Positions 1 to 64,000 are shown, numbered from the stretch's first letter. The stretch: 64,000 nucleotides of DNA from an uncultured Pseudomonadota bacterium (GCA_903959175.1 CAJBVW010000342.1:23432-87431); one strand, 5' to 3'. Notes: a model not told the origin generated them from the letters alone. A program made the numbers and translations.

Positions 1-1
1 G

Positions 2-175
2 CGCAAGGAGCTCTTCGACCTCGCGGTGACCCAGGGCCTGCGCGTGTGGGAGCTCACGAAGGAGCGCTCCACCCTCGAGGAGGTGTTCCGGCGCCTCACC
101 GGCTCAGCTGAGGAGAAAGCCGAGGCCGACCAGGGCGACCACGGCGGCGCCGATCAGGTAGAGCCGCGCTCCTGA
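2..175 (+). CDS. ABC transporter ATP-binding subunit, C-terminal fragment (5' end off-window)
   Basis: Frame is open from the window edge to TGA 173-175. The tail ...GLRVWELTKERSTLEEVFRRLTG resembles the usual ...LEEVF.RLT end of ABC ATPases. The last ~70 nt overlap the convergent gene 104-721, so the true 3' end is uncertain. Confidence 0.45.
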   Translation, partial: RKELFDLAVTQGLRVWELTKERSTLEEVFRRLTGSAEEKAEADQGDHGGADQVEPRS

Positions 176-721
176 CGGCGTGGGCGCCGCTGCGGCCCGC
201 GGGGTCAGGACCGGCGGGGGAGCGACGACGGGTCGCGCGGGCCCGACCGGCGGCGCGGGCGCGACGGCCTCTACCGGCAGGGCGGCCGCGGGCACCGGAC
301 GCGTCGCGACCGGGTCGGTGACCTCGAAGCGCGCCGGAGGGCGCACGCGCTGGCTGGACGGCTCCGCGGCGGGCGGGCGGCCCCACCCCGCGAGCTTGCG
401 CGTGCCCGCCATCGGCGCGAGGTCCCCACCGAGGAGCCGGAACACGACCGCGAACTCGGGGTAGCCGCCGACGAGCTCCCAGGGGCCACCGTCGTGACGC
501 ACGCGCGTCCCCGGGGTGAGCTGGCCGAGGTAGATGCCCTCGCGGATGGCGTAGCGGGACATCCGACGCGGCGCCGCGCCGGCGCCCGGCTGCACGTCGA
601 ACACGGAGACCGACCGCGAGGTCGTCGGCACGAGGAACGGGGTCATGCATGCGGGGCACACGGCTTCGGTGCCGGAGGACCCCTCCAGGCTCGCGCCGCA
701 CTCCGGGCAGTCCACCAACAT
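104..721 (-). CDS. Zinc-ribbon / GYF-like / Pro-rich / C-terminally TM-anchored protein (hypothetical)
   Basis: ORF-track 205 aa. N-terminal CPECG...CPAC zinc-ribbon pair. A segment RYAIREGIYLGQLTPGTRVRHDGGPWELVGGYPEFAVVF resembles GYF_2/DUF4339 domains. Pro/Ala-rich linker, then a terminal hydrophobic helix LYLIGAAVVALVGLGFLL. Confidence 0.6.
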   Translation of the reverse strand: MLVDCPECGASLEGSSGTEAVCPACMTPFLVPTTSRSVSVFDVQPGAGAAPRRMSRYAIREGIYLGQLTPGTRVRHDGGPWELVGGYPEFAVVFRLLGGDLAPMAGTRKLAGWGRPPAAEPSSQRVRPPARFEVTDPVATRPVPAAALPVEAVAPAPPVGPARPVVAPPPVLTPRAAAAPTPSGARLYLIGAAVVALVGLGFLLS

Positions 722-856
722 GGAGGGGATCGTAGCGCGTCGAGGGGCCGCGCGGGGAGCGCCCTGCCCATCTGCCCCCGCGGCAGCACGCGTCCGCGCG
801 TGTCTGTCCGCCCCGATCCAGAGCCGGAGTTAACTTCGTGCCAGCCAGGGGGAGGA

Positions 857-2695
857 GTGTCGCTTGCGCCGCTCGTGTTCGGGACCGCCGGACACGTGGA
901 CCATGGGAAGACCTCGCTGGTGAAGGCGCTGACCGGCGTCGATCTCGACCGTCTCCCCGAGGAGAAGCAGCGCGGCATCACCATCGCGCTGGGCTTCACG
1001 CCGCTGACGCTGCCGAGCGGTCGCATCGCCGGCCTCGTGGACGTGCCGGGCCACGAGCGGCTGGTCCGCACGATGATCGCCGGCGCGAGCGGCCTCGACG
1101 CCGTGATCCTCTGCGTGAGCGGGGTCGAGGGCGTCATGCCGCAGACCCGCGAGCACCTCGACATCCTCGGGCTCCTCGGCGTGCGCACGGGCGTCGTCGC
1201 GGTCACGATGGCAGACCTCGTCGACCCCGAGCTGCTCGGCCTCTGCGTGGAGGAGATCGGCGAGCAGGTGCGCGGCACCTTCCTCGAGGGCGCGCCGGTG
1301 CTCCCGGTCAGCTCGGTCACGCGCGCCGGCCTGGACGCCCTGGTCGCCGCGCTCGACGCCGTGGTGCCGCCGCCCCGCCCGATGGACCGCCCCTTTCGCC
1401 TCCCGGTCGATCGCGCGTTCGCACGCAAGGGCTTCGGCACCGTCGTGACCGGGACCGCGTGGTCGGGGCGGCTCGCGGACGGCGCGGAGGTCGAGATCCA
1501 GCCCGGCGGTCGGCGCGCGCGGGTGCGCGGCGTCCAGGTGCACGGGGCGAGCGTGACGGAGGCCTACGCGGGCGCCCGCACCGCGCTGAACCTCGCGGGG
1601 GTGGAGCTCGAGGAAGTGGGCCGCGGAAGCTGGATCACGGCGCCGGGCGCGCTCCCCGCGCCGCGGGTGATCGACGCGCGCTACACCCACCTCGCGGACG
1701 CCCCGCTCTTCGCCGAAGAGGCGCGCCTGACCGTGCTCCTCGGCACCCGCGAGGTCGAGGCCCGCGTGGTCCCGCTCGACGCGGAGGGCCTCGTCCCCGG
1801 CGAGACCTGCCACGTACAGATCCGCCTCGGCGAGCCCCTCCCCTGCCTCCCCGGCGATCGCTTCGTCGTACGCCGCGCCTCCCCCGCCGCGACCGTGGGC
1901 GGGGGCGTCGTGCTCGACCCCTACGCGCACGTCGCGCGCCGCCGTGACGCCGCCGCCGCCGCCGCGATCCTCGACCGCATCGAGGCGGGCGACGACGAGG
2001 CCTGGCTCCTCCGCGCCGGGGCCGCCGGGCTCTCGGACACGGACGTGGCCGCGCGTATCGGGGCCGCGGGCAGGACGGGCGTGAAGATCGGCGAGCGCTG
2101 GTTCGCCAGCGAGATCGCCGACGCCCACCGCGCCGCCCTCCACGCCGCCGTCGCCGCGTGGCACCGCGACCACCCCCTCGCCAGCGGCGCCAACCGCAAG
2201 GCGCTCCGGGGCGGCGTCCTCCTCGCCCTCGCGGAGCGGGACTACCTCGCCCTCCTCGACGCCGAGGTCGCCTCCGGGCGCCTCGTCGCGGACGGGGGCC
2301 GGGTGCGCGCCGCCGGGCACGTCGTGGCGCTCACCCCGGCGCAGGCCGCGTGGCGCGATCGCGCTCTCGCCCACCTCACCGCGGCCGGCCTCGAGGGCAG
2401 CTCGGACCTCCGCGAGGCCGCCCCGGAGCCCGCGTACGACGCTCTCGTCTACCTCCTCCGCGAGCGTGGAGAGGCCGAGGCCATCGGCGATCGCCTCTGG
2501 TCCGGGGCCGTGCTCGCCACGCTCGTCGAGCGCGTGCGCGGATGGTTCGACACCAACGCCACCCTCGACCCCGCCTGCTTCAAGGAGCTCACCGGCCTCT
2601 CGCGCCGCACGGCCATCCCGCTCCTGGAGTGGCTCGACGCGCGGGGGACGACGAAGCGCGTGGGGGACGCCCGCATCCGCGGCGTGGCGCGGTAG
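857..2695 (+). CDS. selB: Selenocysteine-specific translation elongation factor SelB
   Basis: GTPase motifs FGTAGHVDHGKTSL, DRLPEEKQRGITI and DVPGHERL, followed by a C-terminal winged-helix-like tail (RRTAIPLLEWLDARGTTKRVGDARI) as in SelB. ORF-track frame 494-2695 was trimmed to the in-frame GTG at 857, directly after a GGGGGAGGAG purine run. The 121 upstream codons are Arg/Pro/Gly-rich and overlap gene 104-721. Confidence 0.88.
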   Translation: MSLAPLVFGTAGHVDHGKTSLVKALTGVDLDRLPEEKQRGITIALGFTPLTLPSGRIAGLVDVPGHERLVRTMIAGASGLDAVILCVSGVEGVMPQTREHLDILGLLGVRTGVVAVTMADLVDPELLGLCVEEIGEQVRGTFLEGAPVLPVSSVTRAGLDALVAALDAVVPPPRPMDRPFRLPVDRAFARKGFGTVVTGTAWSGRLADGAEVEIQPGGRRARVRGVQVHGASVTEAYAGARTALNLAGVELEEVGRGSWITAPGALPAPRVIDARYTHLADAPLFAEEARLTVLLGTREVEARVVPLDAEGLVPGETCHVQIRLGEPLPCLPGDRFVVRRASPAATVGGGVVLDPYAHVARRRDAAAAAAILDRIEAGDDEAWLLRAGAAGLSDTDVAARIGAAGRTGVKIGERWFASEIADAHRAALHAAVAAWHRDHPLASGANRKALRGGVLLALAERDYLALLDAEVASGRLVADGGRVRAAGHVVALTPAQAAWRDRALAHLTAAGLEGSSDLREAAPEPAYDALVYLLRERGEAEAIGDRLWSGAVLATLVERVRGWFDTNATLDPACFKELTGLSRRTAIPLLEWLDARGTTKRVGDARIRGVAR

Positions 2696-2721
2696 CGCGG
2701 GCGTGTAGACTGCGACCGACG

Positions 2722-4944
2722 ATGGACCTCGCCCGCCTCAAGTCCCTCCTGCCCCCGACGCTCGCCGGCCAGGCGGACGTGGCGTGGCGCCGGTTCGTCG
2801 CGCGCAACCGCGACGGGGACGTGAACGACTTCGTCGCCGCCCTCCACGCAGACGGGCACCTCGACGCCGACCAGCTCCGCGAGGTCCTCGCCTCGCTCGA
2901 CGTGACGCTCACCCTCTCCGAGGGCGTCTCCAGCGGTCCGGCAACCCGCCACCGCCTCCTCGGGCTGCTCGGCAAGGGGGCGATGGGCGAGGTGTTCATC
3001 GGGCGCGACCGCGATCTCCGTCGTAACGTCGCGATCAAACGGATGGACGCGCGGCTCTCGAAGAACCCGATCCTGACGGCCCGGTTCGCGCACGAGGTGC
3101 AGATCACGGCGCAGCTCGATCACCCCGCGATCATCCCCGTCTACGGCCTGGAGCCCCAGGAGGACGGGGCCCTCGCCTACTCGATGAAGCTCATCCGCGG
3201 GCGCACGCTGAAGCAGGTGTTGACGGAGGCTCGGGACCTCGTGGAGAAGCGCCGCCGGCTCCCGCCGCAGCTCGCGCTCGCGGCGCGCCTCGAGATCTTC
3301 CTCCAGGTGTGCAGCGCGGTGGCGCACGCCCACACGCGCGGCGTCATCCACCGCGACCTGAAGCCCGACAACATCATGGTGGGGGCCTTCCAGGAGGTCA
3401 TCGTGATGGACTGGGGGCTCGCCCGGCTGATGGGCGGCACCGAGGCCATCACCGAGGAGGACGCCCCGAGCGGGCGCGCGGAGCGCACCCAGTTCGGCCT
3501 GGCCCTCGGCACGCCGCGGTACATGTCGCCGGAGCAGGCGCACGGACGGAACGACGCGCTCGACGGGCGGAGTGACCAATACGGGCTCGGGCTCATCCTG
3601 TTCGAGCTGGTGGGCCTCAAGGTGGCGCGCACCGGAAAAGGCGCCGAGCTCGTACTGAAGAAGGCGGCGAAGGGCGAGAAGGAGCCCCTCGTCCACCTCA
3701 ACCCGAACGACCGCGTGCCCCGCGAGCTCGCCGCCGTCGTGCGCCGCGCCACCCAGCTCGACCCCGCGCGCCGCTACGCCGACGTCGCCGCCCTGGCCGA
3801 CGACGTGCGCCGCTACCTCCGCGACGAGGCCGTGCTCGCCGAGCCGGACAGCCTCGCGCAGCGCCTCGCCCGGAGCGTCGCGCGCCACCGCCAGACCGCC
3901 CTCGCCGTCGGCGTCGGCCTCGCGCTCCTCGTGTTGTTGACCGGCGCGCTCGGGGTGCTCGCCGCGGTCGGCGTGCGCGAGTTCTCCCGGCAAGGGGCCC
4001 TCGATCGAGAGCAGAAGCTGGCTTCCCTCCTCGGCGAGACGGCGGGGAACTCGCACCGAATGGAGACGACGCTCCTCCGCTTCGAGGGGCTCCTCCAGGG
4101 GCTCGCCACCACCGCCGAGGCCCGCCTCACCGACCCCCCGGTGCCGCGGCCCTACTTCCTCGCGGAGCTGTTCAGCCTGCCCGGCAAGGGCCCCGGCGAT
4201 CTCGTGCCCGCGCCCTTCTACGACGCCCGGGTCAGCCTCGAGCAGCCCGACGTCGTGCTCGCCCCCGGGGTGAGCGCCGCCAGCGTCAACGGCCGCATCG
4301 AGCAGCTCGTCGCGCTGACCCCCGTGTTCCGGGACGTGCACCGCCGCAGCGCCGACGAGGACCCGCGCTGGGCCGAGCGCCTGCGCGCGACGGGCGTGCC
4401 CATCGTGTGGTCCTACGTCGCGACGGAAGAGGGGATCCTCGTCGGCTACCCGGGCGCCGGTATCTACCCCACCGGCTACGACCCCCGGCAGCAGGACTGG
4501 TACCGCGCGACGGTCCCGACGAAGGGCCCGCACTGGGAGCCCGCCTCCCTCGACGAGAGCGGGCTGGGCTTGCTCGTCACCTCTACCCGTGCGCTCCGCG
4601 ATGCCGACGGGAAGCTGCTCGGGGTGGCCGCGGTCGACATCACCGTGGGCTACCTCCTCGACGCCCTCCTCGCGCCCGCCGCCTTCGACGCGCCGGTCGA
4701 GGCGTGGATCGTGAACGCGCAGGGCCAGGTGGTCGTGCGCTCGAGCCAGCGCGATCAGGCCCGGAGCGTGCGCGACTGGAGGGCGCCGCCGTTCCCCTTC
4801 CCCGCCGTGCTGGGCGCGGTCGCGGTCAACCCGGACGCCGGGCACGTCGTCTCCGACGGCACGTTGTGGGTGTGGAGCGCGCTGCCGACCATGGGCTGGT
4901 CCTACCTCGTGTCGGGGGACGAAGCGGCGCTGCTCGGCGGCTGA
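2722..4944 (+). CDS. Membrane Ser/Thr protein kinase with extracytoplasmic Cache-like sensor domain
   Basis: ATG 2722, 27 nt after the selB stop. Hanks kinase motifs GKGAMGEVF, VAIKRM, HRDLKPDNIMV, DWGLARL and GTPRYMSPEQ. One TM helix (ALAVGVGLALLVLLTGALGVLAAVGV). The C-terminal half has a Cache-like signature (YDPRQQDWYR ... LLVTSTRALRDADGKLLGVAAVDI). Confidence 0.9.
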   Translation: MDLARLKSLLPPTLAGQADVAWRRFVARNRDGDVNDFVAALHADGHLDADQLREVLASLDVTLTLSEGVSSGPATRHRLLGLLGKGAMGEVFIGRDRDLRRNVAIKRMDARLSKNPILTARFAHEVQITAQLDHPAIIPVYGLEPQEDGALAYSMKLIRGRTLKQVLTEARDLVEKRRRLPPQLALAARLEIFLQVCSAVAHAHTRGVIHRDLKPDNIMVGAFQEVIVMDWGLARLMGGTEAITEEDAPSGRAERTQFGLALGTPRYMSPEQAHGRNDALDGRSDQYGLGLILFELVGLKVARTGKGAELVLKKAAKGEKEPLVHLNPNDRVPRELAAVVRRATQLDPARRYADVAALADDVRRYLRDEAVLAEPDSLAQRLARSVARHRQTALAVGVGLALLVLLTGALGVLAAVGVREFSRQGALDREQKLASLLGETAGNSHRMETTLLRFEGLLQGLATTAEARLTDPPVPRPYFLAELFSLPGKGPGDLVPAPFYDARVSLEQPDVVLAPGVSAASVNGRIEQLVALTPVFRDVHRRSADEDPRWAERLRATGVPIVWSYVATEEGILVGYPGAGIYPTGYDPRQQDWYRATVPTKGPHWEPASLDESGLGLLVTSTRALRDADGKLLGVAAVDITVGYLLDALLAPAAFDAPVEAWIVNAQGQVVVRSSQRDQARSVRDWRAPPFPFPAVLGAVAVNPDAGHVVSDGTLWVWSALPTMGWSYLVSGDEAALLGG

Positions 4945-5055
4945 AGGTCGCGCGTGGAGCCCGCCGCGGACGCCGCGCGTGCGTCGATGCACCAGCGACG
5001 GCGCGAAACACACCTGGACGCCGCCAGGGACACCCGTGCTACGCTCCCCACCCGA

Positions 5056-6113
5056 ATGCTTGCCGCCGCACTTGCCCTCTTCGTCGCCCTCTCCGGGATG
5101 TTCCTTCCGACCGCCGCAGCGGCGGACGGGCCCACCGGCATCCTGAAGGTTCGCAGCAACGTGGAGGGCGCCGAGGTCTGGCTGGACGGCGCCCTGCTCG
5201 GCGCGACCCCTCTCACGAAGTACCTCGCCGTCGGCGCGCACCAGATCCGCGTCGTTGCCGACCGCTACGACCCCTTCGTGCGCCGCGTGGAGATCGCCGA
5301 AGACAAGACCCTCGAGGTACAGGCCTCGCTCACCCCCGGCACCGGCACCATCGAGTTCACCGGCCCGCCCGGGGCCCGCCTCCTGCTCGACGGCACGGAT
5401 CGAGGCCCGCTCCCCATCCGCCTCCCCGGCCCGAACCCCGGCACGCACGCGTGGCGGGTCGAGGCCCCGAAGTTCGAGCCCGCGGAGGGCCGCATCGAGT
5501 TCGTGGGCGGTAGGAACTACCTCGTGGACGTGAAGCTCCCCTCCTCCCGCGGCGTCTTCGTGGTCGAGTCCACGCCGGCCGGCGCCACCGTCTCCCTCGA
5601 CGGCAAGAACGTCGGCGCCACCCCGCTCCGGCTCGAGAACATCGAACCCGGGCGCCACGTCGTCCTCGTCACCCACCCCGACCGCGCCGCCATCCTCCGC
5701 GTGGTCGACACGACGGACGGCACCCGCGGCGAGGTCAAGGCCACGCTCCCCACGACTGGCGGCGTCCTCGACATCACGACGGGCAGCACCGACGCGCAGG
5801 TGCTCCTCGACGGCGCGCCCGTCGGCGCCGGCGCCCACGTCACGGTCGGGCCCTTCGAGAAGGGCAAGATGAAAGTACAGGTCCTCGTAGGCGACCGCAA
5901 GGTCACCGACACCGTCAGCGTCCCGGCGCGCGGCACCGTCGCCCTCCGCGTCGCGGGGGACTCGCTCCTCGAGCGCAAGCCGCTCGTCCAACGCTGGGGC
6001 TTCTGGGCCATCGTCGGCGGGGCCGCCGTCGCGGGCGGCGCCACCACCGCGGCCGTCGTCGTCGCCACCGCGCCCGAGCCCCCTCCCACCGGTGACACCG
6101 TGGTGGTCCTCCC

Positions 6114-6117
<4 letters not shown>
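5056..6117 (+). CDS. PEGA domain-containing secreted/membrane-anchored protein
   Basis: Internal ATG 5056 gives the signal peptide MLAAALALFVALSGMFLPTAAAA. Repeated PEGA-type patterns (EGAEVWLDGALLGATPL, PGARLLLDGTDRGPLP, AGATVSLDGKNVGATPL, DAQVLLDGAPVG). C-terminal TM helix WGFWAIVGGAAVAGGA. The stop overlaps the next start (ATGA at 6114-6117). Confidence 0.85.
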
Positions 6118-10064
<3,947 letters not shown>

Positions 10065-10145
10065 CGGGGCCGCGCGCGCGGCGCGGCTGACCGACGGGTC
10101 GCGCCGGGAGACGGGAACGTGCCCCGCCTCCCGCGCGACGCCCGA

Positions 10146-11477
10146 CTACCGGGGAGGCGGCGGGGGCGGCGGGCCACCGCCGAGGAGGCCGGCGATCTCG
10201 GCGACCTCGCGGGCGTCCTTCCAGTTGGCGTAGCCGTCGCGCCACACGAGGTGGCGACCAGCGGGGTCGGCCTTGACGCGATCCGCCACGTCGGCGGGCC
10301 CGAGCGTCGCGCTGGAGCCGTCCGGCGCGGCGTAGTGGAAGGTGATCGCCGAAGGGAGCGGTGGCGGGACCGGCGGCAGGAGCGCGCTGATCTCGGCCAC
10401 ATCGGACCACACCTTCCAGCCCGGCCAGCCCGCGGCCCACACGTTGTGCGCGCCCGCGCGATTCTGCTGGACGAACGCGGCGATCTCGCGCGCAGTGTGC
10501 TCACCCTGGCCGCCCGCGCCGTTGTAGTGGAAGCGCGTCTCCGCCTGGGGCGGCGGCGGCGGCGCCGAGAGGCCGGCGTGCGGGCTCACCGTGCCCGGCC
10601 CCTGCTGGGCGCGGCCGAGCTGCTGCCCCATGGCGTTGCCCATCGCGAGGCCGAGGCCCGCCTCGAGCATGGCGCCGCCGCCGCCCGGGCGGCTCGAAGC
10701 CTGTTCCATGGCGTTGGCGGCCTGGAACTGGGTGTAGGTGTTCATGTCGCCCGCGAGCGCCATGGACGAGCGCTTGTCCATCATCTTCTCGACTTCGGGC
10801 GGGACCGAGATGTTCTCGACCACGAAGTCCGTGAGGGTGATGCCGTAGTTCTCCTGGAACCAGCCGTTCAGGCGCTGGCGGAGGGCGTCCCCGAGGTCCA
10901 TGTACTGGGCCACGAGGTCGAGCGCGGGGATCTTGGACTCGCCGATGGTGTCCGCGAGGGCGCTCACGAGCTTGCGCTTGAGCTGGCCGTTGATCTCGTC
11001 CGTCGTGTAGAGGCCGGCCGTGCCGACCACCTCGCGGATGAACGCGGCGGGGTCGGTGATGCGGTAGGCGAACACGCCGAAGGCGCGAATGCGGACGACG
11101 CCGAGATCCGCATCACGCAGCATGAGGGGGTTGGCGGTGCCCCACTTCTGGTCCGTGTTCTGCCGCGTGGAGACGAAGTACACGTCCCCCTTGTAGGGCA
11201 TGTTCAGGCCGTACTTGATGCTCTCGAAGAAGCCGCTGACGGCCTTCGTGCGCGTGGAGAGCTCGTAGGTGCCGGGGCCGAACACGTCGGACAGGCGGCC
11301 CTCCGCGACGAACACCGCCGCCTGACCCTCCCGCACGACCAGCTTGCCTCCGTCCTGGATGGCCTGGTTGAAGATGGGGAAGCGGTACACGAGGGTGTTC
11401 TTCGTGTCGTCCATCCACTGGATGACATCGAGGAACTGTGCCTTGGCGTGGGTGGTGAGAGTGTCCCAGAGACCCAT
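10146..11477 (-). CDS. SPFH/band-7-like (virion-core-protein-like) protein with two C-terminal GYF_2-type domains
   Basis: The 911-aa read-through ORF was trimmed to ATG 11477, preceded by GGAGG with an 8-nt spacer. The N-terminal 300 aa (MGLWDTLTTHAKAQFLDVIQW...GVVRIRAFGVFAYRI...VVENISVPPEVEKMMDK) are SPFH-like. Two W-rich modules follow a Gly/Pro linker (HNVWAAGWPGWKVWSDVAEISALL and HLVWRDGYANWKDAREVAEIAGLL), then a poly-Pro tail. Confidence 0.85.
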   Translation of the reverse strand: MGLWDTLTTHAKAQFLDVIQWMDDTKNTLVYRFPIFNQAIQDGGKLVVREGQAAVFVAEGRLSDVFGPGTYELSTRTKAVSGFFESIKYGLNMPYKGDVYFVSTRQNTDQKWGTANPLMLRDADLGVVRIRAFGVFAYRITDPAAFIREVVGTAGLYTTDEINGQLKRKLVSALADTIGESKIPALDLVAQYMDLGDALRQRLNGWFQENYGITLTDFVVENISVPPEVEKMMDKRSSMALAGDMNTYTQFQAANAMEQASSRPGGGGAMLEAGLGLAMGNAMGQQLGRAQQGPGTVSPHAGLSAPPPPPQAETRFHYNGAGGQGEHTAREIAAFVQQNRAGAHNVWAAGWPGWKVWSDVAEISALLPPVPPPLPSAITFHYAAPDGSSATLGPADVADRVKADPAGRHLVWRDGYANWKDAREVAEIAGLLGGGPPPPPPPR

Positions 11478-11589
11478 GAGCAAAACCTCCGCAGGGGGTG
11501 CAAGCGTTAACCAGATACACACCCGATGCTCGCCGGCAAGCGCCACGGTGTCGCGACCTCCGGATCGGCATCCGGGCGCGTAGGGACGC

Positions 11590-11985
11590 TCACTCCGGCG
11601 CCGGGAAGTAGGGCTCCCCCTCCCCCGGCGCGCCCGGCGCCTCGCAGAGCCCGATGCGGTTCCCCTCGGGGTCGAGCACGAGCGCCACGCGCCCGCCGTC
11701 CGGCGAGGGCCCGGGCCGCACCAACGCGCGCCCCCCGAGCGCGACGGCCCGGGGAAGCGCCTCCTCCAGGCTCGCGACCCCGACGAAGATCTCGGGGCCC
11801 GCGGTCGAGGGCTCCCCCTGCCGGAAGACCCCGCACAGGCCGCCCGGCGTGCGGAAGCCGAGCCCGAGCGCGCCCGGCCGACCCACGCGCCAGCCGAACA
11901 ACGCCGCGTAGAAGCACGCGGCCCGCGCGGGATCCCGCGCGTGGATGCGCAGCAGCACCACCTCTCCCGCCCCGGTTCGCCCCAT
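11590..11985 (-). CDS. VOC (glyoxalase/bleomycin-resistance fold) family protein
   Basis: 131-aa ORF. AACFYAALFGWRV ... GGRVALVLDPEGNRIGL is the typical pattern of the small VOC fold. Confidence 0.7.
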   Translation of the reverse strand: MGRTGAGEVVLLRIHARDPARAACFYAALFGWRVGRPGALGLGFRTPGGLCGVFRQGEPSTAGPEIFVGVASLEEALPRAVALGGRALVRPGPSPDGGRVALVLDPEGNRIGLCEAPGAPGEGEPYFPAPE

Positions 11986-12040
11986 GGATCGGATCTATAC
12001 CCGAACGCATGTTCAGTCCACCCCGTCCCTGCGGATGGGG

Positions 12041-12952
12041 TCAGCGCCGGGCGTTCACGAAGTAGGCGGCCATGCCGCGAAGCTGGTCGGAGGCGTCCTC
12101 GTCCTTGCGAACGGCCGCGTAGAGCGGGGCGGCGTCCGTCACGTTCCCGCGGCGGCGCAGGAGATCCGCGAGCTGGTAGGTGACGCGCGCCTTCTCCGAC
12201 GCCGGGAGGGCGGTCGCGAGCGCGGCGCTGTAGTGCGCGATGACCTCGTCCTGTAGGCCCGGCTCGACCACGAGCGCGATGCGGCGGAAGCGCGCGAGCG
12301 CGTCCTTCTCCTGCGCGGTGAGCGTCCCCGCCGTCTCGAAGGCGGTGAGGAGCGCGTCCCGCTCTCCGTTCCACCCGCCGCGGTGCGCTACGCGCGCGAG
12401 GTTGTAGAGGACCTTCTTGCGATCCACCTCGGCGAGCGGCTTCTTCAGCTCCTCCCAGCCTGCGTCGAGCAGCACGCGCGCGGCCTCCGGGCCCTCGAGG
12501 CCCGCGTAGAAACCCACGGCCTCGTCCCGCGCGGCCCAGCTCGCCTCGAGGAGAAGATCCCCGAGGAAGACCCTGTCCTTCCCGAGCGTCGCGTACAGCG
12601 CGGCCGCGACGTGGTACCGCTCCCAGATCGTCGGCGCCTTCGGGTCCGCCACGCCGCGCACGGCGGCAGGGAGCGCCGCGGTGAGGCGCGCGCGGTCGGC
12701 GGTGGTGAGGGAGAGGAAGTCCTGGCCGCGCAACGAGAAGAGGTTGTCCGCGCAGGTGGCGATCTGGTAGGCGCGCCACTGGCCGCCGCTGGAGTAGGAG
12801 GCAAGATCCGAGTCGTAGCCACCCGCGGCGTTGGAGCTGATCTTCTGGTAGACACGCACCGTGCCGGAGCCGACCGGGCACGGGCCGTCCCGGGCCTCGA
12901 TCTGGATGGCGGAGGCGGGGCCAGCGAGGAGGACGAGGAGGAGGAAGGTCAT
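12041..12952 (-). CDS. Secreted hypothetical protein (helical repeat-like)
   Basis: 303 aa with signal peptide MTFLLLVLLAGPASA. Helix-rich, with no motif I can name. The start overlaps the upstream stop by 4 nt (12949-12952), implying translational coupling with the usp gene. Confidence 0.65.
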   Translation of the reverse strand: MTFLLLVLLAGPASAIQIEARDGPCPVGSGTVRVYQKISSNAAGGYDSDLASYSSGGQWRAYQIATCADNLFSLRGQDFLSLTTADRARLTAALPAAVRGVADPKAPTIWERYHVAAALYATLGKDRVFLGDLLLEASWAARDEAVGFYAGLEGPEAARVLLDAGWEELKKPLAEVDRKKVLYNLARVAHRGGWNGERDALLTAFETAGTLTAQEKDALARFRRIALVVEPGLQDEVIAHYSAALATALPASEKARVTYQLADLLRRRGNVTDAAPLYAAVRKDEDASDQLRGMAAYFVNARR

Positions 12953-13749
12953 GGGCGGAAGAGCGCTCCGAGGAGACCGCGCGTGTCCCCTCGCCTACGC
13001 ACGACCAGGACGGGTCCGTGGTTCCGTCCGGCGAGACGTTCTGCGGTGCTGCCGAGGAGCACGGTGGCGAGCGGGCTCAATCCCCGGGAGCCGACCACGA
13101 GCACGTCCACCTCGGGGGCGAGGGCGAGCAGCACGTCCGCCGGGGAGCTCCCGGCCCGCCCCGAGAGCGGGGCCGCGGGGAGGCCGCGCGCCGCGAGCGC
13201 TGCGTGGAAGCGGGCTTCGAGCGACGCGATCACCTCGGCGGCGCCGGCCTCGGCGTCCTCCGGGGCGAGCACGGCGATCGCGAGCACGTCGTCGAAGAGG
13301 CCGCGCGCAAGGACGAGCGCGTCGAGCGCCGAGGGCGAGAGGTCCATCCCGAGGGCGGCGCGCCCGAACGCCGTCACGCTGCCGACGGGCACCACGAGGA
13401 CCGGGCATCCGGCGGCGCGGAGGAGCGCGCGCCCGTGTGGCCCCCAGGCGGCGGCGCCGTCCGCCGCGGCGCTCCGACCGACGACGAGGAGGTCCGCGCC
13501 GACCTCGAGGAGGACCGACTCCGCGGCGTGGTCGACGGTGCCGGCCACCACGCGGGTCGTCGCGGGGACGCCCAGCCGTGCGGCCGCCGCTGCGAGGGCG
13601 TCGGGGATCCCGGCGCCCGCGCGGGCTTGGACGTGGAGGAGCGTCACGTCCGTGGCGCGTCGAGCCGTGAGGGCGCGCACCGCGGCCAGCACGGCGTCGT
13701 CGCGATCGTCGAGGGCGAGGGTCGCGACGATGCGCAGCGGCGCGCTCAT
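12949..13749 (-). CDS. Tandem universal stress protein (UspA family)
   Basis: Two Usp halves, each ending with an ATP-binding-type motif (LLVVGRS...GPHGRALLRAAGCPVLVV and VLVVGSRGLSPLATVLLGSTAERLAGRNHGPVLVV). 4-nt overlaps at both ends. Confidence 0.85.
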   Translation of the reverse strand: MSAPLRIVATLALDDRDDAVLAAVRALTARRATDVTLLHVQARAGAGIPDALAAAAARLGVPATTRVVAGTVDHAAESVLLEVGADLLVVGRSAAADGAAAWGPHGRALLRAAGCPVLVVPVGSVTAFGRAALGMDLSPSALDALVLARGLFDDVLAIAVLAPEDAEAGAAEVIASLEARFHAALAARGLPAAPLSGRAGSSPADVLLALAPEVDVLVVGSRGLSPLATVLLGSTAERLAGRNHGPVLVVRRRGDTRGLLGALFRP

Positions 13750-14414
13750 CGCACGCTCTCGGGGCCGTCACGCCCGGCCACGCGCCGACCAGCCTTGGCG
13801 AAGCGCGCGATGATCGTGCGCAGGCGCTCGAGGTGGTCGTACGTGCGCTGCAGCCGGGTCGCGACGGGGGGCTCGAGGGCGGGGTCGAGCAGGAGCATCT
13901 CCACGTTGCCCATCGCGGCCGTCAGCGGCTGGGCCATCTCGTGCACGGCCGACGAGATCGCGGCGATCCCGGCCGCGCGCCGCTCCACGGCCTCGACCTG
14001 GGTCGCGGCGTCCTCCAGGCGCTTCCCCAACGCGACCTGCTCCCGACGGTCCTCGAACACCCCGAGCGTGCCGATCTGCGCGCCCGAAGCGTCGCGCAGC
14101 AGCGCGGCGGTGAGCCGCACGGGGATCAGCTCGCCATTGCGCGCGCGCAGCGTCACATCGAAGCGACCGTCCGCACGCGGCCCCGTCTGGCCGTCCTGCC
14201 CACGGAGCCGACGGAGGACGCGCCGGGCGTCCTCCGGGTGGTGGTAGAGGTCGGTCACGTGGAGGTGCTCGCGGGCCTCCTCCGCCGGGTAGCCGAGGGC
14301 CGCGACCGCGGCGGTGCTGAACAGGAGAACGCGCCCGCGGAGGTCAGCCACGATGACGGGGGACGGAACTACGGTGAGGAGGCGGTCGAGGAGGTCGGTG
14401 CCCGGCAACGGCAT
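13746..14414 (-). CDS. PAS domain plus HisKA-like (DHp) domain protein lacking an ATPase domain
   Basis: Trimmed to ATG 14414 (222 aa). PAS-like N-terminus (PVIVADLRGRVLLFSTAAVAALGYPAEEA...RARNGELIPVRLTAALL...GTLGVFEDR) followed by an H-box (AAISSAVHEMAQPLTAAMGNVEMLL). The protein ends about 60 aa later, with no N/G1/G2 boxes. Confidence 0.75.
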   Translation of the reverse strand: MPLPGTDLLDRLLTVVPSPVIVADLRGRVLLFSTAAVAALGYPAEEAREHLHVTDLYHHPEDARRVLRRLRGQDGQTGPRADGRFDVTLRARNGELIPVRLTAALLRDASGAQIGTLGVFEDRREQVALGKRLEDAATQVEAVERRAAGIAAISSAVHEMAQPLTAAMGNVEMLLLDPALEPPVATRLQRTYDHLERLRTIIARFAKAGRRVAGRDGPESVR

Positions 14415-14422
14415 GGCGTGCT

Positions 14423-15739
14423 CTATCCCGCCCCGCCGCCGCCCGACCGTTCGGCCGAGGCCCACGCCGCGAGCGCCGCACCGCGCACCTCTGCCACGGG
14501 CACCCCCGCTGCGCGCGCGAGGGCCGCGCAGTCCTCGTGCTCCGGCGCCGCGTGGATCACGGCCCCGTCGCGCTCGGCGACCTTGACGCGCACCGCTCCC
14601 CACGGGGTCTCCACCGCCACGAGGCGACGCGCGGCGACCTCCCGCGGGTGGACCGACCAGCGGTAGCCGAGCGTCCCCCCGTGGCGCATCAGCGCCTCGC
14701 CGACCGCCACCCGCGCCTCGACCGGCGCCAACGCCGTGATCGCGAGCGCCGGGCGCCCCTTCTTCATCGTGATCGGCGCGACGTACGCGTCCACCGCGCC
14801 GGCCGCGAAGAGGGCGTCGAGCAAACCGGGGACGGACTCGCCCGTGAGGTCGTCCACCTGGGCGCGCAGCTCGACCACCTCCGCGGCGGCGCCGGCGTCC
14901 CCGCGGCCGAGCACCGCGCGCACGACGTTGGCGTGGGTGGCGGGGTTGCGCGTGCCGCCGCCGTAGCCGACGAGCTCGACGCGCATCGCCGGCATCGGGC
15001 CGGGGCGCGCGAGGGCGGCGACGAGCGCGGCGCCGGTGGGGGTCACCAGCTCGCCGGGGTACGGGAACGGGACGACCGGAAAGCCGCGGAGGACCTCGAC
15101 CGTCGCGGGCACGGGCACCGAGAGGAGGCCGTGCGCCGTGCGCACCTGGCCGTGCCCCATCGGGAGAGGGCTCGCGACGATCTCGTCGACGTCGAGGCAC
15201 TCCATCGCGGCGCAGGCGGCCACGATGTCCACGATCGAGTCGACGGCGCCGACCTCGTGGAACGCCACGTCCTCCACCGCGGTGCCGTGCACGCGCGCCT
15301 CGGCCTCGGCCAACGCCGCGAAGGTCGCGAGCGACCGCGACCGCACACGCGGCCGGAGCTTCGCCTGCTCCAGCATCCGGCGGATCGTCCGCCAGGTCCG
15401 CGGGGGCTGGCCCTCCCAGGGATCGGCCTCGACCGCCTCGGGATCGAGGGCGTGCCCGTGGTCATGGCCGTGGCCGTGGCCATGGTGATGTCCGTGATCG
15501 TGCGCGTCCTCCGCCGCTTCTTCCCCGTCGGGCCCGGTGTCCGTCGGCTCGACCACGAAGCGGGTCGCCACGTAGGCGCCCCGGTGGACCCGCTCGATCC
15601 GCGCGTCCCAGCCCCACACCGGGAGGGCCCGCACCTCGGCGAGCACGGCGTCCAGCGGCGCGCCCGCGTGCACGAGCGCGGCGACCGTCATGTCCCCCGC
15701 GATGCCCGCGAAGCAGTCCAGGAACAGGATGCGGCCCAC
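14423..15739 (-). CDS. larC: Nickel-pincer cofactor biosynthesis protein LarC (nickel insertion, DUF111 family)
   Basis: N-terminus ILFLDCFAGIAGDM, His-rich stretch HDHGHHHGHGHGHDHGH, HEVGAVDSIVDIV and C-terminal TMKKGRPA. The GTG start at 15739 directly abuts the larB stop (15740-15742). Confidence 0.9.
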   Translation of the reverse strand: MGRILFLDCFAGIAGDMTVAALVHAGAPLDAVLAEVRALPVWGWDARIERVHRGAYVATRFVVEPTDTGPDGEEAAEDAHDHGHHHGHGHGHDHGHALDPEAVEADPWEGQPPRTWRTIRRMLEQAKLRPRVRSRSLATFAALAEAEARVHGTAVEDVAFHEVGAVDSIVDIVAACAAMECLDVDEIVASPLPMGHGQVRTAHGLLSVPVPATVEVLRGFPVVPFPYPGELVTPTGAALVAALARPGPMPAMRVELVGYGGGTRNPATHANVVRAVLGRGDAGAAAEVVELRAQVDDLTGESVPGLLDALFAAGAVDAYVAPITMKKGRPALAITALAPVEARVAVGEALMRHGGTLGYRWSVHPREVAARRLVAVETPWGAVRVKVAERDGAVIHAAPEHEDCAALARAAGVPVAEVRGAALAAWASAERSGGGGAG

Positions 15740-16501
15740 TCAGCGCACCGCGCCGAGCTGGTTGATGAGCGAGGCCTGGTAGGCGGCGCCGAAGCCGTTG
15801 TCGATGTTCACGACGGTGACCCCCGGCGAGCACGCATTGAGCATGGTGAGGAGCGCGGCGATGCCGCCGAAGCTCGCGCCGTAGCCGACGCTCGTGGGCA
15901 CGGCGATGACGGGCACGCGCACGAGGCCGGCGAGCACGCCGGGGAGCGCGCCGTCCATCCCGGCGACGGCGATGACGACGCGCATGCGGCGGAGGGTCTC
16001 GACCTGCGCGAGGATGCGGTGGATGCCGGCGACGCCGACGTCCTGGATGCGCAGCACATGGTTGCCCAGCGCCTCGGCGACCACGGCGGCCTCCTCGGCG
16101 ACGGGGATGTCGCTCGTGCCCGCGCTCACGACGGCGATGCGCCCGACGAGCGCAGGCACGGGACCGACGCGGGAGAGGAGCACCTGCGCCTCGGCCGACC
16201 AGGTGACCCCAGCGTCACCGAGGGCCACGGTCACCTCGGCGGCCTTGTCGGCGCTGATGCGGGTGACGAGGCCATCCTGCCCACGCTCGTTGAGCGTCCG
16301 GAGGATGCCGGTGATCTGCACGGCCGACTTGCCGGCGCCGTAGACGACCTCGGGCACGCCGGTGCGAAGCGCGCGGTGGACGTCCACCGTGGCGTAGGAG
16401 AGGGCGACCGACGCCACGGAGAGACGCTCCACCGCGGCCTCTACGTCGGTTCGGCCGTCCCGAACGGCGTCCAGGAGCTCCAGCACGGCCACACGGTCCA
16501 C
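15740..16501 (-). CDS. larB: Nickel-pincer cofactor biosynthesis protein LarB (PurE-like carboxylase/hydrolase)
   Basis: Trimmed to GTG 16501, preceded by GGAGGG with a 6-nt spacer (253 aa). PurE-like motifs VVSAGTSDIPVAEEA and VAGMDGALPGVLAGL..PVIAVPTSVGYG. The rest of ORF 15740-18880 is antisense to the protease gene. Confidence 0.9.
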   Translation of the reverse strand: MDRVAVLELLDAVRDGRTDVEAAVERLSVASVALSYATVDVHRALRTGVPEVVYGAGKSAVQITGILRTLNERGQDGLVTRISADKAAEVTVALGDAGVTWSAEAQVLLSRVGPVPALVGRIAVVSAGTSDIPVAEEAAVVAEALGNHVLRIQDVGVAGIHRILAQVETLRRMRVVIAVAGMDGALPGVLAGLVRVPVIAVPTSVGYGASFGGIAALLTMLNACSPGVTVVNIDNGFGAAYQASLINQLGAVR

Positions 16502-16540
16502 GGCAAACCCTCCATCGTCATATACCCTGTGTGTCGCCTG

Positions 16541-19069
16541 ATGCTGTCGCTCCTCGCCCTCTTCGTCCCCGGCGCGCTCGCCGGGGATCAAGCCCTCTAC
16601 GAGCGGGCGGTCCAGCTCGTGGAGGACCACTACCTCCACGCCGAGACCCTCTCGCGGGACGCGATGCTCGCCGGCGCGGCCGACCAGCTCGAGACCCGTA
16701 TCGAGTGGCTCCTCGTGGACAGCGCGGGCAGCGGCGTCTCCCTCAAGGACGGGAGCGGCAAGTGGCAGGCGACGGTGCGCCTCGAAGGAGATGGGCTCGC
16801 GGCTGCCTTCTCGCGCCTGGAGGACGCCGTGCGCGGCGCCGGCCTCCCCCTCGACGACGACCTCGACCTCCGGGTCGAGATCCTCCGCGGCGCGGCCCGG
16901 TCGCTCGACCGCCACTCCGTCATCCTCTTCGCGGACAGTCTGGAGCGCTTCGACGAGAGGCTCTCCGGCACGCTCTCCGGGGTAGGCGCCACCATCAGCC
17001 TGGGGGACGGCGAGCTGTTCGTGCGCGAGCTCGTCTGGGGCGGGCCCGCGGCGAGGGGCGGGCTGAATGAACAGGATCGCCTCACGACGATCGACGGCGT
17101 CTCCACCGTCGGGATGGAGCCGGCGGACGCCACCGATCGCATCCGCGGCGCCGTCGGGACCACGGTGACGCTCGGCGTGCGCCGCGGCGATCAGGCGCTC
17201 ACGTTCACCCTCCGCCGCGAGGAGCTGACAATCCGAAACGTCGAGGCCTCGCGCGGGCCCCACGGCGTCGGCGTCATCACCATCGCGCACTTCTCCGAGC
17301 AGACGCGGACCTACCTGCTGGAGGCCCTCGCCGAGCTGACGGAGGACGGCGGCCTGGAGAAGGGCCTCATCATCGACCTGCGCGGCAACACCGGCGGCTC
17401 GCTGCTCCAGTCGGCGCAGGCGGCCGACGCCTTCCTGCAGTCCGGGCTCATCGTACGTACCGTCGATCGCGACGGAGCCCCCGTCCCCGGCCTCGTCCCG
17501 CGGCTCGACGCGCACCCGGAGAGCCCCGGCCACACCATGCCGATCGCGGTCCTGATGGACCACGCCACCGCCTCCGGCTCCGAGATCCTGGCGGGCGCCC
17601 TCGGCAACCTCGACCGCGCCCTCCTCGTCGGGAGCACCTCCTTCGGCAAGGGCACGGTGCAGAAGATCTACCAGATCGACCCGGCCATCAAGCTCAAGCT
17701 GACGGTCGCCGAGTACCTCCTCGAGGGCGGCACCCGCGTCGCCGACGTCGGCCTCGCGCCGGACATCGCGCTCGAAGAGGTCCGCTTCGACGACCACGGC
17801 GCGTGGTACCCCTCCCCGGCCCGCGAGCGGCGCCGCCTCCGCCCCGGCACCCCCGTCTTCCAGCACACCGAGGGGGACGACCGCGCGCTCGAGGTCGCCA
17901 CCGCGATCGTCGCCGCGTCCGAGGGCAACACCCGGGGGGACCTCCTCGCGGCCATGCGCCGGCTGGAGCCCACGCTCCTCGCCGCGGAAGACGCCAAGCT
18001 GGCCGAGGCCTTCCGGGCCCGCGGCATCGTGTGGGACGGCGCCCCGGCCCCGGTCGCCGGCGAGCCCGTCGTGGACGTGCGGCTGCGCCTCTCCACCCCG
18101 CCGCGCTCCGGGCAGTCGGCGGAGATCCTCGCCACCGTCACCAACCGCGGCCCGACGCTCTACCGCGCCGCCCTCCGCCTCGAGTCGGTGGATCCCCTCT
18201 GGGACGACCTCGTGCTCCCCGTCGGCAAGCTCGAGCGCGGCGCCTCCCACACCGCCTCGGTGACCGTCTCCGTCGGCCCGGGCCTCCCCACACGCACCGA
18301 CCGCGTCTCCGTCTCCCTCGAAGCCGACGGCGTCCCGTCCCGCGCGCTCCTCACCCACGACATCGCCGTCACCGGGGACACCCCCCCCGCCGTCGCCGTC
18401 ACCGCCCGCGCCCTCCCCACCGGCACCCCCGAGGAGGTGCGGCTCGTGCTCGACGTGGAGAACCGCACCGACCGCTTCCTCACCGGCGCGCAGGCCCGCG
18501 TCGCCTTCCCTGACGTGGACGGCATCGAGCTCGTCGACGCCGAGAGCGACGCCGTCTCCATCGCCGCGCGCGGCACCGCCCGCCTGGAGCTGCGGCTGCG
18601 CGTGCGCCCGACCTGGACGGGCGACACCCTCCCGCTCGACCTGACCGTCTCTGGCTCGGGCCAACGCCTCCTCAACTGGGACCTCGCCGTGCCCCGCGGC
18701 GGCGCGCCGCTCCGCCTCGAAGCGCCGACCCTCCAGGTGGACCTCCCGCCGCCCCTCCTCCCGACCGGCACCACGCGGCTGCGCGTGCGCGCCTCGGACG
18801 ACCGCGCGCTCGACCACGTCGTCGTCTACGCCGGCGCCGAGACCGTCAACCGCCTGCGGACCACGCCCGCTGTCGAGCACGACCGCGAGAAGGTCGCGTG
18901 GCGCGCGGCGACCGGCCGGCGCGAAGAGCTCGAGGTCGTCGTGCCCGTGGTCACGGGGACCAACCGCTACGTGATCGTCGCGGAGGACCGCACCGGCCTG
19001 CGTACCCAGCGCGACGTGTACATCTTCGGAGACGACGGCGGCGAGGGCGTCACCGCGCTCCCGGAGTAG
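16541..19069 (+). CDS. Long S41-family C-terminal processing protease (PDZ plus peptidase plus ~400-aa extension)
   Basis: Signal peptide MLSLLALFVPGALAG (an alternative GTG at 16529 would add MCRL). PDZ (GVGATISLGDGELFVRELVWGGPAARGGLNEQDRLTTIDGVS). Catalytic region LIIDLRGNTGGSL ... ASGSEILAGAL ... GSTSFGKGTVQ. Long Ig-like C-terminal part. Confidence 0.9.
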   Translation: MLSLLALFVPGALAGDQALYERAVQLVEDHYLHAETLSRDAMLAGAADQLETRIEWLLVDSAGSGVSLKDGSGKWQATVRLEGDGLAAAFSRLEDAVRGAGLPLDDDLDLRVEILRGAARSLDRHSVILFADSLERFDERLSGTLSGVGATISLGDGELFVRELVWGGPAARGGLNEQDRLTTIDGVSTVGMEPADATDRIRGAVGTTVTLGVRRGDQALTFTLRREELTIRNVEASRGPHGVGVITIAHFSEQTRTYLLEALAELTEDGGLEKGLIIDLRGNTGGSLLQSAQAADAFLQSGLIVRTVDRDGAPVPGLVPRLDAHPESPGHTMPIAVLMDHATASGSEILAGALGNLDRALLVGSTSFGKGTVQKIYQIDPAIKLKLTVAEYLLEGGTRVADVGLAPDIALEEVRFDDHGAWYPSPARERRRLRPGTPVFQHTEGDDRALEVATAIVAASEGNTRGDLLAAMRRLEPTLLAAEDAKLAEAFRARGIVWDGAPAPVAGEPVVDVRLRLSTPPRSGQSAEILATVTNRGPTLYRAALRLESVDPLWDDLVLPVGKLERGASHTASVTVSVGPGLPTRTDRVSVSLEADGVPSRALLTHDIAVTGDTPPAVAVTARALPTGTPEEVRLVLDVENRTDRFLTGAQARVAFPDVDGIELVDAESDAVSIAARGTARLELRLRVRPTWTGDTLPLDLTVSGSGQRLLNWDLAVPRGGAPLRLEAPTLQVDLPPPLLPTGTTRLRVRASDDRALDHVVVYAGAETVNRLRTTPAVEHDREKVAWRAATGRREELEVVVPVVTGTNRYVIVAEDRTGLRTQRDVYIFGDDGGEGVTALPE

Positions 19070-19084
19070 CGCGGCGGCGTGGCC

Positions 19085-21022
19085 CTACAGCCGCGCGATG
19101 CCGACCGCCACGTCGTTTACGCCGACGACTGCGTACATCAGGTACCCGCCGCTGACCCACACCGACACGTCCTGGACGGCGAAGGGCGTGGGGAGCTCGC
19201 GCTCGGTGAAGCCGTCGGCCACGGTGCCGAACGTGAGGCGCGCGTCGCCGCCGGCCGTGATGTAGCCGATGTAGAGGGTGCCGCCGGTGTCCTGGAACAC
19301 GTCGACCTCGACCGGCACGTCCCCCGCGCCGATGGTGGCGGCGCTCACGGCGTCGAGGAGCACGACGCTGTCGGTCGTCGCGTCCGCCATGACGAGCACG
19401 CTGTCGGACCACGCGGCCGGGATGTCGAGGTCGAGCGGCGCGTAGCTCATGCTGTAGGCGCTCCCCGCGAAGGTCGGGGTGCTCGACGCCACGTCGAAGG
19501 TGTAATCCCACACCCCGCCGCGCTCGGAGGTGAAGATGTGGCCGGTCGGCGCGTGGAGGTCGATCGCGCAGTCGGCCGCGCCCACGCCCGCGATCTCCTC
19601 GTCGGCCGCGAAGCCGCCGGAGAACGAGGAGGGCACGCGCACGTACTGGAGGACCTCCGTGGCGTCCTCGCAGGCGACCGCGTGGAGGGCGCCGTCGGCG
19701 TCGAGCGCGATGGACACGTCGTCGAAGCCGGAGAGCCCGTCCGAGCCGTTCGCGTTCGCGGCGAAGCGGGTGCCGGTGGCGACCTCGTAGCGGACGAGGC
19801 GGAGGGCGCGGGTGTCGCCGTAGTCGAGGGAGACGACGCCGTAGAGGTAGTCGTCGCTCGCGATGAAGCCCTGGCCCCGGCCGATGGTGTAGTCCGAGGG
19901 GTCCGTGGTGCTGGCGCTCCAGGCGGCGACACCGTCCTGGCCGTCGCCAGGATCGGCGTTGGACCAACGCAACGCGAGCGCGCTGTCGTGGTAGACCGTG
20001 GCCCCGGTGTCGATCTGCGCCGCGGCCACGGACAGGTAGATGGTGTCGGACGACTCGTCGAACACGGGGGAGTGCACGCCGGACCAGGTGAAGCCCTCGA
20101 TGGGCGCGAGCAGGAAGGAGTCGACGCCACCGTCGCAGTCGGAGTCGTCGCGGTCGCCGAGGCTCTCGCGGGCGTCGGGGTGGATGGCGGCGTCGCCGTC
20201 ATCGCAGTCCAGGCCGCCGCCGCGGGGGTCGGCGTAGCCGTCGAGATCCTGGTCGTAGTCGTCGTCGCCGGCGCAATCGGAGTCGTCCCCGTCGTACCAC
20301 TCGTCGAAGGCAGCGGGGCTCACGAGGGCGTCGGTGTCGTCGCAGTCGCCGTTGGCGAGGTTGCCCGTGCCGGGCGCGTAGGTGGTGGGCCCGTAGTCGG
20401 CGTACATCGCGGGGTCGATGAAGCCGTCGACGTCCTGATCCCAGTCGTCTTCGCCGCCGCAGTCGGTGTCCTCCCCGTCGTACCAGAGGTCGTCGCCCTC
20501 GGGGTTCACGGCGGGCGCGAGGTCGTCGCAGTCCCGCCCGGGGAGCACGCCCGTACCGGCGGCGTAGGTGGTCGGGAGGCCGACGTGGTCGTCCTCGACG
20601 TAGCCGTCCTCGTCCTGGTCGTAGTCGTCGGCGCCGTCGCAGTCCTGATCGACGCCGTCGTACCAGGAGTCCGTCTCGTTCGGGCTCACGCGCGGGGCCA
20701 GGTCGTCGCAGTCGTTGCCGGGGAGCGCGCCCGTGCCCGCCACGCCCGCCGTCACGAGGCCGATGTAGGCGTTCTGGACGTAGCCGTCGCCGTCCTGATC
20801 GTAGTCGTCGCCGCCGTCGCAGCGCTGGTCGATGCCGTCGTACCAGATCTCGATGACCGCGGGCGAGATCGCCGGGTTCAGATCGTCACAATCCTCGGCC
20901 GCAGGGACGCCGTCGGCGTCATTGTCGACCTGAGTCAGGCGCTCTTCGAAGTCTGCATCGCTGACCCACGAGCACGCGCCGAGGCCGAGGAGCAGCAGCA
21001 TGGCAGGACGGGGACTCATCAA
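19085..21022 (-). CDS. Lipoprotein with four to five Asp/Cys-rich putative metal-binding modules and a C-terminal beta-rich (propeller-like) domain
   Basis: Lipobox MMSPRPAMLLLLGLGAC. Repeats of DCDD.....(S/N)P......WYDG.D.DC.G.DD.D.D.DG(Y/F). The C-terminal ~370 aa are beta-strand-like with no named motif. Confidence 0.8.
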   Translation of the reverse strand: MMSPRPAMLLLLGLGACSWVSDADFEERLTQVDNDADGVPAAEDCDDLNPAISPAVIEIWYDGIDQRCDGGDDYDQDGDGYVQNAYIGLVTAGVAGTGALPGNDCDDLAPRVSPNETDSWYDGVDQDCDGADDYDQDEDGYVEDDHVGLPTTYAAGTGVLPGRDCDDLAPAVNPEGDDLWYDGEDTDCGGEDDWDQDVDGFIDPAMYADYGPTTYAPGTGNLANGDCDDTDALVSPAAFDEWYDGDDSDCAGDDDYDQDLDGYADPRGGGLDCDDGDAAIHPDARESLGDRDDSDCDGGVDSFLLAPIEGFTWSGVHSPVFDESSDTIYLSVAAAQIDTGATVYHDSALALRWSNADPGDGQDGVAAWSASTTDPSDYTIGRGQGFIASDDYLYGVVSLDYGDTRALRLVRYEVATGTRFAANANGSDGLSGFDDVSIALDADGALHAVACEDATEVLQYVRVPSSFSGGFAADEEIAGVGAADCAIDLHAPTGHIFTSERGGVWDYTFDVASSTPTFAGSAYSMSYAPLDLDIPAAWSDSVLVMADATTDSVVLLDAVSAATIGAGDVPVEVDVFQDTGGTLYIGYITAGGDARLTFGTVADGFTERELPTPFAVQDVSVWVSGGYLMYAVVGVNDVAVGIARL

Positions 21023-21041
21023 CGGCGTAGCCTAAGAGACC

Positions 21042-21788
21042 TCACGATACCACGGCCGGCGCGACCAGCCAGAAGAGCCACTCGCGATTGCCCGCCCTGG
21101 CCCCAGGGACGGGGCTCTCGAGGGTGGCCTTGACCGCAAAGCCGTGCGTCACGGCGGAGGCTGCGACGGCCTCGAGCGCGCCCGCGATGGCGACGGTGTC
21201 CTTCACGAGCCCGCCCTTCCCGATCGCGGCGGGACCGACCTCGAACTGGGGCTTCACGAGCACGACGGCCTCTCCCTCCGGGGCGAGGAGCCGGCGGATG
21301 GCGGGGAGGATGAGCGTGAGGGAGATGAACGAGAGGTCTCCCACGAGGAGGGTGACCGGCTCGGGGAGCGCCTCGAGGTGCCGCGCGTTCGTGCGCTCGA
21401 GGACCACCACGCGGGCGTCCGAGCGGAGCTTCCAGGCGAGCTGGCCGTAGCCCACGTCCACCGCGTACACGCGCGCCGCGCCGCGCTGGAGGAGGCAGTC
21501 GGTGAAGCCGCCGGTCGACGCGCCGAGGTCGGCGCACACCCGATCCGCGATGGCGACCGGCCACGCGTCGAGCGCGGCCTCGAGCTTGAGCCCGCCGCGC
21601 GACACGTAGCGCAGGGGCTCCGCGCGGAGGCGGACGGCCTGCTCCGGGCGGATGCGCGTGGCGGGCTTGTCGCAGGGGGTCTCGTCGACGAGGACCTCGC
21701 CCGCCGCGATGAGGGCCTGGGCGCGCTGAAGGCTCTCCACGACGCCGCGCTGCACGAGCACGACGTCGAGCCGATCCCCTTGGGCCAC
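21042..21788 (-). CDS. tlyA: TlyA-family rRNA 2'-O-methyltransferase (S4 plus FtsJ domains)
   Basis: GTG 21788, 2 nt after the upstream stop. S4-like RLDVVLVQRGVVESLQRAQALIAAGEVLVD and SAM motif DLGASTGGFTDCLLQRGAARVYAVDVGYGQLAWKLR. 248 aa. Confidence 0.85.
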   Translation of the reverse strand: MAQGDRLDVVLVQRGVVESLQRAQALIAAGEVLVDETPCDKPATRIRPEQAVRLRAEPLRYVSRGGLKLEAALDAWPVAIADRVCADLGASTGGFTDCLLQRGAARVYAVDVGYGQLAWKLRSDARVVVLERTNARHLEALPEPVTLLVGDLSFISLTLILPAIRRLLAPEGEAVVLVKPQFEVGPAAIGKGGLVKDTVAIAGALEAVAASAVTHGFAVKATLESPVPGARAGNREWLFWLVAPAVVS

Positions 21789-21790
21789 GC

Positions 21791-22635
<845 letters not shown>

Positions 22636-22639
<4 letters not shown>

Positions 22640-23409
22640 GGGCCGGCTCCGGCGGAGGCGAGGTCGGCGTCGACCTTGACGAGGTTGTCGGCCACCTGCG
22701 CGGCGTAGGCGTTCTGCGGGAAACGCTCGTTGATCGCCGCGAGGGCCGTGCGGGCAGCGCGGAGGGAGGCCACGCGCTCGCCGCCGGGCGGGAGCTGACG
22801 GGCCTCGAGGAAGAGGTGCCCGGCGCGCTCGCGCTCGGTGCGGGCCCACGCGTCCACCGCTTCCTTGCGGAGCGCGACGGCGTCGGGGGTGGTCACGGTG
22901 TCGAGGAGCGCGACGGCGTCGAGGTAGCGGGCATCGGCGAGCGCCACGCGGGCGCCGGTCACGGTTGCCGTCGGGTCGGCGGCCCCGATGGAGGGCGGCG
23001 GGACCGGCGGCGCGGGCGTGGTGACGGGCGGGAGGGGCGCGGTGGGGGCCCCCAGGGGCTCCTCCTCAATCGGCGTGCCGATGGGCTCCATCCCGATCGG
23101 CGCGGCGCTGTTCCGCTCCTCGATCTTCAAGACGGCGTCGAGGTACTCGAACACCTTGCGCTGCGCGATGGGGTCCTTGTTGCGCATCGTCTGCATCAGG
23201 TCGCGCGCGGCGATGAGGCGGTCCCGGCGGTCGGTCTCCTGCGCCTCGGCGATGAGCACGCTCACCCGCTCCTCGAGCGGCACGAAGGAGACGGGAGGGG
23301 GGCCGGCGTCACTCGCGCGTACGGTGGCCACCTCGCCCCCGGCGACGGGCGCGGGCGACGGCAGCGTCGCGCAACCGATCAGCAGCGGGATCCAGAACAC
23401 GATCGACAT
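22636..23409 (-). CDS. Hypothetical lipoprotein (Pro-rich linker, helical ends)
   Basis: 257-aa ORF with lipobox MSIVFWIPLLIGC. No recognisable catalytic motif. Confidence 0.7.
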
Positions 23410-23463
23410 GCGGCGCCTCCTATCGCGCTTCGCCGCCGCGGCGGGCCCGCGCGGACGACTGGC

Positions 23464-26400
23464 TCACAGGCTGTCCCAGATACTTGGCTCCACACCTCCG
23501 GAAGCCGACGACTCGAGCCCCTCTTCGACCTCTCCGGGCGCGAGATCGGCGCCCGGCCCCTCTCCGACCGGCTCCGGCGCTCCGGCACCCGCCACCGTGT
23601 CGGCGAGCGCCGGCGTCTCGGTGAACGGCGCGAACCGGCGCTCGGGCGGCGATCCCGCGGTCACGAGCGTCGTGGGGCCGTCCGCCCCGTCCGCCCGCGC
23701 CACGCCCGTGTTCGGCGCGACCGGCACGCGCACGAGCCCGTCCGACGGGAGGTACTCGGTACCCGCCGCGCCGCCGAGCATCCCGGCGCGCTCCAGGCCC
23801 TTCACCGTCGCGATCCACACGGGCAACGCCCCGTTCGCGCCCTGCACCCTGAACCCGCCGCGGCGCATCGACGTGTTGTCGTCGTAGCCCACGTAGACGC
23901 CCACGGTGTAGCCCTCCCCCCACTGGTAGCGCCCGTTCGTCGCGCGCGGCGCAAAGCCGAGGAACGCGGCGTTGCGGTAGTCGTTCGTCGTGCCGGTCTT
24001 GCCCGATAGGGGCACGGGGAGGTCGGCCACGCGCACGGCCTCGGCGGCCCGGCGCCCGGTGCCGAGGCGCACGACGTTCCGCAGGATGTCGCCGGTAAGC
24101 TCGCCGCTGCGCGGGTCGATCACGCGCTCGGCGAGGGGGCGGGCCCGATAGAGCACGTTGCCCGCGGCGTCCCGAATCTCGGCGACGAGCGTGGCGGCCG
24201 GCGCGGAGGCGGGCAGGTCGAAGGTCGACCGCGTGCCGGGGACGGCGCCCTCCTCGTAGCCCTGGCCCACGAACGACCAGCGTTCGCCGCGCAACATGCC
24301 CTGGTAGAGCGCGGCGGCGTCGGTGAGCGTGAGGTCCGCCGCGCCGAGGGGGAGCGAGAGCACGTCGGGGAGGTCGGCCTCGACGCCGAGCGCCGCGACC
24401 ATCCGGGTGAGGTAGCGCACGCCGACGAGGGTCCGGTAGTCCGGGTGGGAGGCGAGGATCTCGGGATCCCACGGGTCGCGCCCCTCCATCGCGGCCAGGC
24501 GCCGATCCACGGCGGCCCGCAGCTCGGCGAGCGTGGATCGGTGCACGCGTCCGAGCACGAGGAAGTCGGTCGCGGCGTCGACCGGGTCGGTCACCGGCTC
24601 CCAGCCCTCCGGGGCGGTGCCGCAGGCCGTCGCGCCGGACACCGGATCCCGCACGAGCGTCGCGTCGGTCACGCAGTCCTCGGCGACCTCTTCGAGGGAG
24701 AGGAAGCTCCCCTGCAGGGCCGCGAGCCGCGCGGTGCGCTCCGCGGAGGGCGCCGTGCGGGCGACGCGGGCGCGCTCGGCCGCGAAGCCGTAGCCATGGT
24801 GCAGGGAGCGGAGGTTGGCGGCGTCTTCCGGGTGGGCGCCGAACGCGAGGCCGGAGAGGACGTCCTGGCGCGCCGCGCTGAACGCGAGCTCCTCGAAGCG
24901 CTCGGGGGACGACCGGAGGCCCTCCTCGTCGCGCATGCGGACGCGGAACGCTTCGTCCGTCTCGTCGGGGCGCCTGGCGAGGCCCACGAGGCCCGCGAGG
25001 CGGCGGATCTGCTCGGCGTTGAGCGGGTCGGTGAGGTGCGCGAGGAGCCACACGCTCGAGAGGTTCTCGGAGCGGGCGCCCGCGAGCGACATCGTGACGA
25101 AGGCGTCGCTCGGGTGGTCCGGGTGCGGGTAGTACCAGACGTCGCGGAACGGGAAGACGTTCCTCCGGTTGTCGAGCAGGTCCGTCGGGAGCCAGCCGAG
25201 CTGGAGGGCCGCGAGGTAGACGAGCGGCTTCCAGGTGCTCCCGAGCTGACGGTCGGCGGAGGACGCCCGGTTGAAGTTCCGGTTGTCGTTCCCACCGACC
25301 AGCGCACGGAGCTGGCCGTCCTCGAGCACGACCGCCGCGCCCTGGAGGCGGGGGCGCAGCTCCAGATCGCAGGCTCCGGCCTCGCGGACGCTCGCGAGCA
25401 CGATCGCGCCGGCGGGCAGCGCCTCCACGAGGGCGGCGCGGGCGGCGTCGTCGGCCTTCGCGGAGGCGCTCCCCGTGCGTGCGCGCGTCAGGACGGAGGC
25501 GATGCGCTCGATCCCCTCGCCGTCCACCGGACAGACGTGCCCGCCCACGTCGAGCGCGATGCCGGTCGTGGACGCGCTCACCACGTGCGCGGCGTAGAAG
25601 CCGTGCAGTTGGAGCGGGGAGTCGGGGTCGTGCGGGACCGGCGTCTTGTCGGGGAGGCGGAGGGCGCTGGCCCCCGTCTTCTCGAGGATGGGGCCGATCT
25701 CGGTGAGGTGGTGCCAGAGGCCCCAGGTCGCCTCGCGCTGGACCGTCGCGTCGACCGTCGTGATGATCTGGATGCCAGCCGTCGAGGGGTTGTCGATGCC
25801 GAGGCGTTCGAAGAGCTCGATGAACGCCGGCTCCTCCAGGCGACGCTGGACCTCGTCGAGGAGCACGGAGCGGTCGTACTGGAAGGTCCCGCGACGGAAC
25901 TCGAGGGGCTGGGCGACGAGGCTCTGGCGCTGCGCCTCGCTCAGGTACCCCTCCTCCGTCATGCGGCGCAGGACGTAGGCGGTGCGCTGCTCGGCTGCCT
26001 GGCGGGCGGCCTCCCGCCGCTCTTCGGTGGCGCCGACGAAGGGGTTGTAGCGCGAGGGGGCCTTCACGAGCCCGGCGATGAAGGCGCACTCCTTGACGGA
26101 GAGCTGGCTCACCTCCTTGTCGAAGAAGTAGCGCGCGGCGATCCCGAGCCCGCGCCCGTTCGCGGAGACGTGGAACTGGTTCGCGTAGAACTCGAGGATG
26201 TCCTCCTTGGAGAAGTGGGCCTCGAGCCGGAGCGCGTTGACCAGCTCGCCCCACTTGCTGCGCAGGCTGCGATCCGGGCGGTAGAATAGGTTCTTCGCGG
26301 TCTGTTGCGTGAGCGTGGATCCCCCCGCCACGACGGACCCGGCCTGGAGGTTCCGCACCATCGCGCGGAGGATGTGCTTGGGGCTGACCCCGTGGTGCTC

Positions 26401-26691
26401 GAAGAAGGTGCCGTCTTCGGCCGAGACGATGGCGTGGACGTAGGCTTCCGGGATCTCCGCGTAGGGCACGTAGGCGCGGTGCTCGAGGTCGAAGAACACG
26501 CCGATGCGGGTGGCGCCGTCGCGGTAGTAGACCGGAGACTCCTGGGCGATGATGGCCTGGATCGCCTCGCGGGTGAACTCCGGCCCGGGGTCCTCGACGA
26601 CGTGCTCCTGGTAGCCCCACCCGCCGACGCAGGAGACCGCACCGAACGCGACGACGCTCCCGACGAGGAGCCGCTTGACGAACGGGCTCAT
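23464..26691 (-). CDS. Bifunctional class A penicillin-binding protein (PBP1A-type, GT51 plus transpeptidase)
   Basis: ATG 26691 (ATGA overlap with the upstream stop) with TM MSPFVKRLLVGSVVAFGAV. GT51 motifs SAEDGTFFEHHGV, GGSTLTQQTAKN and RLEAHFSKEDILEFYAN. Transpeptidase motifs SxxK (GSTWKP) and KTG (SGKTGTTND). 1075 aa. Confidence 0.9.
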   Translation of the reverse strand: MSPFVKRLLVGSVVAFGAVSCVGGWGYQEHVVEDPGPEFTREAIQAIIAQESPVYYRDGATRIGVFFDLEHRAYVPYAEIPEAYVHAIVSAEDGTFFEHHGVSPKHILRAMVRNLQAGSVVAGGSTLTQQTAKNLFYRPDRSLRSKWGELVNALRLEAHFSKEDILEFYANQFHVSANGRGLGIAARYFFDKEVSQLSVKECAFIAGLVKAPSRYNPFVGATEERREAARQAAEQRTAYVLRRMTEEGYLSEAQRQSLVAQPLEFRRGTFQYDRSVLLDEVQRRLEEPAFIELFERLGIDNPSTAGIQIITTVDATVQREATWGLWHHLTEIGPILEKTGASALRLPDKTPVPHDPDSPLQLHGFYAAHVVSASTTGIALDVGGHVCPVDGEGIERIASVLTRARTGSASAKADDAARAALVEALPAGAIVLASVREAGACDLELRPRLQGAAVVLEDGQLRALVGGNDNRNFNRASSADRQLGSTWKPLVYLAALQLGWLPTDLLDNRRNVFPFRDVWYYPHPDHPSDAFVTMSLAGARSENLSSVWLLAHLTDPLNAEQIRRLAGLVGLARRPDETDEAFRVRMRDEEGLRSSPERFEELAFSAARQDVLSGLAFGAHPEDAANLRSLHHGYGFAAERARVARTAPSAERTARLAALQGSFLSLEEVAEDCVTDATLVRDPVSGATACGTAPEGWEPVTDPVDAATDFLVLGRVHRSTLAELRAAVDRRLAAMEGRDPWDPEILASHPDYRTLVGVRYLTRMVAALGVEADLPDVLSLPLGAADLTLTDAAALYQGMLRGERWSFVGQGYEEGAVPGTRSTFDLPASAPAATLVAEIRDAAGNVLYRARPLAERVIDPRSGELTGDILRNVVRLGTGRRAAEAVRVADLPVPLSGKTGTTNDYRNAAFLGFAPRATNGRYQWGEGYTVGVYVGYDDNTSMRRGGFRVQGANGALPVWIATVKGLERAGMLGGAAGTEYLPSDGLVRVPVAPNTGVARADGADGPTTLVTAGSPPERRFAPFTETPALADTVAGAGAPEPVGEGPGADLAPGEVEEGLESSASGGVEPSIWDSL

Positions 26692-27710
26692 CGGGACGCC
26701 TCCTGGAGAAGGGCGAAGGCGCGGGTGTAGCTGGCGTTCGTCGTGAACCGCTCGGCGGTGGCGCGGCAGGCGTCGCGCAGGCTGCCGCCCTCGGCCTCGG
26801 CGCGGAGGAGCCCGTCGCGGAAGCCCGCGGCGTCCGACGCCACCATCCACGGGGCCGGGAGCACCTCGGCGGCGCCGTTGTCGGGCGTCGTGAGCGCCGG
26901 GATGCCCGAGGCGAGGGCCTCAAGGCACGCGTTGGCGAAGGGGTCGTAGCGGGTGGGGAGGATCATGACGTCCGCTGCCTGCAACAATCGTTCCGGGTCC
27001 GCCCATGGGCCCAGGAAACGTACGCACGCCGGGGCCTTCCAGGGGCGATCCTTCCCCGCGACCCACAAGGTCCAGCCAAGGGGCAACGCCGCGATCGCGG
27101 TGTCGAGCCCCTTGCGGTGGAAGCCGGTGCCGAGGAACAGGGCCACCGGGCCGGTCACGCCCAGCTCGGCGCGCAGCTCCGCCCGAACCCGCGGGTCGGG
27201 GCGGAAGCGCCGGAGGTCCACGCCGTTGTAGACAACCTCGACGCGGGCGGCGCCGTAGTCCTCCACGAGCCCGCGCGCGCCGAGGGCCGAGTTCGCGATG
27301 CAGACGCGCGCCGAGCGCACGGCCGCGCGGTCCATCGCCATCTCCACCCAGTCTTCGGGCGAGATCCAGCGGCGGATCGGGTTCGTCCGTCGCAGCGCCG
27401 CGACGTGGGAGCCGCCGCCCGCGCGGAAGAGCTGGTGACCGGGCGTGCGTCCGAACCCCATCACCGCGTCGTAGGACGCACGGCCGAGCGCGGAGGACGC
27501 GGCGGCCCACAACGAGAGGAGCTTGGCCGGGCGGAGCATCGGGAGGTGCTCGAAGACGATCCCAGGTTCACCCTGGAGATCGGCGCGCACCTCGTTGCAC
27601 AGGACGTGGACGTCGTGCCCCTCGGCCACCAGCCAGCGGGCGAAGCCGACGAGGTAGCGCTCGGTCCCCCCGTGCGTAGTGAAGCGGCGATGCACGAGGG
27701 CCACCTTCAT
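26688..27710 (-). CDS. GT-B fold glycosyltransferase (family 4 / RfaG-like)
   Basis: ATG 27710 in an ATGA overlap with the upstream stop. MKVALVHRRFTTHGGTERYL N-terminus and C-terminal PTRYDPFANACLEALASGIPALTT motif. Confidence 0.85.
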   Translation of the reverse strand: MKVALVHRRFTTHGGTERYLVGFARWLVAEGHDVHVLCNEVRADLQGEPGIVFEHLPMLRPAKLLSLWAAASSALGRASYDAVMGFGRTPGHQLFRAGGGSHVAALRRTNPIRRWISPEDWVEMAMDRAAVRSARVCIANSALGARGLVEDYGAARVEVVYNGVDLRRFRPDPRVRAELRAELGVTGPVALFLGTGFHRKGLDTAIAALPLGWTLWVAGKDRPWKAPACVRFLGPWADPERLLQAADVMILPTRYDPFANACLEALASGIPALTTPDNGAAEVLPAPWMVASDAAGFRDGLLRAEAEGGSLRDACRATAERFTTNASYTRAFALLQEASR

Positions 27711-28414
27711 GTCAGGCGAGTCCGCGACCACTTCAGCAGGGTGTAGGTGGCGCCGAGGGCCGCGACGACCAGGCCGGGGACCCCGTCCAGGAAGCCGCGT
27801 TTGAGCACGTAGCCCTGGAAGAAGTGCCAGGGCGGACGCACGAGGATGTCGATCCAGGAGCCCGGGCGGGCGTCGATGGCGCTGTACCGTTCGATGGTCG
27901 CGAGGTGCTCGGCGAGGGAGCGGTACGGGAGGTGGTCGAGGTCGCCAGCGAGGTCGTGCACGGCGCCGTCTACGATTAGCAGATCGTGCGGATCGGCGCC
28001 GCCCCAGCGCGCGCGCGATCGCCGCGCGAGGCGCACGCGGCGATCCGGGTACCAGTGCCCGTGGGTCAGGCGGTGCCCCAGCCAGTGGTTACGCCGGGCG
28101 ACCCGGAAGCCGTCGGCCGTGGGCGCGCCCATCGCGGCCACGATAGCGGCGCGGAGCTCCGTCGTCACGCGCTCGTCCGCGTCGAGGGAGAGGACCCAGT
28201 CGCCACGGGCCTCGTCGAGGGCGCGGTTCTTCTGCGCGACGTGGCCCGGCCAGTCCGTCTCCACCACGCGGGCCCCGAGGGCGCGGGCGCGGGCGACGGT
28301 GTCGTCCGTGCTCCCTGAGTCGAGCACGACGCACTCGTCGGCGAAGGCGACGGACCGGATCGCGTCTTCGATGCGATCGGCCTCGTCGCGCGCGATGATG
28401 ACGGCGGAGAGCAT
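27707..28414 (-). CDS. GT-A fold glycosyltransferase (family 2, LPS-core type)
   Basis: Trimmed to ATG 28414 (235 aa). LSAVIIARDEADRIEDAIRSV..VVLDSGSTDDT and the DxD-type motif SLDADER. Confidence 0.85.
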   Translation of the reverse strand: MLSAVIIARDEADRIEDAIRSVAFADECVVLDSGSTDDTVARARALGARVVETDWPGHVAQKNRALDEARGDWVLSLDADERVTTELRAAIVAAMGAPTADGFRVARRNHWLGHRLTHGHWYPDRRVRLARRSRARWGGADPHDLLIVDGAVHDLAGDLDHLPYRSLAEHLATIERYSAIDARPGSWIDILVRPPWHFFQGYVLKRGFLDGVPGLVVAALGATYTLLKWSRTRLT

Positions 28415-28662
28415 GGGGTGTGCATCGCTATCATCGGTCGCACGGATTCCACCAATTGCGGATTCCCGGCGCCGCGGGTGTCGTCCACGGCGCGCTCGGA
28501 GGCGAGCCCGCCGACCCGGGGTGCCGAACGGGTGTGTTTCTCGCCCTTGCACGCTGGGTATCGACGCTCCGGACGCCCGGTCATTTTCTGTCCGCCCGCA
28601 GCGGCGCGGGTGGAATAGAAGGCGGCACGCGCCGTGCACACCGCTCGGCAAACGGGTGATCC

Positions 28663-31600
28663 ATGCTTCTCTCCCTCCTCCTGACCGGCTGCTCGTTCTT
28701 CGGCCGAGATGAGCTCGCGGCCCTGAAGGCGGGCGTGCTGGACGCCGGCGGGACCACCCTCCCGGTCGCCTCGGTGGACGCTGCTCCCGACGTGCCACCC
28801 CTGCGCCCGGGCGAGCTCCAGCCGCCCCCGATGAGCGCGGGGAGCGGGCTCGGCATCCTCGGCGTCGCGCCGCAGGGAGAGGAGGTCGACCCCTCGCAGG
28901 TGGCCGTCGTGTTCGACCGCCCGATGGTCGCGCTGGACGCCATCGACGCCACCAGCAGCACCGTCCCCATCCGGTGCGCCCCCGAGGTCAAGGGGCGGCT
29001 GCGCTGGGCCGGCACCTCCACGGCGGTCATCGTGCCGGAGGGCAACCGCTTCCCCGCCGCCACCGCCTACAAGTGCGAGGTCCGCGCGGGCACCGCCGCG
29101 CTCGACGGCACCGCCCTCGAGACCACCGTGGAGTGGGCCTTCACCACCGTGCGCCCTGCGGTCGAGCGCACGCGCCCCGCCGACGGCGAGTCCGCCTGGG
29201 ATCCCGCCGACCCCATCGTGTTGCGCTTCAACCAGCCGGTCGACCCCGCGGCCATCGGCGGCGCCGTCCACCTCCAGACGAGCGCAGGCGCGGCGATCCC
29301 CATCCGGCTCGCGCGCGGCGAAGGGAAGCAGAACCGACCGGACATCGTGCTCGGCCGCGCCACGCTCGCGCCGGACACCGCCTACCGACTCGTGCTCGAC
29401 GAGGGCCTCCGCGGCACCGAGGGCCCCCTCGGCCTCGACGCCGAGCAGGTGATCCAGTTCCGCACCTACCCCCCGCTCCAGGTGAGCGAGGCGGGCCCCG
29501 ATGGCACGGACATCTCGCCCTTCGAGGGCCTGCGGGTCGCGTTCACGACCGAGGTCGACGCCGCTGAGGTCAACGGCCGGATCCACCTCACGCCCACGCC
29601 TCCGGACGGGTGGAAGCCCGCCGAGGCCTACTCCAACACGAGCTGGAGCTACTGGACCCGCTTCGATCCGCGCACCACCTACACCGTCACGCTCGACGCG
29701 GGCGTGAAGGACATCCACGGGCAGACCCTCGCGCAGCCCCGCTCCTGGTCGTTCACCACCGGGGACCTCCCCGCGCTGGTGGACGCGCCGGAGGGCTTCC
29801 AGGTGTACCCCGCGTCCAACCCCCTCCAGCTCCCCATCCGCTACCGCAACGTGAGCCGGGTGGACGTCTGGATGGAGGCCGTGGATCCGCTCGCCCTCGT
29901 GCTCTCGGACGAACGCTGGCGGAGCTGGCGGGACGAGGCCGGCGGCGTCGCCTCGGCCATCGCCCCCACGGGCGTGCTGAACAAGACCCAGGTGGGATCA
30001 GTGGATCTCGCGCCCTTCCTCTCGGGCGGCGGCCACGGCCTCGTCCGCGTGCGCACCACGGCGCCGGAGCTCCGGGACTGGAACGGTGATCCGACCGCCT
30101 CCGTCGCCCTCCTCCAGGTGACGGACCTCGGTACAACCCTCAAGCTCGCACCCGAGGGCGTCACCGCGTGGGTCACCCGCCTCTCGGACGGCACCCCCGT
30201 GGCGGACGCGTCGGTGCGGATCGTACGCGCGGGCAAGATCGTGTGGACCGGCGCCACCGGCACCGACGGGCTCGCGGTGGCGGCCGGCGATCACGTCCCG
30301 GACGACTGGTACTCCTGGAAGGAGCCCCTCTGGGTGCTCGTCCAGAGCGGAGACGACGCCGCGATCACCAACCACCAATGGGACCAGGGGCTCGACGGGT
30401 GGAGCCGCGGCGTGTGGTCCAGCTTCGACCCCGCCCAGACCAGCCTCACCTTCTCCTCGTTCACTGACCGCGGGGTGTACCGTCCCGGAGAGACCGCGCA
30501 CGTCCAGCTGTTGATGCGGGACACGTCGCTGGCCGGCCTGACCGTCCCCAAGCGGCGCGAGCTCGAGTGGGAGCTCAAGGACCCGAACGGACAGAAGCTC
30601 GCGACGGGCAAGGGCGTGGCGGACGACCACGGGGCCTGGGCCCTCGACGTGGCGCTCCCGGCCGATGGCGCCATCGGCGACCACGGGCTGGAGGTCCGCC
30701 GCGGCGAGGATCGCACCTACGTCAACATCCCGACCCGGGCGTACCGCGCACCCGCGTTCCGTCTCGACGTGAAGGCCCCTCCCGAGGCGATGGTCGGCGG
30801 CGCGATCGGCGCCACGGCGGACGCCCGCTACCTGTTCGGCACCCCGATGAAGGGCGCGAAGGTGAAGTGGTCCATCGGCCGGCAGCCGCTGGCGCTCGCG
30901 CCGAAGGGCTGGGAAGACTTCAGCTTCGATGTGATCCCCGAGCTCTCCGACTGGTCGGAGCAGCCCGGCTACGAGAGCGTGTCCAGCGGCGAGGGAGAGG
31001 TCAACGCGCAGGGGCGGTTCGCGATCGTCCAGCCGCTCCCGGCCGAGGCCATCAAGCGCCCCTGGACCTACGAGATCGAGGCCACCGTCACCGACACCGA
31101 CCGTCAGCAGCTCTCCAACCGCGGCACGGTCGACGTGCACGTGGCCGAAGCCTACGTGGGCGTCCGCACCCCAGAGGGCCTGGGCGCCTCCAGCAAGCCC
31201 GTACGCGTCGAGGTCACGACCGTCACTCCCGCGGGTGAGGCCCGTCCGGGCGCCGCGGTCAAGGTCACGGCGGCCCGCCGCACCTGGGACGTCGTCCGCC
31301 AGAAGGCGCTGGACGGCACCTGGAGCTGGGTCAACACCCCCAAGGACGAGCCCGTCGCAGCGGGCACCGTCACGAGCGCGGCGCAGGCTGCCTCGTGGTC
31401 CTTCACCCCGAAGGACGGCGGGTACTACGTGGTCCGCGCGGAGGCCCCCGGCGCCAACGGCGCGATGACCGTCGCCGAGACCGGTGTGTACGTCATCGGT
31501 GGCGACGTCTCTTGGGCGCGCAGCGACACGCGCGCGCTTGAGATCGTACCCGACAAGCGCAGCTACAAGCCCGGTGACACCGCGAAGGTGCTGGTGAAGG

Positions 31601-34272
31601 CACCGAAGGGCGGGCTGCGCGCGCTGGTGACGGTGGAGCGCGAGGGTGTGTGGTCCCGGCGCGTCGTGACCCTGAAGAGCACGGCGGACGCCGTCGAGCT
31701 CCCCATCACCGCGGAGATGATGCCGAACGCGTTCGTGACGGTCCTCGCCGTCGAGGGCGCTCCCCCGGCGAACACGCCCGACGCCGGTAAGCCCGGTATC
31801 TGGTACGGCGTCGCGCAGCTGACCGTGGAGACCGAAGGCGAGAGGATCGCCGTGGCGCTCTCGACCGATCGCGAGGCCTACCAGCCGCAGGACCAGGTCA
31901 AGATCCACCTCGAGGCGCAGCGGAACGGACAGGCGCTCGCCAACGCCCGCGTGACCCTATGGGCGGTGGACTACGGCGTCCTCTCGCTCACCGCGTACGA
32001 GACGCCCGACGCCCACGCGGACTTCTACCGTGAGCGTCCCCTCGGCGTGATCACGGCGGACAACCGCATCTCCGTGTACGACCGTGCGCACTACCTCGCC
32101 AAGGGCGCCGAGGTCGGCGGTGGCGGCGGCGAGACGACGGACGGCGACACCCGCCGCAAGTTCGAGACCACGCCCCTGTGGCAGCCCGACCTGCACACGA
32201 ACGCGCGCGGCGAGCTCGACCACACCTTCACCCTCCCCGACAACCTCACCACCTTCAAGATCATGGCCGTCGTCGATGACGGGAAGGCTGCGTTCGGCGC
32301 CGACGAGCACGAGGTGCGCGTCAATCGGCCCCTGATCGCCCGTCCTGCGCTCCCCCGCTTCTTCCGCCAGGGCGACCGCGCCTTCGCCGGCGTCGTGGTG
32401 CACAACAACACGCCCTCGCCGGTCGAGGTCGTGGTCAACGCCACGGCCGCAGGCGCGACGCTCAAGGGCGCGCCGCGCACCGTGCAGGTCGCGGCGGACG
32501 GGGCGCTAGAGGTCCCCTTCGCGCTGACGGAGTTCACCGGCACCGCCGTGAAGCTGCGCTTCGAGGCGACCGGCGGCGGCAACCACGACGCCGTCGAGCT
32601 CTCCGTCCCCGTCTCGAGCCCGCTCCCGCAGGAGGTGGTCGCCTCGAGCGGCTCCACCACCGCCACCGCGACGGAGACCATCGCGCTGCCCGCGGGCGCC
32701 GTTCCCACGGCGGGGGGCCTCACGGTCAACGTGAGCGCGTCCGCGTTGGTCGGCATGGGGAGCGCAGTCGACTACCTGCTCGACTACCCCCACGGCTGCC
32801 TCGAGCAGGTCGGCAGCCGCACCCGCGTGGCGCTCCTCGCGCGCACTCTCGGCGCCAAGGCCGGCATGGAGACCCCTACCGAGAAGCTCGACGACTACGT
32901 CCGCGTCGGCATGGCCGCCCTGGAGACCTTCCGGACCCCCAGCGGCGGGTACGCCTACTGGCCCGGTGACGAAGCGACCGGCCCCTCCTCCGCCTACGCC
33001 CTGGAGATCCTGGCGGACGCGAAGGCCAGCGGCCAGGCCGTCGACGACGCCACGCTCGACCGCCTCACCGCCTACGTGCGCGAGTTCCTGGCGGGCAAGC
33101 ACGTCCCGGTCTGGTGGTCCCCCGAGATGACACGCACCGCGCAGGCCCGGGCGGCGCTCTCGCTCGCGCGCGCCGGCCGCGGCGATCCCGGCTTCAACGC
33201 GCGCCTCTGGGACGATCGGGCCGGTCTGCCGCAGTTCGCCAAGGCGGAGCTGCTGGAGACCCTCTCCCGCACCACCGGCGCGGACACGCGCACCCGGGGG
33301 CTCACCCAGGAGCTCGAAGCCGCCGTGCAGATCGAGGCCACGAGCGCGGCGCTGGTCGACCGCGACACCGCGCGCTGGGCCGCGCTCTGGTACGGGGACG
33401 ACCTCGGCACCTCCGCGCTCGTCCGCGCGTGGATGCAGGCGGTGCCGACACACCCGCTGCTCGGTCGCCTCGTCCACCACCTCGTCGACGCGCGGAAGCA
33501 GGGGCGCTGGGCGAACACCTACACCACCGCCGCCGCGCTGCTCGCGCTCCGGGACTACACGGCCCGCTACGAGACCGGCGCCGTGACCGCGCGCGCCACG
33601 TTGGCGGGCCAACCGCTCTTGGACAAGGCCCTCGGCGCGGGCGGGCAGGCCTCCGCGTTCGTGCCCATGCTGACGCTGAAGCGGGGCGAGCTCGCGTTCA
33701 CCGCGGCCGGCGGTCGGCTCTACTACGAGAGCCGGCTCGCGTACGCGCTCCCTTCCCTCCCGCCGCGCGACGAGGGCTTCACGCTCACCCGCACCTACGA
33801 GGTCCTCGAGGGCTCCGGCGGCGGCGCCCAGGTCAGCCCCGGCGCGATCGTGCGCGTCACGCTCCGCGCCGTCACCCCGGTCGATCGCTACAACGTCGCC
33901 CTCGTCGACTGGCTCCCCGCGGGCCTCGAGCCCATCGACACCACCTTCGCCACCTCCGCGCGCGCGATGGGCGGGGAAGACACCGGCGGCGGGTGGCACC
34001 CGGTCGACACCGGGATCTACGCCGAAGAAGGCCCCCACGAGTGGACCTCCACCTGGATCTTCAACCGGCGCGAGCTGCGCGACGATCGGGTCGCGCTGTA
34101 CGCGGACCACATGCCGGCCGGCATCCACGTCCAGACCTACCTCGCCCGTGCGACCACCCCGGGGGACTACGCCCACCCCGCCGCGACGATCGAGCAGATG
34201 TACGCTCCGGATACCTTCGGGCGCACGGACTCCGGCCGGTTCGTCGTCGGGTTCCCGGTCGCGGCCCGGTAG
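28663..34272 (+). CDS. Bacterial alpha-2-macroglobulin family lipoprotein (YfhM-like) with intact thioester motif
   Basis: 1869 aa with lipobox MLLSLLLTGC. Many Ig-like MG-domain repeats. Thioester motif GCLEQ (codons 32797-32808 within DYPHGCLEQVGSR). Followed by pbpC, as in the classical pair. Confidence 0.9.
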   Translation: MLLSLLLTGCSFFGRDELAALKAGVLDAGGTTLPVASVDAAPDVPPLRPGELQPPPMSAGSGLGILGVAPQGEEVDPSQVAVVFDRPMVALDAIDATSSTVPIRCAPEVKGRLRWAGTSTAVIVPEGNRFPAATAYKCEVRAGTAALDGTALETTVEWAFTTVRPAVERTRPADGESAWDPADPIVLRFNQPVDPAAIGGAVHLQTSAGAAIPIRLARGEGKQNRPDIVLGRATLAPDTAYRLVLDEGLRGTEGPLGLDAEQVIQFRTYPPLQVSEAGPDGTDISPFEGLRVAFTTEVDAAEVNGRIHLTPTPPDGWKPAEAYSNTSWSYWTRFDPRTTYTVTLDAGVKDIHGQTLAQPRSWSFTTGDLPALVDAPEGFQVYPASNPLQLPIRYRNVSRVDVWMEAVDPLALVLSDERWRSWRDEAGGVASAIAPTGVLNKTQVGSVDLAPFLSGGGHGLVRVRTTAPELRDWNGDPTASVALLQVTDLGTTLKLAPEGVTAWVTRLSDGTPVADASVRIVRAGKIVWTGATGTDGLAVAAGDHVPDDWYSWKEPLWVLVQSGDDAAITNHQWDQGLDGWSRGVWSSFDPAQTSLTFSSFTDRGVYRPGETAHVQLLMRDTSLAGLTVPKRRELEWELKDPNGQKLATGKGVADDHGAWALDVALPADGAIGDHGLEVRRGEDRTYVNIPTRAYRAPAFRLDVKAPPEAMVGGAIGATADARYLFGTPMKGAKVKWSIGRQPLALAPKGWEDFSFDVIPELSDWSEQPGYESVSSGEGEVNAQGRFAIVQPLPAEAIKRPWTYEIEATVTDTDRQQLSNRGTVDVHVAEAYVGVRTPEGLGASSKPVRVEVTTVTPAGEARPGAAVKVTAARRTWDVVRQKALDGTWSWVNTPKDEPVAAGTVTSAAQAASWSFTPKDGGYYVVRAEAPGANGAMTVAETGVYVIGGDVSWARSDTRALEIVPDKRSYKPGDTAKVLVKAPKGGLRALVTVEREGVWSRRVVTLKSTADAVELPITAEMMPNAFVTVLAVEGAPPANTPDAGKPGIWYGVAQLTVETEGERIAVALSTDREAYQPQDQVKIHLEAQRNGQALANARVTLWAVDYGVLSLTAYETPDAHADFYRERPLGVITADNRISVYDRAHYLAKGAEVGGGGGETTDGDTRRKFETTPLWQPDLHTNARGELDHTFTLPDNLTTFKIMAVVDDGKAAFGADEHEVRVNRPLIARPALPRFFRQGDRAFAGVVVHNNTPSPVEVVVNATAAGATLKGAPRTVQVAADGALEVPFALTEFTGTAVKLRFEATGGGNHDAVELSVPVSSPLPQEVVASSGSTTATATETIALPAGAVPTAGGLTVNVSASALVGMGSAVDYLLDYPHGCLEQVGSRTRVALLARTLGAKAGMETPTEKLDDYVRVGMAALETFRTPSGGYAYWPGDEATGPSSAYALEILADAKASGQAVDDATLDRLTAYVREFLAGKHVPVWWSPEMTRTAQARAALSLARAGRGDPGFNARLWDDRAGLPQFAKAELLETLSRTTGADTRTRGLTQELEAAVQIEATSAALVDRDTARWAALWYGDDLGTSALVRAWMQAVPTHPLLGRLVHHLVDARKQGRWANTYTTAAALLALRDYTARYETGAVTARATLAGQPLLDKALGAGGQASAFVPMLTLKRGELAFTAAGGRLYYESRLAYALPSLPPRDEGFTLTRTYEVLEGSGGGAQVSPGAIVRVTLRAVTPVDRYNVALVDWLPAGLEPIDTTFATSARAMGGEDTGGGWHPVDTGIYAEEGPHEWTSTWIFNRRELRDDRVALYADHMPAGIHVQTYLARATTPGDYAHPAATIEQMYAPDTFGRTDSGRFVVGFPVAAR

Positions 34273-34289
34273 TGTCCGGCCGTGCCCCC

Positions 34290-36485
34290 ATGGCGGACGG
34301 CGCACGGTGGGGGCGCGTCGGCGTGCTCCTCGCCGCCGTGCTGCTCGTGGCCGGGCTCCTCCGGCCGCTCCCATCCGCGCTGATGGAGCCGGCGCTCGGC
34401 ACTCAGGTGCTCGACCGGGACGGCATCCCCCTCGCCTACCGGGCCGCGCCCGATCGGGCCCCGGGCCAGCCGCTCTCCCTGGACGAGCTCGGCGCGGACC
34501 TCGTCGCGGCGACGCTCGCGGCGGAGGACCACCGCTTCCGCTGGCATCCCGGCGTCGATCCCGTCGGCGTGACCCGCGCCCTCGTGCACAACGCCCGCGC
34601 CGGGCGTGTGGTGGAGGGCGGCTCGACGATCACGCAGCAGCTCGCGCGCAACCTGGTGCCGCGCGGTCCCGGCCTCCTCGGCAAGGCCGGCGAGGCCCTC
34701 CTCGCGCTCCGCCTCGAGCTCTGGCTCGACAAGGACACGATCCTCGCGGAGTACCTGTCGCGCGTCTACTACGGCAACGCCGCGCTCGGAGCGGATGCCG
34801 CTGCGCGCCTCTACTTCGACCGCCCGCCCCGCGCGCTGTCCCTCGCCCAGGCCGCCACCCTCGCCGCGATCCCGCGCCGGCCGGCGGACCTCGATCCGCT
34901 CCGCTTCCCGCTGCGCGTGCAGGACGCGCGTGACGCCGTCCTCCGTCGCGTCCAACGCCGCGGCCTCGCCGATGCCTCCCGGGTCGCCGAGGCTCTCGCC
35001 GAGCCGCTGGTCCTCTCCCCGCCGGCCTCCCCGGGGGAGGCGCCCCACCTCGTGCGACGCGTGTTCGCGCCCGTCGCGCAGATCCGCACCACGATCGACC
35101 TCGCGCTGCAGCACGCCGCCGAGGCTGCCGTCGCCGACGTCCTCACGGCGCTGGCCCCCCACCGCGCCCACCAGGCCGCGGTCGTCGTCGTCCACAACCC
35201 CACGCGCGAGGTGATCGCCTACGTCGGCTCGGGCGTGTGGGGCTCCTCCGACGGCCAGGTCGACGGCGTCCGCGCCCCGCGCAGCCCCGGGAGCGCGCTC
35301 AAGCCCTTCCTCTACGGCCTGGCGCTGGAGGAGGGCGCCACCCTCGCCGACCTGGTGGAGGACACACCCGGCACCTGGTCCACCACGCACGGGAGCTGGC
35401 GCCCGGAGAACTACGACCACGGCAGCGCCGGTCCCGTCACGCTCCGGGAGGCCCTCGCGCGCAGCCTCAACGTGCCCGCCGTGCGCCTCGCCGAGCGCGT
35501 CGGCGTGGCCGACCTCCACCGCCGTCTCGTCGCCCTCGGCTTCACCACCCTCGGGGACCGCCCCGATCACTACGGGCTCTCCCTCGCGCTCGGCAGCGGC
35601 GAGATCCGGCTGGACGAGCTCGCCGCCGCCTACGCCACTCTCGCGTCGCAAGGTCGTTGGCGTCCCCTCCGCTTCACCCGCGACGCCCCCCGCCCCGCCC
35701 CGATCCGGGTCATGAGCCCTGCGGCGGCCTTCCTCATCGCGGACGCCCTCGACGACCCCGACGCCCGCGCCCCCGCCTTCGGCCGCGCCTCCGCGCTCGA
35801 GCCGAGCTTCCCGATGGCCGCGAAGACCGGCACGAGCACCGGCTGGCGCGACAACTGGGCCGTCGGCGTCACGCCCGCCGTCACCGTCGCCGTGTGGGTC
35901 GGCAACTTCGACGGCAGTCCCATGGTCGACATCAGCGGCGTCACCGGCGCCGGCCCGATCCTCGCCCGCGTGATGGCCGCCGCGATGGAGGGCCGCCCGG
36001 ACGAATCGTTCGCCACGCCACCCGGCCTCGCGCGTCGCGCGGTCTGCCCGCTCTCCGGGCTCCTCCGCGGCGCCTCGTGCCCCGACACCCGCGACGAGTG
36101 GCTCCCCGCCAAGGCCGAGCGCCCGACGTGTGACTGGCACACCCCGGCGGGCACCGCCGTCCCCTCTTCCCTCGCCGCATGGGCCGGCCAGAACGGCGTC
36201 CCGGTACGTGCGGACGGCGGCGCGGTGGCGGTCGTGGCGCCCGCGAACGGCACCACCTGGTGGCTCGACCCAGATCGGGCACCGGCCGACCAGGCCATCC
36301 CCCTGATCGCGCGCGCCCCCGCCGGCACCACCGCGATCTGGGCGGTGGACGGCGCTCCGGTCGCCACCACGGCCTCCCCGTTCACCGCAAGATGGGTCCC
36401 GACCCCCGGCGATCACCGCGTCACGGTCACGGTCGACGGGGTGAGCAGCGCCCCCGCCACCGTCTGGGTGGGCGGAGGCCCTTGA
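34290..36485 (+). CDS. pbpC: Penicillin-binding protein 1C
   Basis: ATG 34290, 18 nt after the A2M stop. TM GVLLAAVLLVAGLL. GT51 motifs AAEDHRFRWHPGVDP and GGSTITQQLARN. Transpeptidase motifs SPGSALKPFLY (SxxK) and AAKTGTSTGWRDNW (KTG). C-terminal PBP1C-type tail. 731 aa. Confidence 0.9.
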   Translation: MADGARWGRVGVLLAAVLLVAGLLRPLPSALMEPALGTQVLDRDGIPLAYRAAPDRAPGQPLSLDELGADLVAATLAAEDHRFRWHPGVDPVGVTRALVHNARAGRVVEGGSTITQQLARNLVPRGPGLLGKAGEALLALRLELWLDKDTILAEYLSRVYYGNAALGADAAARLYFDRPPRALSLAQAATLAAIPRRPADLDPLRFPLRVQDARDAVLRRVQRRGLADASRVAEALAEPLVLSPPASPGEAPHLVRRVFAPVAQIRTTIDLALQHAAEAAVADVLTALAPHRAHQAAVVVVHNPTREVIAYVGSGVWGSSDGQVDGVRAPRSPGSALKPFLYGLALEEGATLADLVEDTPGTWSTTHGSWRPENYDHGSAGPVTLREALARSLNVPAVRLAERVGVADLHRRLVALGFTTLGDRPDHYGLSLALGSGEIRLDELAAAYATLASQGRWRPLRFTRDAPRPAPIRVMSPAAAFLIADALDDPDARAPAFGRASALEPSFPMAAKTGTSTGWRDNWAVGVTPAVTVAVWVGNFDGSPMVDISGVTGAGPILARVMAAAMEGRPDESFATPPGLARRAVCPLSGLLRGASCPDTRDEWLPAKAERPTCDWHTPAGTAVPSSLAAWAGQNGVPVRADGGAVAVVAPANGTTWWLDPDRAPADQAIPLIARAPAGTTAIWAVDGAPVATTASPFTARWVPTPGDHRVTVTVDGVSSAPATVWVGGGP

Positions 36486-36520
36486 CCAGATCCGCCCGCC
36501 CCCATAAAGGACCCCCGAGC

Positions 36521-36595
36521 GGCGGCGTAGCCAAGTGGTCAGGCAATGGTTTGCAAAACCATCATACGCCGGTTCGAATCCGGCCGCCGCCTCCA
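36521..36595 (+). tRNA. tRNA-Cys (anticodon GCA), CCA encoded
   Basis: GGCGGCG acceptor stem pairing with CGCCGCC. Anticodon stem ATGGT/ACCAT with loop TTGCAAA. T-arm GCCGG-TTCGAAT-CCGGC. Discriminator T followed by CCA. Confidence 0.9.
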
Positions 36596-36614
36596 CATTT
36601 CCCCATGTTCCGGT

Positions 36615-37067
36615 TTGATCCTCGCGCTCTTCCTGGGCGCTTGTAGCGATCCACCTGACCCCCAGCCAATCCCCCGCCCGAACGGCTCCACCGCGCCGTG
36701 GGTCGCTTGGCGTGCTGCGAACAGCCCGGTACGCGGCCCGGTCGCGCTCATCCTGGATCGCCCCGGCGGATCGATGGACCGCGTCGTCGCCGACGCCGAC
36801 GTGACGACCTTCCTGAACGACAGCTTCCACGCCCTCTTCGAGGCGCCGGAGCCGGGTCGCCCGGAGGGAACCGTCCGCTTCTACGACGGATGCGGCTGCC
36901 CCCTCACCGACGCCCTCCGACCAGCCTCGGCCGAGGCGTTCATCGCCGTCGCGAACGAGGTCATCGTCCTGCCCGGGTGGGCCGCCTGCGAGGGTCGCCC
37001 CTTCTCGCGAACCTGTGCGCCCGCTCGCGCCGACGACGGAGCGGATCGAGGCGGATCCGGGTTATGA
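36615..37067 (+). CDS. Putative small lipoprotein (hypothetical), non-ATG start
   Basis: The frame of ORF 36546-37067 begins inside the tRNA, so that ATG is rejected. The in-frame TTG at 36615 would give (M)ILALFLGAC, a lipobox. The exact start is unresolved. The rest of the frame is GC3-rich and ends 24 nt before exbB. Confidence 0.4.
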   Translation: MILALFLGACSDPPDPQPIPRPNGSTAPWVAWRAANSPVRGPVALILDRPGGSMDRVVADADVTTFLNDSFHALFEAPEPGRPEGTVRFYDGCGCPLTDALRPASAEAFIAVANEVIVLPGWAACEGRPFSRTCAPARADDGADRGGSGL

Positions 37068-37091
37068 AGCGCGGCCTCGGAGTGCAGGCGA

Positions 37092-37720
<629 letters not shown>

Positions 37721-37721
<1 letters not shown>

Positions 37722-38158
37722 TGGCTGGTAAGCTCGGAGGCGGCGGCGACGAGCCGATGACCGAGATCAACATCGTCCCGCTCGTGGACATCGTGTTGGT
37801 CGTCCTCATCATCTTCATGGTCACCGCGACCTACATGAACCCGCAGGGCATCAAGGTGAACCTCCCCGAGGCGGCGACCGGCGAGAGCATCGAGTCCTCC
37901 TCGCTGGGCATCACCGTCGCGGCGGACGGCGCGCTGTTCCTCGACGGCGCGCCCGTCACCGAGGACGCCCTCCGCGCCGCCGTCCGCGCGGCCAAGGCCG
38001 AGAAGGCCGACGTCGTCTGCCTGATCGCCGGCGACAAGGATGCCCGCCACGGGGACGTGACGCACGTCATCGACCTGGTGAAGCAGGAGGGCATCGCCAA
38101 GTTCGCGATCAACATCGACCCCGCGGCCGAGCCGGCCGTCGCGACCGGCACGCCGTGA
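37721..38158 (+). CDS. exbD: ExbD/TolR-family protein
   Basis: EINIVPLVDIVLVVLIIFMV TM signature and a short periplasmic domain. 145 aa. The start overlaps the exbB stop. Confidence 0.9.
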
Positions 38159-38910
38159 GCCTCTCGCCCTACCGCAAGGATCCACGCTGGCAACGCGTGC
38201 TGCGCTCCTCGGCGATCGGGCTCTCCGTCGGCTTCCATGTGGTGCTCGCACTCTTCCTGATCTCGAACCCCGCCGTCGCGAAGAAGGCGTCCCAGTGGGT
38301 CGAGGTCGCGATCAACGAGCCCAAACCGCCGCCTCCTCCGCCGGAGCCCGAGGCGCCGAAGCCCGAGCCGCCGAAGCCGAAGCCGCTCCCGAAGGTCGTG
38401 AAGTTCGAGGACACGACGCCCACCCCTCCGCCGCCGGACGCCGTAGCCCCGCCCCCCGAGCCGACCCGTCGCGTCGTCCGCCAGGTCCAAGGGTTGACCG
38501 CCAACTCCTTCGCGCCCGGCGCCAGCACCGGTCTCAGCGTGCGCGCGGGGAACTCCACCGGCGTGGCCGCAGGAAAGGACACGATGAACCTCGGCGAAGC
38601 CGCCGGCCCCTTCGAGGCGCGGCCCTACACCGCCGTCTCCAAGGCGCCCGCCCTGCGCTGGTGCCCGATGATGGACGTGCCGGACGAGGCGAAGAAGGCC
38701 GGCCTGGACGGTCGGATGGTGAAGGTGCTCCTCGATCTCGACGACAAGGGCAAGGTCACGCGCGTGAAGATCGTCGAGGGCCTCGGCTTTGGCGTAGATG
38801 AGGCGTGCATCGCCGCGTATCGAAAGTCCCAGTGGCGCCCCGCGGAGCAGGATGGCACCCCGGTCGCCGTCATCGGGGTCCCCCAGAACTGCCTCGTCCA
38901 GGAGCAATGA
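38155..38910 (+). CDS. tonB: TonB-family energy transducer
   Basis: N-terminal TM (AIGLSVGFHVVLALFLI), Pro-rich spacer EPKPPPPPPEPEAPKPEPPKPKPLPK, and a C-terminal TonB-C-like fold (GRMVKVLLDLDDKGKVTRVKIVEGLGFG.DEACIAAYRKSQWRPAEQDGTPV). 4-nt overlap with exbD. Confidence 0.85.
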   Translation: MSLSPYRKDPRWQRVLRSSAIGLSVGFHVVLALFLISNPAVAKKASQWVEVAINEPKPPPPPPEPEAPKPEPPKPKPLPKVVKFEDTTPTPPPPDAVAPPPEPTRRVVRQVQGLTANSFAPGASTGLSVRAGNSTGVAAGKDTMNLGEAAGPFEARPYTAVSKAPALRWCPMMDVPDEAKKAGLDGRMVKVLLDLDDKGKVTRVKIVEGLGFGVDEACIAAYRKSQWRPAEQDGTPVAVIGVPQNCLVQEQ

Positions 38911-41540
38911 TGTCCACGCTCCTCCTCGCCCTGACGCTGTCGGGCTGGGCCGGCGCGGAGACGCCCGCTCCCACCGCGCCTCCGGTCGACGACCTCCCTC
39001 CCCTCCTCAAGGATCCCGCGCTCCTCGCCTTCGTCGAGGCGCCCTACCCCGAGGCCGCGCGCGCCGCGCAGATCGAGGGCACCGTCCGCCTCGCCCTCGA
39101 GATCGACGCAACCGGCGCCGTCACCGGCGTCTCCGTGATCGAGCCGACCGGCACGGACGTGGGCCTCGAAGAAGCCGCGATGGACGCGGCGAAGAAGTTT
39201 ACCTTCTCCCCCGCGGAGGACGCTACTGGCCCCGTCCCCGTCGTCGTCGAGTTCGCCTACGGCTTCGTGCTCGACGCCGCCGCGAAGGTCGGGGCCGTCC
39301 CCGAGGCCGCCGCCGCCGCGCCCGCAGCAGAGCTGCCCGTCAACCTCGACGGCGTCCTCATCGAGATGGGCACCCGCCGCCCGCTCGCCGGCCTCGTCGT
39401 ACGCCTCGAGCCGAGCGGCGTCGAGGTCACCAGCGACGCCGAGGGAAAATACGCGTTCCGCGGCGTCCCGCCAGGTGAAATCACCGTCCGCGTCGTCCAC
39501 CCTGGCTACCAGACCCTCGAGCAGCCCGTCCAGGTGAGCGCCTCCGAGCTCACCACGGCAAAGCTCTGGCTGCGGAACGAGTCGTACACGCAAGCCGGCG
39601 TCATCGGCGTCTACAAGAAGCCGAGCGCCGAGGTCTCCAAGCGCACCATCTCGATGGAAGAGGTCCGTCGCGTCCCCGGCACCTTCGGGGACCCGATCCG
39701 CGTCATCCAGACCCTCCCCGGCGCGGCGCGCTCCCCGTTCGGCACCGGCTTCCTCGTGATCCGTGGGTCCAACCCCGAGGATTCGGGCGTCTACGTAGAC
39801 GGCATCCGCATCCCCTACATCTACCACCTCGGCGGCTTCGAGTCGGTCATCAACCCCGACCTCGTCGGCGCGGTCGACTACCTCCCCGGCGGCTTCGGCC
39901 CCCGCTACGGCCGCAGTACCGGTGGCGTGGTCGACGTACGCACCCGCACCGAGTTCCCCGAGCGCACCCACGTCACCTGGTCCACCGACCTGCTCGACTC
40001 CGGCGTTCTCGTGACCGGCACGCTCGGCAAGAAGGACCAGCACGGCTTCGGCGTCGCCGCCCGCCGCTCCTACGTCGACGCCATCCTCCCCCTCTTCCTC
40101 GACGAGGGCTTCGTCGCCCGGCCCCAGTGGTGGGACTACCAGGCGAAGTACCAGTGGCAGGGGGACGGCCCGAACGAGTTCTCCCTGTTGATCTTCGGCT
40201 TCCAGGACGTGCTCATCGCGTCCACGCCGCCGGGCTACGCGCAGAGCTCCGACCCCGACGGCCAGGGCGAGCTCGGCACCACGTACTCCACCCACCGCAT
40301 CCTCGCGCGGTGGGAGCACCGCTTCAGCGACACCCTCGAGCTCCACGTCATCCCCTCGGTCGGCAACGACTACGCCAGCTTCAGCCTCGGGAACGCGTGG
40401 CAGCTCGAGCAGACCCAATGGATGGCCGAGGTCCGCACCGAGCTCGCGTGGACACCCAACGCCCACGTCAAGCTCGTCCCCGGCGTCGACTTCGTGGGCG
40501 GCATCGCCCCGTTCTCGATCACACTCCCCTTCGATCCGTCCCAATTCGCCGAGACCGACCCCCTCGCCGAGCGCGAGCCCTTCACCGTACAGGACACCCA
40601 ACCCGGGTGGGGGCCCGACCTCTACCTCCTCGCCGAGCTCCGCCCGCTCGCCGACCCCGAGCGCCTCCTCCTCACCCCCGGCCTCCGCTTCAACTTCGTG
40701 AGCATTCCGGGCGAGTACGACATCTGGTCGTTCGACCCTCGCTTCTCCGGACGCTTCTCCGTCTTCGAGGGCGGGCGCGTGAAGGGCTCCGTGGGCCTCT
40801 ACCACCAGCCCCCGCAGCCCTTCCAGAGCTACCGCGTCGACGACCTCCCCGTCGACCTCGGCTTCGAACGTTCGCTCGCGGGCTCGCTCGGGTGGGAGCA
40901 GGACATCGGCCCCGCTGTGCAGGTCGACGCCGAGGTCTTCTACAAGGCCCTGGACAACCTCATCGTCGGCAATCCCGAGTTCCAGTCGTTGGACGACCAA
41001 TTCTTCGTCAACGCCGGCGTCGGCCGCGCCTACGGCCTCGAGGTCCTCCTCCGCCACGCCCCCGTCGACCGCTTCTTCGGGTGGATCAGCTACACGCTCT
41101 CCCGCTCTGAGCGCCGTGACCAGCCCGACGAGGAGTGGTACCCCTTCGACTTCGACCAGACGCACATCCTCGTGGGGACCGCCGGCTACAAGCTCCCGTG
41201 GGACATCGAGGCCTCCGCCAAGGTCGAGTACGTCACCGGGAACCCGACGACCCCCTACTCCCTCGGCGTCTACGACGTCGATCAGGACAGCTACCAGGCC
41301 TTCGCCACCGGCGCGCCGAACTCGGACCGACTGCCGGCTTATTGGGCGGTGAGCGGCCGAATTGACAAGCTGTTCACCTTCCGAGCGTGGCAACTCGACC
41401 TCTACGTCGACCTACTGAACGTCGTCCACGGCAAGAACCCAGAGTTCGAGCTGTATAATTACGACTACACCGAGAAGTCCTACATCCAGGGGCTCCCGTT
41501 CATCCCGAGCCCCGGCTTCGAGGCGAGGTTCCAGTTCTGA
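38907..41540 (+). CDS. Oar-like TonB-dependent outer-membrane receptor with N-terminal TonB-C-like and carboxypeptidase-regulatory-like domains
   Basis: ATG 38907 overlaps the tonB stop. Signal MMSTLLLALTLSGWAGA. TonB-C-like segment PYPEAARAAQIEGTVRLALEIDATGAVTGVSVIEPTG..LEEAAMDAAKKFTFSPAEDATGPVPVVVEFAYGF. CarboxypepD_reg-like LVVRLEPSGVEVTSDAEGKYAFRGVPPGEITVRVVHPGYQ. Plug (VRRVPGTFGDPIRVIQTLPG...LVIRGSNPEDSGVYVDG). Large barrel ending ...GFEARFQF. Confidence 0.85.
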   Translation: MMSTLLLALTLSGWAGAETPAPTAPPVDDLPPLLKDPALLAFVEAPYPEAARAAQIEGTVRLALEIDATGAVTGVSVIEPTGTDVGLEEAAMDAAKKFTFSPAEDATGPVPVVVEFAYGFVLDAAAKVGAVPEAAAAAPAAELPVNLDGVLIEMGTRRPLAGLVVRLEPSGVEVTSDAEGKYAFRGVPPGEITVRVVHPGYQTLEQPVQVSASELTTAKLWLRNESYTQAGVIGVYKKPSAEVSKRTISMEEVRRVPGTFGDPIRVIQTLPGAARSPFGTGFLVIRGSNPEDSGVYVDGIRIPYIYHLGGFESVINPDLVGAVDYLPGGFGPRYGRSTGGVVDVRTRTEFPERTHVTWSTDLLDSGVLVTGTLGKKDQHGFGVAARRSYVDAILPLFLDEGFVARPQWWDYQAKYQWQGDGPNEFSLLIFGFQDVLIASTPPGYAQSSDPDGQGELGTTYSTHRILARWEHRFSDTLELHVIPSVGNDYASFSLGNAWQLEQTQWMAEVRTELAWTPNAHVKLVPGVDFVGGIAPFSITLPFDPSQFAETDPLAEREPFTVQDTQPGWGPDLYLLAELRPLADPERLLLTPGLRFNFVSIPGEYDIWSFDPRFSGRFSVFEGGRVKGSVGLYHQPPQPFQSYRVDDLPVDLGFERSLAGSLGWEQDIGPAVQVDAEVFYKALDNLIVGNPEFQSLDDQFFVNAGVGRAYGLEVLLRHAPVDRFFGWISYTLSRSERRDQPDEEWYPFDFDQTHILVGTAGYKLPWDIEASAKVEYVTGNPTTPYSLGVYDVDQDSYQAFATGAPNSDRLPAYWAVSGRIDKLFTFRAWQLDLYVDLLNVVHGKNPEFELYNYDYTEKSYIQGLPFIPSPGFEARFQF

Positions 41541-42394
41541 TGCTGATCTTCACCCTCCTCGCCTGCACCGAGAACAAGCTCTCCGAGAGCTGGCAGATCG
41601 ACCGTCTGCGCGTCCTCGCCGTCGCCGCCGAACCGGCGGAGCCGAGGCCTGGAGACCGCGTCACGTTCACCTCTCTCGTCGTCTCGCCGAACGTCGAGGT
41701 CGCCGCCACGGTGTGGTTCGCCTGCCTCACGAGCGAGGGAGACTACGGATGCACCATCGACGAGAGCCTCCTCGAAGGCCTGGATCCCACCGGGGAGCTC
41801 ACGGCCGACGAGCTGGAGGCCCTCTACGACGCCGGCTTCATCGGCGCCGAGCCCTTCCTCCCACCGGTGTGGAACGTGCCGGAGGACGCCCTCGCGGGCC
41901 TCACCTCCGACGAGCAGCTCGAGGGGCTCACCGCCATCGTCAACGTGAGCGCCATCCCCGAGGACGCGGATCTCTCCTCCGACGACCTCGAGCTCGCCTA
42001 CAAGCGCGTGCCCGTCAGCCTCGCGGTGTCCCCCAACCACAACCCGGCCATCCGCGCCGTCAGCGTCGACGGCGTGGAGGTCCCGCCCGGCACCGTGGTC
42101 TCGCTGGACCGCGGCCAGCCCTACACCCTCACCGTCGCCCTCACGGAGGACGCCGTCGAGCCCTACACCTTCGTGAACAACGCCGGTGAGGTCGAGGAAC
42201 GCACCGAGGAGCCGTACCTGAGCTGGTACACCGAGGCCGGCGAGTTCGACCAGACCACAGACTTATGGCCCTATTTCGAGGCCATCTACTACGCGCCCGA
42301 GGCCCCCACCGCCGACGCCTCGACGCTCTGGGTCGTCGTGCGTGACCGCCGCGGCGGCATGGCCTGGGCCTCGCTGTCGGCGCGCTACCGCTGA
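41540..42394 (+). CDS. Hypothetical lipoprotein coupled to the receptor gene
   Basis: The start overlaps the receptor stop (TGATG). Lipobox MLIFTLLAC. 284 aa, acidic, with no named motif. Confidence 0.7.
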   Translation: MLIFTLLACTENKLSESWQIDRLRVLAVAAEPAEPRPGDRVTFTSLVVSPNVEVAATVWFACLTSEGDYGCTIDESLLEGLDPTGELTADELEALYDAGFIGAEPFLPPVWNVPEDALAGLTSDEQLEGLTAIVNVSAIPEDADLSSDDLELAYKRVPVSLAVSPNHNPAIRAVSVDGVEVPPGTVVSLDRGQPYTLTVALTEDAVEPYTFVNNAGEVEERTEEPYLSWYTEAGEFDQTTDLWPYFEAIYYAPEAPTADASTLWVVVRDRRGGMAWASLSARYR

Positions 42395-42810
42395 GCCGGG
42401 GCCGGCGGCGGCGCGGCAACCGTGAACGCCTCGCTCCGCGCCACGCCCCGGGCGCCGCAGGCTGCGCGCGCGAACGACCGCCCGGCGACGCATCCGGTGC
42501 CCCACGCGACCACGCCCCGGAAGGTGCCTGCCGCGGGCGAAGCGACCGTCAGCACGAGCTCCGCCGGGACGAGCAGGGCCACGGCGGTTCCGTCGCAGGT
42601 CACGCTCGAGCGCGCGGGCACCCAGCGATCGCCCTCCTGACGCTCCAGCTCCACGGCCGAGCAGCCATCAATCGACACTAGCCCGCCGGGCCCAGGCCGA
42701 AACGTGAGCGCGACAGCGACGCCGGCGATCGAACCACCCTCCGGCGCCAGGAGTGCGGGCTCCGGGGAAGCCGCGCTGACGATGGACAAGAGGGGGAGGA
42801 ACAGCAGCAT
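42385..42810 (-). CDS. Small secreted Cys-containing hypothetical protein
   Basis: ORF 42385-43146 trimmed to the internal ATG 42810, giving signal peptide MLLFLPLLSIVSAAS. 141 aa with four Cys. Convergent with the preceding gene, with a 10-nt overlap. Confidence 0.45.
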   Translation of the reverse strand: MLLFLPLLSIVSAASPEPALLAPEGGSIAGVAVALTFRPGPGGLVSIDGCSAVELERQEGDRWVPARSSVTCDGTAVALLVPAELVLTVASPAAGTFRGVVAWGTGCVAGRSFARAACGARGVARSEAFTVAAPPPAPAQR

Positions 42811-42919
42811 GGGGCCTCGCGTGAGCTTCTCCTCCCTAACAGCAGGATCCGTGCTACAGTCCCGGGCCGCGAGGGTGCCTGCCCTCTTCGCCCTGTGCTG
42901 GAGCCTCGGAGAAGCCTGA

Positions 42920-43801
42920 ATGACCACGTTGCCGGTCCCCCGCCCGACACGAAGCACCTTGTCGTCGAAGTTGTCGATCGCCGTCCTGGGCCTGATGGCC
43001 CTCTTGGCCTCGGCGCCTGAAGCCACCGCTGCCGACCATCCGGCCGGAACGGCGCTCGAGGAGATGAAGGGGAAGAAGCTCCCCGTAAACCTCATCCAGA
43101 ACAAGTTCTTCGTGAAGGCGAACCGTTTCGAGATCGCGCCGTCCATCGGCTACGTCCCGAACAACGCGTTCGTCACGAGCGTCTATGGCGGCGCCATCGC
43201 CGCCTACCACTTCAGCGACTCGTTCGCGGCGGAGGGTGCGTTCCTCTACGCGCCCAACACCGGCGCGGCGGGCATGAAGGGCCTGACGCAGACCCTCGTT
43301 GGCATCGCCTACGAAGGCAACAACGAGACCTCGTTCCGGCAGCCGCTCGACCGGCTCCAGCTCGGCGCGATCTTCTCCGCGCGTTGGTCGCCGGTCTACG
43401 GCAAGATCAACCTGATCGGCGAGGGCGTCCTCAACTTCGACGTCTACGGGACCGCCGGTGTCGGCCTCCTGTTGGTCACGAAGGACTTCGCCAGCATCAA
43501 CCCGGACTACACGGCCGGTGTGGAGGGCGCCGATCCGGCGATCCCCGCCATCACCCCGTCGACCGAGGCCTACCCCGCCCTCAACCTGGGCATCGGGCTG
43601 GACTTCTTCCTCACCCAGTCCATCGCGCTCAAGATCGACGCCCGCAGCGCGCTCTACATCGCGAACGAGCCGGACTACGGCAACAAGCTCGCCGACGGCA
43701 GCGCGGAGCCCCTCGAGAAACGTCTGTACAACACGTTCCTCACGACGGCCGGCGTCAGCATCTACATTCCGCGGATGAAGCCGCGCATGTTCAACTTCTA
43801 A
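42920..43801 (+). CDS. Outer-membrane beta-barrel protein, GltA/GltB (NfsA/NfsB)-like
   Basis: Signal peptide (...IAVLGLMALLASAPEATA), amphipathic beta-strand pattern and an aromatic C-terminus ...RMFNF. Paralogous to the next gene through shared blocks: IQNKFFVKANRFEIAPSIGYVPNN vs IQKKNFMKIHRYEVGPSLGFVAND, and SPVYGK vs SPIYGK. Confidence 0.75.
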   Translation: MTTLPVPRPTRSTLSSKLSIAVLGLMALLASAPEATAADHPAGTALEEMKGKKLPVNLIQNKFFVKANRFEIAPSIGYVPNNAFVTSVYGGAIAAYHFSDSFAAEGAFLYAPNTGAAGMKGLTQTLVGIAYEGNNETSFRQPLDRLQLGAIFSARWSPVYGKINLIGEGVLNFDVYGTAGVGLLLVTKDFASINPDYTAGVEGADPAIPAITPSTEAYPALNLGIGLDFFLTQSIALKIDARSALYIANEPDYGNKLADGSAEPLEKRLYNTFLTTAGVSIYIPRMKPRMFNF

Positions 43802-43814
43802 GGTCGGAGCGCTC

Positions 43815-44672
43815 ATGTCCATGTTCAGCCTCCCGCTGCTCGCGCTCTCCCTCGTCGGCCCCGCGCTCGCCGAGGACGCTCCTGCCGATCTGCCCGTCGT
43901 CACCGAAGCCTCCGCCGACGGCGTGGCCCAGGACGAAGAAGAAGACGACGCGCCCGAGGACTCCGTGAAGTCCGAGCGCGACTCCGTCAAAAAGGGGGAC
44001 GCCGTCTCCACCGCCCTCCCGGGCGAGGACGACAAGCGCAAGCGGATCATCAAGACGATCCAGAAGAAGAACTTCATGAAGATCCACCGCTACGAGGTGG
44101 GTCCGAGCCTGGGCTTCGTCGCGAACGATCCGTTCCTGAACCGCTACATCATCGGCGGCGTGTTCGACTACCACCTCACCGAGGTCTTCGCGGCCGAAGT
44201 GCAGATCGGCTACGCGCCCATCCTCGGCCAGGGTGGGGAGAACGACCCCGACTGGAAGGGTCTGTCGAAGCAGCTGCTCATTGAGAACAGCGTTTCGCCG
44301 GACATCTCCAAGCTGACCGCGCACGGCAGCGCCGCCCTCGCCTTCTCGCCGATCTACGGCAAGGCCGCGGTCGGTCGCAAGATCATCGCGTTCGACATCT
44401 TCGGCTACTTCGGCCTCGGTGTCACCGCGACCCAGGACGACCTCGTCGCCCTCCAGAACACCGACGACTCCGCCGTGCTCACCCAGAACCAGGTGCACCC
44501 CACCACGGTCATTGGCGGCGGCGCGCGCATCGCCTTCAACGAAGGCGTCGCGGCCCGCATCGAGGGCAAGTCCATGTCCTACATCGAGACCGTCAACTCC
44601 ACCACGCTGGAGATGAAGAACAACTTCATCGTCCAGGCCAACGTGTCCTTCTTCTTCCCGGGCATGAAGTGA
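43815..44672 (+). CDS. Outer-membrane beta-barrel protein, GltB/GltA (NfsB/NfsA)-like paralogue
   Basis: GGAG 5 nt upstream of ATG 43815. Signal MSMFSLPLLALSLVGPALA, an acidic/Lys-rich linker, then a barrel region homologous to the preceding gene. Confidence 0.75.
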   Translation: MSMFSLPLLALSLVGPALAEDAPADLPVVTEASADGVAQDEEEDDAPEDSVKSERDSVKKGDAVSTALPGEDDKRKRIIKTIQKKNFMKIHRYEVGPSLGFVANDPFLNRYIIGGVFDYHLTEVFAAEVQIGYAPILGQGGENDPDWKGLSKQLLIENSVSPDISKLTAHGSAALAFSPIYGKAAVGRKIIAFDIFGYFGLGVTATQDDLVALQNTDDSAVLTQNQVHPTTVIGGGARIAFNEGVAARIEGKSMSYIETVNSTTLEMKNNFIVQANVSFFFPGMK

Positions 44673-46549
44673 TGAAGACGCACCTCCTCCCCTTGGCCCC
44701 CGCGCTCGCGCTCGCCATGCTCTGGTCGCCCTCCGCTCACGCGCTGAGCTGCGACGAGATCATGAACATGGTGAACGTAAACGTCCCGGCGTCCATCGTC
44801 GTGGACACCATCGCCTCCTCCGGCGAGACGTTCAGCGCGGACGCGATCCGTTGCCTCACCAACGAGGGCGCGCCCGCCGAGATCGTCGCGGCCGCCAAGG
44901 CCCAGATGCAGAAGGCCGCGCCGGAGGACGACGCCCCCGTCCGCGGTGAGACCACCAAGTCCTCCAAGTCGAGCGGCAAGGCCACCGACGAAGAGTACGA
45001 GAACACCGAGGCCATCGGCGCCCCCAAGAAGTCCGGCGGCAAGTCGCTGCAGGACCTCCCGGAAGAGGGCACCGACGAGGACGAGGGGCGTGATCCCGAG
45101 GCCCTCGAGAGCGCGGTCAAGGCGTACAACGCCAAGAAGCCCCTCACCGCCAGCTACGAGCTCTTCCGTATGCTGCAGGAGAACCAGTTCCCCGACAAGG
45201 AGAGCAAGGTCCTCTACTATCTCGCGCGGTCGCTCTACGACCTCGAGATGTTCCACGCGTCGCAGTACTATTTCATCGAAGTGCTGAAGAAGGGGCCGTC
45301 CAACCCCTACTTCAAGTACGCGCTCCCCAAGCTCGTCAGCATCGCGAAGTTCACGGGTGACGAGTCCGATCTCGCCCGCATCGTCGCGAAGATCCCGCCC
45401 GAAGAGTTTCCCCGCTCCGCGCGCAACCAGCTCTACTATCTGCTGGGTGTTCGCCTCTACGAGCAGGACAAGCTCACCGAAGCCCGCAAGTACTTCGGTC
45501 AGGTGTCCGACAAGTCCGACCTGTACACCCGCTCGAAGTACTTCGAGGGGGTCATCTACAACAAGCAGGGCAAGCTGAAGAGCGCTGTCCGCTCGTTCAC
45601 GGACGTGGCGAAGACCGAGGCTACCGCCTCGACCCAGCAGGAGCTCGAGGAGCTCGATCGCCTCCGCGACCTCTCGCTGATGAACATCGCGCGCATCTAC
45701 TACAGCATCGAGAACTTCAAGGACGCGAACACGTACTACGGGTACGTCTCGCGCGAGTCCCGCTACTGGCCGCAGAGCCTGTTCGAGAGCGCCTGGTCGA
45801 ACTTCATGTTGTCCGACCTCAACCTGACGCTCGGGCAGCTCCTCACCCTGGAGAGCCCGTTCTACAAGCAGGACGAGTTCGTCCCCGAGGCCACCGTCCT
45901 CCGCGCGCTGACGTTCTTCAACCTCTGCGAGTACGAAGACGTCGACCGCCTCCTCCTCGACTTCGACGCGAACTATCGCCCGATGCACGCGGAGATGAAG
46001 GACTTCCTCAAGCAGTACTCGACAGAAGAAGGGCGCAAGCTCGCGGACCAGGCGTTCGACCGTTACTTCGGTGACAAGGCGCCGGACACCGTGCTGCCCA
46101 AGGCGATGTTCACGCGCATCCTGCGTGACCAGGAGCTCGCCGGCATCGTGACGCACCTCGAGATCATGGATCGCGAGGAGACGCTCATCGACTCGCAGAA
46201 GTCGCAGTGGAAGGACAGCGTGGGCGAGCAGCTCCACAAGGTCATCGCCGAGGATCGCGAGCGCCTCAAGCGCCGCGCTGGCCTCGCGCTGCTCCAGGAG
46301 ATGGTGACCATGACCACCTACCTGGGCGATCTGCTCACCCAGGCCGAGATCATCCGGTTCGAGGTCATCGACGCCAAGCGCGGCATCCTCAACTACATGA
46401 TGACGACCACCGACCTGTCGGACACCTCGAAGGAGACCGAGATCGACTTCTCGGTTTCCACCAACAAGATCTACTGGCCCTTCAACGGCGAGTTCTGGCA
46501 GGACGAGCTCGGGTACTATCGGTACACCGAGCAGGGTTCCTGCAAGTAG
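44669..46549 (+). CDS. Secreted TPR-like protein, GltC/NfsC-like
   Basis: The start (GTG 44669 or ATG 44672) overlaps the upstream stop. Signal ...LALAMLWSPSAHA. Acidic/Lys-rich linker, then helical-repeat (TPR-like) segments (YYLARSLYDLEMFHASQYYFIEVLKK, YYLLGVRLYEQDKLTEARKYF, YFEGVIYNKQGKLKSAVRSF). 626 aa. Confidence 0.7.
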   Translation: MMKTHLLPLAPALALAMLWSPSAHALSCDEIMNMVNVNVPASIVVDTIASSGETFSADAIRCLTNEGAPAEIVAAAKAQMQKAAPEDDAPVRGETTKSSKSSGKATDEEYENTEAIGAPKKSGGKSLQDLPEEGTDEDEGRDPEALESAVKAYNAKKPLTASYELFRMLQENQFPDKESKVLYYLARSLYDLEMFHASQYYFIEVLKKGPSNPYFKYALPKLVSIAKFTGDESDLARIVAKIPPEEFPRSARNQLYYLLGVRLYEQDKLTEARKYFGQVSDKSDLYTRSKYFEGVIYNKQGKLKSAVRSFTDVAKTEATASTQQELEELDRLRDLSLMNIARIYYSIENFKDANTYYGYVSRESRYWPQSLFESAWSNFMLSDLNLTLGQLLTLESPFYKQDEFVPEATVLRALTFFNLCEYEDVDRLLLDFDANYRPMHAEMKDFLKQYSTEEGRKLADQAFDRYFGDKAPDTVLPKAMFTRILRDQELAGIVTHLEIMDREETLIDSQKSQWKDSVGEQLHKVIAEDRERLKRRAGLALLQEMVTMTTYLGDLLTQAEIIRFEVIDAKRGILNYMMTTTDLSDTSKETEIDFSVSTNKIYWPFNGEFWQDELGYYRYTEQGSCK

Positions 46550-46632
46550 CCCTTCCCTTCATCCCGGGCGGCTCGAGAGCCGCCCCTCGTCGGCGGTCCC
46601 CGCTCGCCGGTCGCGGATCAGGAGTCTGAATC

Positions 46633-49600
46633 ATGGAACGTACGTTTGTCCCTCGCGTCGGCCTCGCGCTGAGCCTCCTGCTCGGCGCAGGCGCTTTGGA
46701 GGTCGCGATCGCGCCCTCTGCCGCACACGCGCAGAGCCGTGACCAGAAGGCCGAGCGCCGCGTCCTCAAGGCGACGGACGTGGACGCCGCGACTCAGCAG
46801 TCGGAAGCGCTCCGCGCCGCCGCCCGCGCCGCCCGTCTCGAGTCGATCTCCCGCTTGAAGGAGATCATCTCTGGCACGACGGCCCAGGGCGACCAGAAGG
46901 CCGAGATGCTCCTGCGCCTCGCGGACCTCTACTTCGAAGAGGGCCGTGACCTGTACCTCTCCGAGATGGCCGTCTTCCAGAAGGCCATCGACGAGGAGTT
47001 CAACAAGCCCAACGGCAACACCGACAACGTCAAGCAGGCCGACTACGTCAAGGAGTCGCGCGGCTGGCAGGACAAGAGCATCAAGCTCTACAAGCAGATC
47101 CTCGCGAGCTACCCGCAGTACCAGCGCTCGGACGAAGCGACGTTCTACCTCGGTCAGGCGCTCGCTGACACCAACCAGACCGACCCGGCCAACGCCGAGT
47201 TCACCCGTCTGGTGAAGACCTACCCCGAGAGCAAGTTCGTCCCGGACGCCTACGTGCTCATCGGCGAGTACTGGTTCGAAAAGAACGAGGCCTACAAGGC
47301 GCTCAACGCCTACCAGAAGGCCGCCGCCTACAAGGACCACGAGAAATACGCCTTCGCGAACTACAAGCTCGCCTGGTGCTACTACAACGTGGGTGACTAC
47401 GCGACCGCCATCGACAAGATGAAGGCCGTCGTCTCCTACTCCATGAGCGGCGGCGCGGTCGGAGCGGACGGCAAGCCGCTCATGAAGACCCTCCAGCTCC
47501 AGGACGAAGCCCTCAAGGACCTCGTCCGCTTCTTCGCCGACGCCGGCGAGATGGACGAGGCCTACGAGTACTTCAACAAGCTCGGCAAGAAAGAGCTCAT
47601 CCGCGACATGCTCAAGCGCCTCGCGGCGACCTATTTCGAGCAGGGTAAGTTCGAGTCCGCCATCCAGACGTATCGCCGCCTGATCGCCGAGGATCCCCAG
47701 GGCCCCGCCGCCCCGGACTTCCAGAACGAGATCATCCAGGCCTACACCAAGATGGGCAAGAAGGAGGACACGCTCGCCGAGATCGACCGTCTCCTCAAGA
47801 ACTACGGCAAGCAGAGCTCCTGGGCGCGCACCAACGCCGCCAACCAGGACGCCGTCAAGACCGCCGACGAGCTGATCGAGAAGGGCCTGCGCACCGTCGC
47901 GATCAACTACCACAACGAGGCGAAGAAGCTGAAGACCGGCCCCCAGGCCGCCTCCACCTACGCGCTCGCGGAGAAGGCCTACGAGGTCTACATCCAGGAG
48001 TTCCCCGACTCCAAGTACAGCTACGACGTGCGGTACTCCTACTCGGAGCTCCTCTACACGATCAAGAAGTACGACTCCGCGTACGACCAGTACATGAAGG
48101 TCGTCAGCATCGACAAGAAGGGCCAGCACTCGCGCTTCTGCGCCGAGTCCGCCATCTTCGCCGCTGAAGAGATGATGAAGAGGGAAGCGAAGAACGGCGG
48201 TGGCGGGGCCGGCCCCGACCCCGGCAAGAAGACCGATCCGCTCCCGCTCTCCGATTGGGAGCAGAAGCAGCTCAAGGCGTTGGACCAGTTCCGCGAGCTC
48301 TTCCCGACCGATCCGAAGGCGCGCAACATCATCTACAAGTCCGCGTACCTCCTGTACAACAAGAACCAGTTCAAGGAGGCCTCGGAGCGCTTCAACGTCG
48401 TCATCTCCATGGACCCCAAGTCCAAGGAGGCCGAGCAGGCCGCCAACCTCATCCTCGACAGCTTCGCGCTCGTCGAGGATTGGGACAGCCTGAAGAAGAA
48501 CTCCAAGTTCTACTTCGACCAGGTGGGCCTCGGGTCCGACTCCTTCAAGAAGGAGGTCTACGGCATCTACGAGAACGCCTCGTTGAAGTTCATCGAGATC
48601 GACTTCAAGAAGACCTCGGACAAGAAGCAGGGCGCCGCGAACTTCTGGGCCTTCTACCAGGAGTTCCCGGGCTCCCAGAACGCCGACCTCGCGTTGAACA
48701 ATGCCAGCGTGTACTACCACGACCTCGGCAACGTCACCGACTCGATGAAGGTGCGCCTCGAGCTCATCAACAAGTTCCCCAAGTCCAAGTTCTACAAGGA
48801 CCAAGTGGCCTCGCTCGGGTTCGACTACGAGTCCATCGCGAACTTCCCCGAAGCCGCGAACTGGTACGAGAAGCTCTTCGCCCTCGACAAGACGCACGCA
48901 AGCGCGTCCGACGCGATCTTCTCCGCTGCGCTCTTCCGCAACTCCCTCGGTCAGTGGGAGCAGGCGATCAAGAACTACCAGCAGTACATGACGGCCTTCC
49001 CGGACAAGCCGAACCTCAACGGCATCCAGCTCGACATCGGCCGCATCTACGAAGAGCATGAGAAGTACGCGGAGGCCTCCAAGGTCTACCTGTCCTTCTA
49101 CACGCCGAAGCCGACGGTGAAGGGGCAGCCCCCGCAGGTCATGGGCTCGCTCGACGAGCTGATGTACGCCCGCCTTCACTACGGCCTCCTCATGGACAAG
49201 CTGGGTCAGGGCGCGAAGGTCGGGCAGCACTGGAAGGAGACCATCGCCTTCTTCGACGCCCAGAAGAAGGCCGGCGCGACCTTCGAGAGCTCGGTCGAGT
49301 ACGTGGCCCAGATCATGTACATCCTCGCCGAGCCCCAGTACCAGGCCTACATGGCCATGAAGATCAGCGGCCCCGGGGACAAGAAGCTCAACCAGAAGCA
49401 GACCGACAAGCTCCTGACCGACCAGCTCGTCACCAAGGTCAAGGCCATGGGCGAGGTCGAGAAGACCTACGCCGCCATCATCGGCACCGGCGCCGGTGAG
49501 TGGGGTCTCGCCGCGCTCGCTCGCCTCGGCTCCGCGTACGAGAACCTGAGCGAGTCGCTCGAGGGCTCCTGGATCCCGACGTACCTCACGGCGGACCAGA

Positions 49601-49845
49601 AGGAGCTCTACACGATGGCCCTGCAGGACAAGGCCTACCCGCAGATCGAGAAGGCCGCCGCGGCCTACTCGGCGGCGCTCGGGAAGTCGTACGAGCTCAA
49701 CCTCTACAACGACAACACCGCGAACGCGACGCGCCGCCTCGGCGTCCTCCGCCCCGACGACTACCCGGGTCTCTTCGAGAAGATCCCCGAGCCCCGTTAC
49801 TCGGCGCCCTCGACGTTCGCCGGCAACTTCGAATCCGAGCCGTAA
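46633..49845 (+). CDS. Large secreted multi-TPR protein, GltD(AgmU)/NfsD-like
   Basis: CAGGAG 8 nt upstream of the ATG. Signal ...LLLGAGALEVAIAPSAAHA. 1070 aa of TPR-type repeats (ATFYLGQALADTNQ, AYVLIGEYWFEKNEAYKALNAYQKA, ANYKLAWCYYNVGDYATAIDKM ...). Confidence 0.75.
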   Translation: MERTFVPRVGLALSLLLGAGALEVAIAPSAAHAQSRDQKAERRVLKATDVDAATQQSEALRAAARAARLESISRLKEIISGTTAQGDQKAEMLLRLADLYFEEGRDLYLSEMAVFQKAIDEEFNKPNGNTDNVKQADYVKESRGWQDKSIKLYKQILASYPQYQRSDEATFYLGQALADTNQTDPANAEFTRLVKTYPESKFVPDAYVLIGEYWFEKNEAYKALNAYQKAAAYKDHEKYAFANYKLAWCYYNVGDYATAIDKMKAVVSYSMSGGAVGADGKPLMKTLQLQDEALKDLVRFFADAGEMDEAYEYFNKLGKKELIRDMLKRLAATYFEQGKFESAIQTYRRLIAEDPQGPAAPDFQNEIIQAYTKMGKKEDTLAEIDRLLKNYGKQSSWARTNAANQDAVKTADELIEKGLRTVAINYHNEAKKLKTGPQAASTYALAEKAYEVYIQEFPDSKYSYDVRYSYSELLYTIKKYDSAYDQYMKVVSIDKKGQHSRFCAESAIFAAEEMMKREAKNGGGGAGPDPGKKTDPLPLSDWEQKQLKALDQFRELFPTDPKARNIIYKSAYLLYNKNQFKEASERFNVVISMDPKSKEAEQAANLILDSFALVEDWDSLKKNSKFYFDQVGLGSDSFKKEVYGIYENASLKFIEIDFKKTSDKKQGAANFWAFYQEFPGSQNADLALNNASVYYHDLGNVTDSMKVRLELINKFPKSKFYKDQVASLGFDYESIANFPEAANWYEKLFALDKTHASASDAIFSAALFRNSLGQWEQAIKNYQQYMTAFPDKPNLNGIQLDIGRIYEEHEKYAEASKVYLSFYTPKPTVKGQPPQVMGSLDELMYARLHYGLLMDKLGQGAKVGQHWKETIAFFDAQKKAGATFESSVEYVAQIMYILAEPQYQAYMAMKISGPGDKKLNQKQTDKLLTDQLVTKVKAMGEVEKTYAAIIGTGAGEWGLAALARLGSAYENLSESLEGSWIPTYLTADQKELYTMALQDKAYPQIEKAAAAYSAALGKSYELNLYNDNTANATRRLGVLRPDDYPGLFEKIPEPRYSAPSTFAGNFESEP

Positions 49846-49854
49846 GGGATCCCG

Positions 49855-51381
49855 ATGCGCACCCTCTCCTTTGTTTTGTTGCTCGCGCTGACGGGCTGCC
49901 CCAAGACCGAAGCTCCGGTCGACCCCAACGCCGTCGTTCAGGTGGACCCCAAGAAGGTCTTCACCGAAGGCGTCGCGCTGCTCAAGGCGTCGAGCGTCGA
50001 CTACGCCGCGGCCCTGGTGAAGTTCGAGGCAGCCACCGTCGCGGACCCCGGCTTCGCCAAGGCCTGGTACAACGCCGGCTACTGTGCCGAGCGCACGGGT
50101 GATCTCGTCAAGGCCGAGGCGAACTATCGCAAGGCCCTCGAGCTCCAGCCCGCGTACAACTCGGCGCTCTTCAACCTCGGCCTCGTGCTCGGCGCGTCCG
50201 GCAAGGGGCCCGAGGCGGTGACCCTCTACAAGGGCTTCATCGAGAAGAACCCGGCCGACCTCCAGGCTCGCGCCAACCTCGTGGACGTGCTCACCGGCGC
50301 GAAGCTCTACGACGAGGCGATCGCGCAGGCCCAGGAGATCCTGGCCCGCGATCCGAAGAACGTCGGCGCCTACCGGAACCTGTCCCGCGCCTACTACGCG
50401 CAGGGCAACTTCGAGATGAGCCTCCTCTGCGCCCAGAAGGCCAAGACGTTGAACGACGCCGACCCCGGCATCTACAACAACATGGGCGTCATCTGGCTGC
50501 AGAAGGGCAACGAGGCCTCCGCGATCGAGGAGTTCAAGACCGCGATCAAGGTCGACCCGGCCAACATGCCGGCCAACCTGAACCTCGGCTACATCGCCCT
50601 CGACTCGGGTGACTACGCGCTCGCCAAGACCGCGTTCGAAGCCGTCGTGAAGCAGTACCCGGGCAACACGGACGCGCAGATGGGGTACGCCATCTCGCTC
50701 CGCGGCCTCCAGGACTACGACGGCGCCACCAAGATCTACGACGTGCTCCTCGCGAAGGATCCGAGCAACCGGACCATCGCGTACAACGCGGCGATGCTCT
50801 ACCAGAAGTACACGAAGAACTTCGACAAGGCGGCGAAGGTACTCGACGAGTACCAGAAGGGCGCCGGCACGCTGTCCCCGAGCGACGAGTTCTTCACCTG
50901 GAAGGACTCCGTCGAAAAGGACCGCGAGATCGAGCGCAAGCGCCAGGACGAGATCAAGCGGCTCGCCAAGGAGAAGGAAGAGCGCGAGAAGCGCCAGGCC
51001 GAGCAGCTCAAGAAGATGGCCGACAACATCGCCGCGATGGAGAAGGACCTCCAGAACGAGTGTCTCCTCGCGACGGACGCCGGCATGATGGCCCAGATGG
51101 TCATCGAGCAGGCCAAGCCGGTCATCGCCGAGAAGGACCTCCAGATGGTCGGCGACATGGAGACCTTCGTGACGGACTCCATGGCCCAGCTCGAAGCCGC
51201 CAGGGCCACCTGCGGCACCGGCGCCCCTGCGGACGGTGGCGCCCCGCCTCCCGCCGACGGTGCGGCCCCCGCAGGCGCAGGCACGGAGCCCGCTCCGGCC
51301 CCCGCGCCCGCTCCGGTCCCCACGCCCGCTCCGGTCCCCACGCCCGCTCCGGTCCCCACGCCCGCTCCGGCGCCCCAGTAG
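49855..51381 (+). CDS. TPR lipoprotein with coiled-coil and Pro-rich tail, GltE(AglT)/NfsE-like
   Basis: Lipobox MRTLSFVLLLALTGC. TPR repeats (AWYNAGYCAERTGDLVKAEANYRKALELQP, ALFNLGLVLGASGKGPEAVTLYKGFIEKNP ...). KE-rich coiled coil EKDREIERKRQDEIKRLAKEKEEREKRQAEQLKK. Tail PAPAPAPAPVPTPAPVPTPAPVPTPAPAPQ. Confidence 0.75.
   Translation: MRTLSFVLLLALTGCPKTEAPVDPNAVVQVDPKKVFTEGVALLKASSVDYAAALVKFEAATVADPGFAKAWYNAGYCAERTGDLVKAEANYRKALELQPAYNSALFNLGLVLGASGKGPEAVTLYKGFIEKNPADLQARANLVDVLTGAKLYDEAIAQAQEILARDPKNVGAYRNLSRAYYAQGNFEMSLLCAQKAKTLNDADPGIYNNMGVIWLQKGNEASAIEEFKTAIKVDPANMPANLNLGYIALDSGDYALAKTAFEAVVKQYPGNTDAQMGYAISLRGLQDYDGATKIYDVLLAKDPSNRTIAYNAAMLYQKYTKNFDKAAKVLDEYQKGAGTLSPSDEFFTWKDSVEKDREIERKRQDEIKRLAKEKEEREKRQAEQLKKMADNIAAMEKDLQNECLLATDAGMMAQMVIEQAKPVIAEKDLQMVGDMETFVTDSMAQLEAARATCGTGAPADGGAPPPADGAAPAGAGTEPAPAPAPAPVPTPAPVPTPAPVPTPAPAPQ
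51307..51378 (+). repeat. Perfect 18-bp coding tandem repeat (cccgctccggtccccacg x3 plus a partial copy) encoding PAPVPT
   Basis: Read directly: units at 51307-51324, 51325-51342 and 51343-51360, then a diverged partial unit running to the stop codon. Confidence 0.9.
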
Positions 51382-51400
51382 CCACCCTCCGGCCGACACA

Positions 51401-51441
51401 GCCCCGCTCCGAGCATGCTCGGAGCGGGGCTTTCGGTTTTT
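51401..51441 (+). terminator. Rho-independent terminator after the GltE-like gene
   Basis: Perfect 30-nt palindrome GCCCCGCTCCGAGCATGCTCGGAGCGGGGC (51401-51430) followed by TTTCGGTTTTT. Confidence 0.75.
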
Positions 51442-51576
51442 CGGCCGGTGGCGCCTGGCGCGGCGCGCTCCCTGGCCCGGAATCCGCTACGAGCCGCGTC
51501 GTACGTGCACAAGCCCCAAGTCGGGGGTTCGAGGCGGCACCGCGGAGCACCGCGGCAAGTTCCGCTAGACAGAAGT

Positions 51577-51606
51577 TTGACCGGAACCCCCGCAGCATCC
51601 TATTGT
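51577..51606 (+). promoter_or_regulatory. Candidate sigma70-type promoter for the gltF/gltG-like unit
   Basis: TTGACC (51577-51582), 18-nt spacer, TATTGT (51601-51606). This is an AT-rich hexamer pair in an otherwise GC-rich intergenic region, about 120 nt upstream of ATG 51727. Confidence 0.3.
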
Positions 51607-51655
51607 CCTAAGCTTCCGGGCACGCGAGAATGTGCCCGCAGCGCCTCGCCCGCCT

Positions 51656-51715
51656 CCGGCTTCGCAACAGCCTCATCCGGCTTCGCAACAGCCTCGTCCG
51701 GCTTCGCAACCTCAT
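51656..51715 (+). repeat. Three direct tandem repeats (21, 21, 18 bp) in the leader of the GltF-like gene
   Basis: ccggcttcgcaacagcctcat (51656-51676), ccggcttcgcaacagcctcgt (51677-51697), ccggcttcgcaac---ctcat (51698-51715). The array ends 11 nt before ATG 51727. Confidence 0.9.
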
Positions 51716-51726
51716 CGGGAGCCTCA

Positions 51727-52008
51727 ATGACCCGCACTCTCCTCTCTCGCATCCTCCTCGCCAGCGTCGTCGCCGGTACCCTCGTAGGTTCTGCCTTCGC
51801 GCAGGACGAAGAGGGCGGCGGGGAGCGCAAGGTCTCCTACAAGCAGAAGACCGAGATCGACTTCGAAGGCCTCGACGTCAGCGGTGAGCTCGTCAAGCCC
51901 CAGAGCGCGTTGGTGCTCGACCGTAAGAAGGCCAGCTTCAACCCCCTCATCAAGCTGCGTGAGGACTTCAACGCCGAGATGGAGCAATCCGTCGACGAAG
52001 TGAAGTAG
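51727..52008 (+). CDS. Small secreted protein in the GltF/NfsF position
   Basis: GGGAG 5 nt upstream of ATG 51727. Signal MTRTLLSRILLASVVAGTLVGSAFA. The mature part is about 68 aa (KTEIDFEGLDVSGELVKPQSALVLDRKKASFNPLIKLREDF). Upstream in-frame codons were rejected as coding. Confidence 0.6.
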   Translation: MTRTLLSRILLASVVAGTLVGSAFAQDEEGGGERKVSYKQKTEIDFEGLDVSGELVKPQSALVLDRKKASFNPLIKLREDFNAEMEQSVDEVK

Positions 52009-52114
52009 TCCTCCCGACCCATCCGGGGGGCTCCCGCCCCCTCCCGCGCCCGCTCCGTCCTCCGGAAAGGGCGCGCAACCTCAGGGGCCGCATCTGCGGC
52101 CACAAGGGCTTCCC

Positions 52115-53971
52115 ATGGCCGGTTCGTCCCCCGGTTCGCTCGTTCTCACCTTCGAGATCTTCAACGGCGGCGACTTCGTCCGCCGCGAGGAGCTGTCCGC
52201 CGAGAGCGTGACGATCGGCAAGGGCCCCGCGGCGATGCTGCGGATCGAGGACCCCTCGCTGCAGGACCTGCACGCGGTGCTCAACGTCAACGAAGACGGG
52301 ACCGTGCAGCTCCTCGACCTCGTCGGGGACCACAGCACCCAGGTCAACGGCGCGGCCGTCAGCAACGTCGTGCTCGCCAACGGGGACACCCTCGGCTTCG
52401 GCGCCGTGCGCGTCGTGGTCCGCATCACCGACTCGGCCGCCTTCGCGGACGACGAGGCCACTCGCGTCGACGCGCCGGGCATCCCGGCCGACATCGGCGC
52501 GGGCTCCGAGTCCGAGGCCGGCGAGACCGAGGGCTTCGGCGGCGACGACGAGCCCACCGAAGACGTGATGGCCTTCGTGATGCGCGCAAGCGCCTCCGCG
52601 ACGGACGCCGCCTCCGACCGCTCCAAGGGCCGCCACCTCGAGGTCGCGCAGGTGTTCGGGGACGCCGTCCTCGACATCAAGCACGTCACCAGCGGCTCCG
52701 TGCTCCTCGGTACCTCCACCATCCCCATCGTGGGCATGGACGACAAGGCCGCGAACAAGAACAACTTCTTCGTCCCGCTCGAGTTCCTCCCCAACGACAA
52801 CTACGCCCTTTTCCAGAACCAGGGCGGTCAGTGGGTGTGCAACGCCAGCGACAAGTGGGCCGGCTTCGTCGACATCGGCGAGACCCGCCGCACCTTCGCC
52901 GAGCTCGTCGCCGAGGGTAAGGCCAAGAAGTCCGGGAACACCATCACGGTGCAGATCCCGGAGGACGCCCGCCTCGTCGTCGACCTCGGGAACACCATCT
53001 TCGTGGCCCACCAGGCCTACCCGGGCAAGAAGGCCGTCGCCGCCTTCGGCGCCGACATCGACTACCCCTTCCTCGGTATCATCGCGTTCATGACGTTCGT
53101 GACGTTCATGTTCGGCGTCGCGGTCGCCGTCCTCCCCCCTCCCGACGCCTCGGAGATGAAGCTCGACGACCATATGGTCGAGCTCCTCCTCGAGAAGAAG
53201 GAAGAGATCAAGGACGAGAAGAAGCGCGACGACAACCCGGACGCCGGCGAAGGCGCCAAGGCGAAGAAGGAAGAGGGCAAGGTCGGCAAGAAAGACGCGA
53301 AGATGGACAAGGCCAAGGGCGACAAGGTCCAGATGCAGAAGCAGCAGCTGGACAAGGAGATCGCGGAGAACGCCGGCGTTCTCGGCGCTCTCCGCGACGA
53401 CTCCGCGCTCGACAGCGTCCTGGGCTCGACCGGCCTCAACGCCGACATGATGAACGGCATCGGCGGTCTCATCGGCAACAAGGGCACGCAGATCGGCTCC
53501 GGCGGTCTCGGCGCGCGCGGCTCCGGCCTCGGCGGCGGCGGCACGGCGGAAGGCCTCGGCGGTCTCGGCACCAAGGGCCGTGGGTCCGGCGCCTCCGGCT
53601 ACGGCTCCGGCGGCGGCAACTTCGGCTCCAAGGGTGACGGCGGCATCGGCACCGTCGGTGGCGACCCCATCATCCTCGGCGCGCTCGACAAGTCGCTCAT
53701 CGACGCCGTCATCAAGCGCAACATGAGCCAGATCCGCTACTGCTACCAGCGCGAGCTCACCAAGAACCCCGCGCTCGGCGGCAAGATCACGGTCAAGTTC
53801 GTCATCGCCAAGGACGGCACGGTGTCCTCCGCGACCACCAAGACCACCACGATGAACAACCCCGCCGTCGAGTCCTGCATCAACGGCCGGTTCATGCGGT
53901 TCCAGTTCCCCGAGCCGAAGGGCGGCGGCATCGTCATCGTCTCCTACCCCTTCATCTTCTCGCCCGGGTAG
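52115..53971 (+). CDS. FHA - TM - K/E- and Gly-rich spacer - AgmX/PglI-type (TonB-C-like) C-terminal domain protein, GltG(PglI)/NfsG-like
   Basis: FHA pattern (VTIGKGPAAMLRIEDPSLQDLHAVLNV..GTVQLLDL.GDHSTQVNGAAV...LANGDTLGFG). TM FLGIIAFMTFVTFMFGVAVAVL. Lys/Glu-rich then Gly-rich spacer. Tail IDAVIKRNMSQIRYCYQRELTKNPALGGKITVKFVIAKDGTVSSA...AVESCINGRFMRFQFPEPKGGGIVIVSYPFIFSP. Confidence 0.8.
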   Translation: MAGSSPGSLVLTFEIFNGGDFVRREELSAESVTIGKGPAAMLRIEDPSLQDLHAVLNVNEDGTVQLLDLVGDHSTQVNGAAVSNVVLANGDTLGFGAVRVVVRITDSAAFADDEATRVDAPGIPADIGAGSESEAGETEGFGGDDEPTEDVMAFVMRASASATDAASDRSKGRHLEVAQVFGDAVLDIKHVTSGSVLLGTSTIPIVGMDDKAANKNNFFVPLEFLPNDNYALFQNQGGQWVCNASDKWAGFVDIGETRRTFAELVAEGKAKKSGNTITVQIPEDARLVVDLGNTIFVAHQAYPGKKAVAAFGADIDYPFLGIIAFMTFVTFMFGVAVAVLPPPDASEMKLDDHMVELLLEKKEEIKDEKKRDDNPDAGEGAKAKKEEGKVGKKDAKMDKAKGDKVQMQKQQLDKEIAENAGVLGALRDDSALDSVLGSTGLNADMMNGIGGLIGNKGTQIGSGGLGARGSGLGGGGTAEGLGGLGTKGRGSGASGYGSGGGNFGSKGDGGIGTVGGDPIILGALDKSLIDAVIKRNMSQIRYCYQRELTKNPALGGKITVKFVIAKDGTVSSATTKTTTMNNPAVESCINGRFMRFQFPEPKGGGIVIVSYPFIFSPG

Positions 53972-53979
53972 CGCGCGCC

Positions 53980-54045
53980 CTCTCCCACCCCGGTGGGAGA
54001 GCCGGTCACCGCGAACGGCGCCTTCGGGCGCCGTTCTTCGTTTTT
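53980..54045 (+). terminator. Double-hairpin Rho-independent terminator after the GltG-like gene
   Basis: Hairpin 1: CTCTCCCAC-cccg-GTGGGAGAG (53980-54001). Hairpin 2: GAACGGCGCC-ttcg-GGCGCCGTTC (54013-54036), followed by TTCGTTTTT. Confidence 0.75.
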
Positions 54046-54228
54046 GGCGCCGACGCTTCGCCCAGCGCGCCCACGCCACACCACACACCGCGTTGACGTT
54101 TGGATTGCGAGTCGTTGACGAACCGTCCGCCGCCGCCGATGTCAGTACAGGCAGAGAGGAAAACTCTCCTTCGCCCGCAAGGATGCGGGGATGAAGCCAT
54201 TGCCACCGTACCGGTGATTGGAGCCATC

Positions 54229-55659
54229 ATGTCTGAAGCGACCCTCTCCCCCTCGACCGTCGGGCCCTGGGACGACACCCTGGCCACCCATGTGCTCGAC
54301 GTGCTGCTCCGCGCGACCGACCGCCCGGACCCGAGCGCGGACCGCGGCCAAGAGAAGGTGTTGGAGGTCGCACAGGTCTTCGGGGACGCCGTGATCGACC
54401 TGAAGCACTTCGCGCCCGGCCGCGCCGTGCGCCTCGGCGCCACCCTCGTGCGCACCTTCCGCGGCACCCGCATGCAGGAGGACTTCTTCGTCCCCACCTC
54501 GCTGCTGGCGACCGCGAGCCACCCCCTGTTCGAGGCCGACGGCGCGGGCTGGGTGTGCGTGGTGCGCAAGGACTGGGACGGCTTCGTGGACGGCCCCGCC
54601 GGCCACCGGTCGCTCGCCACCCTCGCCGCGCTCGTCACCCCCGACGCCGAGGACCTGATCCGGGTGCCCGTGGGGCCGGAGGACCGCGCCGTCGTCATCG
54701 TGGGGAGCACCACCTTCGTGGCGCGCCCGGTCCACCCCAGCAAGCGGGTGCCGATCTACGGGGGCGACGGCATCGACTACCCGATGCTCGGGATCACCGG
54801 CTTCATCGGCTTCGCCGCGATGCTGCTCGGCGTGGCGCTCTCGGTCATCCCCTCTCCGCCGCGCTCCTCCGGGATGGACGAGCAGGACCGCCTCGTGCGC
54901 ACCCGCCTCGAGTTGCCCCCGGCCCCGGCCCCGGCCAAGGTCGCGGACGCCCCGGGCGCCAAGGCCGCCGTGAAGGGCCCGGAGGGAAAGATGGGCAAGC
55001 AGGACGCAGAGGACCCGCACGACCGCTCGCCGATCGAGAAGGTCAAGCAGGACCAGCTCGCGGCCGCGCAGGCGGGGGTGCTCGGCGCGCTCAGCAAGAA
55101 CGCCACCCTCGCCTCCCTCCTGGGCGACAGCGCCCTGCCCGGGGACATCACCACCGGGGTCGGCGCCATGATCGGCGCGCGCGCCACCCAGCAGGGCGCG
55201 GGGGGGCTCGGGGCCCGGGCCGGGGGCTTCGGAGGCGGCGGCACCGCCGAGGAGGCCGGGGGCTTCCACCCGCGCGGCCGCGGCGAGGCGCGCACCCTCG
55301 CGCAGGGCCCCGGCGGTGGCAAGCCCCCCGGCGAGATCCAGACCCCGGAGGGCGGGATCGTCATCGGCGCGCTGGACCGCTCGCTCATCGACGCGGTGGT
55401 CAAGCGCAACATGAGCCAGATCAAGTACTGCTACCAGCGCGAGCTCGCGAAGAGCCCCAGCCTCGCAGGCAAGGTCACCGTGAAGTTCACCATCGCGGGC
55501 GACGGCTCCGTCTCCTCGGCCATCACCAAGAGCTCGACCCTCGGTAGCCCCGCGGTAGAGTCCTGCATCAACGGTCGTTTCCTGCGGATGAGCTTCCCCG
55601 AACCGATGGGCAACGGGCTCGTGATCGTGTCCTACCCCTTCCTGTTCTCGCCCGCCTAG
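54229..55659 (+). CDS. FHA-less paralogue of the GltG-like protein (cytoplasmic domain - TM - spacer - AgmX/PglI-type tail)
   Basis: ATG 54229 (GGAG 5 nt upstream) preferred over the ORF-track start at 54100. Shares blocks with the preceding gene: LEVAQVFGDAVIDLKH, GWVC...KDWDGFVD, IDYPMLGITGFIGFAAMLLGVAL (TM), and tail IDAVVKRNMSQIKYCYQRELAKSPSLAGKVTVKFTIAGDGSVSSA...AVESCINGRFLRMSFPEP. No FHA region. Confidence 0.75.
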   Translation: MSEATLSPSTVGPWDDTLATHVLDVLLRATDRPDPSADRGQEKVLEVAQVFGDAVIDLKHFAPGRAVRLGATLVRTFRGTRMQEDFFVPTSLLATASHPLFEADGAGWVCVVRKDWDGFVDGPAGHRSLATLAALVTPDAEDLIRVPVGPEDRAVVIVGSTTFVARPVHPSKRVPIYGGDGIDYPMLGITGFIGFAAMLLGVALSVIPSPPRSSGMDEQDRLVRTRLELPPAPAPAKVADAPGAKAAVKGPEGKMGKQDAEDPHDRSPIEKVKQDQLAAAQAGVLGALSKNATLASLLGDSALPGDITTGVGAMIGARATQQGAGGLGARAGGFGGGGTAEEAGGFHPRGRGEARTLAQGPGGGKPPGEIQTPEGGIVIGALDRSLIDAVVKRNMSQIKYCYQRELAKSPSLAGKVTVKFTIAGDGSVSSAITKSSTLGSPAVESCINGRFLRMSFPEPMGNGLVIVSYPFLFSPA

Positions 55660-55666
55660 ATTCTCG

Positions 55667-55702
55667 GCAGGCCCGGATCTCTCCGGGCCTGCTTTCCGTT
55701 TT
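55667..55702 (+). terminator. Rho-independent terminator after the GltG paralogue
   Basis: GCAGGCCCGGA-tctc-TCCGGGCCTGC (55667-55692) followed by TTTCCGTTTT. Confidence 0.75.
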
Positions 55703-55747
55703 GCGCTGGCTCGTGCTACTGTACGCCGCCCTCCGTCGGAGTCGTTG

Positions 55748-56497
55748 ATGATGGTCCTGGCGCTGTCCGCCACCTTGCTCTCCTCGCCGCTGGTCGTGTC
55801 CTCCGCGTATGCGCAGGACGATGAAGAGGAAAATTTCCTCGAGGAAGACAACGGCAAGAAGACGAAGAAGCCCAGCCGAGCCGCGCGCGCCGCTGCTGAT
55901 GACGCCGGGGTGATCCGCGAGATCAACCGTGGCGTCTACGCCAAGGCCTCCGCGGGCTTGGGTGCCTATCTCCTCAACTTCTCGCGCTCGGTGAACGCCG
56001 GCACGAACGTCACGCTCGCCGTCGGGCAGGACTTCGTCGACACCGAGAAGCAGTCGATGGCCTGGGAAGTCGGCATCGGCCAGGGCGTCCACAACGGCGC
56101 CGCCTGGTACGAGCAGAAGGAATACGGCTGCTACACCCTCGGCACCGGCTCCGAGCCCTGCACCGAGGGGGACCTGCGCACCTACACGCTGCAGGCCAAC
56201 TACGAGATCTCCTTCTACCCGGTGCGCCGCTTCGGCATCGGCGCGCGCGTCGGTGCCGGCGTGCTCTACAGCCCGCTCCTCATCGAGCCCACCGCCTACC
56301 TGGACGACGTGCTCTCCGAGTACGGGGGCGACCCCGGCCTGCACAGCTCGCCCAAGCCGATCGTCTTCGCCGGGCCGACGTTCGAGTACTACACCAAGCT
56401 GTCCCACTTCTCCATCGGCGTCGACGTCGACATCGTCTACGGGATCGGCTGGGACCTCGGCCTGAACGGCACGGGCAACCTCAAGTACACCTTCTAG
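55748..56497 (+). CDS. Outer-membrane beta-barrel protein, GltH/NfsH-like
   Basis: ATG 55748 (GGAG 6 nt upstream; the ORF-track start at 55745 is a TTG). Signal MMVLALSATLLSSPLVVSSAYA, an acidic/Lys linker, alternating beta-strand pattern, and the OMP-type terminus ...GNLKYTF. Confidence 0.7.
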   Translation: MMVLALSATLLSSPLVVSSAYAQDDEEENFLEEDNGKKTKKPSRAARAAADDAGVIREINRGVYAKASAGLGAYLLNFSRSVNAGTNVTLAVGQDFVDTEKQSMAWEVGIGQGVHNGAAWYEQKEYGCYTLGTGSEPCTEGDLRTYTLQANYEISFYPVRRFGIGARVGAGVLYSPLLIEPTAYLDDVLSEYGGDPGLHSSPKPIVFAGPTFEYYTKLSHFSIGVDVDIVYGIGWDLGLNGTGNLKYTF

Positions 56498-56527
56498 GCA
56501 CGCCATCGGAGAAGGAGGGCCCATCCC

Positions 56528-57667
56528 ATGTTCGCATCGCTCCTCCTCCTCTCGGGTTGCATCGGTCTCGACAAGCTCCCCGGCCGGACAACCGACGCCG
56601 GGAGCGACTCGGGCTCCACCTCGACCGTCGGCGGTCTCGAGGTCGGTGCCGCGTCGATCGACTTCGGCAATGTCGCGGTCGGCAGCGCCCTCGGGAGGGA
56701 GCTCGTCCTCACGAACACGGGCTCCGACCCCGTCGGTGTAGATCTCTCCGTGGATGGAGACGCCTTCGCGCTCGACACTGCCGCGGTGCGCGTCGAGACC
56801 GACGCAATCGTGTTCGTCACCTTCGCGCCGCGCACAGATGGCCCGTACGATGGCACGCTCACCATCGCGACGGATGGGGACACGCTCGACATCCCGCTCA
56901 CGGGCATCGGCGGCGAGGGCGACGCCGACACGGACACCGACGCCGACACGGACACCGAGGGCGGCCCCGGCCCGAACATCAGCGTCACGCCGATGCGCTA
57001 CGACTTCGACCGCGTCGACATCGACGGCACCGAGACCACCACGTTCACCGTGAGCAACACGGGCGACGAGGATCTCCTCATCAGCGACGTCGTGTCCAGC
57101 GCCGGCGTGTGGACCACCGGCGGCACGCTCTCCCCGCCGCAGGTGCTCTCGCCGGGCGCGAACAAGCTGCTCGAGGTCACCTTCGCGCCGACCGCGGAGA
57201 CCGCCTACAACGGCACCATCACCATCGAGTCCGACGATCCGGACCACCCGTCGCTCGACCTCACCGTCGAGGGCGAGGGCGTCGACCTCTGCGACATCTG
57301 CGCGCCCCTCATCGACATCGACACCGGCGCCGACCCCTACGCCATCACCGACTTCTTCTCGCTCTTCGGCAGCACCGACACGCGGACCATCACCGTCCAG
57401 AACATCGGCGACATGGACCTCACCGTGAGCACCGTCGAGGTCAACAACGACATGCTCGCCACCTGCGGGGACTTCACGCTCGGTGGCTGGCGCGGCGCGC
57501 AGACCCTCGCCCCCTGGGCCACGACCACGTTCACCCTCTCGTACCGTGCCACGGAGAGCTGCCTTGAGATCGCGCAGGCCGCGTTCGACGCGAACGTCGC
57601 CCATGTGCTCTCCGACGATACCAGCGAGAGCGACTGGGTGATCGAGCTCTCGGGTGCCGCCCTCTGA
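56528..57667 (+). CDS. Lipoprotein with three Ig-like (ASH / choice-of-anchor-D-like) modules
   Basis: AAGGAGGG upstream. Lipobox MFASLLLLSGC. Three modules of the pattern (I/Y)DFG.V..G......L.(L/V).N.G...L.(I/V) ... G.(L/I)TI.(T/S)D, separated by a DADTDTDADTDTE linker. Confidence 0.7.
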   Translation: MFASLLLLSGCIGLDKLPGRTTDAGSDSGSTSTVGGLEVGAASIDFGNVAVGSALGRELVLTNTGSDPVGVDLSVDGDAFALDTAAVRVETDAIVFVTFAPRTDGPYDGTLTIATDGDTLDIPLTGIGGEGDADTDTDADTDTEGGPGPNISVTPMRYDFDRVDIDGTETTTFTVSNTGDEDLLISDVVSSAGVWTTGGTLSPPQVLSPGANKLLEVTFAPTAETAYNGTITIESDDPDHPSLDLTVEGEGVDLCDICAPLIDIDTGADPYAITDFFSLFGSTDTRTITVQNIGDMDLTVSTVEVNNDMLATCGDFTLGGWRGAQTLAPWATTTFTLSYRATESCLEIAQAAFDANVAHVLSDDTSESDWVIELSGAAL

Positions 57668-57829
57668 GGAGCCCGCCCGGGGCACACGCACCGATCTCCC
57701 TTGCCCGCGGTGTCCGACCGCGATAGACGCGGGGGCCCTCACCACCCCTTCGGTGGCGAGGCATCAACACCGTACGACGTCCGCGGCTCGCCCTCCAGGT
57801 GCAGCGTCCGTCCTATGCGAGGAAGCACA

Positions 57830-58504
57830 ATGGCTAACGAACAGATCGGCCTCCTGGGCCGCAAGCTGGGCATGACCCAGATCTTCGACGAAGCGGGCGT
57901 CGTCTCCGCCGTCACCATCCTGGAAGTCCAGGCGAACACCGTGGTCCAGGTCAAGACCACCGCCACGAAGGACGGCTACGCCGCCCTCCAGCTTGGCTAC
58001 GGGTCCCGCAAGGAGTCCCGCGTCACCAAGGCCGCGCTCGGCCCCACGAACAAGGTGGGCGCGCGCCCCTTCCGCCTCATCCGCGAGATCCGCGTGAGCG
58101 ACGCCGCCGCCGCCACCTACACCGCCGGCCAGCAGATCGCGGTCAGCAGCGTGTTCGCGGTCAAGCAGAAGGTCGACGTTGTCGGCAACTCGAAGGGCCG
58201 CGGCTTCGCCGGCGTCTTCAAGCGCTGGAACTTCTCCGGCTTCAAGCGCAGCCACGGCGTGCACGAGTACTACCGTCACGGTGGTTCCATCGGTACCCGC
58301 CTCACCCCCGGTATGACGTTCAAGGGCGTCAAGATGCCGGGCCGGATGGGCGGCAAGCAGAAGACCATCCAGAACCTCGTGATCGTCCGCATCGACGAGG
58401 AGCGCAACCTCGTCTTCGTGCGCGGTGGCGTCCCCGGTCCCGATGGCTCGTACATCGTGATCCGCGCCGCGGTCAAGGGCAAGACCCCCCGCCGTCGCAA
58501 GTAG
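57830..58504 (+). CDS. rplC: 50S ribosomal protein L3 homologue, stand-alone gene
   Basis: GAGGAAG 5 nt upstream of ATG 57830. IGLLGRKLGMTQIF, SKGRGFAGVFKRWNF, GSIGTRLTPGMTFKGVKMPGRMGGKQKTIQNLVIVRIDEERNLVFVRGGVPG align with my recollection of E. coli L3. No rpsJ or rplD neighbours. Confidence 0.85.
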   Translation: MANEQIGLLGRKLGMTQIFDEAGVVSAVTILEVQANTVVQVKTTATKDGYAALQLGYGSRKESRVTKAALGPTNKVGARPFRLIREIRVSDAAAATYTAGQQIAVSSVFAVKQKVDVVGNSKGRGFAGVFKRWNFSGFKRSHGVHEYYRHGGSIGTRLTPGMTFKGVKMPGRMGGKQKTIQNLVIVRIDEERNLVFVRGGVPGPDGSYIVIRAAVKGKTPRRRK

Positions 58505-58546
58505 GGATCGCACGGGGGGCACCCGCTCCCCCTGCTTCCACACGAA

Positions 58547-58580
58547 GAAGCCCTGCCTCGGCGGGGCTTCTCTCGTTTCG
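58547..58580 (+). terminator. Probable terminator hairpin between convergent rplC and scoB
   Basis: GAAGCCCtGCC-tc-GGCgGGGCTTC (58547-58570) followed by TCTCGTTTCGG. The T-tract is weak. Confidence 0.45.
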
Positions 58581-58627
58581 GCACCGTGCGGGCGGCGCCC
58601 CGGAGGGCGCTGCGCCCATCGCCCCCG

Positions 58628-59278
58628 CTAGAGCGGCAGCCGCACGAGGTCGTCGGCGACGCGGAACCGGGCGCCCGTGGCGGCCCGCACGTCGTCGACG
58701 GTGAGGTCCTCCGCGATCTCCCGGAGCGTGAGCCCGCCCTCGAAGGAGAACACGCCGTAGTCGGTGATGAGCAGGTGCACGCAGCGCAGCCCGGTCAGCG
58801 GGAGCGTGCACTGGTCAAGCAGCTTCGGCTCGCCCTTCGCGACGTGCTCCATCGTGACGACGACGCGCTTGGCGCCCGCCACGAGGTCCATCGCGCCGCC
58901 CATGCCCTTCACCATCTTGCCGGGGATCATCCAGTTCGCGAGGTCACCCGCCGCGGACACCTGCATGGCGCCGAGGATGGTGAGGTCGACGTGGCCGCCG
59001 CGGATCATCGCGAAGCTGTCGGCGCTCGAGAAGTAGCTCGCGCCCGGGAGCGCGGTGACGGTCTGCTTGCCGGCGTTGATCAGGTCGGGGTCGACCTCGG
59101 CGTCGGTGGGGAACGGGCCCATGCCGAGCAGCCCGTTCTCGCTGTGCAGGACGATGTCCATGCCGGCGGGGATGTGGTTCGCGACGAGGGTCGGGATGCC
59201 GATGCCCAGGTTCACGTAGTAGCCGTCGCGGAGCTCCTTGGCGGCCCGCTTCACGATCGCGTCGCGTGTCAGCGGCAT
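58628..59278 (-). CDS. scoB: 3-oxoacid CoA-transferase subunit B
   Basis: 216 aa. Catalytic-Glu motif [13 protein letters not shown], and [18 protein letters not shown]. Confidence 0.9.
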
Positions 59279-59281
59279 GGT

Positions 59282-59977
59282 TCAAGCCTCCCGGGTGGTG
59301 CGGCGCTCGATGCGCTTCACGTAGCGCTCGCCGAGCAGGATGCGGTGGACGTAGATGCCGGGCACATGGACGCTGTCGGGGTCGATCTCGCCGGGCTCGA
59401 CGAGCTCCTCGACCTCGACGATGGTGACCTTGGCGGCCGTGGCCATCATCGCGTTGAAGTTGCGCGCGGTCTTGTTGAAGACGAGGTTGCCGTGGCGGTC
59501 GGCCTTCTGCGCCTTGATGATGGCGAAGTCACCGACGAGGGCGCGCTCCATCACGTAGGGGCGGCCGTCGAACCAACGGGTGTCCTTGCCGTCGGCGACC
59601 ACGGTTCCGTACCCGGTGGCCGTGAAGAAGGCGGGGATGCCCGCGCCGCCCGCGCGGATCCGCTCGGCGAGGGTGCCCTGGGGGCACAGCTCGACCTCGA
59701 GCTCGCCCGAGAGGTACTGGCGCTCGAACTCCTTGTTCTCCCCGACGTAGCTCGAGATCATCTTCTTGATCTGCCGCGTCTGCAGGAGGATGCCGAGGCC
59801 GAAGTCGTCCACACCACAGTTGTTGGAGATGACCGTCAGCCCGCTCACGCCGCGATCACGGAGCGCCAGGATGAGGTTCTCCGGGATGCCGCAAAGCCCG
59901 AAGCCGCCCGCGAGCACGGTCGCGCAGTTCGGGATGTCGGCCACGGCCTGGGCCGCCGACGAGAACACCTTGTTCAT
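59282..59977 (-). CDS. scoA: 3-oxoacid CoA-transferase subunit A
   Basis: ATG 59977 preceded by [45 protein letters not shown] and SNNCG motifs. Ends 3 nt before scoB. Confidence 0.9.
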
Positions 59978-60140
59978 TCCACCTCCGGAGAACACCTCCT
60001 ATTCTACCCGGGTACTTCGTGGCCCGTCCGCGGGGCTCGGGCTATCGCGGAAGGGTCGATTATCAGGTGGACATCTCCCTCTCGTCGGACCTACGCTCAG
60101 GAGGCCGCCACCGCTGCCGATACTGTTCGTACGAGGTCCC

Positions 60141-61988
60141 ATGTACCGCGCCGGCCTCCCGCTGATCCTCCTGGCCCTGATCGGTTGCGACGTCGACAAC
60201 GACCTCACGACCAAGAAAGAGGCCTACGACGACGTCCCCGTGATGGTCGTCGAGCCCGGCCAGCTCGACTTCGGCGGGCTCGGCAGCGGCGAGTCGAGCG
60301 TCCGCAGCTTCGAGATCCGGAACGACGGCGGGGTGCCCCTCGACATCACCGAGGTCCGCATCGAGGGCGCGACTGGGTTCACGCTGCTCACGACGGCCAC
60401 CGGCATCATCGAGCCCGAGTCCTCCCTCACCGTCGACGTGATGTACGAGCCCACGAACCTCACGGACTCCGCCACCATCCGCATCTTCGGCGACGACGCG
60501 AGCAACCCCGAGGACCAGGTCTCCCTCTCCGGTCAGTGGCTCCTCCCCATCCTCGCCATCTCGCCCGACCCCTACGAGTTCGGCGGCGTGCCCTTCGGCT
60601 GCCTCACCGGCAAGACGCTGATGCTCGAAAACATCGGCAGCGACACGCTCGTCATCGACAGCATCCTCGGCATGGGCGAGGGCTACTCGCTCCCCGCTGT
60701 CCCCACCCTGCCGCTCGAGATCGCCCCCGGCGACAGCGTCCCCCTCCAGCTCCTCTACGAGACATCCTCGGCCGACCTCCAAACCGGCCAGGTGTGGGTC
60801 GGCAGCAACGACCCCTCCGGCGCCAAGGTCGCGACCCAGTCCGGCTGGGGCGTCGTCGGAGACTGCGTGGAGGTCGAGGTCCCCGAGAACGAGTCCGTGG
60901 ACGTCGAGCTCGCCTTCACGGTCGAGGCCGGCCTCGCCGACATCGCCTTCGCGCTCGACACCACCAGCTCCATGTCGGGCCTCGCCCTCGCGATGGCGAG
61001 CGAGTTCCGCAACATCGTGAGCGACCTCGACGACCTCTTCAGCGACGCCACCTACGGCGTCGCCACCTACGACGACTACGCCGAGTCCCCCTACGGCGCG
61101 CGCGGCACGGACCTCCCCTTCATCCTGCGCCAACAGCAGACGGAGGACGTGTCCGCCGTCCAGACCGCGCTCTCGACCGAGGTCGAGATCCACTACGGCG
61201 ACGACACCCCCGAGAGCACGATGGAGGCGCTCTACCAGGGCCTCACCGGCGTCGGCTACGACCAGAACTGCAACGGCACCTACAACGTCGACACGGACGT
61301 GCTCCCCTTCATGGCCAGCGCGACCGACCTCTTCGACGGCCTCGCCGGCGAGTCGTTCAACGGCAGCACGCTCGGCGGCGGCGAGATCGGCGGCTTCGGC
61401 TTCCGCGAGAACATGCTCCCCATCATCGTCTACGCGACGGACGCCCCCCTCCGCGACGCCGACAGCAGCGAGTTCTCCACCCCCGGCAGCGCCTGCCACA
61501 ACGCCGGCCACGCCGACGTGGTCAACGCCGCGAACGCCGTGAACGCCAAGCTCATCGGCGTCGGCGTCAACGTGCTGACCTACGAGTCGACCTACGCCCA
61601 GATGGAGGACCTCGCCGCCGCCACCGGCTCCTACGCCGACCTCGACGGCGACGGCACGACCGAGCCCGCCATCGTCACCTGGTCCGGCACGAGCGCGCAA
61701 TTCCGGGAGGACGTCGTCGGCGCCATCGAGCAGCTCGTCGCCGCGATGGACTACGAGAAGATCGAGCTCATCGCCGCGGACGACACCCTCGGCTTCGTCA
61801 AGGAGATCGCGCCCGCCGCCTACTTCGACGTGAGCAGCGGCGAGACCGTCACCTTCACCGTCACGCTCGAGGGTGCGCTCCCCGCGCACGACTACGAGCA
61901 GGCCAACCAGCTCACGTTCTACCTCGTGGGCGACGACGTGACGCTCCTGCACACGTACACCGTGACGATCATCACGCCGACGAACTGA
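60141..61988 (+). CDS. Lipoprotein with two Ig-like (ASH-like) modules and a von Willebrand A-like domain
   Basis: ATG 60141 gives lipobox MYRAGLPLILLALIGC. Two LDFGG.....S.R.FEI.N.G..PL.I modules. MIDAS-like ADIAFALDTTSSMSG and a later IVYATDAP. 615 aa. The ORF-track 5' extension from 59766 is antisense to scoA. Confidence 0.75.
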   Translation: MYRAGLPLILLALIGCDVDNDLTTKKEAYDDVPVMVVEPGQLDFGGLGSGESSVRSFEIRNDGGVPLDITEVRIEGATGFTLLTTATGIIEPESSLTVDVMYEPTNLTDSATIRIFGDDASNPEDQVSLSGQWLLPILAISPDPYEFGGVPFGCLTGKTLMLENIGSDTLVIDSILGMGEGYSLPAVPTLPLEIAPGDSVPLQLLYETSSADLQTGQVWVGSNDPSGAKVATQSGWGVVGDCVEVEVPENESVDVELAFTVEAGLADIAFALDTTSSMSGLALAMASEFRNIVSDLDDLFSDATYGVATYDDYAESPYGARGTDLPFILRQQQTEDVSAVQTALSTEVEIHYGDDTPESTMEALYQGLTGVGYDQNCNGTYNVDTDVLPFMASATDLFDGLAGESFNGSTLGGGEIGGFGFRENMLPIIVYATDAPLRDADSSEFSTPGSACHNAGHADVVNAANAVNAKLIGVGVNVLTYESTYAQMEDLAAATGSYADLDGDGTTEPAIVTWSGTSAQFREDVVGAIEQLVAAMDYEKIELIAADDTLGFVKEIAPAAYFDVSSGETVTFTVTLEGALPAHDYEQANQLTFYLVGDDVTLLHTYTVTIITPTN

Positions 61989-62058
61989 GCGGGCATCTCC
62001 GTCTTCTTCTTGGGGCGGGGGGCCGGCCCCCCGCAACGCCCCCCGGAGACCGCGCTCG

Positions 62059-63537
62059 CTACTCCATCCGGTAGTTCGGGCTCTCCCGCGTGATGATTAC
62101 GTCGTGGACGTGGCTCTCGCGCAGGCCCGCCGCGGTCATGCGGACGAAGCGCGCGTTCGCCTTCATGTCGGCGATCGTCGCGTTGCCGGTGTACCCCATC
62201 GAGGCCTTGAGGCCACCGACGAGCTGGTAGACGGTGTCCGACACGGGGCCCTTGTAGGGCACGCGGCCGACGATGCCCTCGGGGACGAGCTTGCGGGTCT
62301 CCGCCTCGGGATCGCCGGCGGCGTCGTCCTGGAAGTAGCGGTCGGAGCTGCCGGCCTTCATGGCCTCGACCGAGCCCATGCCGCGGTAGTTCTTGTACGA
62401 GCGGCCCTGGTAGAGCACGAGGTCTCCGGGAGCCTCGTCCGTGCCGGCGAAGAGCGAGCCGATCATCACGGCGTCCGCGCCGGCGGCGAAGGCCTTGGCG
62501 ACGTCGCCGCTGTACTTGATGCCGCCGTCCGCGATGAGGGGGATGCCGTGCTTCGCGGCGACCTTCGAGCACTCGGAGATCGCGGTGAGCTGGGGTACGC
62601 CCACGCCGGCGACCACGCGGGTCGTGCAGATGGAGCCGGGGCCGATGCCGACCTTGACGGCGTCCGCGCCCGCGGCGATCACGGCCTCGCACGCGGCGGC
62701 GGTGGCGATGTTGCCGACGATGAGCGGCAGATCGGGCCAGGCGGCGCGGAGGGCGCGGGCGGCCTGGAGGACCCCCTCGGAGTGGCCGTGGGCCGTGTCG
62801 ATGACGATGAGGTCCACCCCGGCTTCGACCAGGGCGGCGATGCGCTCGTCCTTGTCGGCGCCGACGCCGATGGCGGCGCCGCAGCGGAGGCGGCCGCGGG
62901 CGTCACGGGCGGCGAGCGGGTGGCGGGTGTGGGCCTCGAGGTCCTTGAAGGTGATGAGGCCGCTGAGCGTGCCGTCGGCCTCCACCACGAGGAGCTTCTC
63001 GACGCGGTGCTCCTGCATCAGGTCGCGGGCTGCCTCCAGGTCCGTGCCGGGGGCGCAGGTGACGAGCCCCTCGCGGGTCATCGCGTCCGCCACGGAGCGA
63101 TCGAGGTTGCGCTCGTAGCGAAGGTCGCGGTTGGTGAGGATGCCGACCACGCGCTTGCCTTCCACGATGGGGAGGCCGTTGATGCCGCGCTCGCGCATGA
63201 GCGAGCGCGCCTCGCGCAGGGTGCTGCCGGGCCCCAGCGTGACGGGATCGCGGATGACCCCGGTCATCGCCTTCTTGACCTTGCGGACCTCGCGGGCCTG
63301 GGCGGCGCACGACATGTTCTTGTGGAGGATGCCGATGGCGCCGAGGCGCGCCATCGCGATGCCCATCTCCGCCTCGGTCACCGTGTCCATCGCGGAGGAC
63401 AGCAACGGCACGTTCAACGTGATGTCCCGGCAGAGCCGGGTGCGCACGTCGGCGTCGCGCGGGAGGAGATGGCTGTGCCCCGGGAGGAGGAGCACGTCGT
63501 CGAAGGTCAACGCGAGGGGGGTCTCGTCGAGCAGCAT
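62059..63537 (-). CDS. guaB: IMP dehydrogenase
   Basis: ATG 63537 (492 aa). [11 protein letters not shown] start, CBS pair, catalytic loop [22 protein letters not shown], and YRGMGS ... ESHVHDV end. Confidence 0.95.
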
Positions 63538-63601
63538 GGCGGCGTCTAACCGCGGGGCCTCCCGGGCGGGAGGGTGAACCGGCGCGCAAGGCGCGCGGAG
63601 C

Positions 63602-63630
63602 GTTGACAATCGTGCCTCCGGCCCGTAAAA
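63602..63630 (+). promoter_or_regulatory. Candidate sigma70-type promoter for the lipoprotein gene at 63679
   Basis: Perfect -35 TTGACA (63602-63607), 17-nt spacer, TAAAAC (63625-63630). A GGAG lies 7 nt before ATG 63679. Confidence 0.4.
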
Positions 63631-63678
63631 CCGACCCGATTCCACCTCTGTCGCGGCTCGTCGCACCCGGAGCACCCC

Positions 63679-64000
63679 ATGCGCTTCCTCCCCCTCCTCG
63701 TCCTCCTCGCCTGCGGCAAGCAGATCGGCTCCTATGAGGTCGAGGCCCCTACCGCCGCCACCGCCTCCGTCGACCAGAAGAGCGCCTTGAAGGCCGAGGC
63801 CGACGCGCTTTGGGCGGAGCGCGGCGACAAGGCCAAGCTCCAGGCCGCGCTGGTCAAGTACGAGGCCGTCTACGCCCTCGACGCGAAGGACCGCGACGTT
63901 GCCGGCCGCCTCGTGCGGGGCTGGTACTTCCTCGGGGACGGGCACGAGACCGAGAAGGACGCCAAGCTCTCCGCGTGGTCCACCTCGATCGAGTGGGGCA
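63679..64000 (+). CDS. Lipoprotein, N-terminal fragment (3' end off-window), helical/TPR-like
   Basis: Not in the ORF track because it has no stop in the window. Hand translation: [24 protein letters not shown]...[46 protein letters not shown]... with lipobox LLAC. The frame is open to the window end. Confidence 0.6.

Follow-up and report, generated by a model that had tools for sequence, protein, structure and literature searches.

Ten neighbouring open reading frames, all on the + strand, span positions 42920–57667 of the window, by which we mean the whole 64-kb stretch of DNA that was analysed. A reading made from the sequence alone had described them as a complete Glt/Nfs-type envelope machine, and all ten frames are present with the positions, sizes, signal peptides and lipoboxes it gave them (Table 1). 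The starts used for F, G2 and H are internal ATGs inside longer mechanical reading frames, and they agree with the orthologues in a related locus (L001), which measure 92, 480 and 248 aa. Third-position GC of 0.85–0.95 in the + frames of the ten genes indicates that they are coding. Long antisense frames (e.g., 46618–51399, − strand) were rejected as genes, being high-GC artefacts. The overall GC of the block is lower than that of its flanks, but because third-position GC is the same in both, we take the genes to be native.

Table 1. Genes and terminator-like hairpins of the block (window coordinates)
Feature	Position	Strand	Description
A1	42920..43801	+	293 aa; GltA/GltB-type outer-membrane beta-barrel; signal peptide; C-terminus ...MFNF
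A2	43815..44672	+	285 aa; second GltA/GltB-type outer-membrane barrel; signal peptide; acidic N-terminal extension
C	44669..46549	+	626 aa; GltC/NfsC-type secreted TPR protein; signal peptide
D	46633..49845	+	1070 aa; GltD (AgmU)/NfsD-type large periplasmic TPR protein; signal peptide
E	49855..51381	+	508 aa; GltE (AglT)/NfsE-type TPR lipoprotein; lipobox LTGC
Hairpin + T-run after E	51400..51431	+	terminator-like, GC-rich; 19 nt past E stop codon; 14-pair stem, 11 GC pairs
F	51727..52008	+	93 aa; GltF (CglF)/NfsF-type small secreted protein; signal peptide
G	52115..53971	+	618 aa; GltG (PglI)/NfsG-type inner-membrane protein
Hairpin + T-run after G	54013..54036	+	terminator-like; 10-pair stem, 8 GC pairs
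G2	54229..55659	+	476 aa; FHA-less paralogue of G
Hairpin + T-run after G2	55666..55693	+	terminator-like; 12-pair stem, 9 GC pairs
H	55748..56497	+	249 aa; GltH (CglE)/NfsH-type outer-membrane barrel; signal peptide; ends KYTF
Ig	56528..57667	+	379 aa; lipoprotein, lipobox LSGC; three HYDIN/ASH-type Ig-like (choice-of-anchor D) domains

The two barrels that open the block match the NCBIfam family TIGR04565 (OMP_myx_plus) with 92.5 bits for A1 and 76.8 bits for A2 against a cut-off of 60, as do the A and B genes of a Glt-like locus, L088. A1 and A2 are paralogues, as had been proposed (27.5% identity over 247 aa, E = 3e-25). A1 is 25–29% identical to the A/B proteins of L085, L088 and L089 (BLASTP, E down to 7e-16), and A2 is kept at 43–83% identity in related loci. 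The AlphaFold model of A1 has eight long strands at low confidence (pLDDT 52.5), and its best Foldseek matches are all 8-stranded outer-membrane barrels, among them OmpA (E = 5e-7) and the OprF barrel (TM 0.76); GltA and GltB are themselves published as OmpA-type 8-stranded barrels (PMC4488436). The third barrel, H, reaches 108.4 bits with the NCBIfam CglE model NF033755 and clears its equivalog cut-off (70), with residues 58–249 covering the full model; Myxococcus GltH reaches 177 bits. Checks on the Myxococcus proteins show that the models named CglE and CglF describe GltH and GltF. For BLASTP the reference was a genuine GltD-E-F-G-H-...-GltI cluster of Myxococcus faecalis (L086), and here the match of H to GltH is confined to the last 46 aa (E = 8e-8).

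Between the barrels lie the putative scaffold proteins, three of which (C, D and E) carry TPR repeats. C matches the NCBIfam GltC model NF033756 over residues 75–625 with 279 bits (E = 9e-83; equivalog cut-off 450), and shares 26–31% identity with its counterparts in L085, L088, L089 and L090 (E down to 9e-70), the one from L088 exceeding the cut-off at 616 bits. Multiple Pfam TPR families match D. NCBIfam holds no GltD model, and true Myxococcus GltD likewise matches generic TPR models only; in BLASTP, D is 28.4% identical to M. faecalis GltD over 1067 aa (E = 2e-110) and matches the D proteins of other loci with E down to 2e-144. E has a helical stretch of charged residues and a tail rich in Pro, the latter encoded by an 18-bp tandem repeat (51288–51370); it scores 168.7 bits against the GltE model NF033758 (E = 2e-49, cut-off 225) and aligns with Myxococcus GltE over 295 aa at 29.8% identity (E = 1e-39). 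The small protein F scores 59.6 bits against the CglF model NF033764 (E = 2e-16, cut-off 90), against which Myxococcus GltF scores 142 bits, and the two proteins share 31.9% identity over 91 aa (E = 1e-11).

G consists of an N-terminal FHA domain (Pfam, residues 32–96, E = 4.8e-9), a second cytoplasmic beta domain, a transmembrane helix, a linker rich in K/E and Gly, and a TonB-C-like tail. It matches the GltG model NF033760 over residues 11–617 with 329.5 bits (cut-off 650) and the AgmX/PglI C-terminal domain with 110.9 bits (cut-off 40), and Myxococcus GltG shares 33% identity with it over 404 aa (E = 5e-39). G2 retains the membrane-proximal cytoplasmic beta domain, transmembrane helix, linker and tail, being 46% identical to residues 144–617 of G over 478 aa (E = 5e-107); the GltG model aligns to it over model positions 231–648 only (187 bits), and its AgmX/PglI tail scores 102 bits against the same cut-off of 40. 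In an AlphaFold2 model of G2 built from 51 sequences, the strands of the beta domain run from 44 to 168 (blocks 41–170, pLDDT 88–96), followed by a helix at 184–206, a disordered stretch at 233–375 and a C-terminal domain at 380–476 (pLDDT >90). In Foldseek searches the C-terminal domain hits TonB C-terminal domains (6sly, 5lw8, 7zc8, 1xx3; probability 1.0, E no better than 6e-3), and the beta domain hits folds of the FHA and SMAD type (4h87, IRF IAD). The published domain plan of GltG (PMC11761067) is that of G2 with an N-terminal FHA domain added. The second G-type protein had been put forward as a peculiarity of this locus; FHA-less G paralogues are in fact found in 21 of 82 related loci, and one lies directly after G in L090, which belongs to another lineage where the paralogue arose independently.

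The NCBIfam scores and the BLASTP comparisons with M. faecalis GltD-H and with further Glt-like loci bear out the claim that each position is homologous to the matching Glt component and that the genes stand in Glt/Nfs order, and the barrel, TPR, FHA and TonB-C-like folds are upheld by Pfam, NCBIfam and the structure models. Same-function orthology with Glt is not established, because all Glt-specific NCBIfam scores except that for GltH fall under the equivalog cut-offs.

The block ends with the Ig lipoprotein, in which Pfam PF22544 has three matches (E = 1.5e-22) and the NCBIfam choice_anch_D model scores 108.9 bits. It follows H in 37 of 61 related loci, is missing in the other 24 and is absent from the most divergent ones, and it evolves fast (30–70% identity where G shows 47–93%). 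BLASTP detected no equivalent of it in L086, L088 and L091, which are Glt-type loci. The Ig gene is a clade-specific accessory, and its product may be a cargo or adhesin of the system. Terminator-like sites are no commoner across the region than in shuffles; the three strongest all lie just 3′ of E, G and G2.

Comparison with related loci from GTDB genomes shows that the gene block is conserved far beyond chance. A2-C-D-E-F is kept upstream of G in 49 of the 55 loci with enough upstream DNA and H follows G in 52 of the 61 with enough downstream DNA, with the order A-B-C-D-E-F-G-H kept in most, as the sequence-only reading would lead one to expect. Beside the block, on the side away from the upstream lipoprotein gene u6 (discussed below), a ribosomal L3 gene is conserved in 50/61 loci. 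Gene neighbourhood alone is what suggests a cargo role for the Ig lipoprotein, and the same logic would point to this neighbouring L3 gene.

The phylogeny of the D-, E- and G-type proteins that had been called for was built by neighbour joining from their concatenation (1999 columns, without Nfs, G4/G5 or Bdellovibrio references). It places the locus in a clade of its own, monophyletic in 200/200 bootstraps, apart from a second group, also with 200/200, that unites Myxococcus, L091 and the Vulgatibacter-like L085 with L088. Identity to Myxococcus Glt over D+E+G is ∼29%. The window clade consists of metagenome-assembled genomes (MAGs) only, UBA796 among them, and many of the MAGs behind the related loci come, judging by their record titles, from lake and ocean samples; the cluster is conserved in an uncultured, mostly aquatic Myxococcota lineage. 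Most likely this deep-branching clade is co-orthologous to both Glt and Nfs and a member of neither. Gliding is no obvious trait for MAGs from lakes and oceans, an observation that counts against a gliding-type reading.

Searches of the 64-kb window found no AglRQS-type motor, GltI, GltJ, GltK or CglB. That I-, J- and K-like genes are lacking had been noted before, and calling the machine complete was an overstatement because these components and the motor are absent from the window. An ExbB-ExbD-TonB set had also been placed directly upstream of the block; between it and A1 lie one TonB-dependent-receptor gene and one lipoprotein gene (38907–42394) and then a 526-bp gap. The five upstream genes overlap stop-to-start (at 37721, 38155–38158, 38907–38910 and 41540), and since the operon also has its own TonB and receptor it is a self-sufficient TonB system. 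Judged by their sequences, its ExbB-ExbD-TonB genes form a canonical, translationally coupled TonB-receptor operon and not an AglRQS motor. Even so, the window holds no other MotA/ExbB-ExbD pair, this one shares the strand of the block, and one could imagine the two working together as a 20-kb uptake or secretion system with ExbB/ExbD as the motor. In at least 25 related loci the last gene of this operon, encoding the lipoprotein u6, is found immediately before A1, with 35–70% identity (flanks of related loci reach as far as u6, and these counts cover u6, not exbBD), and the resulting lipoprotein-barrel-barrel-C order resembles gltK-gltB-gltA-gltC of M. xanthus (PMC4488436). We nonetheless hold such a joint system to be very improbable. 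Apart from the self-sufficiency of the upstream genes and the gap before A1, ExbB scores as an ordinary TolQ/ExbB (110 and 92 bits) and ExbD as an ordinary TolR/ExbD (94 and 76 bits), and one ExbD is present, not two. In L082, a G paralogue that falls within the window clade has MotA_ExbB, ExbD and ExbD genes after it; this combination of a G gene with a divergent ExbB-like and two ExbD-like genes is the AglRQS pattern, and the ExbB upstream of our block is only 25% identical to that ExbB-like gene. As for u6, it has no family match and no detectable similarity to anything Glt-related, and its adjacency by itself says little, given that L3, an unrelated gene, is conserved on the other side (50/61).

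In Myxococcus, Glt serves gliding and Nfs the spore coat, with force carried from the inner membrane to the cell surface. We consider it highly probable that the block likewise encodes the transducer part of an envelope-spanning, force-transmitting machine of the Agl-Glt/Nfs family. If it works as modelled for M. xanthus (PMC3169522, PMC3858216, PMC11761067), a proton-driven TolQR-like motor encoded outside the window would engage the transmembrane helix and membrane-proximal cytoplasmic beta domain of G, and probably those of G2 in the same way. The ExbB- and ExbD-like genes beside the G paralogue of L082 speak for such a motor. The long disordered linkers of both proteins would span the periplasm, so that their TonB-C-like tails could dock on D, with G2 acting as a second TonB-like arm in the role that GltJ has in M. 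xanthus. D, E, F and C may together make up a periplasmic scaffold, and C would connect it to a platform in the outer membrane in which A1 and A2, the paired 8-stranded barrels, are joined by barrel H. This platform would move a surface cargo, for which the co-conserved Ig-repeat lipoprotein is our best guess, and the outcome could be adhesin-based surface translocation of the gliding type.

A stronger version of this proposal equates the system directly, in function, with the Glt gliding motor of M. xanthus, focal adhesions included, with AglRQS, GltI/J/K, CglB and AglZ/MglA encoded elsewhere. In its favour, H scores above the equivalog threshold for GltH (CglE), none of A, B, C, D, E, F and G is missing, M. 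xanthus spreads its own genes over three loci, and any bacterium with AglRQS together with GltD, E, F, G, C, A and B has been suggested to be a potential glider (PMC3169522). Full equivalence is still quite unlikely, given that five of six Glt-specific models score well under their cut-offs, that the D+E+G proteins are only ∼29% identical to those of Myxococcus and fall in a separate clade, and that GltI follows H in none of ∼50 related loci while it is found in every Glt-type locus recovered. Moreover, a survey of Myxococcota MAGs found A-motility homologues to be widespread only in Myxococcia, Kuafuiibacteriia and UBA727 (bioRxiv 10.64898/2026.07.10.737566).

Alternatively, an Agl-type motor might drive the A-H complex round the cell, and the effect would be that a polysaccharide the cell secretes (as coat, capsule or slime layer) is spread or compacted, not that the cell itself moves. 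The gene content is that of the Nfs set, A-H in a single block without I, J and K (as in PMC3858216), the window clade lacks the giant GltI-like TPR gene found after G/H in all of the Glt-type loci L086 and L088–L091, and the family is described in the literature as transporting sugar polymers at the surface (PMC3858216). However, no polysaccharide export genes (exo/Wza-type) adjoin the block, and glt and nfs are reported to stem from a recent duplication on a terminal deltaproteobacterial branch (PMC3858216), whereas the window clade branches outside the group with Myxococcus Glt and the Vulgatibacter-like locus. Nor is the absence of I/J/K a mark of Nfs orthology, because the Vulgatibacter-like L085 also has one block from A to G, with a G protein that passes the GltG equivalog cut-off. 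This alternative seems to us unlikely, if worth keeping in mind.

The block is a divergent member of the Glt/Nfs family, which was already known to be modular, and the locus adds to that family without being a novel kind of system. The suggestion of a third variant goes too far, given the further paralogous clusters already described, G4 and G5 in M. xanthus and four sets in Bdellovibrio (PMC3169522), and the one-block loci in other lineages; the one-block layout itself is not distinctive either, as L085 and L088 are organized in the same way (A-to-G(H)(I)). The closest comparison is Agl-Glt of M. xanthus, of which GltA/B and C-H have homologues here with the same domain plans and in the same order as gltB/A-C and gltD-H. 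The differences are that these genes form one block here and two in M. xanthus, that an FHA-less G paralogue stands in place of GltJ (ZnR and GYF domains), and that an Ig-repeat lipoprotein follows H. Nfs (M. xanthus NfsA-H), compared by description, has the same eight component types, A-H, in one block without I/J/K (PMC3858216), whereas our locus adds G2 and the Ig lipoprotein and has no exo-type polysaccharide genes nearby. The G4, G5 and Bdellovibrio Bd0828-0838 clusters, likewise compared by description, are modular single blocks of A/B and C-G with or without H and I (PMC3169522), an arrangement shared by L085, L088, L089 and L090 from uncultured lineages. For Bdellovibrio, a cluster with agl genes but no GltH is reported (PMC3169522), the reverse of the situation here, where H is present and a motor is not, and L088–L090 differ from the window clade in carrying a GltI-like giant TPR gene. 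Finally, the C-terminal domains of G and G2 share the TonB/TolA C-terminal fold with TonB-ExbBD and Tol-Pal, and the motor of the Glt family is TolQR-like (PMC11761067). Unlike those systems, G and G2 have cytoplasmic FHA-type domains, and the published model docks G on a periplasmic TPR scaffold, not on receptor TonB boxes; the actual TonB system at the locus is the separate upstream operon, distinct from G/G2.

The ten forward-strand genes named in the sequence-only reading were all found, and they make up one contiguous block. Because the window is very GC-rich (0.62-0.76), mechanical ORF lists are noisy; filtering on codon-position GC gave a single clean series of forward-strand genes from 37.1 to 58.5 kb and ruled out the long antisense ORFs as genes. 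In the table, A1 and A2 are GltA/GltB-type outer-membrane (OM) barrels, C, D and E are TPR proteins, F is a small secreted protein, G is a GltG-type protein with FHA domain, TM helix and TonB-C-like tail, G2 is its FHA-less paralogue, H is a GltH-type barrel, Ig is an Ig-repeat lipoprotein and u6 is a lipoprotein gene upstream of A1.

Features of the ten-gene block, its E-F spacer and the upstream operon (positions in the window; NCBIfam scores in bits)
Feature	Position	Strand	Sequence features	NCBIfam match
exbB	37092-37721	+	operon gene 1	
exbD	37721-38158	+	operon gene 2	
tonB	38155-38910	+	operon gene 3	
TonB-dependent-receptor-like gene	38907-41540	+	N-terminal TonB_C, CarboxypepD_reg and Plug domains	
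u6	41540-42394	+	284-aa lipoprotein, lipobox LLAC, no family match	
A1	42920-43801	+	signal peptide; C-terminal aromatic end MFNF	TIGR04565 myxobacterial OM barrel domain: 92 (92.5; cut-off 60)
A2	43815-44672	+	signal peptide	TIGR04565 myxobacterial OM barrel domain: 77 (76.8; cut-off 60)
C	44669-46549	+	signal peptide; Pfam TPR families	GltC: 279 (cut-off 450), E=9e-83
D	46633-49845	+	signal peptide; Pfam TPR families	
E	49855-51381	+	lipobox; Pfam TPR families; Pro-rich tail	GltE: 169 (cut-off 225), E=2e-49
18-bp tandem repeat	51288-51370		4.6 copies, 96% match; encodes (A/V)PTPAP-type Pro-rich tail of E	
Strong hairpin	51400-51431		E-F spacer	
Sigma-70-like promoter match	51577-51606		sole such match in region	
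21-bp tandem repeat	51655-51710		2.7 copies, 97% match; E-F spacer	
F	51727-52008	+	signal peptide	CglF: 60 (cut-off 90), E=2e-16
G	52115-53971	+	FHA domain (Pfam E=4.8e-9); K/E- and Gly-rich linker	GltG, full length: 330 (329.5; cut-off 650)
G2	54229-55659	+	476 aa; K/E- and Gly-rich linker	GltG, positions 231-648 only: 187 (cut-off 650)
H	55748-56497	+	signal peptide; C-terminal aromatic end KYTF	CglE: 108 (cut-off 70)
Ig	56528-57667	+	lipobox; three HYDIN/ASH Ig-like domains (Pfam)	

We assessed homology to the Glt proteins in two ways, with NCBIfam profiles and with BLASTP against the Glt cluster of a complete Myxococcus faecalis genome (locus L086), which comprises GltD (1195 aa), E, F, G (651 aa, annotated as GltG by NCBI), H, a 548-aa protein and a 4091-aa GltI. 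The Glt-type character proposed for the block stands: profiles match A1, A2, C, E, F, G and H, and D matches Myxococcus GltD in BLASTP (28.4% identity over 1067 aa, E=2e-110), D matching TPR models only because NCBIfam has no dedicated GltD model. The Myxococcus cluster is also matched by E (E=1e-39), F (E=1e-11) and G (E=5e-39), and by H over its final 46 residues (E=8e-8). A1 and A2, which are paralogous (E=3e-25), match the A and B genes of other Glt-like loci with E-values down to 7e-16, and the best match of C in such loci is to L089 (E=9e-70). Applied to the Myxococcus proteins, the CglE model reaches 177 bits and the CglF model 142; since they match Myxococcus GltH and GltF, they are in effect the GltH and GltF models. 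The AgmX/PglI TonB-C-like tail domain of G scores 110.9 bits (cut-off 40). The block thus has what defines the broad Agl-Glt/Nfs family, i.e., a D-type TPR protein, an FHA/TM/TonB-C-like G, an E lipoprotein and C, and in addition the paired GltA/GltB-type barrels and a GltF-type protein (group A genes; Luciano 2011). By the stricter equivalog standard, only CglE/GltH lies above its cut-off among GltC, GltE, GltF, GltG and GltH.

The GC content of C, D and E (44000-50000) falls to 0.62-0.64, against 0.72-0.76 upstream. A foreign origin would be one explanation of such a dip (0.62-0.68 against 0.72-0.76), but it is ruled out by the third-position GC of 0.85-0.95, which is the same as in the flanks. 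The dip sits in codon positions 1 and 2 (0.57 and 0.37 in D), and is due to the Lys/Glu/Tyr/Asn-rich composition of these TPR proteins. Strong terminator-like hairpins 3' of E, G and G2 suggest that the block may be read as up to four transcription units, putatively A1-E, F-G, G2 and H-Ig. The longest gap within it is the 345-bp E-F spacer (51382-51726). A second F-like gene precedes F in 16 of 78 related loci, and we found no decayed second F gene in the spacer of the window, where the F-like proteins of relatives match F alone. The 18-bp repeat in E is a likely site of length variation; orthologues of E range from 481 to 587 aa, with an outlier of 764 aa (L078). In one relative (L080), the D-like and E-like matches share one uninterrupted reading frame of 1631 codons, explained either by fusion of D and E or by loss of a stop codon.

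Public data contain more than 120 clusters close to the G protein, every one of them derived from metagenomes or metagenome-assembled genomes (MAGs), and clustering of the G family at 50% leaves 1213 representatives with E≤1e-30; look-ups of clusters of representative G proteins yielded no names of cultured organisms. One genome per GTDB species was scanned with an alignment of 13 G sequences, and the closest 80 loci listed (47-93% G identity) all fall within the clade of the window and all come from MAGs, UBA796 among them, with record titles naming lakes, rivers, oceans, sludge, springs and vents. The GTDB class UBA796 is placed in the phylum Myxococcota_A (bioRxiv 10.64898/2026.07.10.737566). 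The block proved to be conserved in these relatives: of the 55 loci whose sequence reaches 9 kb or more beyond G on the upstream side, 49 have A2-C-D-E-F and 44 have A1, and among the 61 loci with at least 4.5 kb downstream, H is found in 52 and a second G gene in 18. Several of the GTDB records in which this high-GC, Myxococcota-type locus occurs are labelled in their titles as MAGs of Klebsiella pneumoniae, Bifidobacterium breve, Enterobacterales, Cognaticolwellia or Alphaproteobacteria (L012, L013, L014, L040, L081, L047 and others); these titles are evidently wrong, and such organism names are unfit for taxonomy.

The flanks of the block have features of their own. Directly 3', on the same strand, lies a stand-alone gene for ribosomal protein L3 (rplC, 57827-58504; TIGR03625, 247 bits, cut-off 143), outside any S10-type operon and followed by CoA-transferase genes on the opposite strand. 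It adjoins the block in 50 of 61 related loci, across the full 47-93% range of G identity (L001, L002 and most of L003-L082 included). A tRNA-Cys (GCA) gene at 36521-36595 (+) lies just 5' of exbB, and an Rfam scan of 36000-59000 returned tRNA only; an ORF of 173 aa at 36546-37067, which starts inside this tRNA gene and has no family match, is doubtful as a gene. Elsewhere in the window NCBIfam and Pfam identify SelB, a Ser/Thr kinase, a PEGA protein, LarC, LarB, a MopE-motif protein, PBP1A, a glycosyltransferase, a CoA transferase and IMP dehydrogenase. A 1316-aa protein at 6114-10064 (+) carries about 20 acidic double-disulfide repeats (NF033662, 443 bits), and at 28663-36485 (+) an alpha-2-macroglobulin gene (1869 aa) precedes one for PBP1C (553 bits), as is usual for this pair in bacteria; both findings are unrelated to the Glt-type block.

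To place the locus, D, E and G were concatenated (1999 trimmed columns) for the window, 20 members of its clade and six reference loci, with L080 excluded and no Nfs, G4/G5 or Bdellovibrio sequence included, and a neighbor-joining tree was built from Kimura distances with 200 bootstraps. The window clade is monophyletic in all 200 replicates. Myxococcus, L091 and the Vulgatibacter-like L085, with or without L088, also group in 200 of 200, and the window clade falls outside this group, at 29% identity between the window and Myxococcus Glt. The tree thus puts the window in a clade of its own and not within the characterized Glt clade. Among candidate sister-group G proteins, P0393 is encoded by an isolated gene, P0251 lies in a GltI-containing variant and P0407 in a Glt-type D-to-I cluster. 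Published work reports that glt and nfs are closest to each other and stem from a duplication that took place recently, within a terminal deltaproteobacterial branch (PMC3169522, PMC3858216); on that basis, the window clade is most simply inferred to be co-orthologous to both.

The single-block arrangement noted from the sequence is real, but the layout is shared. In L085, A-B-C-D-E-F-G form one block, with a G that scores 767 bits, above the GltG cut-off; L088 has A-B-C-D-E-F-G-H-GltI in one block; and the Nfs and Bdellovibrio clusters are published examples. The L085 block shows that a layout of this A-H type is not exclusive to Nfs.

The second G-type protein is likewise present but not peculiar to this locus. 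G2 corresponds to a G that lacks the initial ~143 residues (46% identity, E=5e-107), and 21 of 82 related loci carry FHA-less G genes, which follow G in the subclade of the window and lie between E and F in another. They align to G from residue ~107-314 onward, mostly from 140-175. In the shared region, G2-type genes form a group of their own outside all main G genes of the clade, which argues for an old duplication and rules out a recent tandem copy of G. L090 belongs to a different clade and carries an FHA-less copy of its own (509 aa), which clusters with the L090 G. Among nearest relatives G2 is 69-72% identical, compared with 89-93% for G, so that G2 evolves faster.

Structure prediction supports the fold assignments of G2 and A1. 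In an AlphaFold2 model of G2 built on 51 homologues, the cytoplasmic beta domain and the C-terminal domain are confident, and between them lie a TM helix (184-206) and a disordered linker (233-375). In Foldseek the C-terminal domain resembles those of TonB and TolA, including 6sly, the structure entry cited for GltJ, and the beta domain resembles FHA and SMAD-type folds, both with weak E-values; the published fold analysis of GltG likewise gave weak E-values (PMC11761067). The model of A1, built from A1 and A2 alone, is poor (pLDDT 52.5), with eight long strands, and its top Foldseek matches are all 8-stranded OM barrels (OmpA, OprF-N, OmpW, NspA, Ail, OmpX; E down to 5e-7). This predicted OmpA-type barrel agrees with the OmpA-like barrels reported for M. 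xanthus GltA and GltB (PMC4488436).

G2 follows the published plan of M. xanthus GltG except that the N-terminal FHA domain is missing. This FHA domain binds GltI in the M. xanthus model, in which the membrane-proximal FHA-like domain and TM helix bind AglR. M. xanthus has two TonB-C-like proteins, GltG and GltJ, predicted to bind opposite sides of GltD (PMC11761067), and on this analogy we propose that G2 may serve as a second TonB-like arm equivalent to GltJ. Compared with GltJ, G2 differs in retaining the region that binds the motor in GltG.

The terminal Ig lipoprotein, noted as an extra from the sequence alone, is indeed clade-specific, with no counterpart in Glt-type loci. It follows H in 37 of 61 loci, is missing from the most divergent members and evolves fast, which would fit a surface-exposed protein; from its neighbourhood only, we guess that it could be a cargo or an adhesin. 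A second Ig-domain protein of choice-of-anchor-D/HYDIN type (740 aa, 59766-61988, +) is encoded 2 kb downstream of the block, past the L3 and CoA-transferase genes, and L001 has a 618-aa counterpart at the same place. As for H, a 2011 evolutionary scenario treats gltH as a late acquisition. The conserved GltH-type barrel of the window clade argues for an earlier origin of gltH, or else for horizontal transfer.

An ExbB-ExbD-TonB set had been described as directly upstream of the block. The set is upstream, but the receptor gene and u6 separate it from A1; these five genes (37092-42394) overlap stop-to-start and form an operon. A dedicated motor of the AglRQS type consists of one TolQ-like and two TolR-like proteins contacting the G protein, and none was found within the window, where the operon holds the sole ExbB/ExbD pair. 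The scores of this pair are those of an ordinary TolQ/ExbB and an ordinary TolR/ExbD. A contrasting arrangement occurs in L082 (9989-13960), where a paralogous FHA-containing G gene of the window clade, 50% identical to the G of the window, is followed by a MotA_ExbB gene (231 aa) and two ExbD genes, whose products of 168 and 194 aa each carry an Asp within the TM helix. These two ExbD-like proteins have diverged beyond the reach of the NCBIfam models. The surroundings include NADH dehydrogenase genes on the upstream side and no further Glt-like gene. This divergent trio repeats the AglR-AglQ-AglS pattern, and its ExbB-like protein is only 25% identical to the ExbB of the window. Given this contrast, the ordinary scores, the single ExbD and a TonB of its own, we take the upstream operon to be, most likely, a TonB uptake system in its own right, with the motor probably encoded elsewhere in the genome.

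The lipoprotein gene u6 immediately precedes A1 in at least 25 related loci, at 35-70% identity, and a metagenome scan with u6 returned two short contigs only. Since the unrelated L3 gene is also conserved on the other side, the adjacency of u6 alone is weak evidence. No receptor matches were found upstream in related loci, whose flanks end at u6. The order lipoprotein-barrel-barrel-C recalls gltK-gltB-gltA-gltC of M. xanthus, but a reading of u6 as a GltK homologue has no support from sequence.

The absence of GltI-, GltJ- and GltK-like genes was borne out: NCBIfam and Pfam found no GltI, GltJ, GltK, CglB, AglZ or Agl motor among the window proteins, so that to call the machine complete was an overstatement. 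The GltJ model matches in the window only through the C-terminal domain common to G and G2 (36-38 bits), and no GltI-like gene lies 3' of H in ~50 related loci, unlike in L086 and L088-L091. The locus encodes a periplasmic and OM transducer plus inner-membrane adaptors. By analogy, the generic mechanism published for Agl-Glt/Nfs probably applies: a proton-driven TolQR-like motor would act on the G-type adaptors, which would span the periplasm to the TPR scaffold (D, E, F and C), and the scaffold would in turn engage the OM barrel platform (A, B and H), moving a cargo on the surface.

What is moved is less constrained. As a guess, we favour adhesin-based surface translocation, in which the Ig lipoprotein would be the cargo. 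The main rival is an Nfs-like handling of surface polysaccharide, which gains from a gene content equal to that of Nfs and from the absence of GltI in the whole clade. A more far-reaching version of the adhesin-based reading would make the clade a self-contained minimal machine, with the Ig lipoprotein as cargo in place of a CglB-type VWA adhesin or polysaccharide and with G2 as a functionally required FHA-less TonB-like arm, such arms having arisen independently at least twice (once or twice near the base of the clade and once in the L090 lineage), paralleling M. xanthus GltJ. That all of this holds together seems to us rather unlikely. If it does, the two-armed G-type transducer would be a convergent design rule of the family, and uncultured aquatic UBA796-type Myxococcota would have surface-transport or gliding machinery not attributed to them in current MAG surveys; a recent survey of Myxococcota MAGs finds A-motility homologues widespread only in classes other than UBA796 (bioRxiv 10.64898/2026.07.10.737566).

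The Agl-Glt/Nfs family, its modularity and its spread beyond Myxococcus were already known (PMC3169522, PMC3858216). New here are a conserved clade in uncultured UBA796-type Myxococcota, its conserved GltH-type barrel, the recurrent FHA-less G paralogues and the clade-specific Ig lipoprotein. The family thereby gains a deep-branching lineage without any cultured member, to which the MAG UBA796 belongs and whose MAGs are common in lakes, rivers, oceans and sludge. This helps comparative studies of the family, the reconstruction of its ancestry and the annotation of Myxococcota MAGs, and opens no new mechanism. Compared by description, the locus is like Nfs in having A-H in a single block without I, J or K (PMC3858216), and the recurrent FHA-less G paralogues bear on how work is divided between GltG and GltJ in the M. 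xanthus model.
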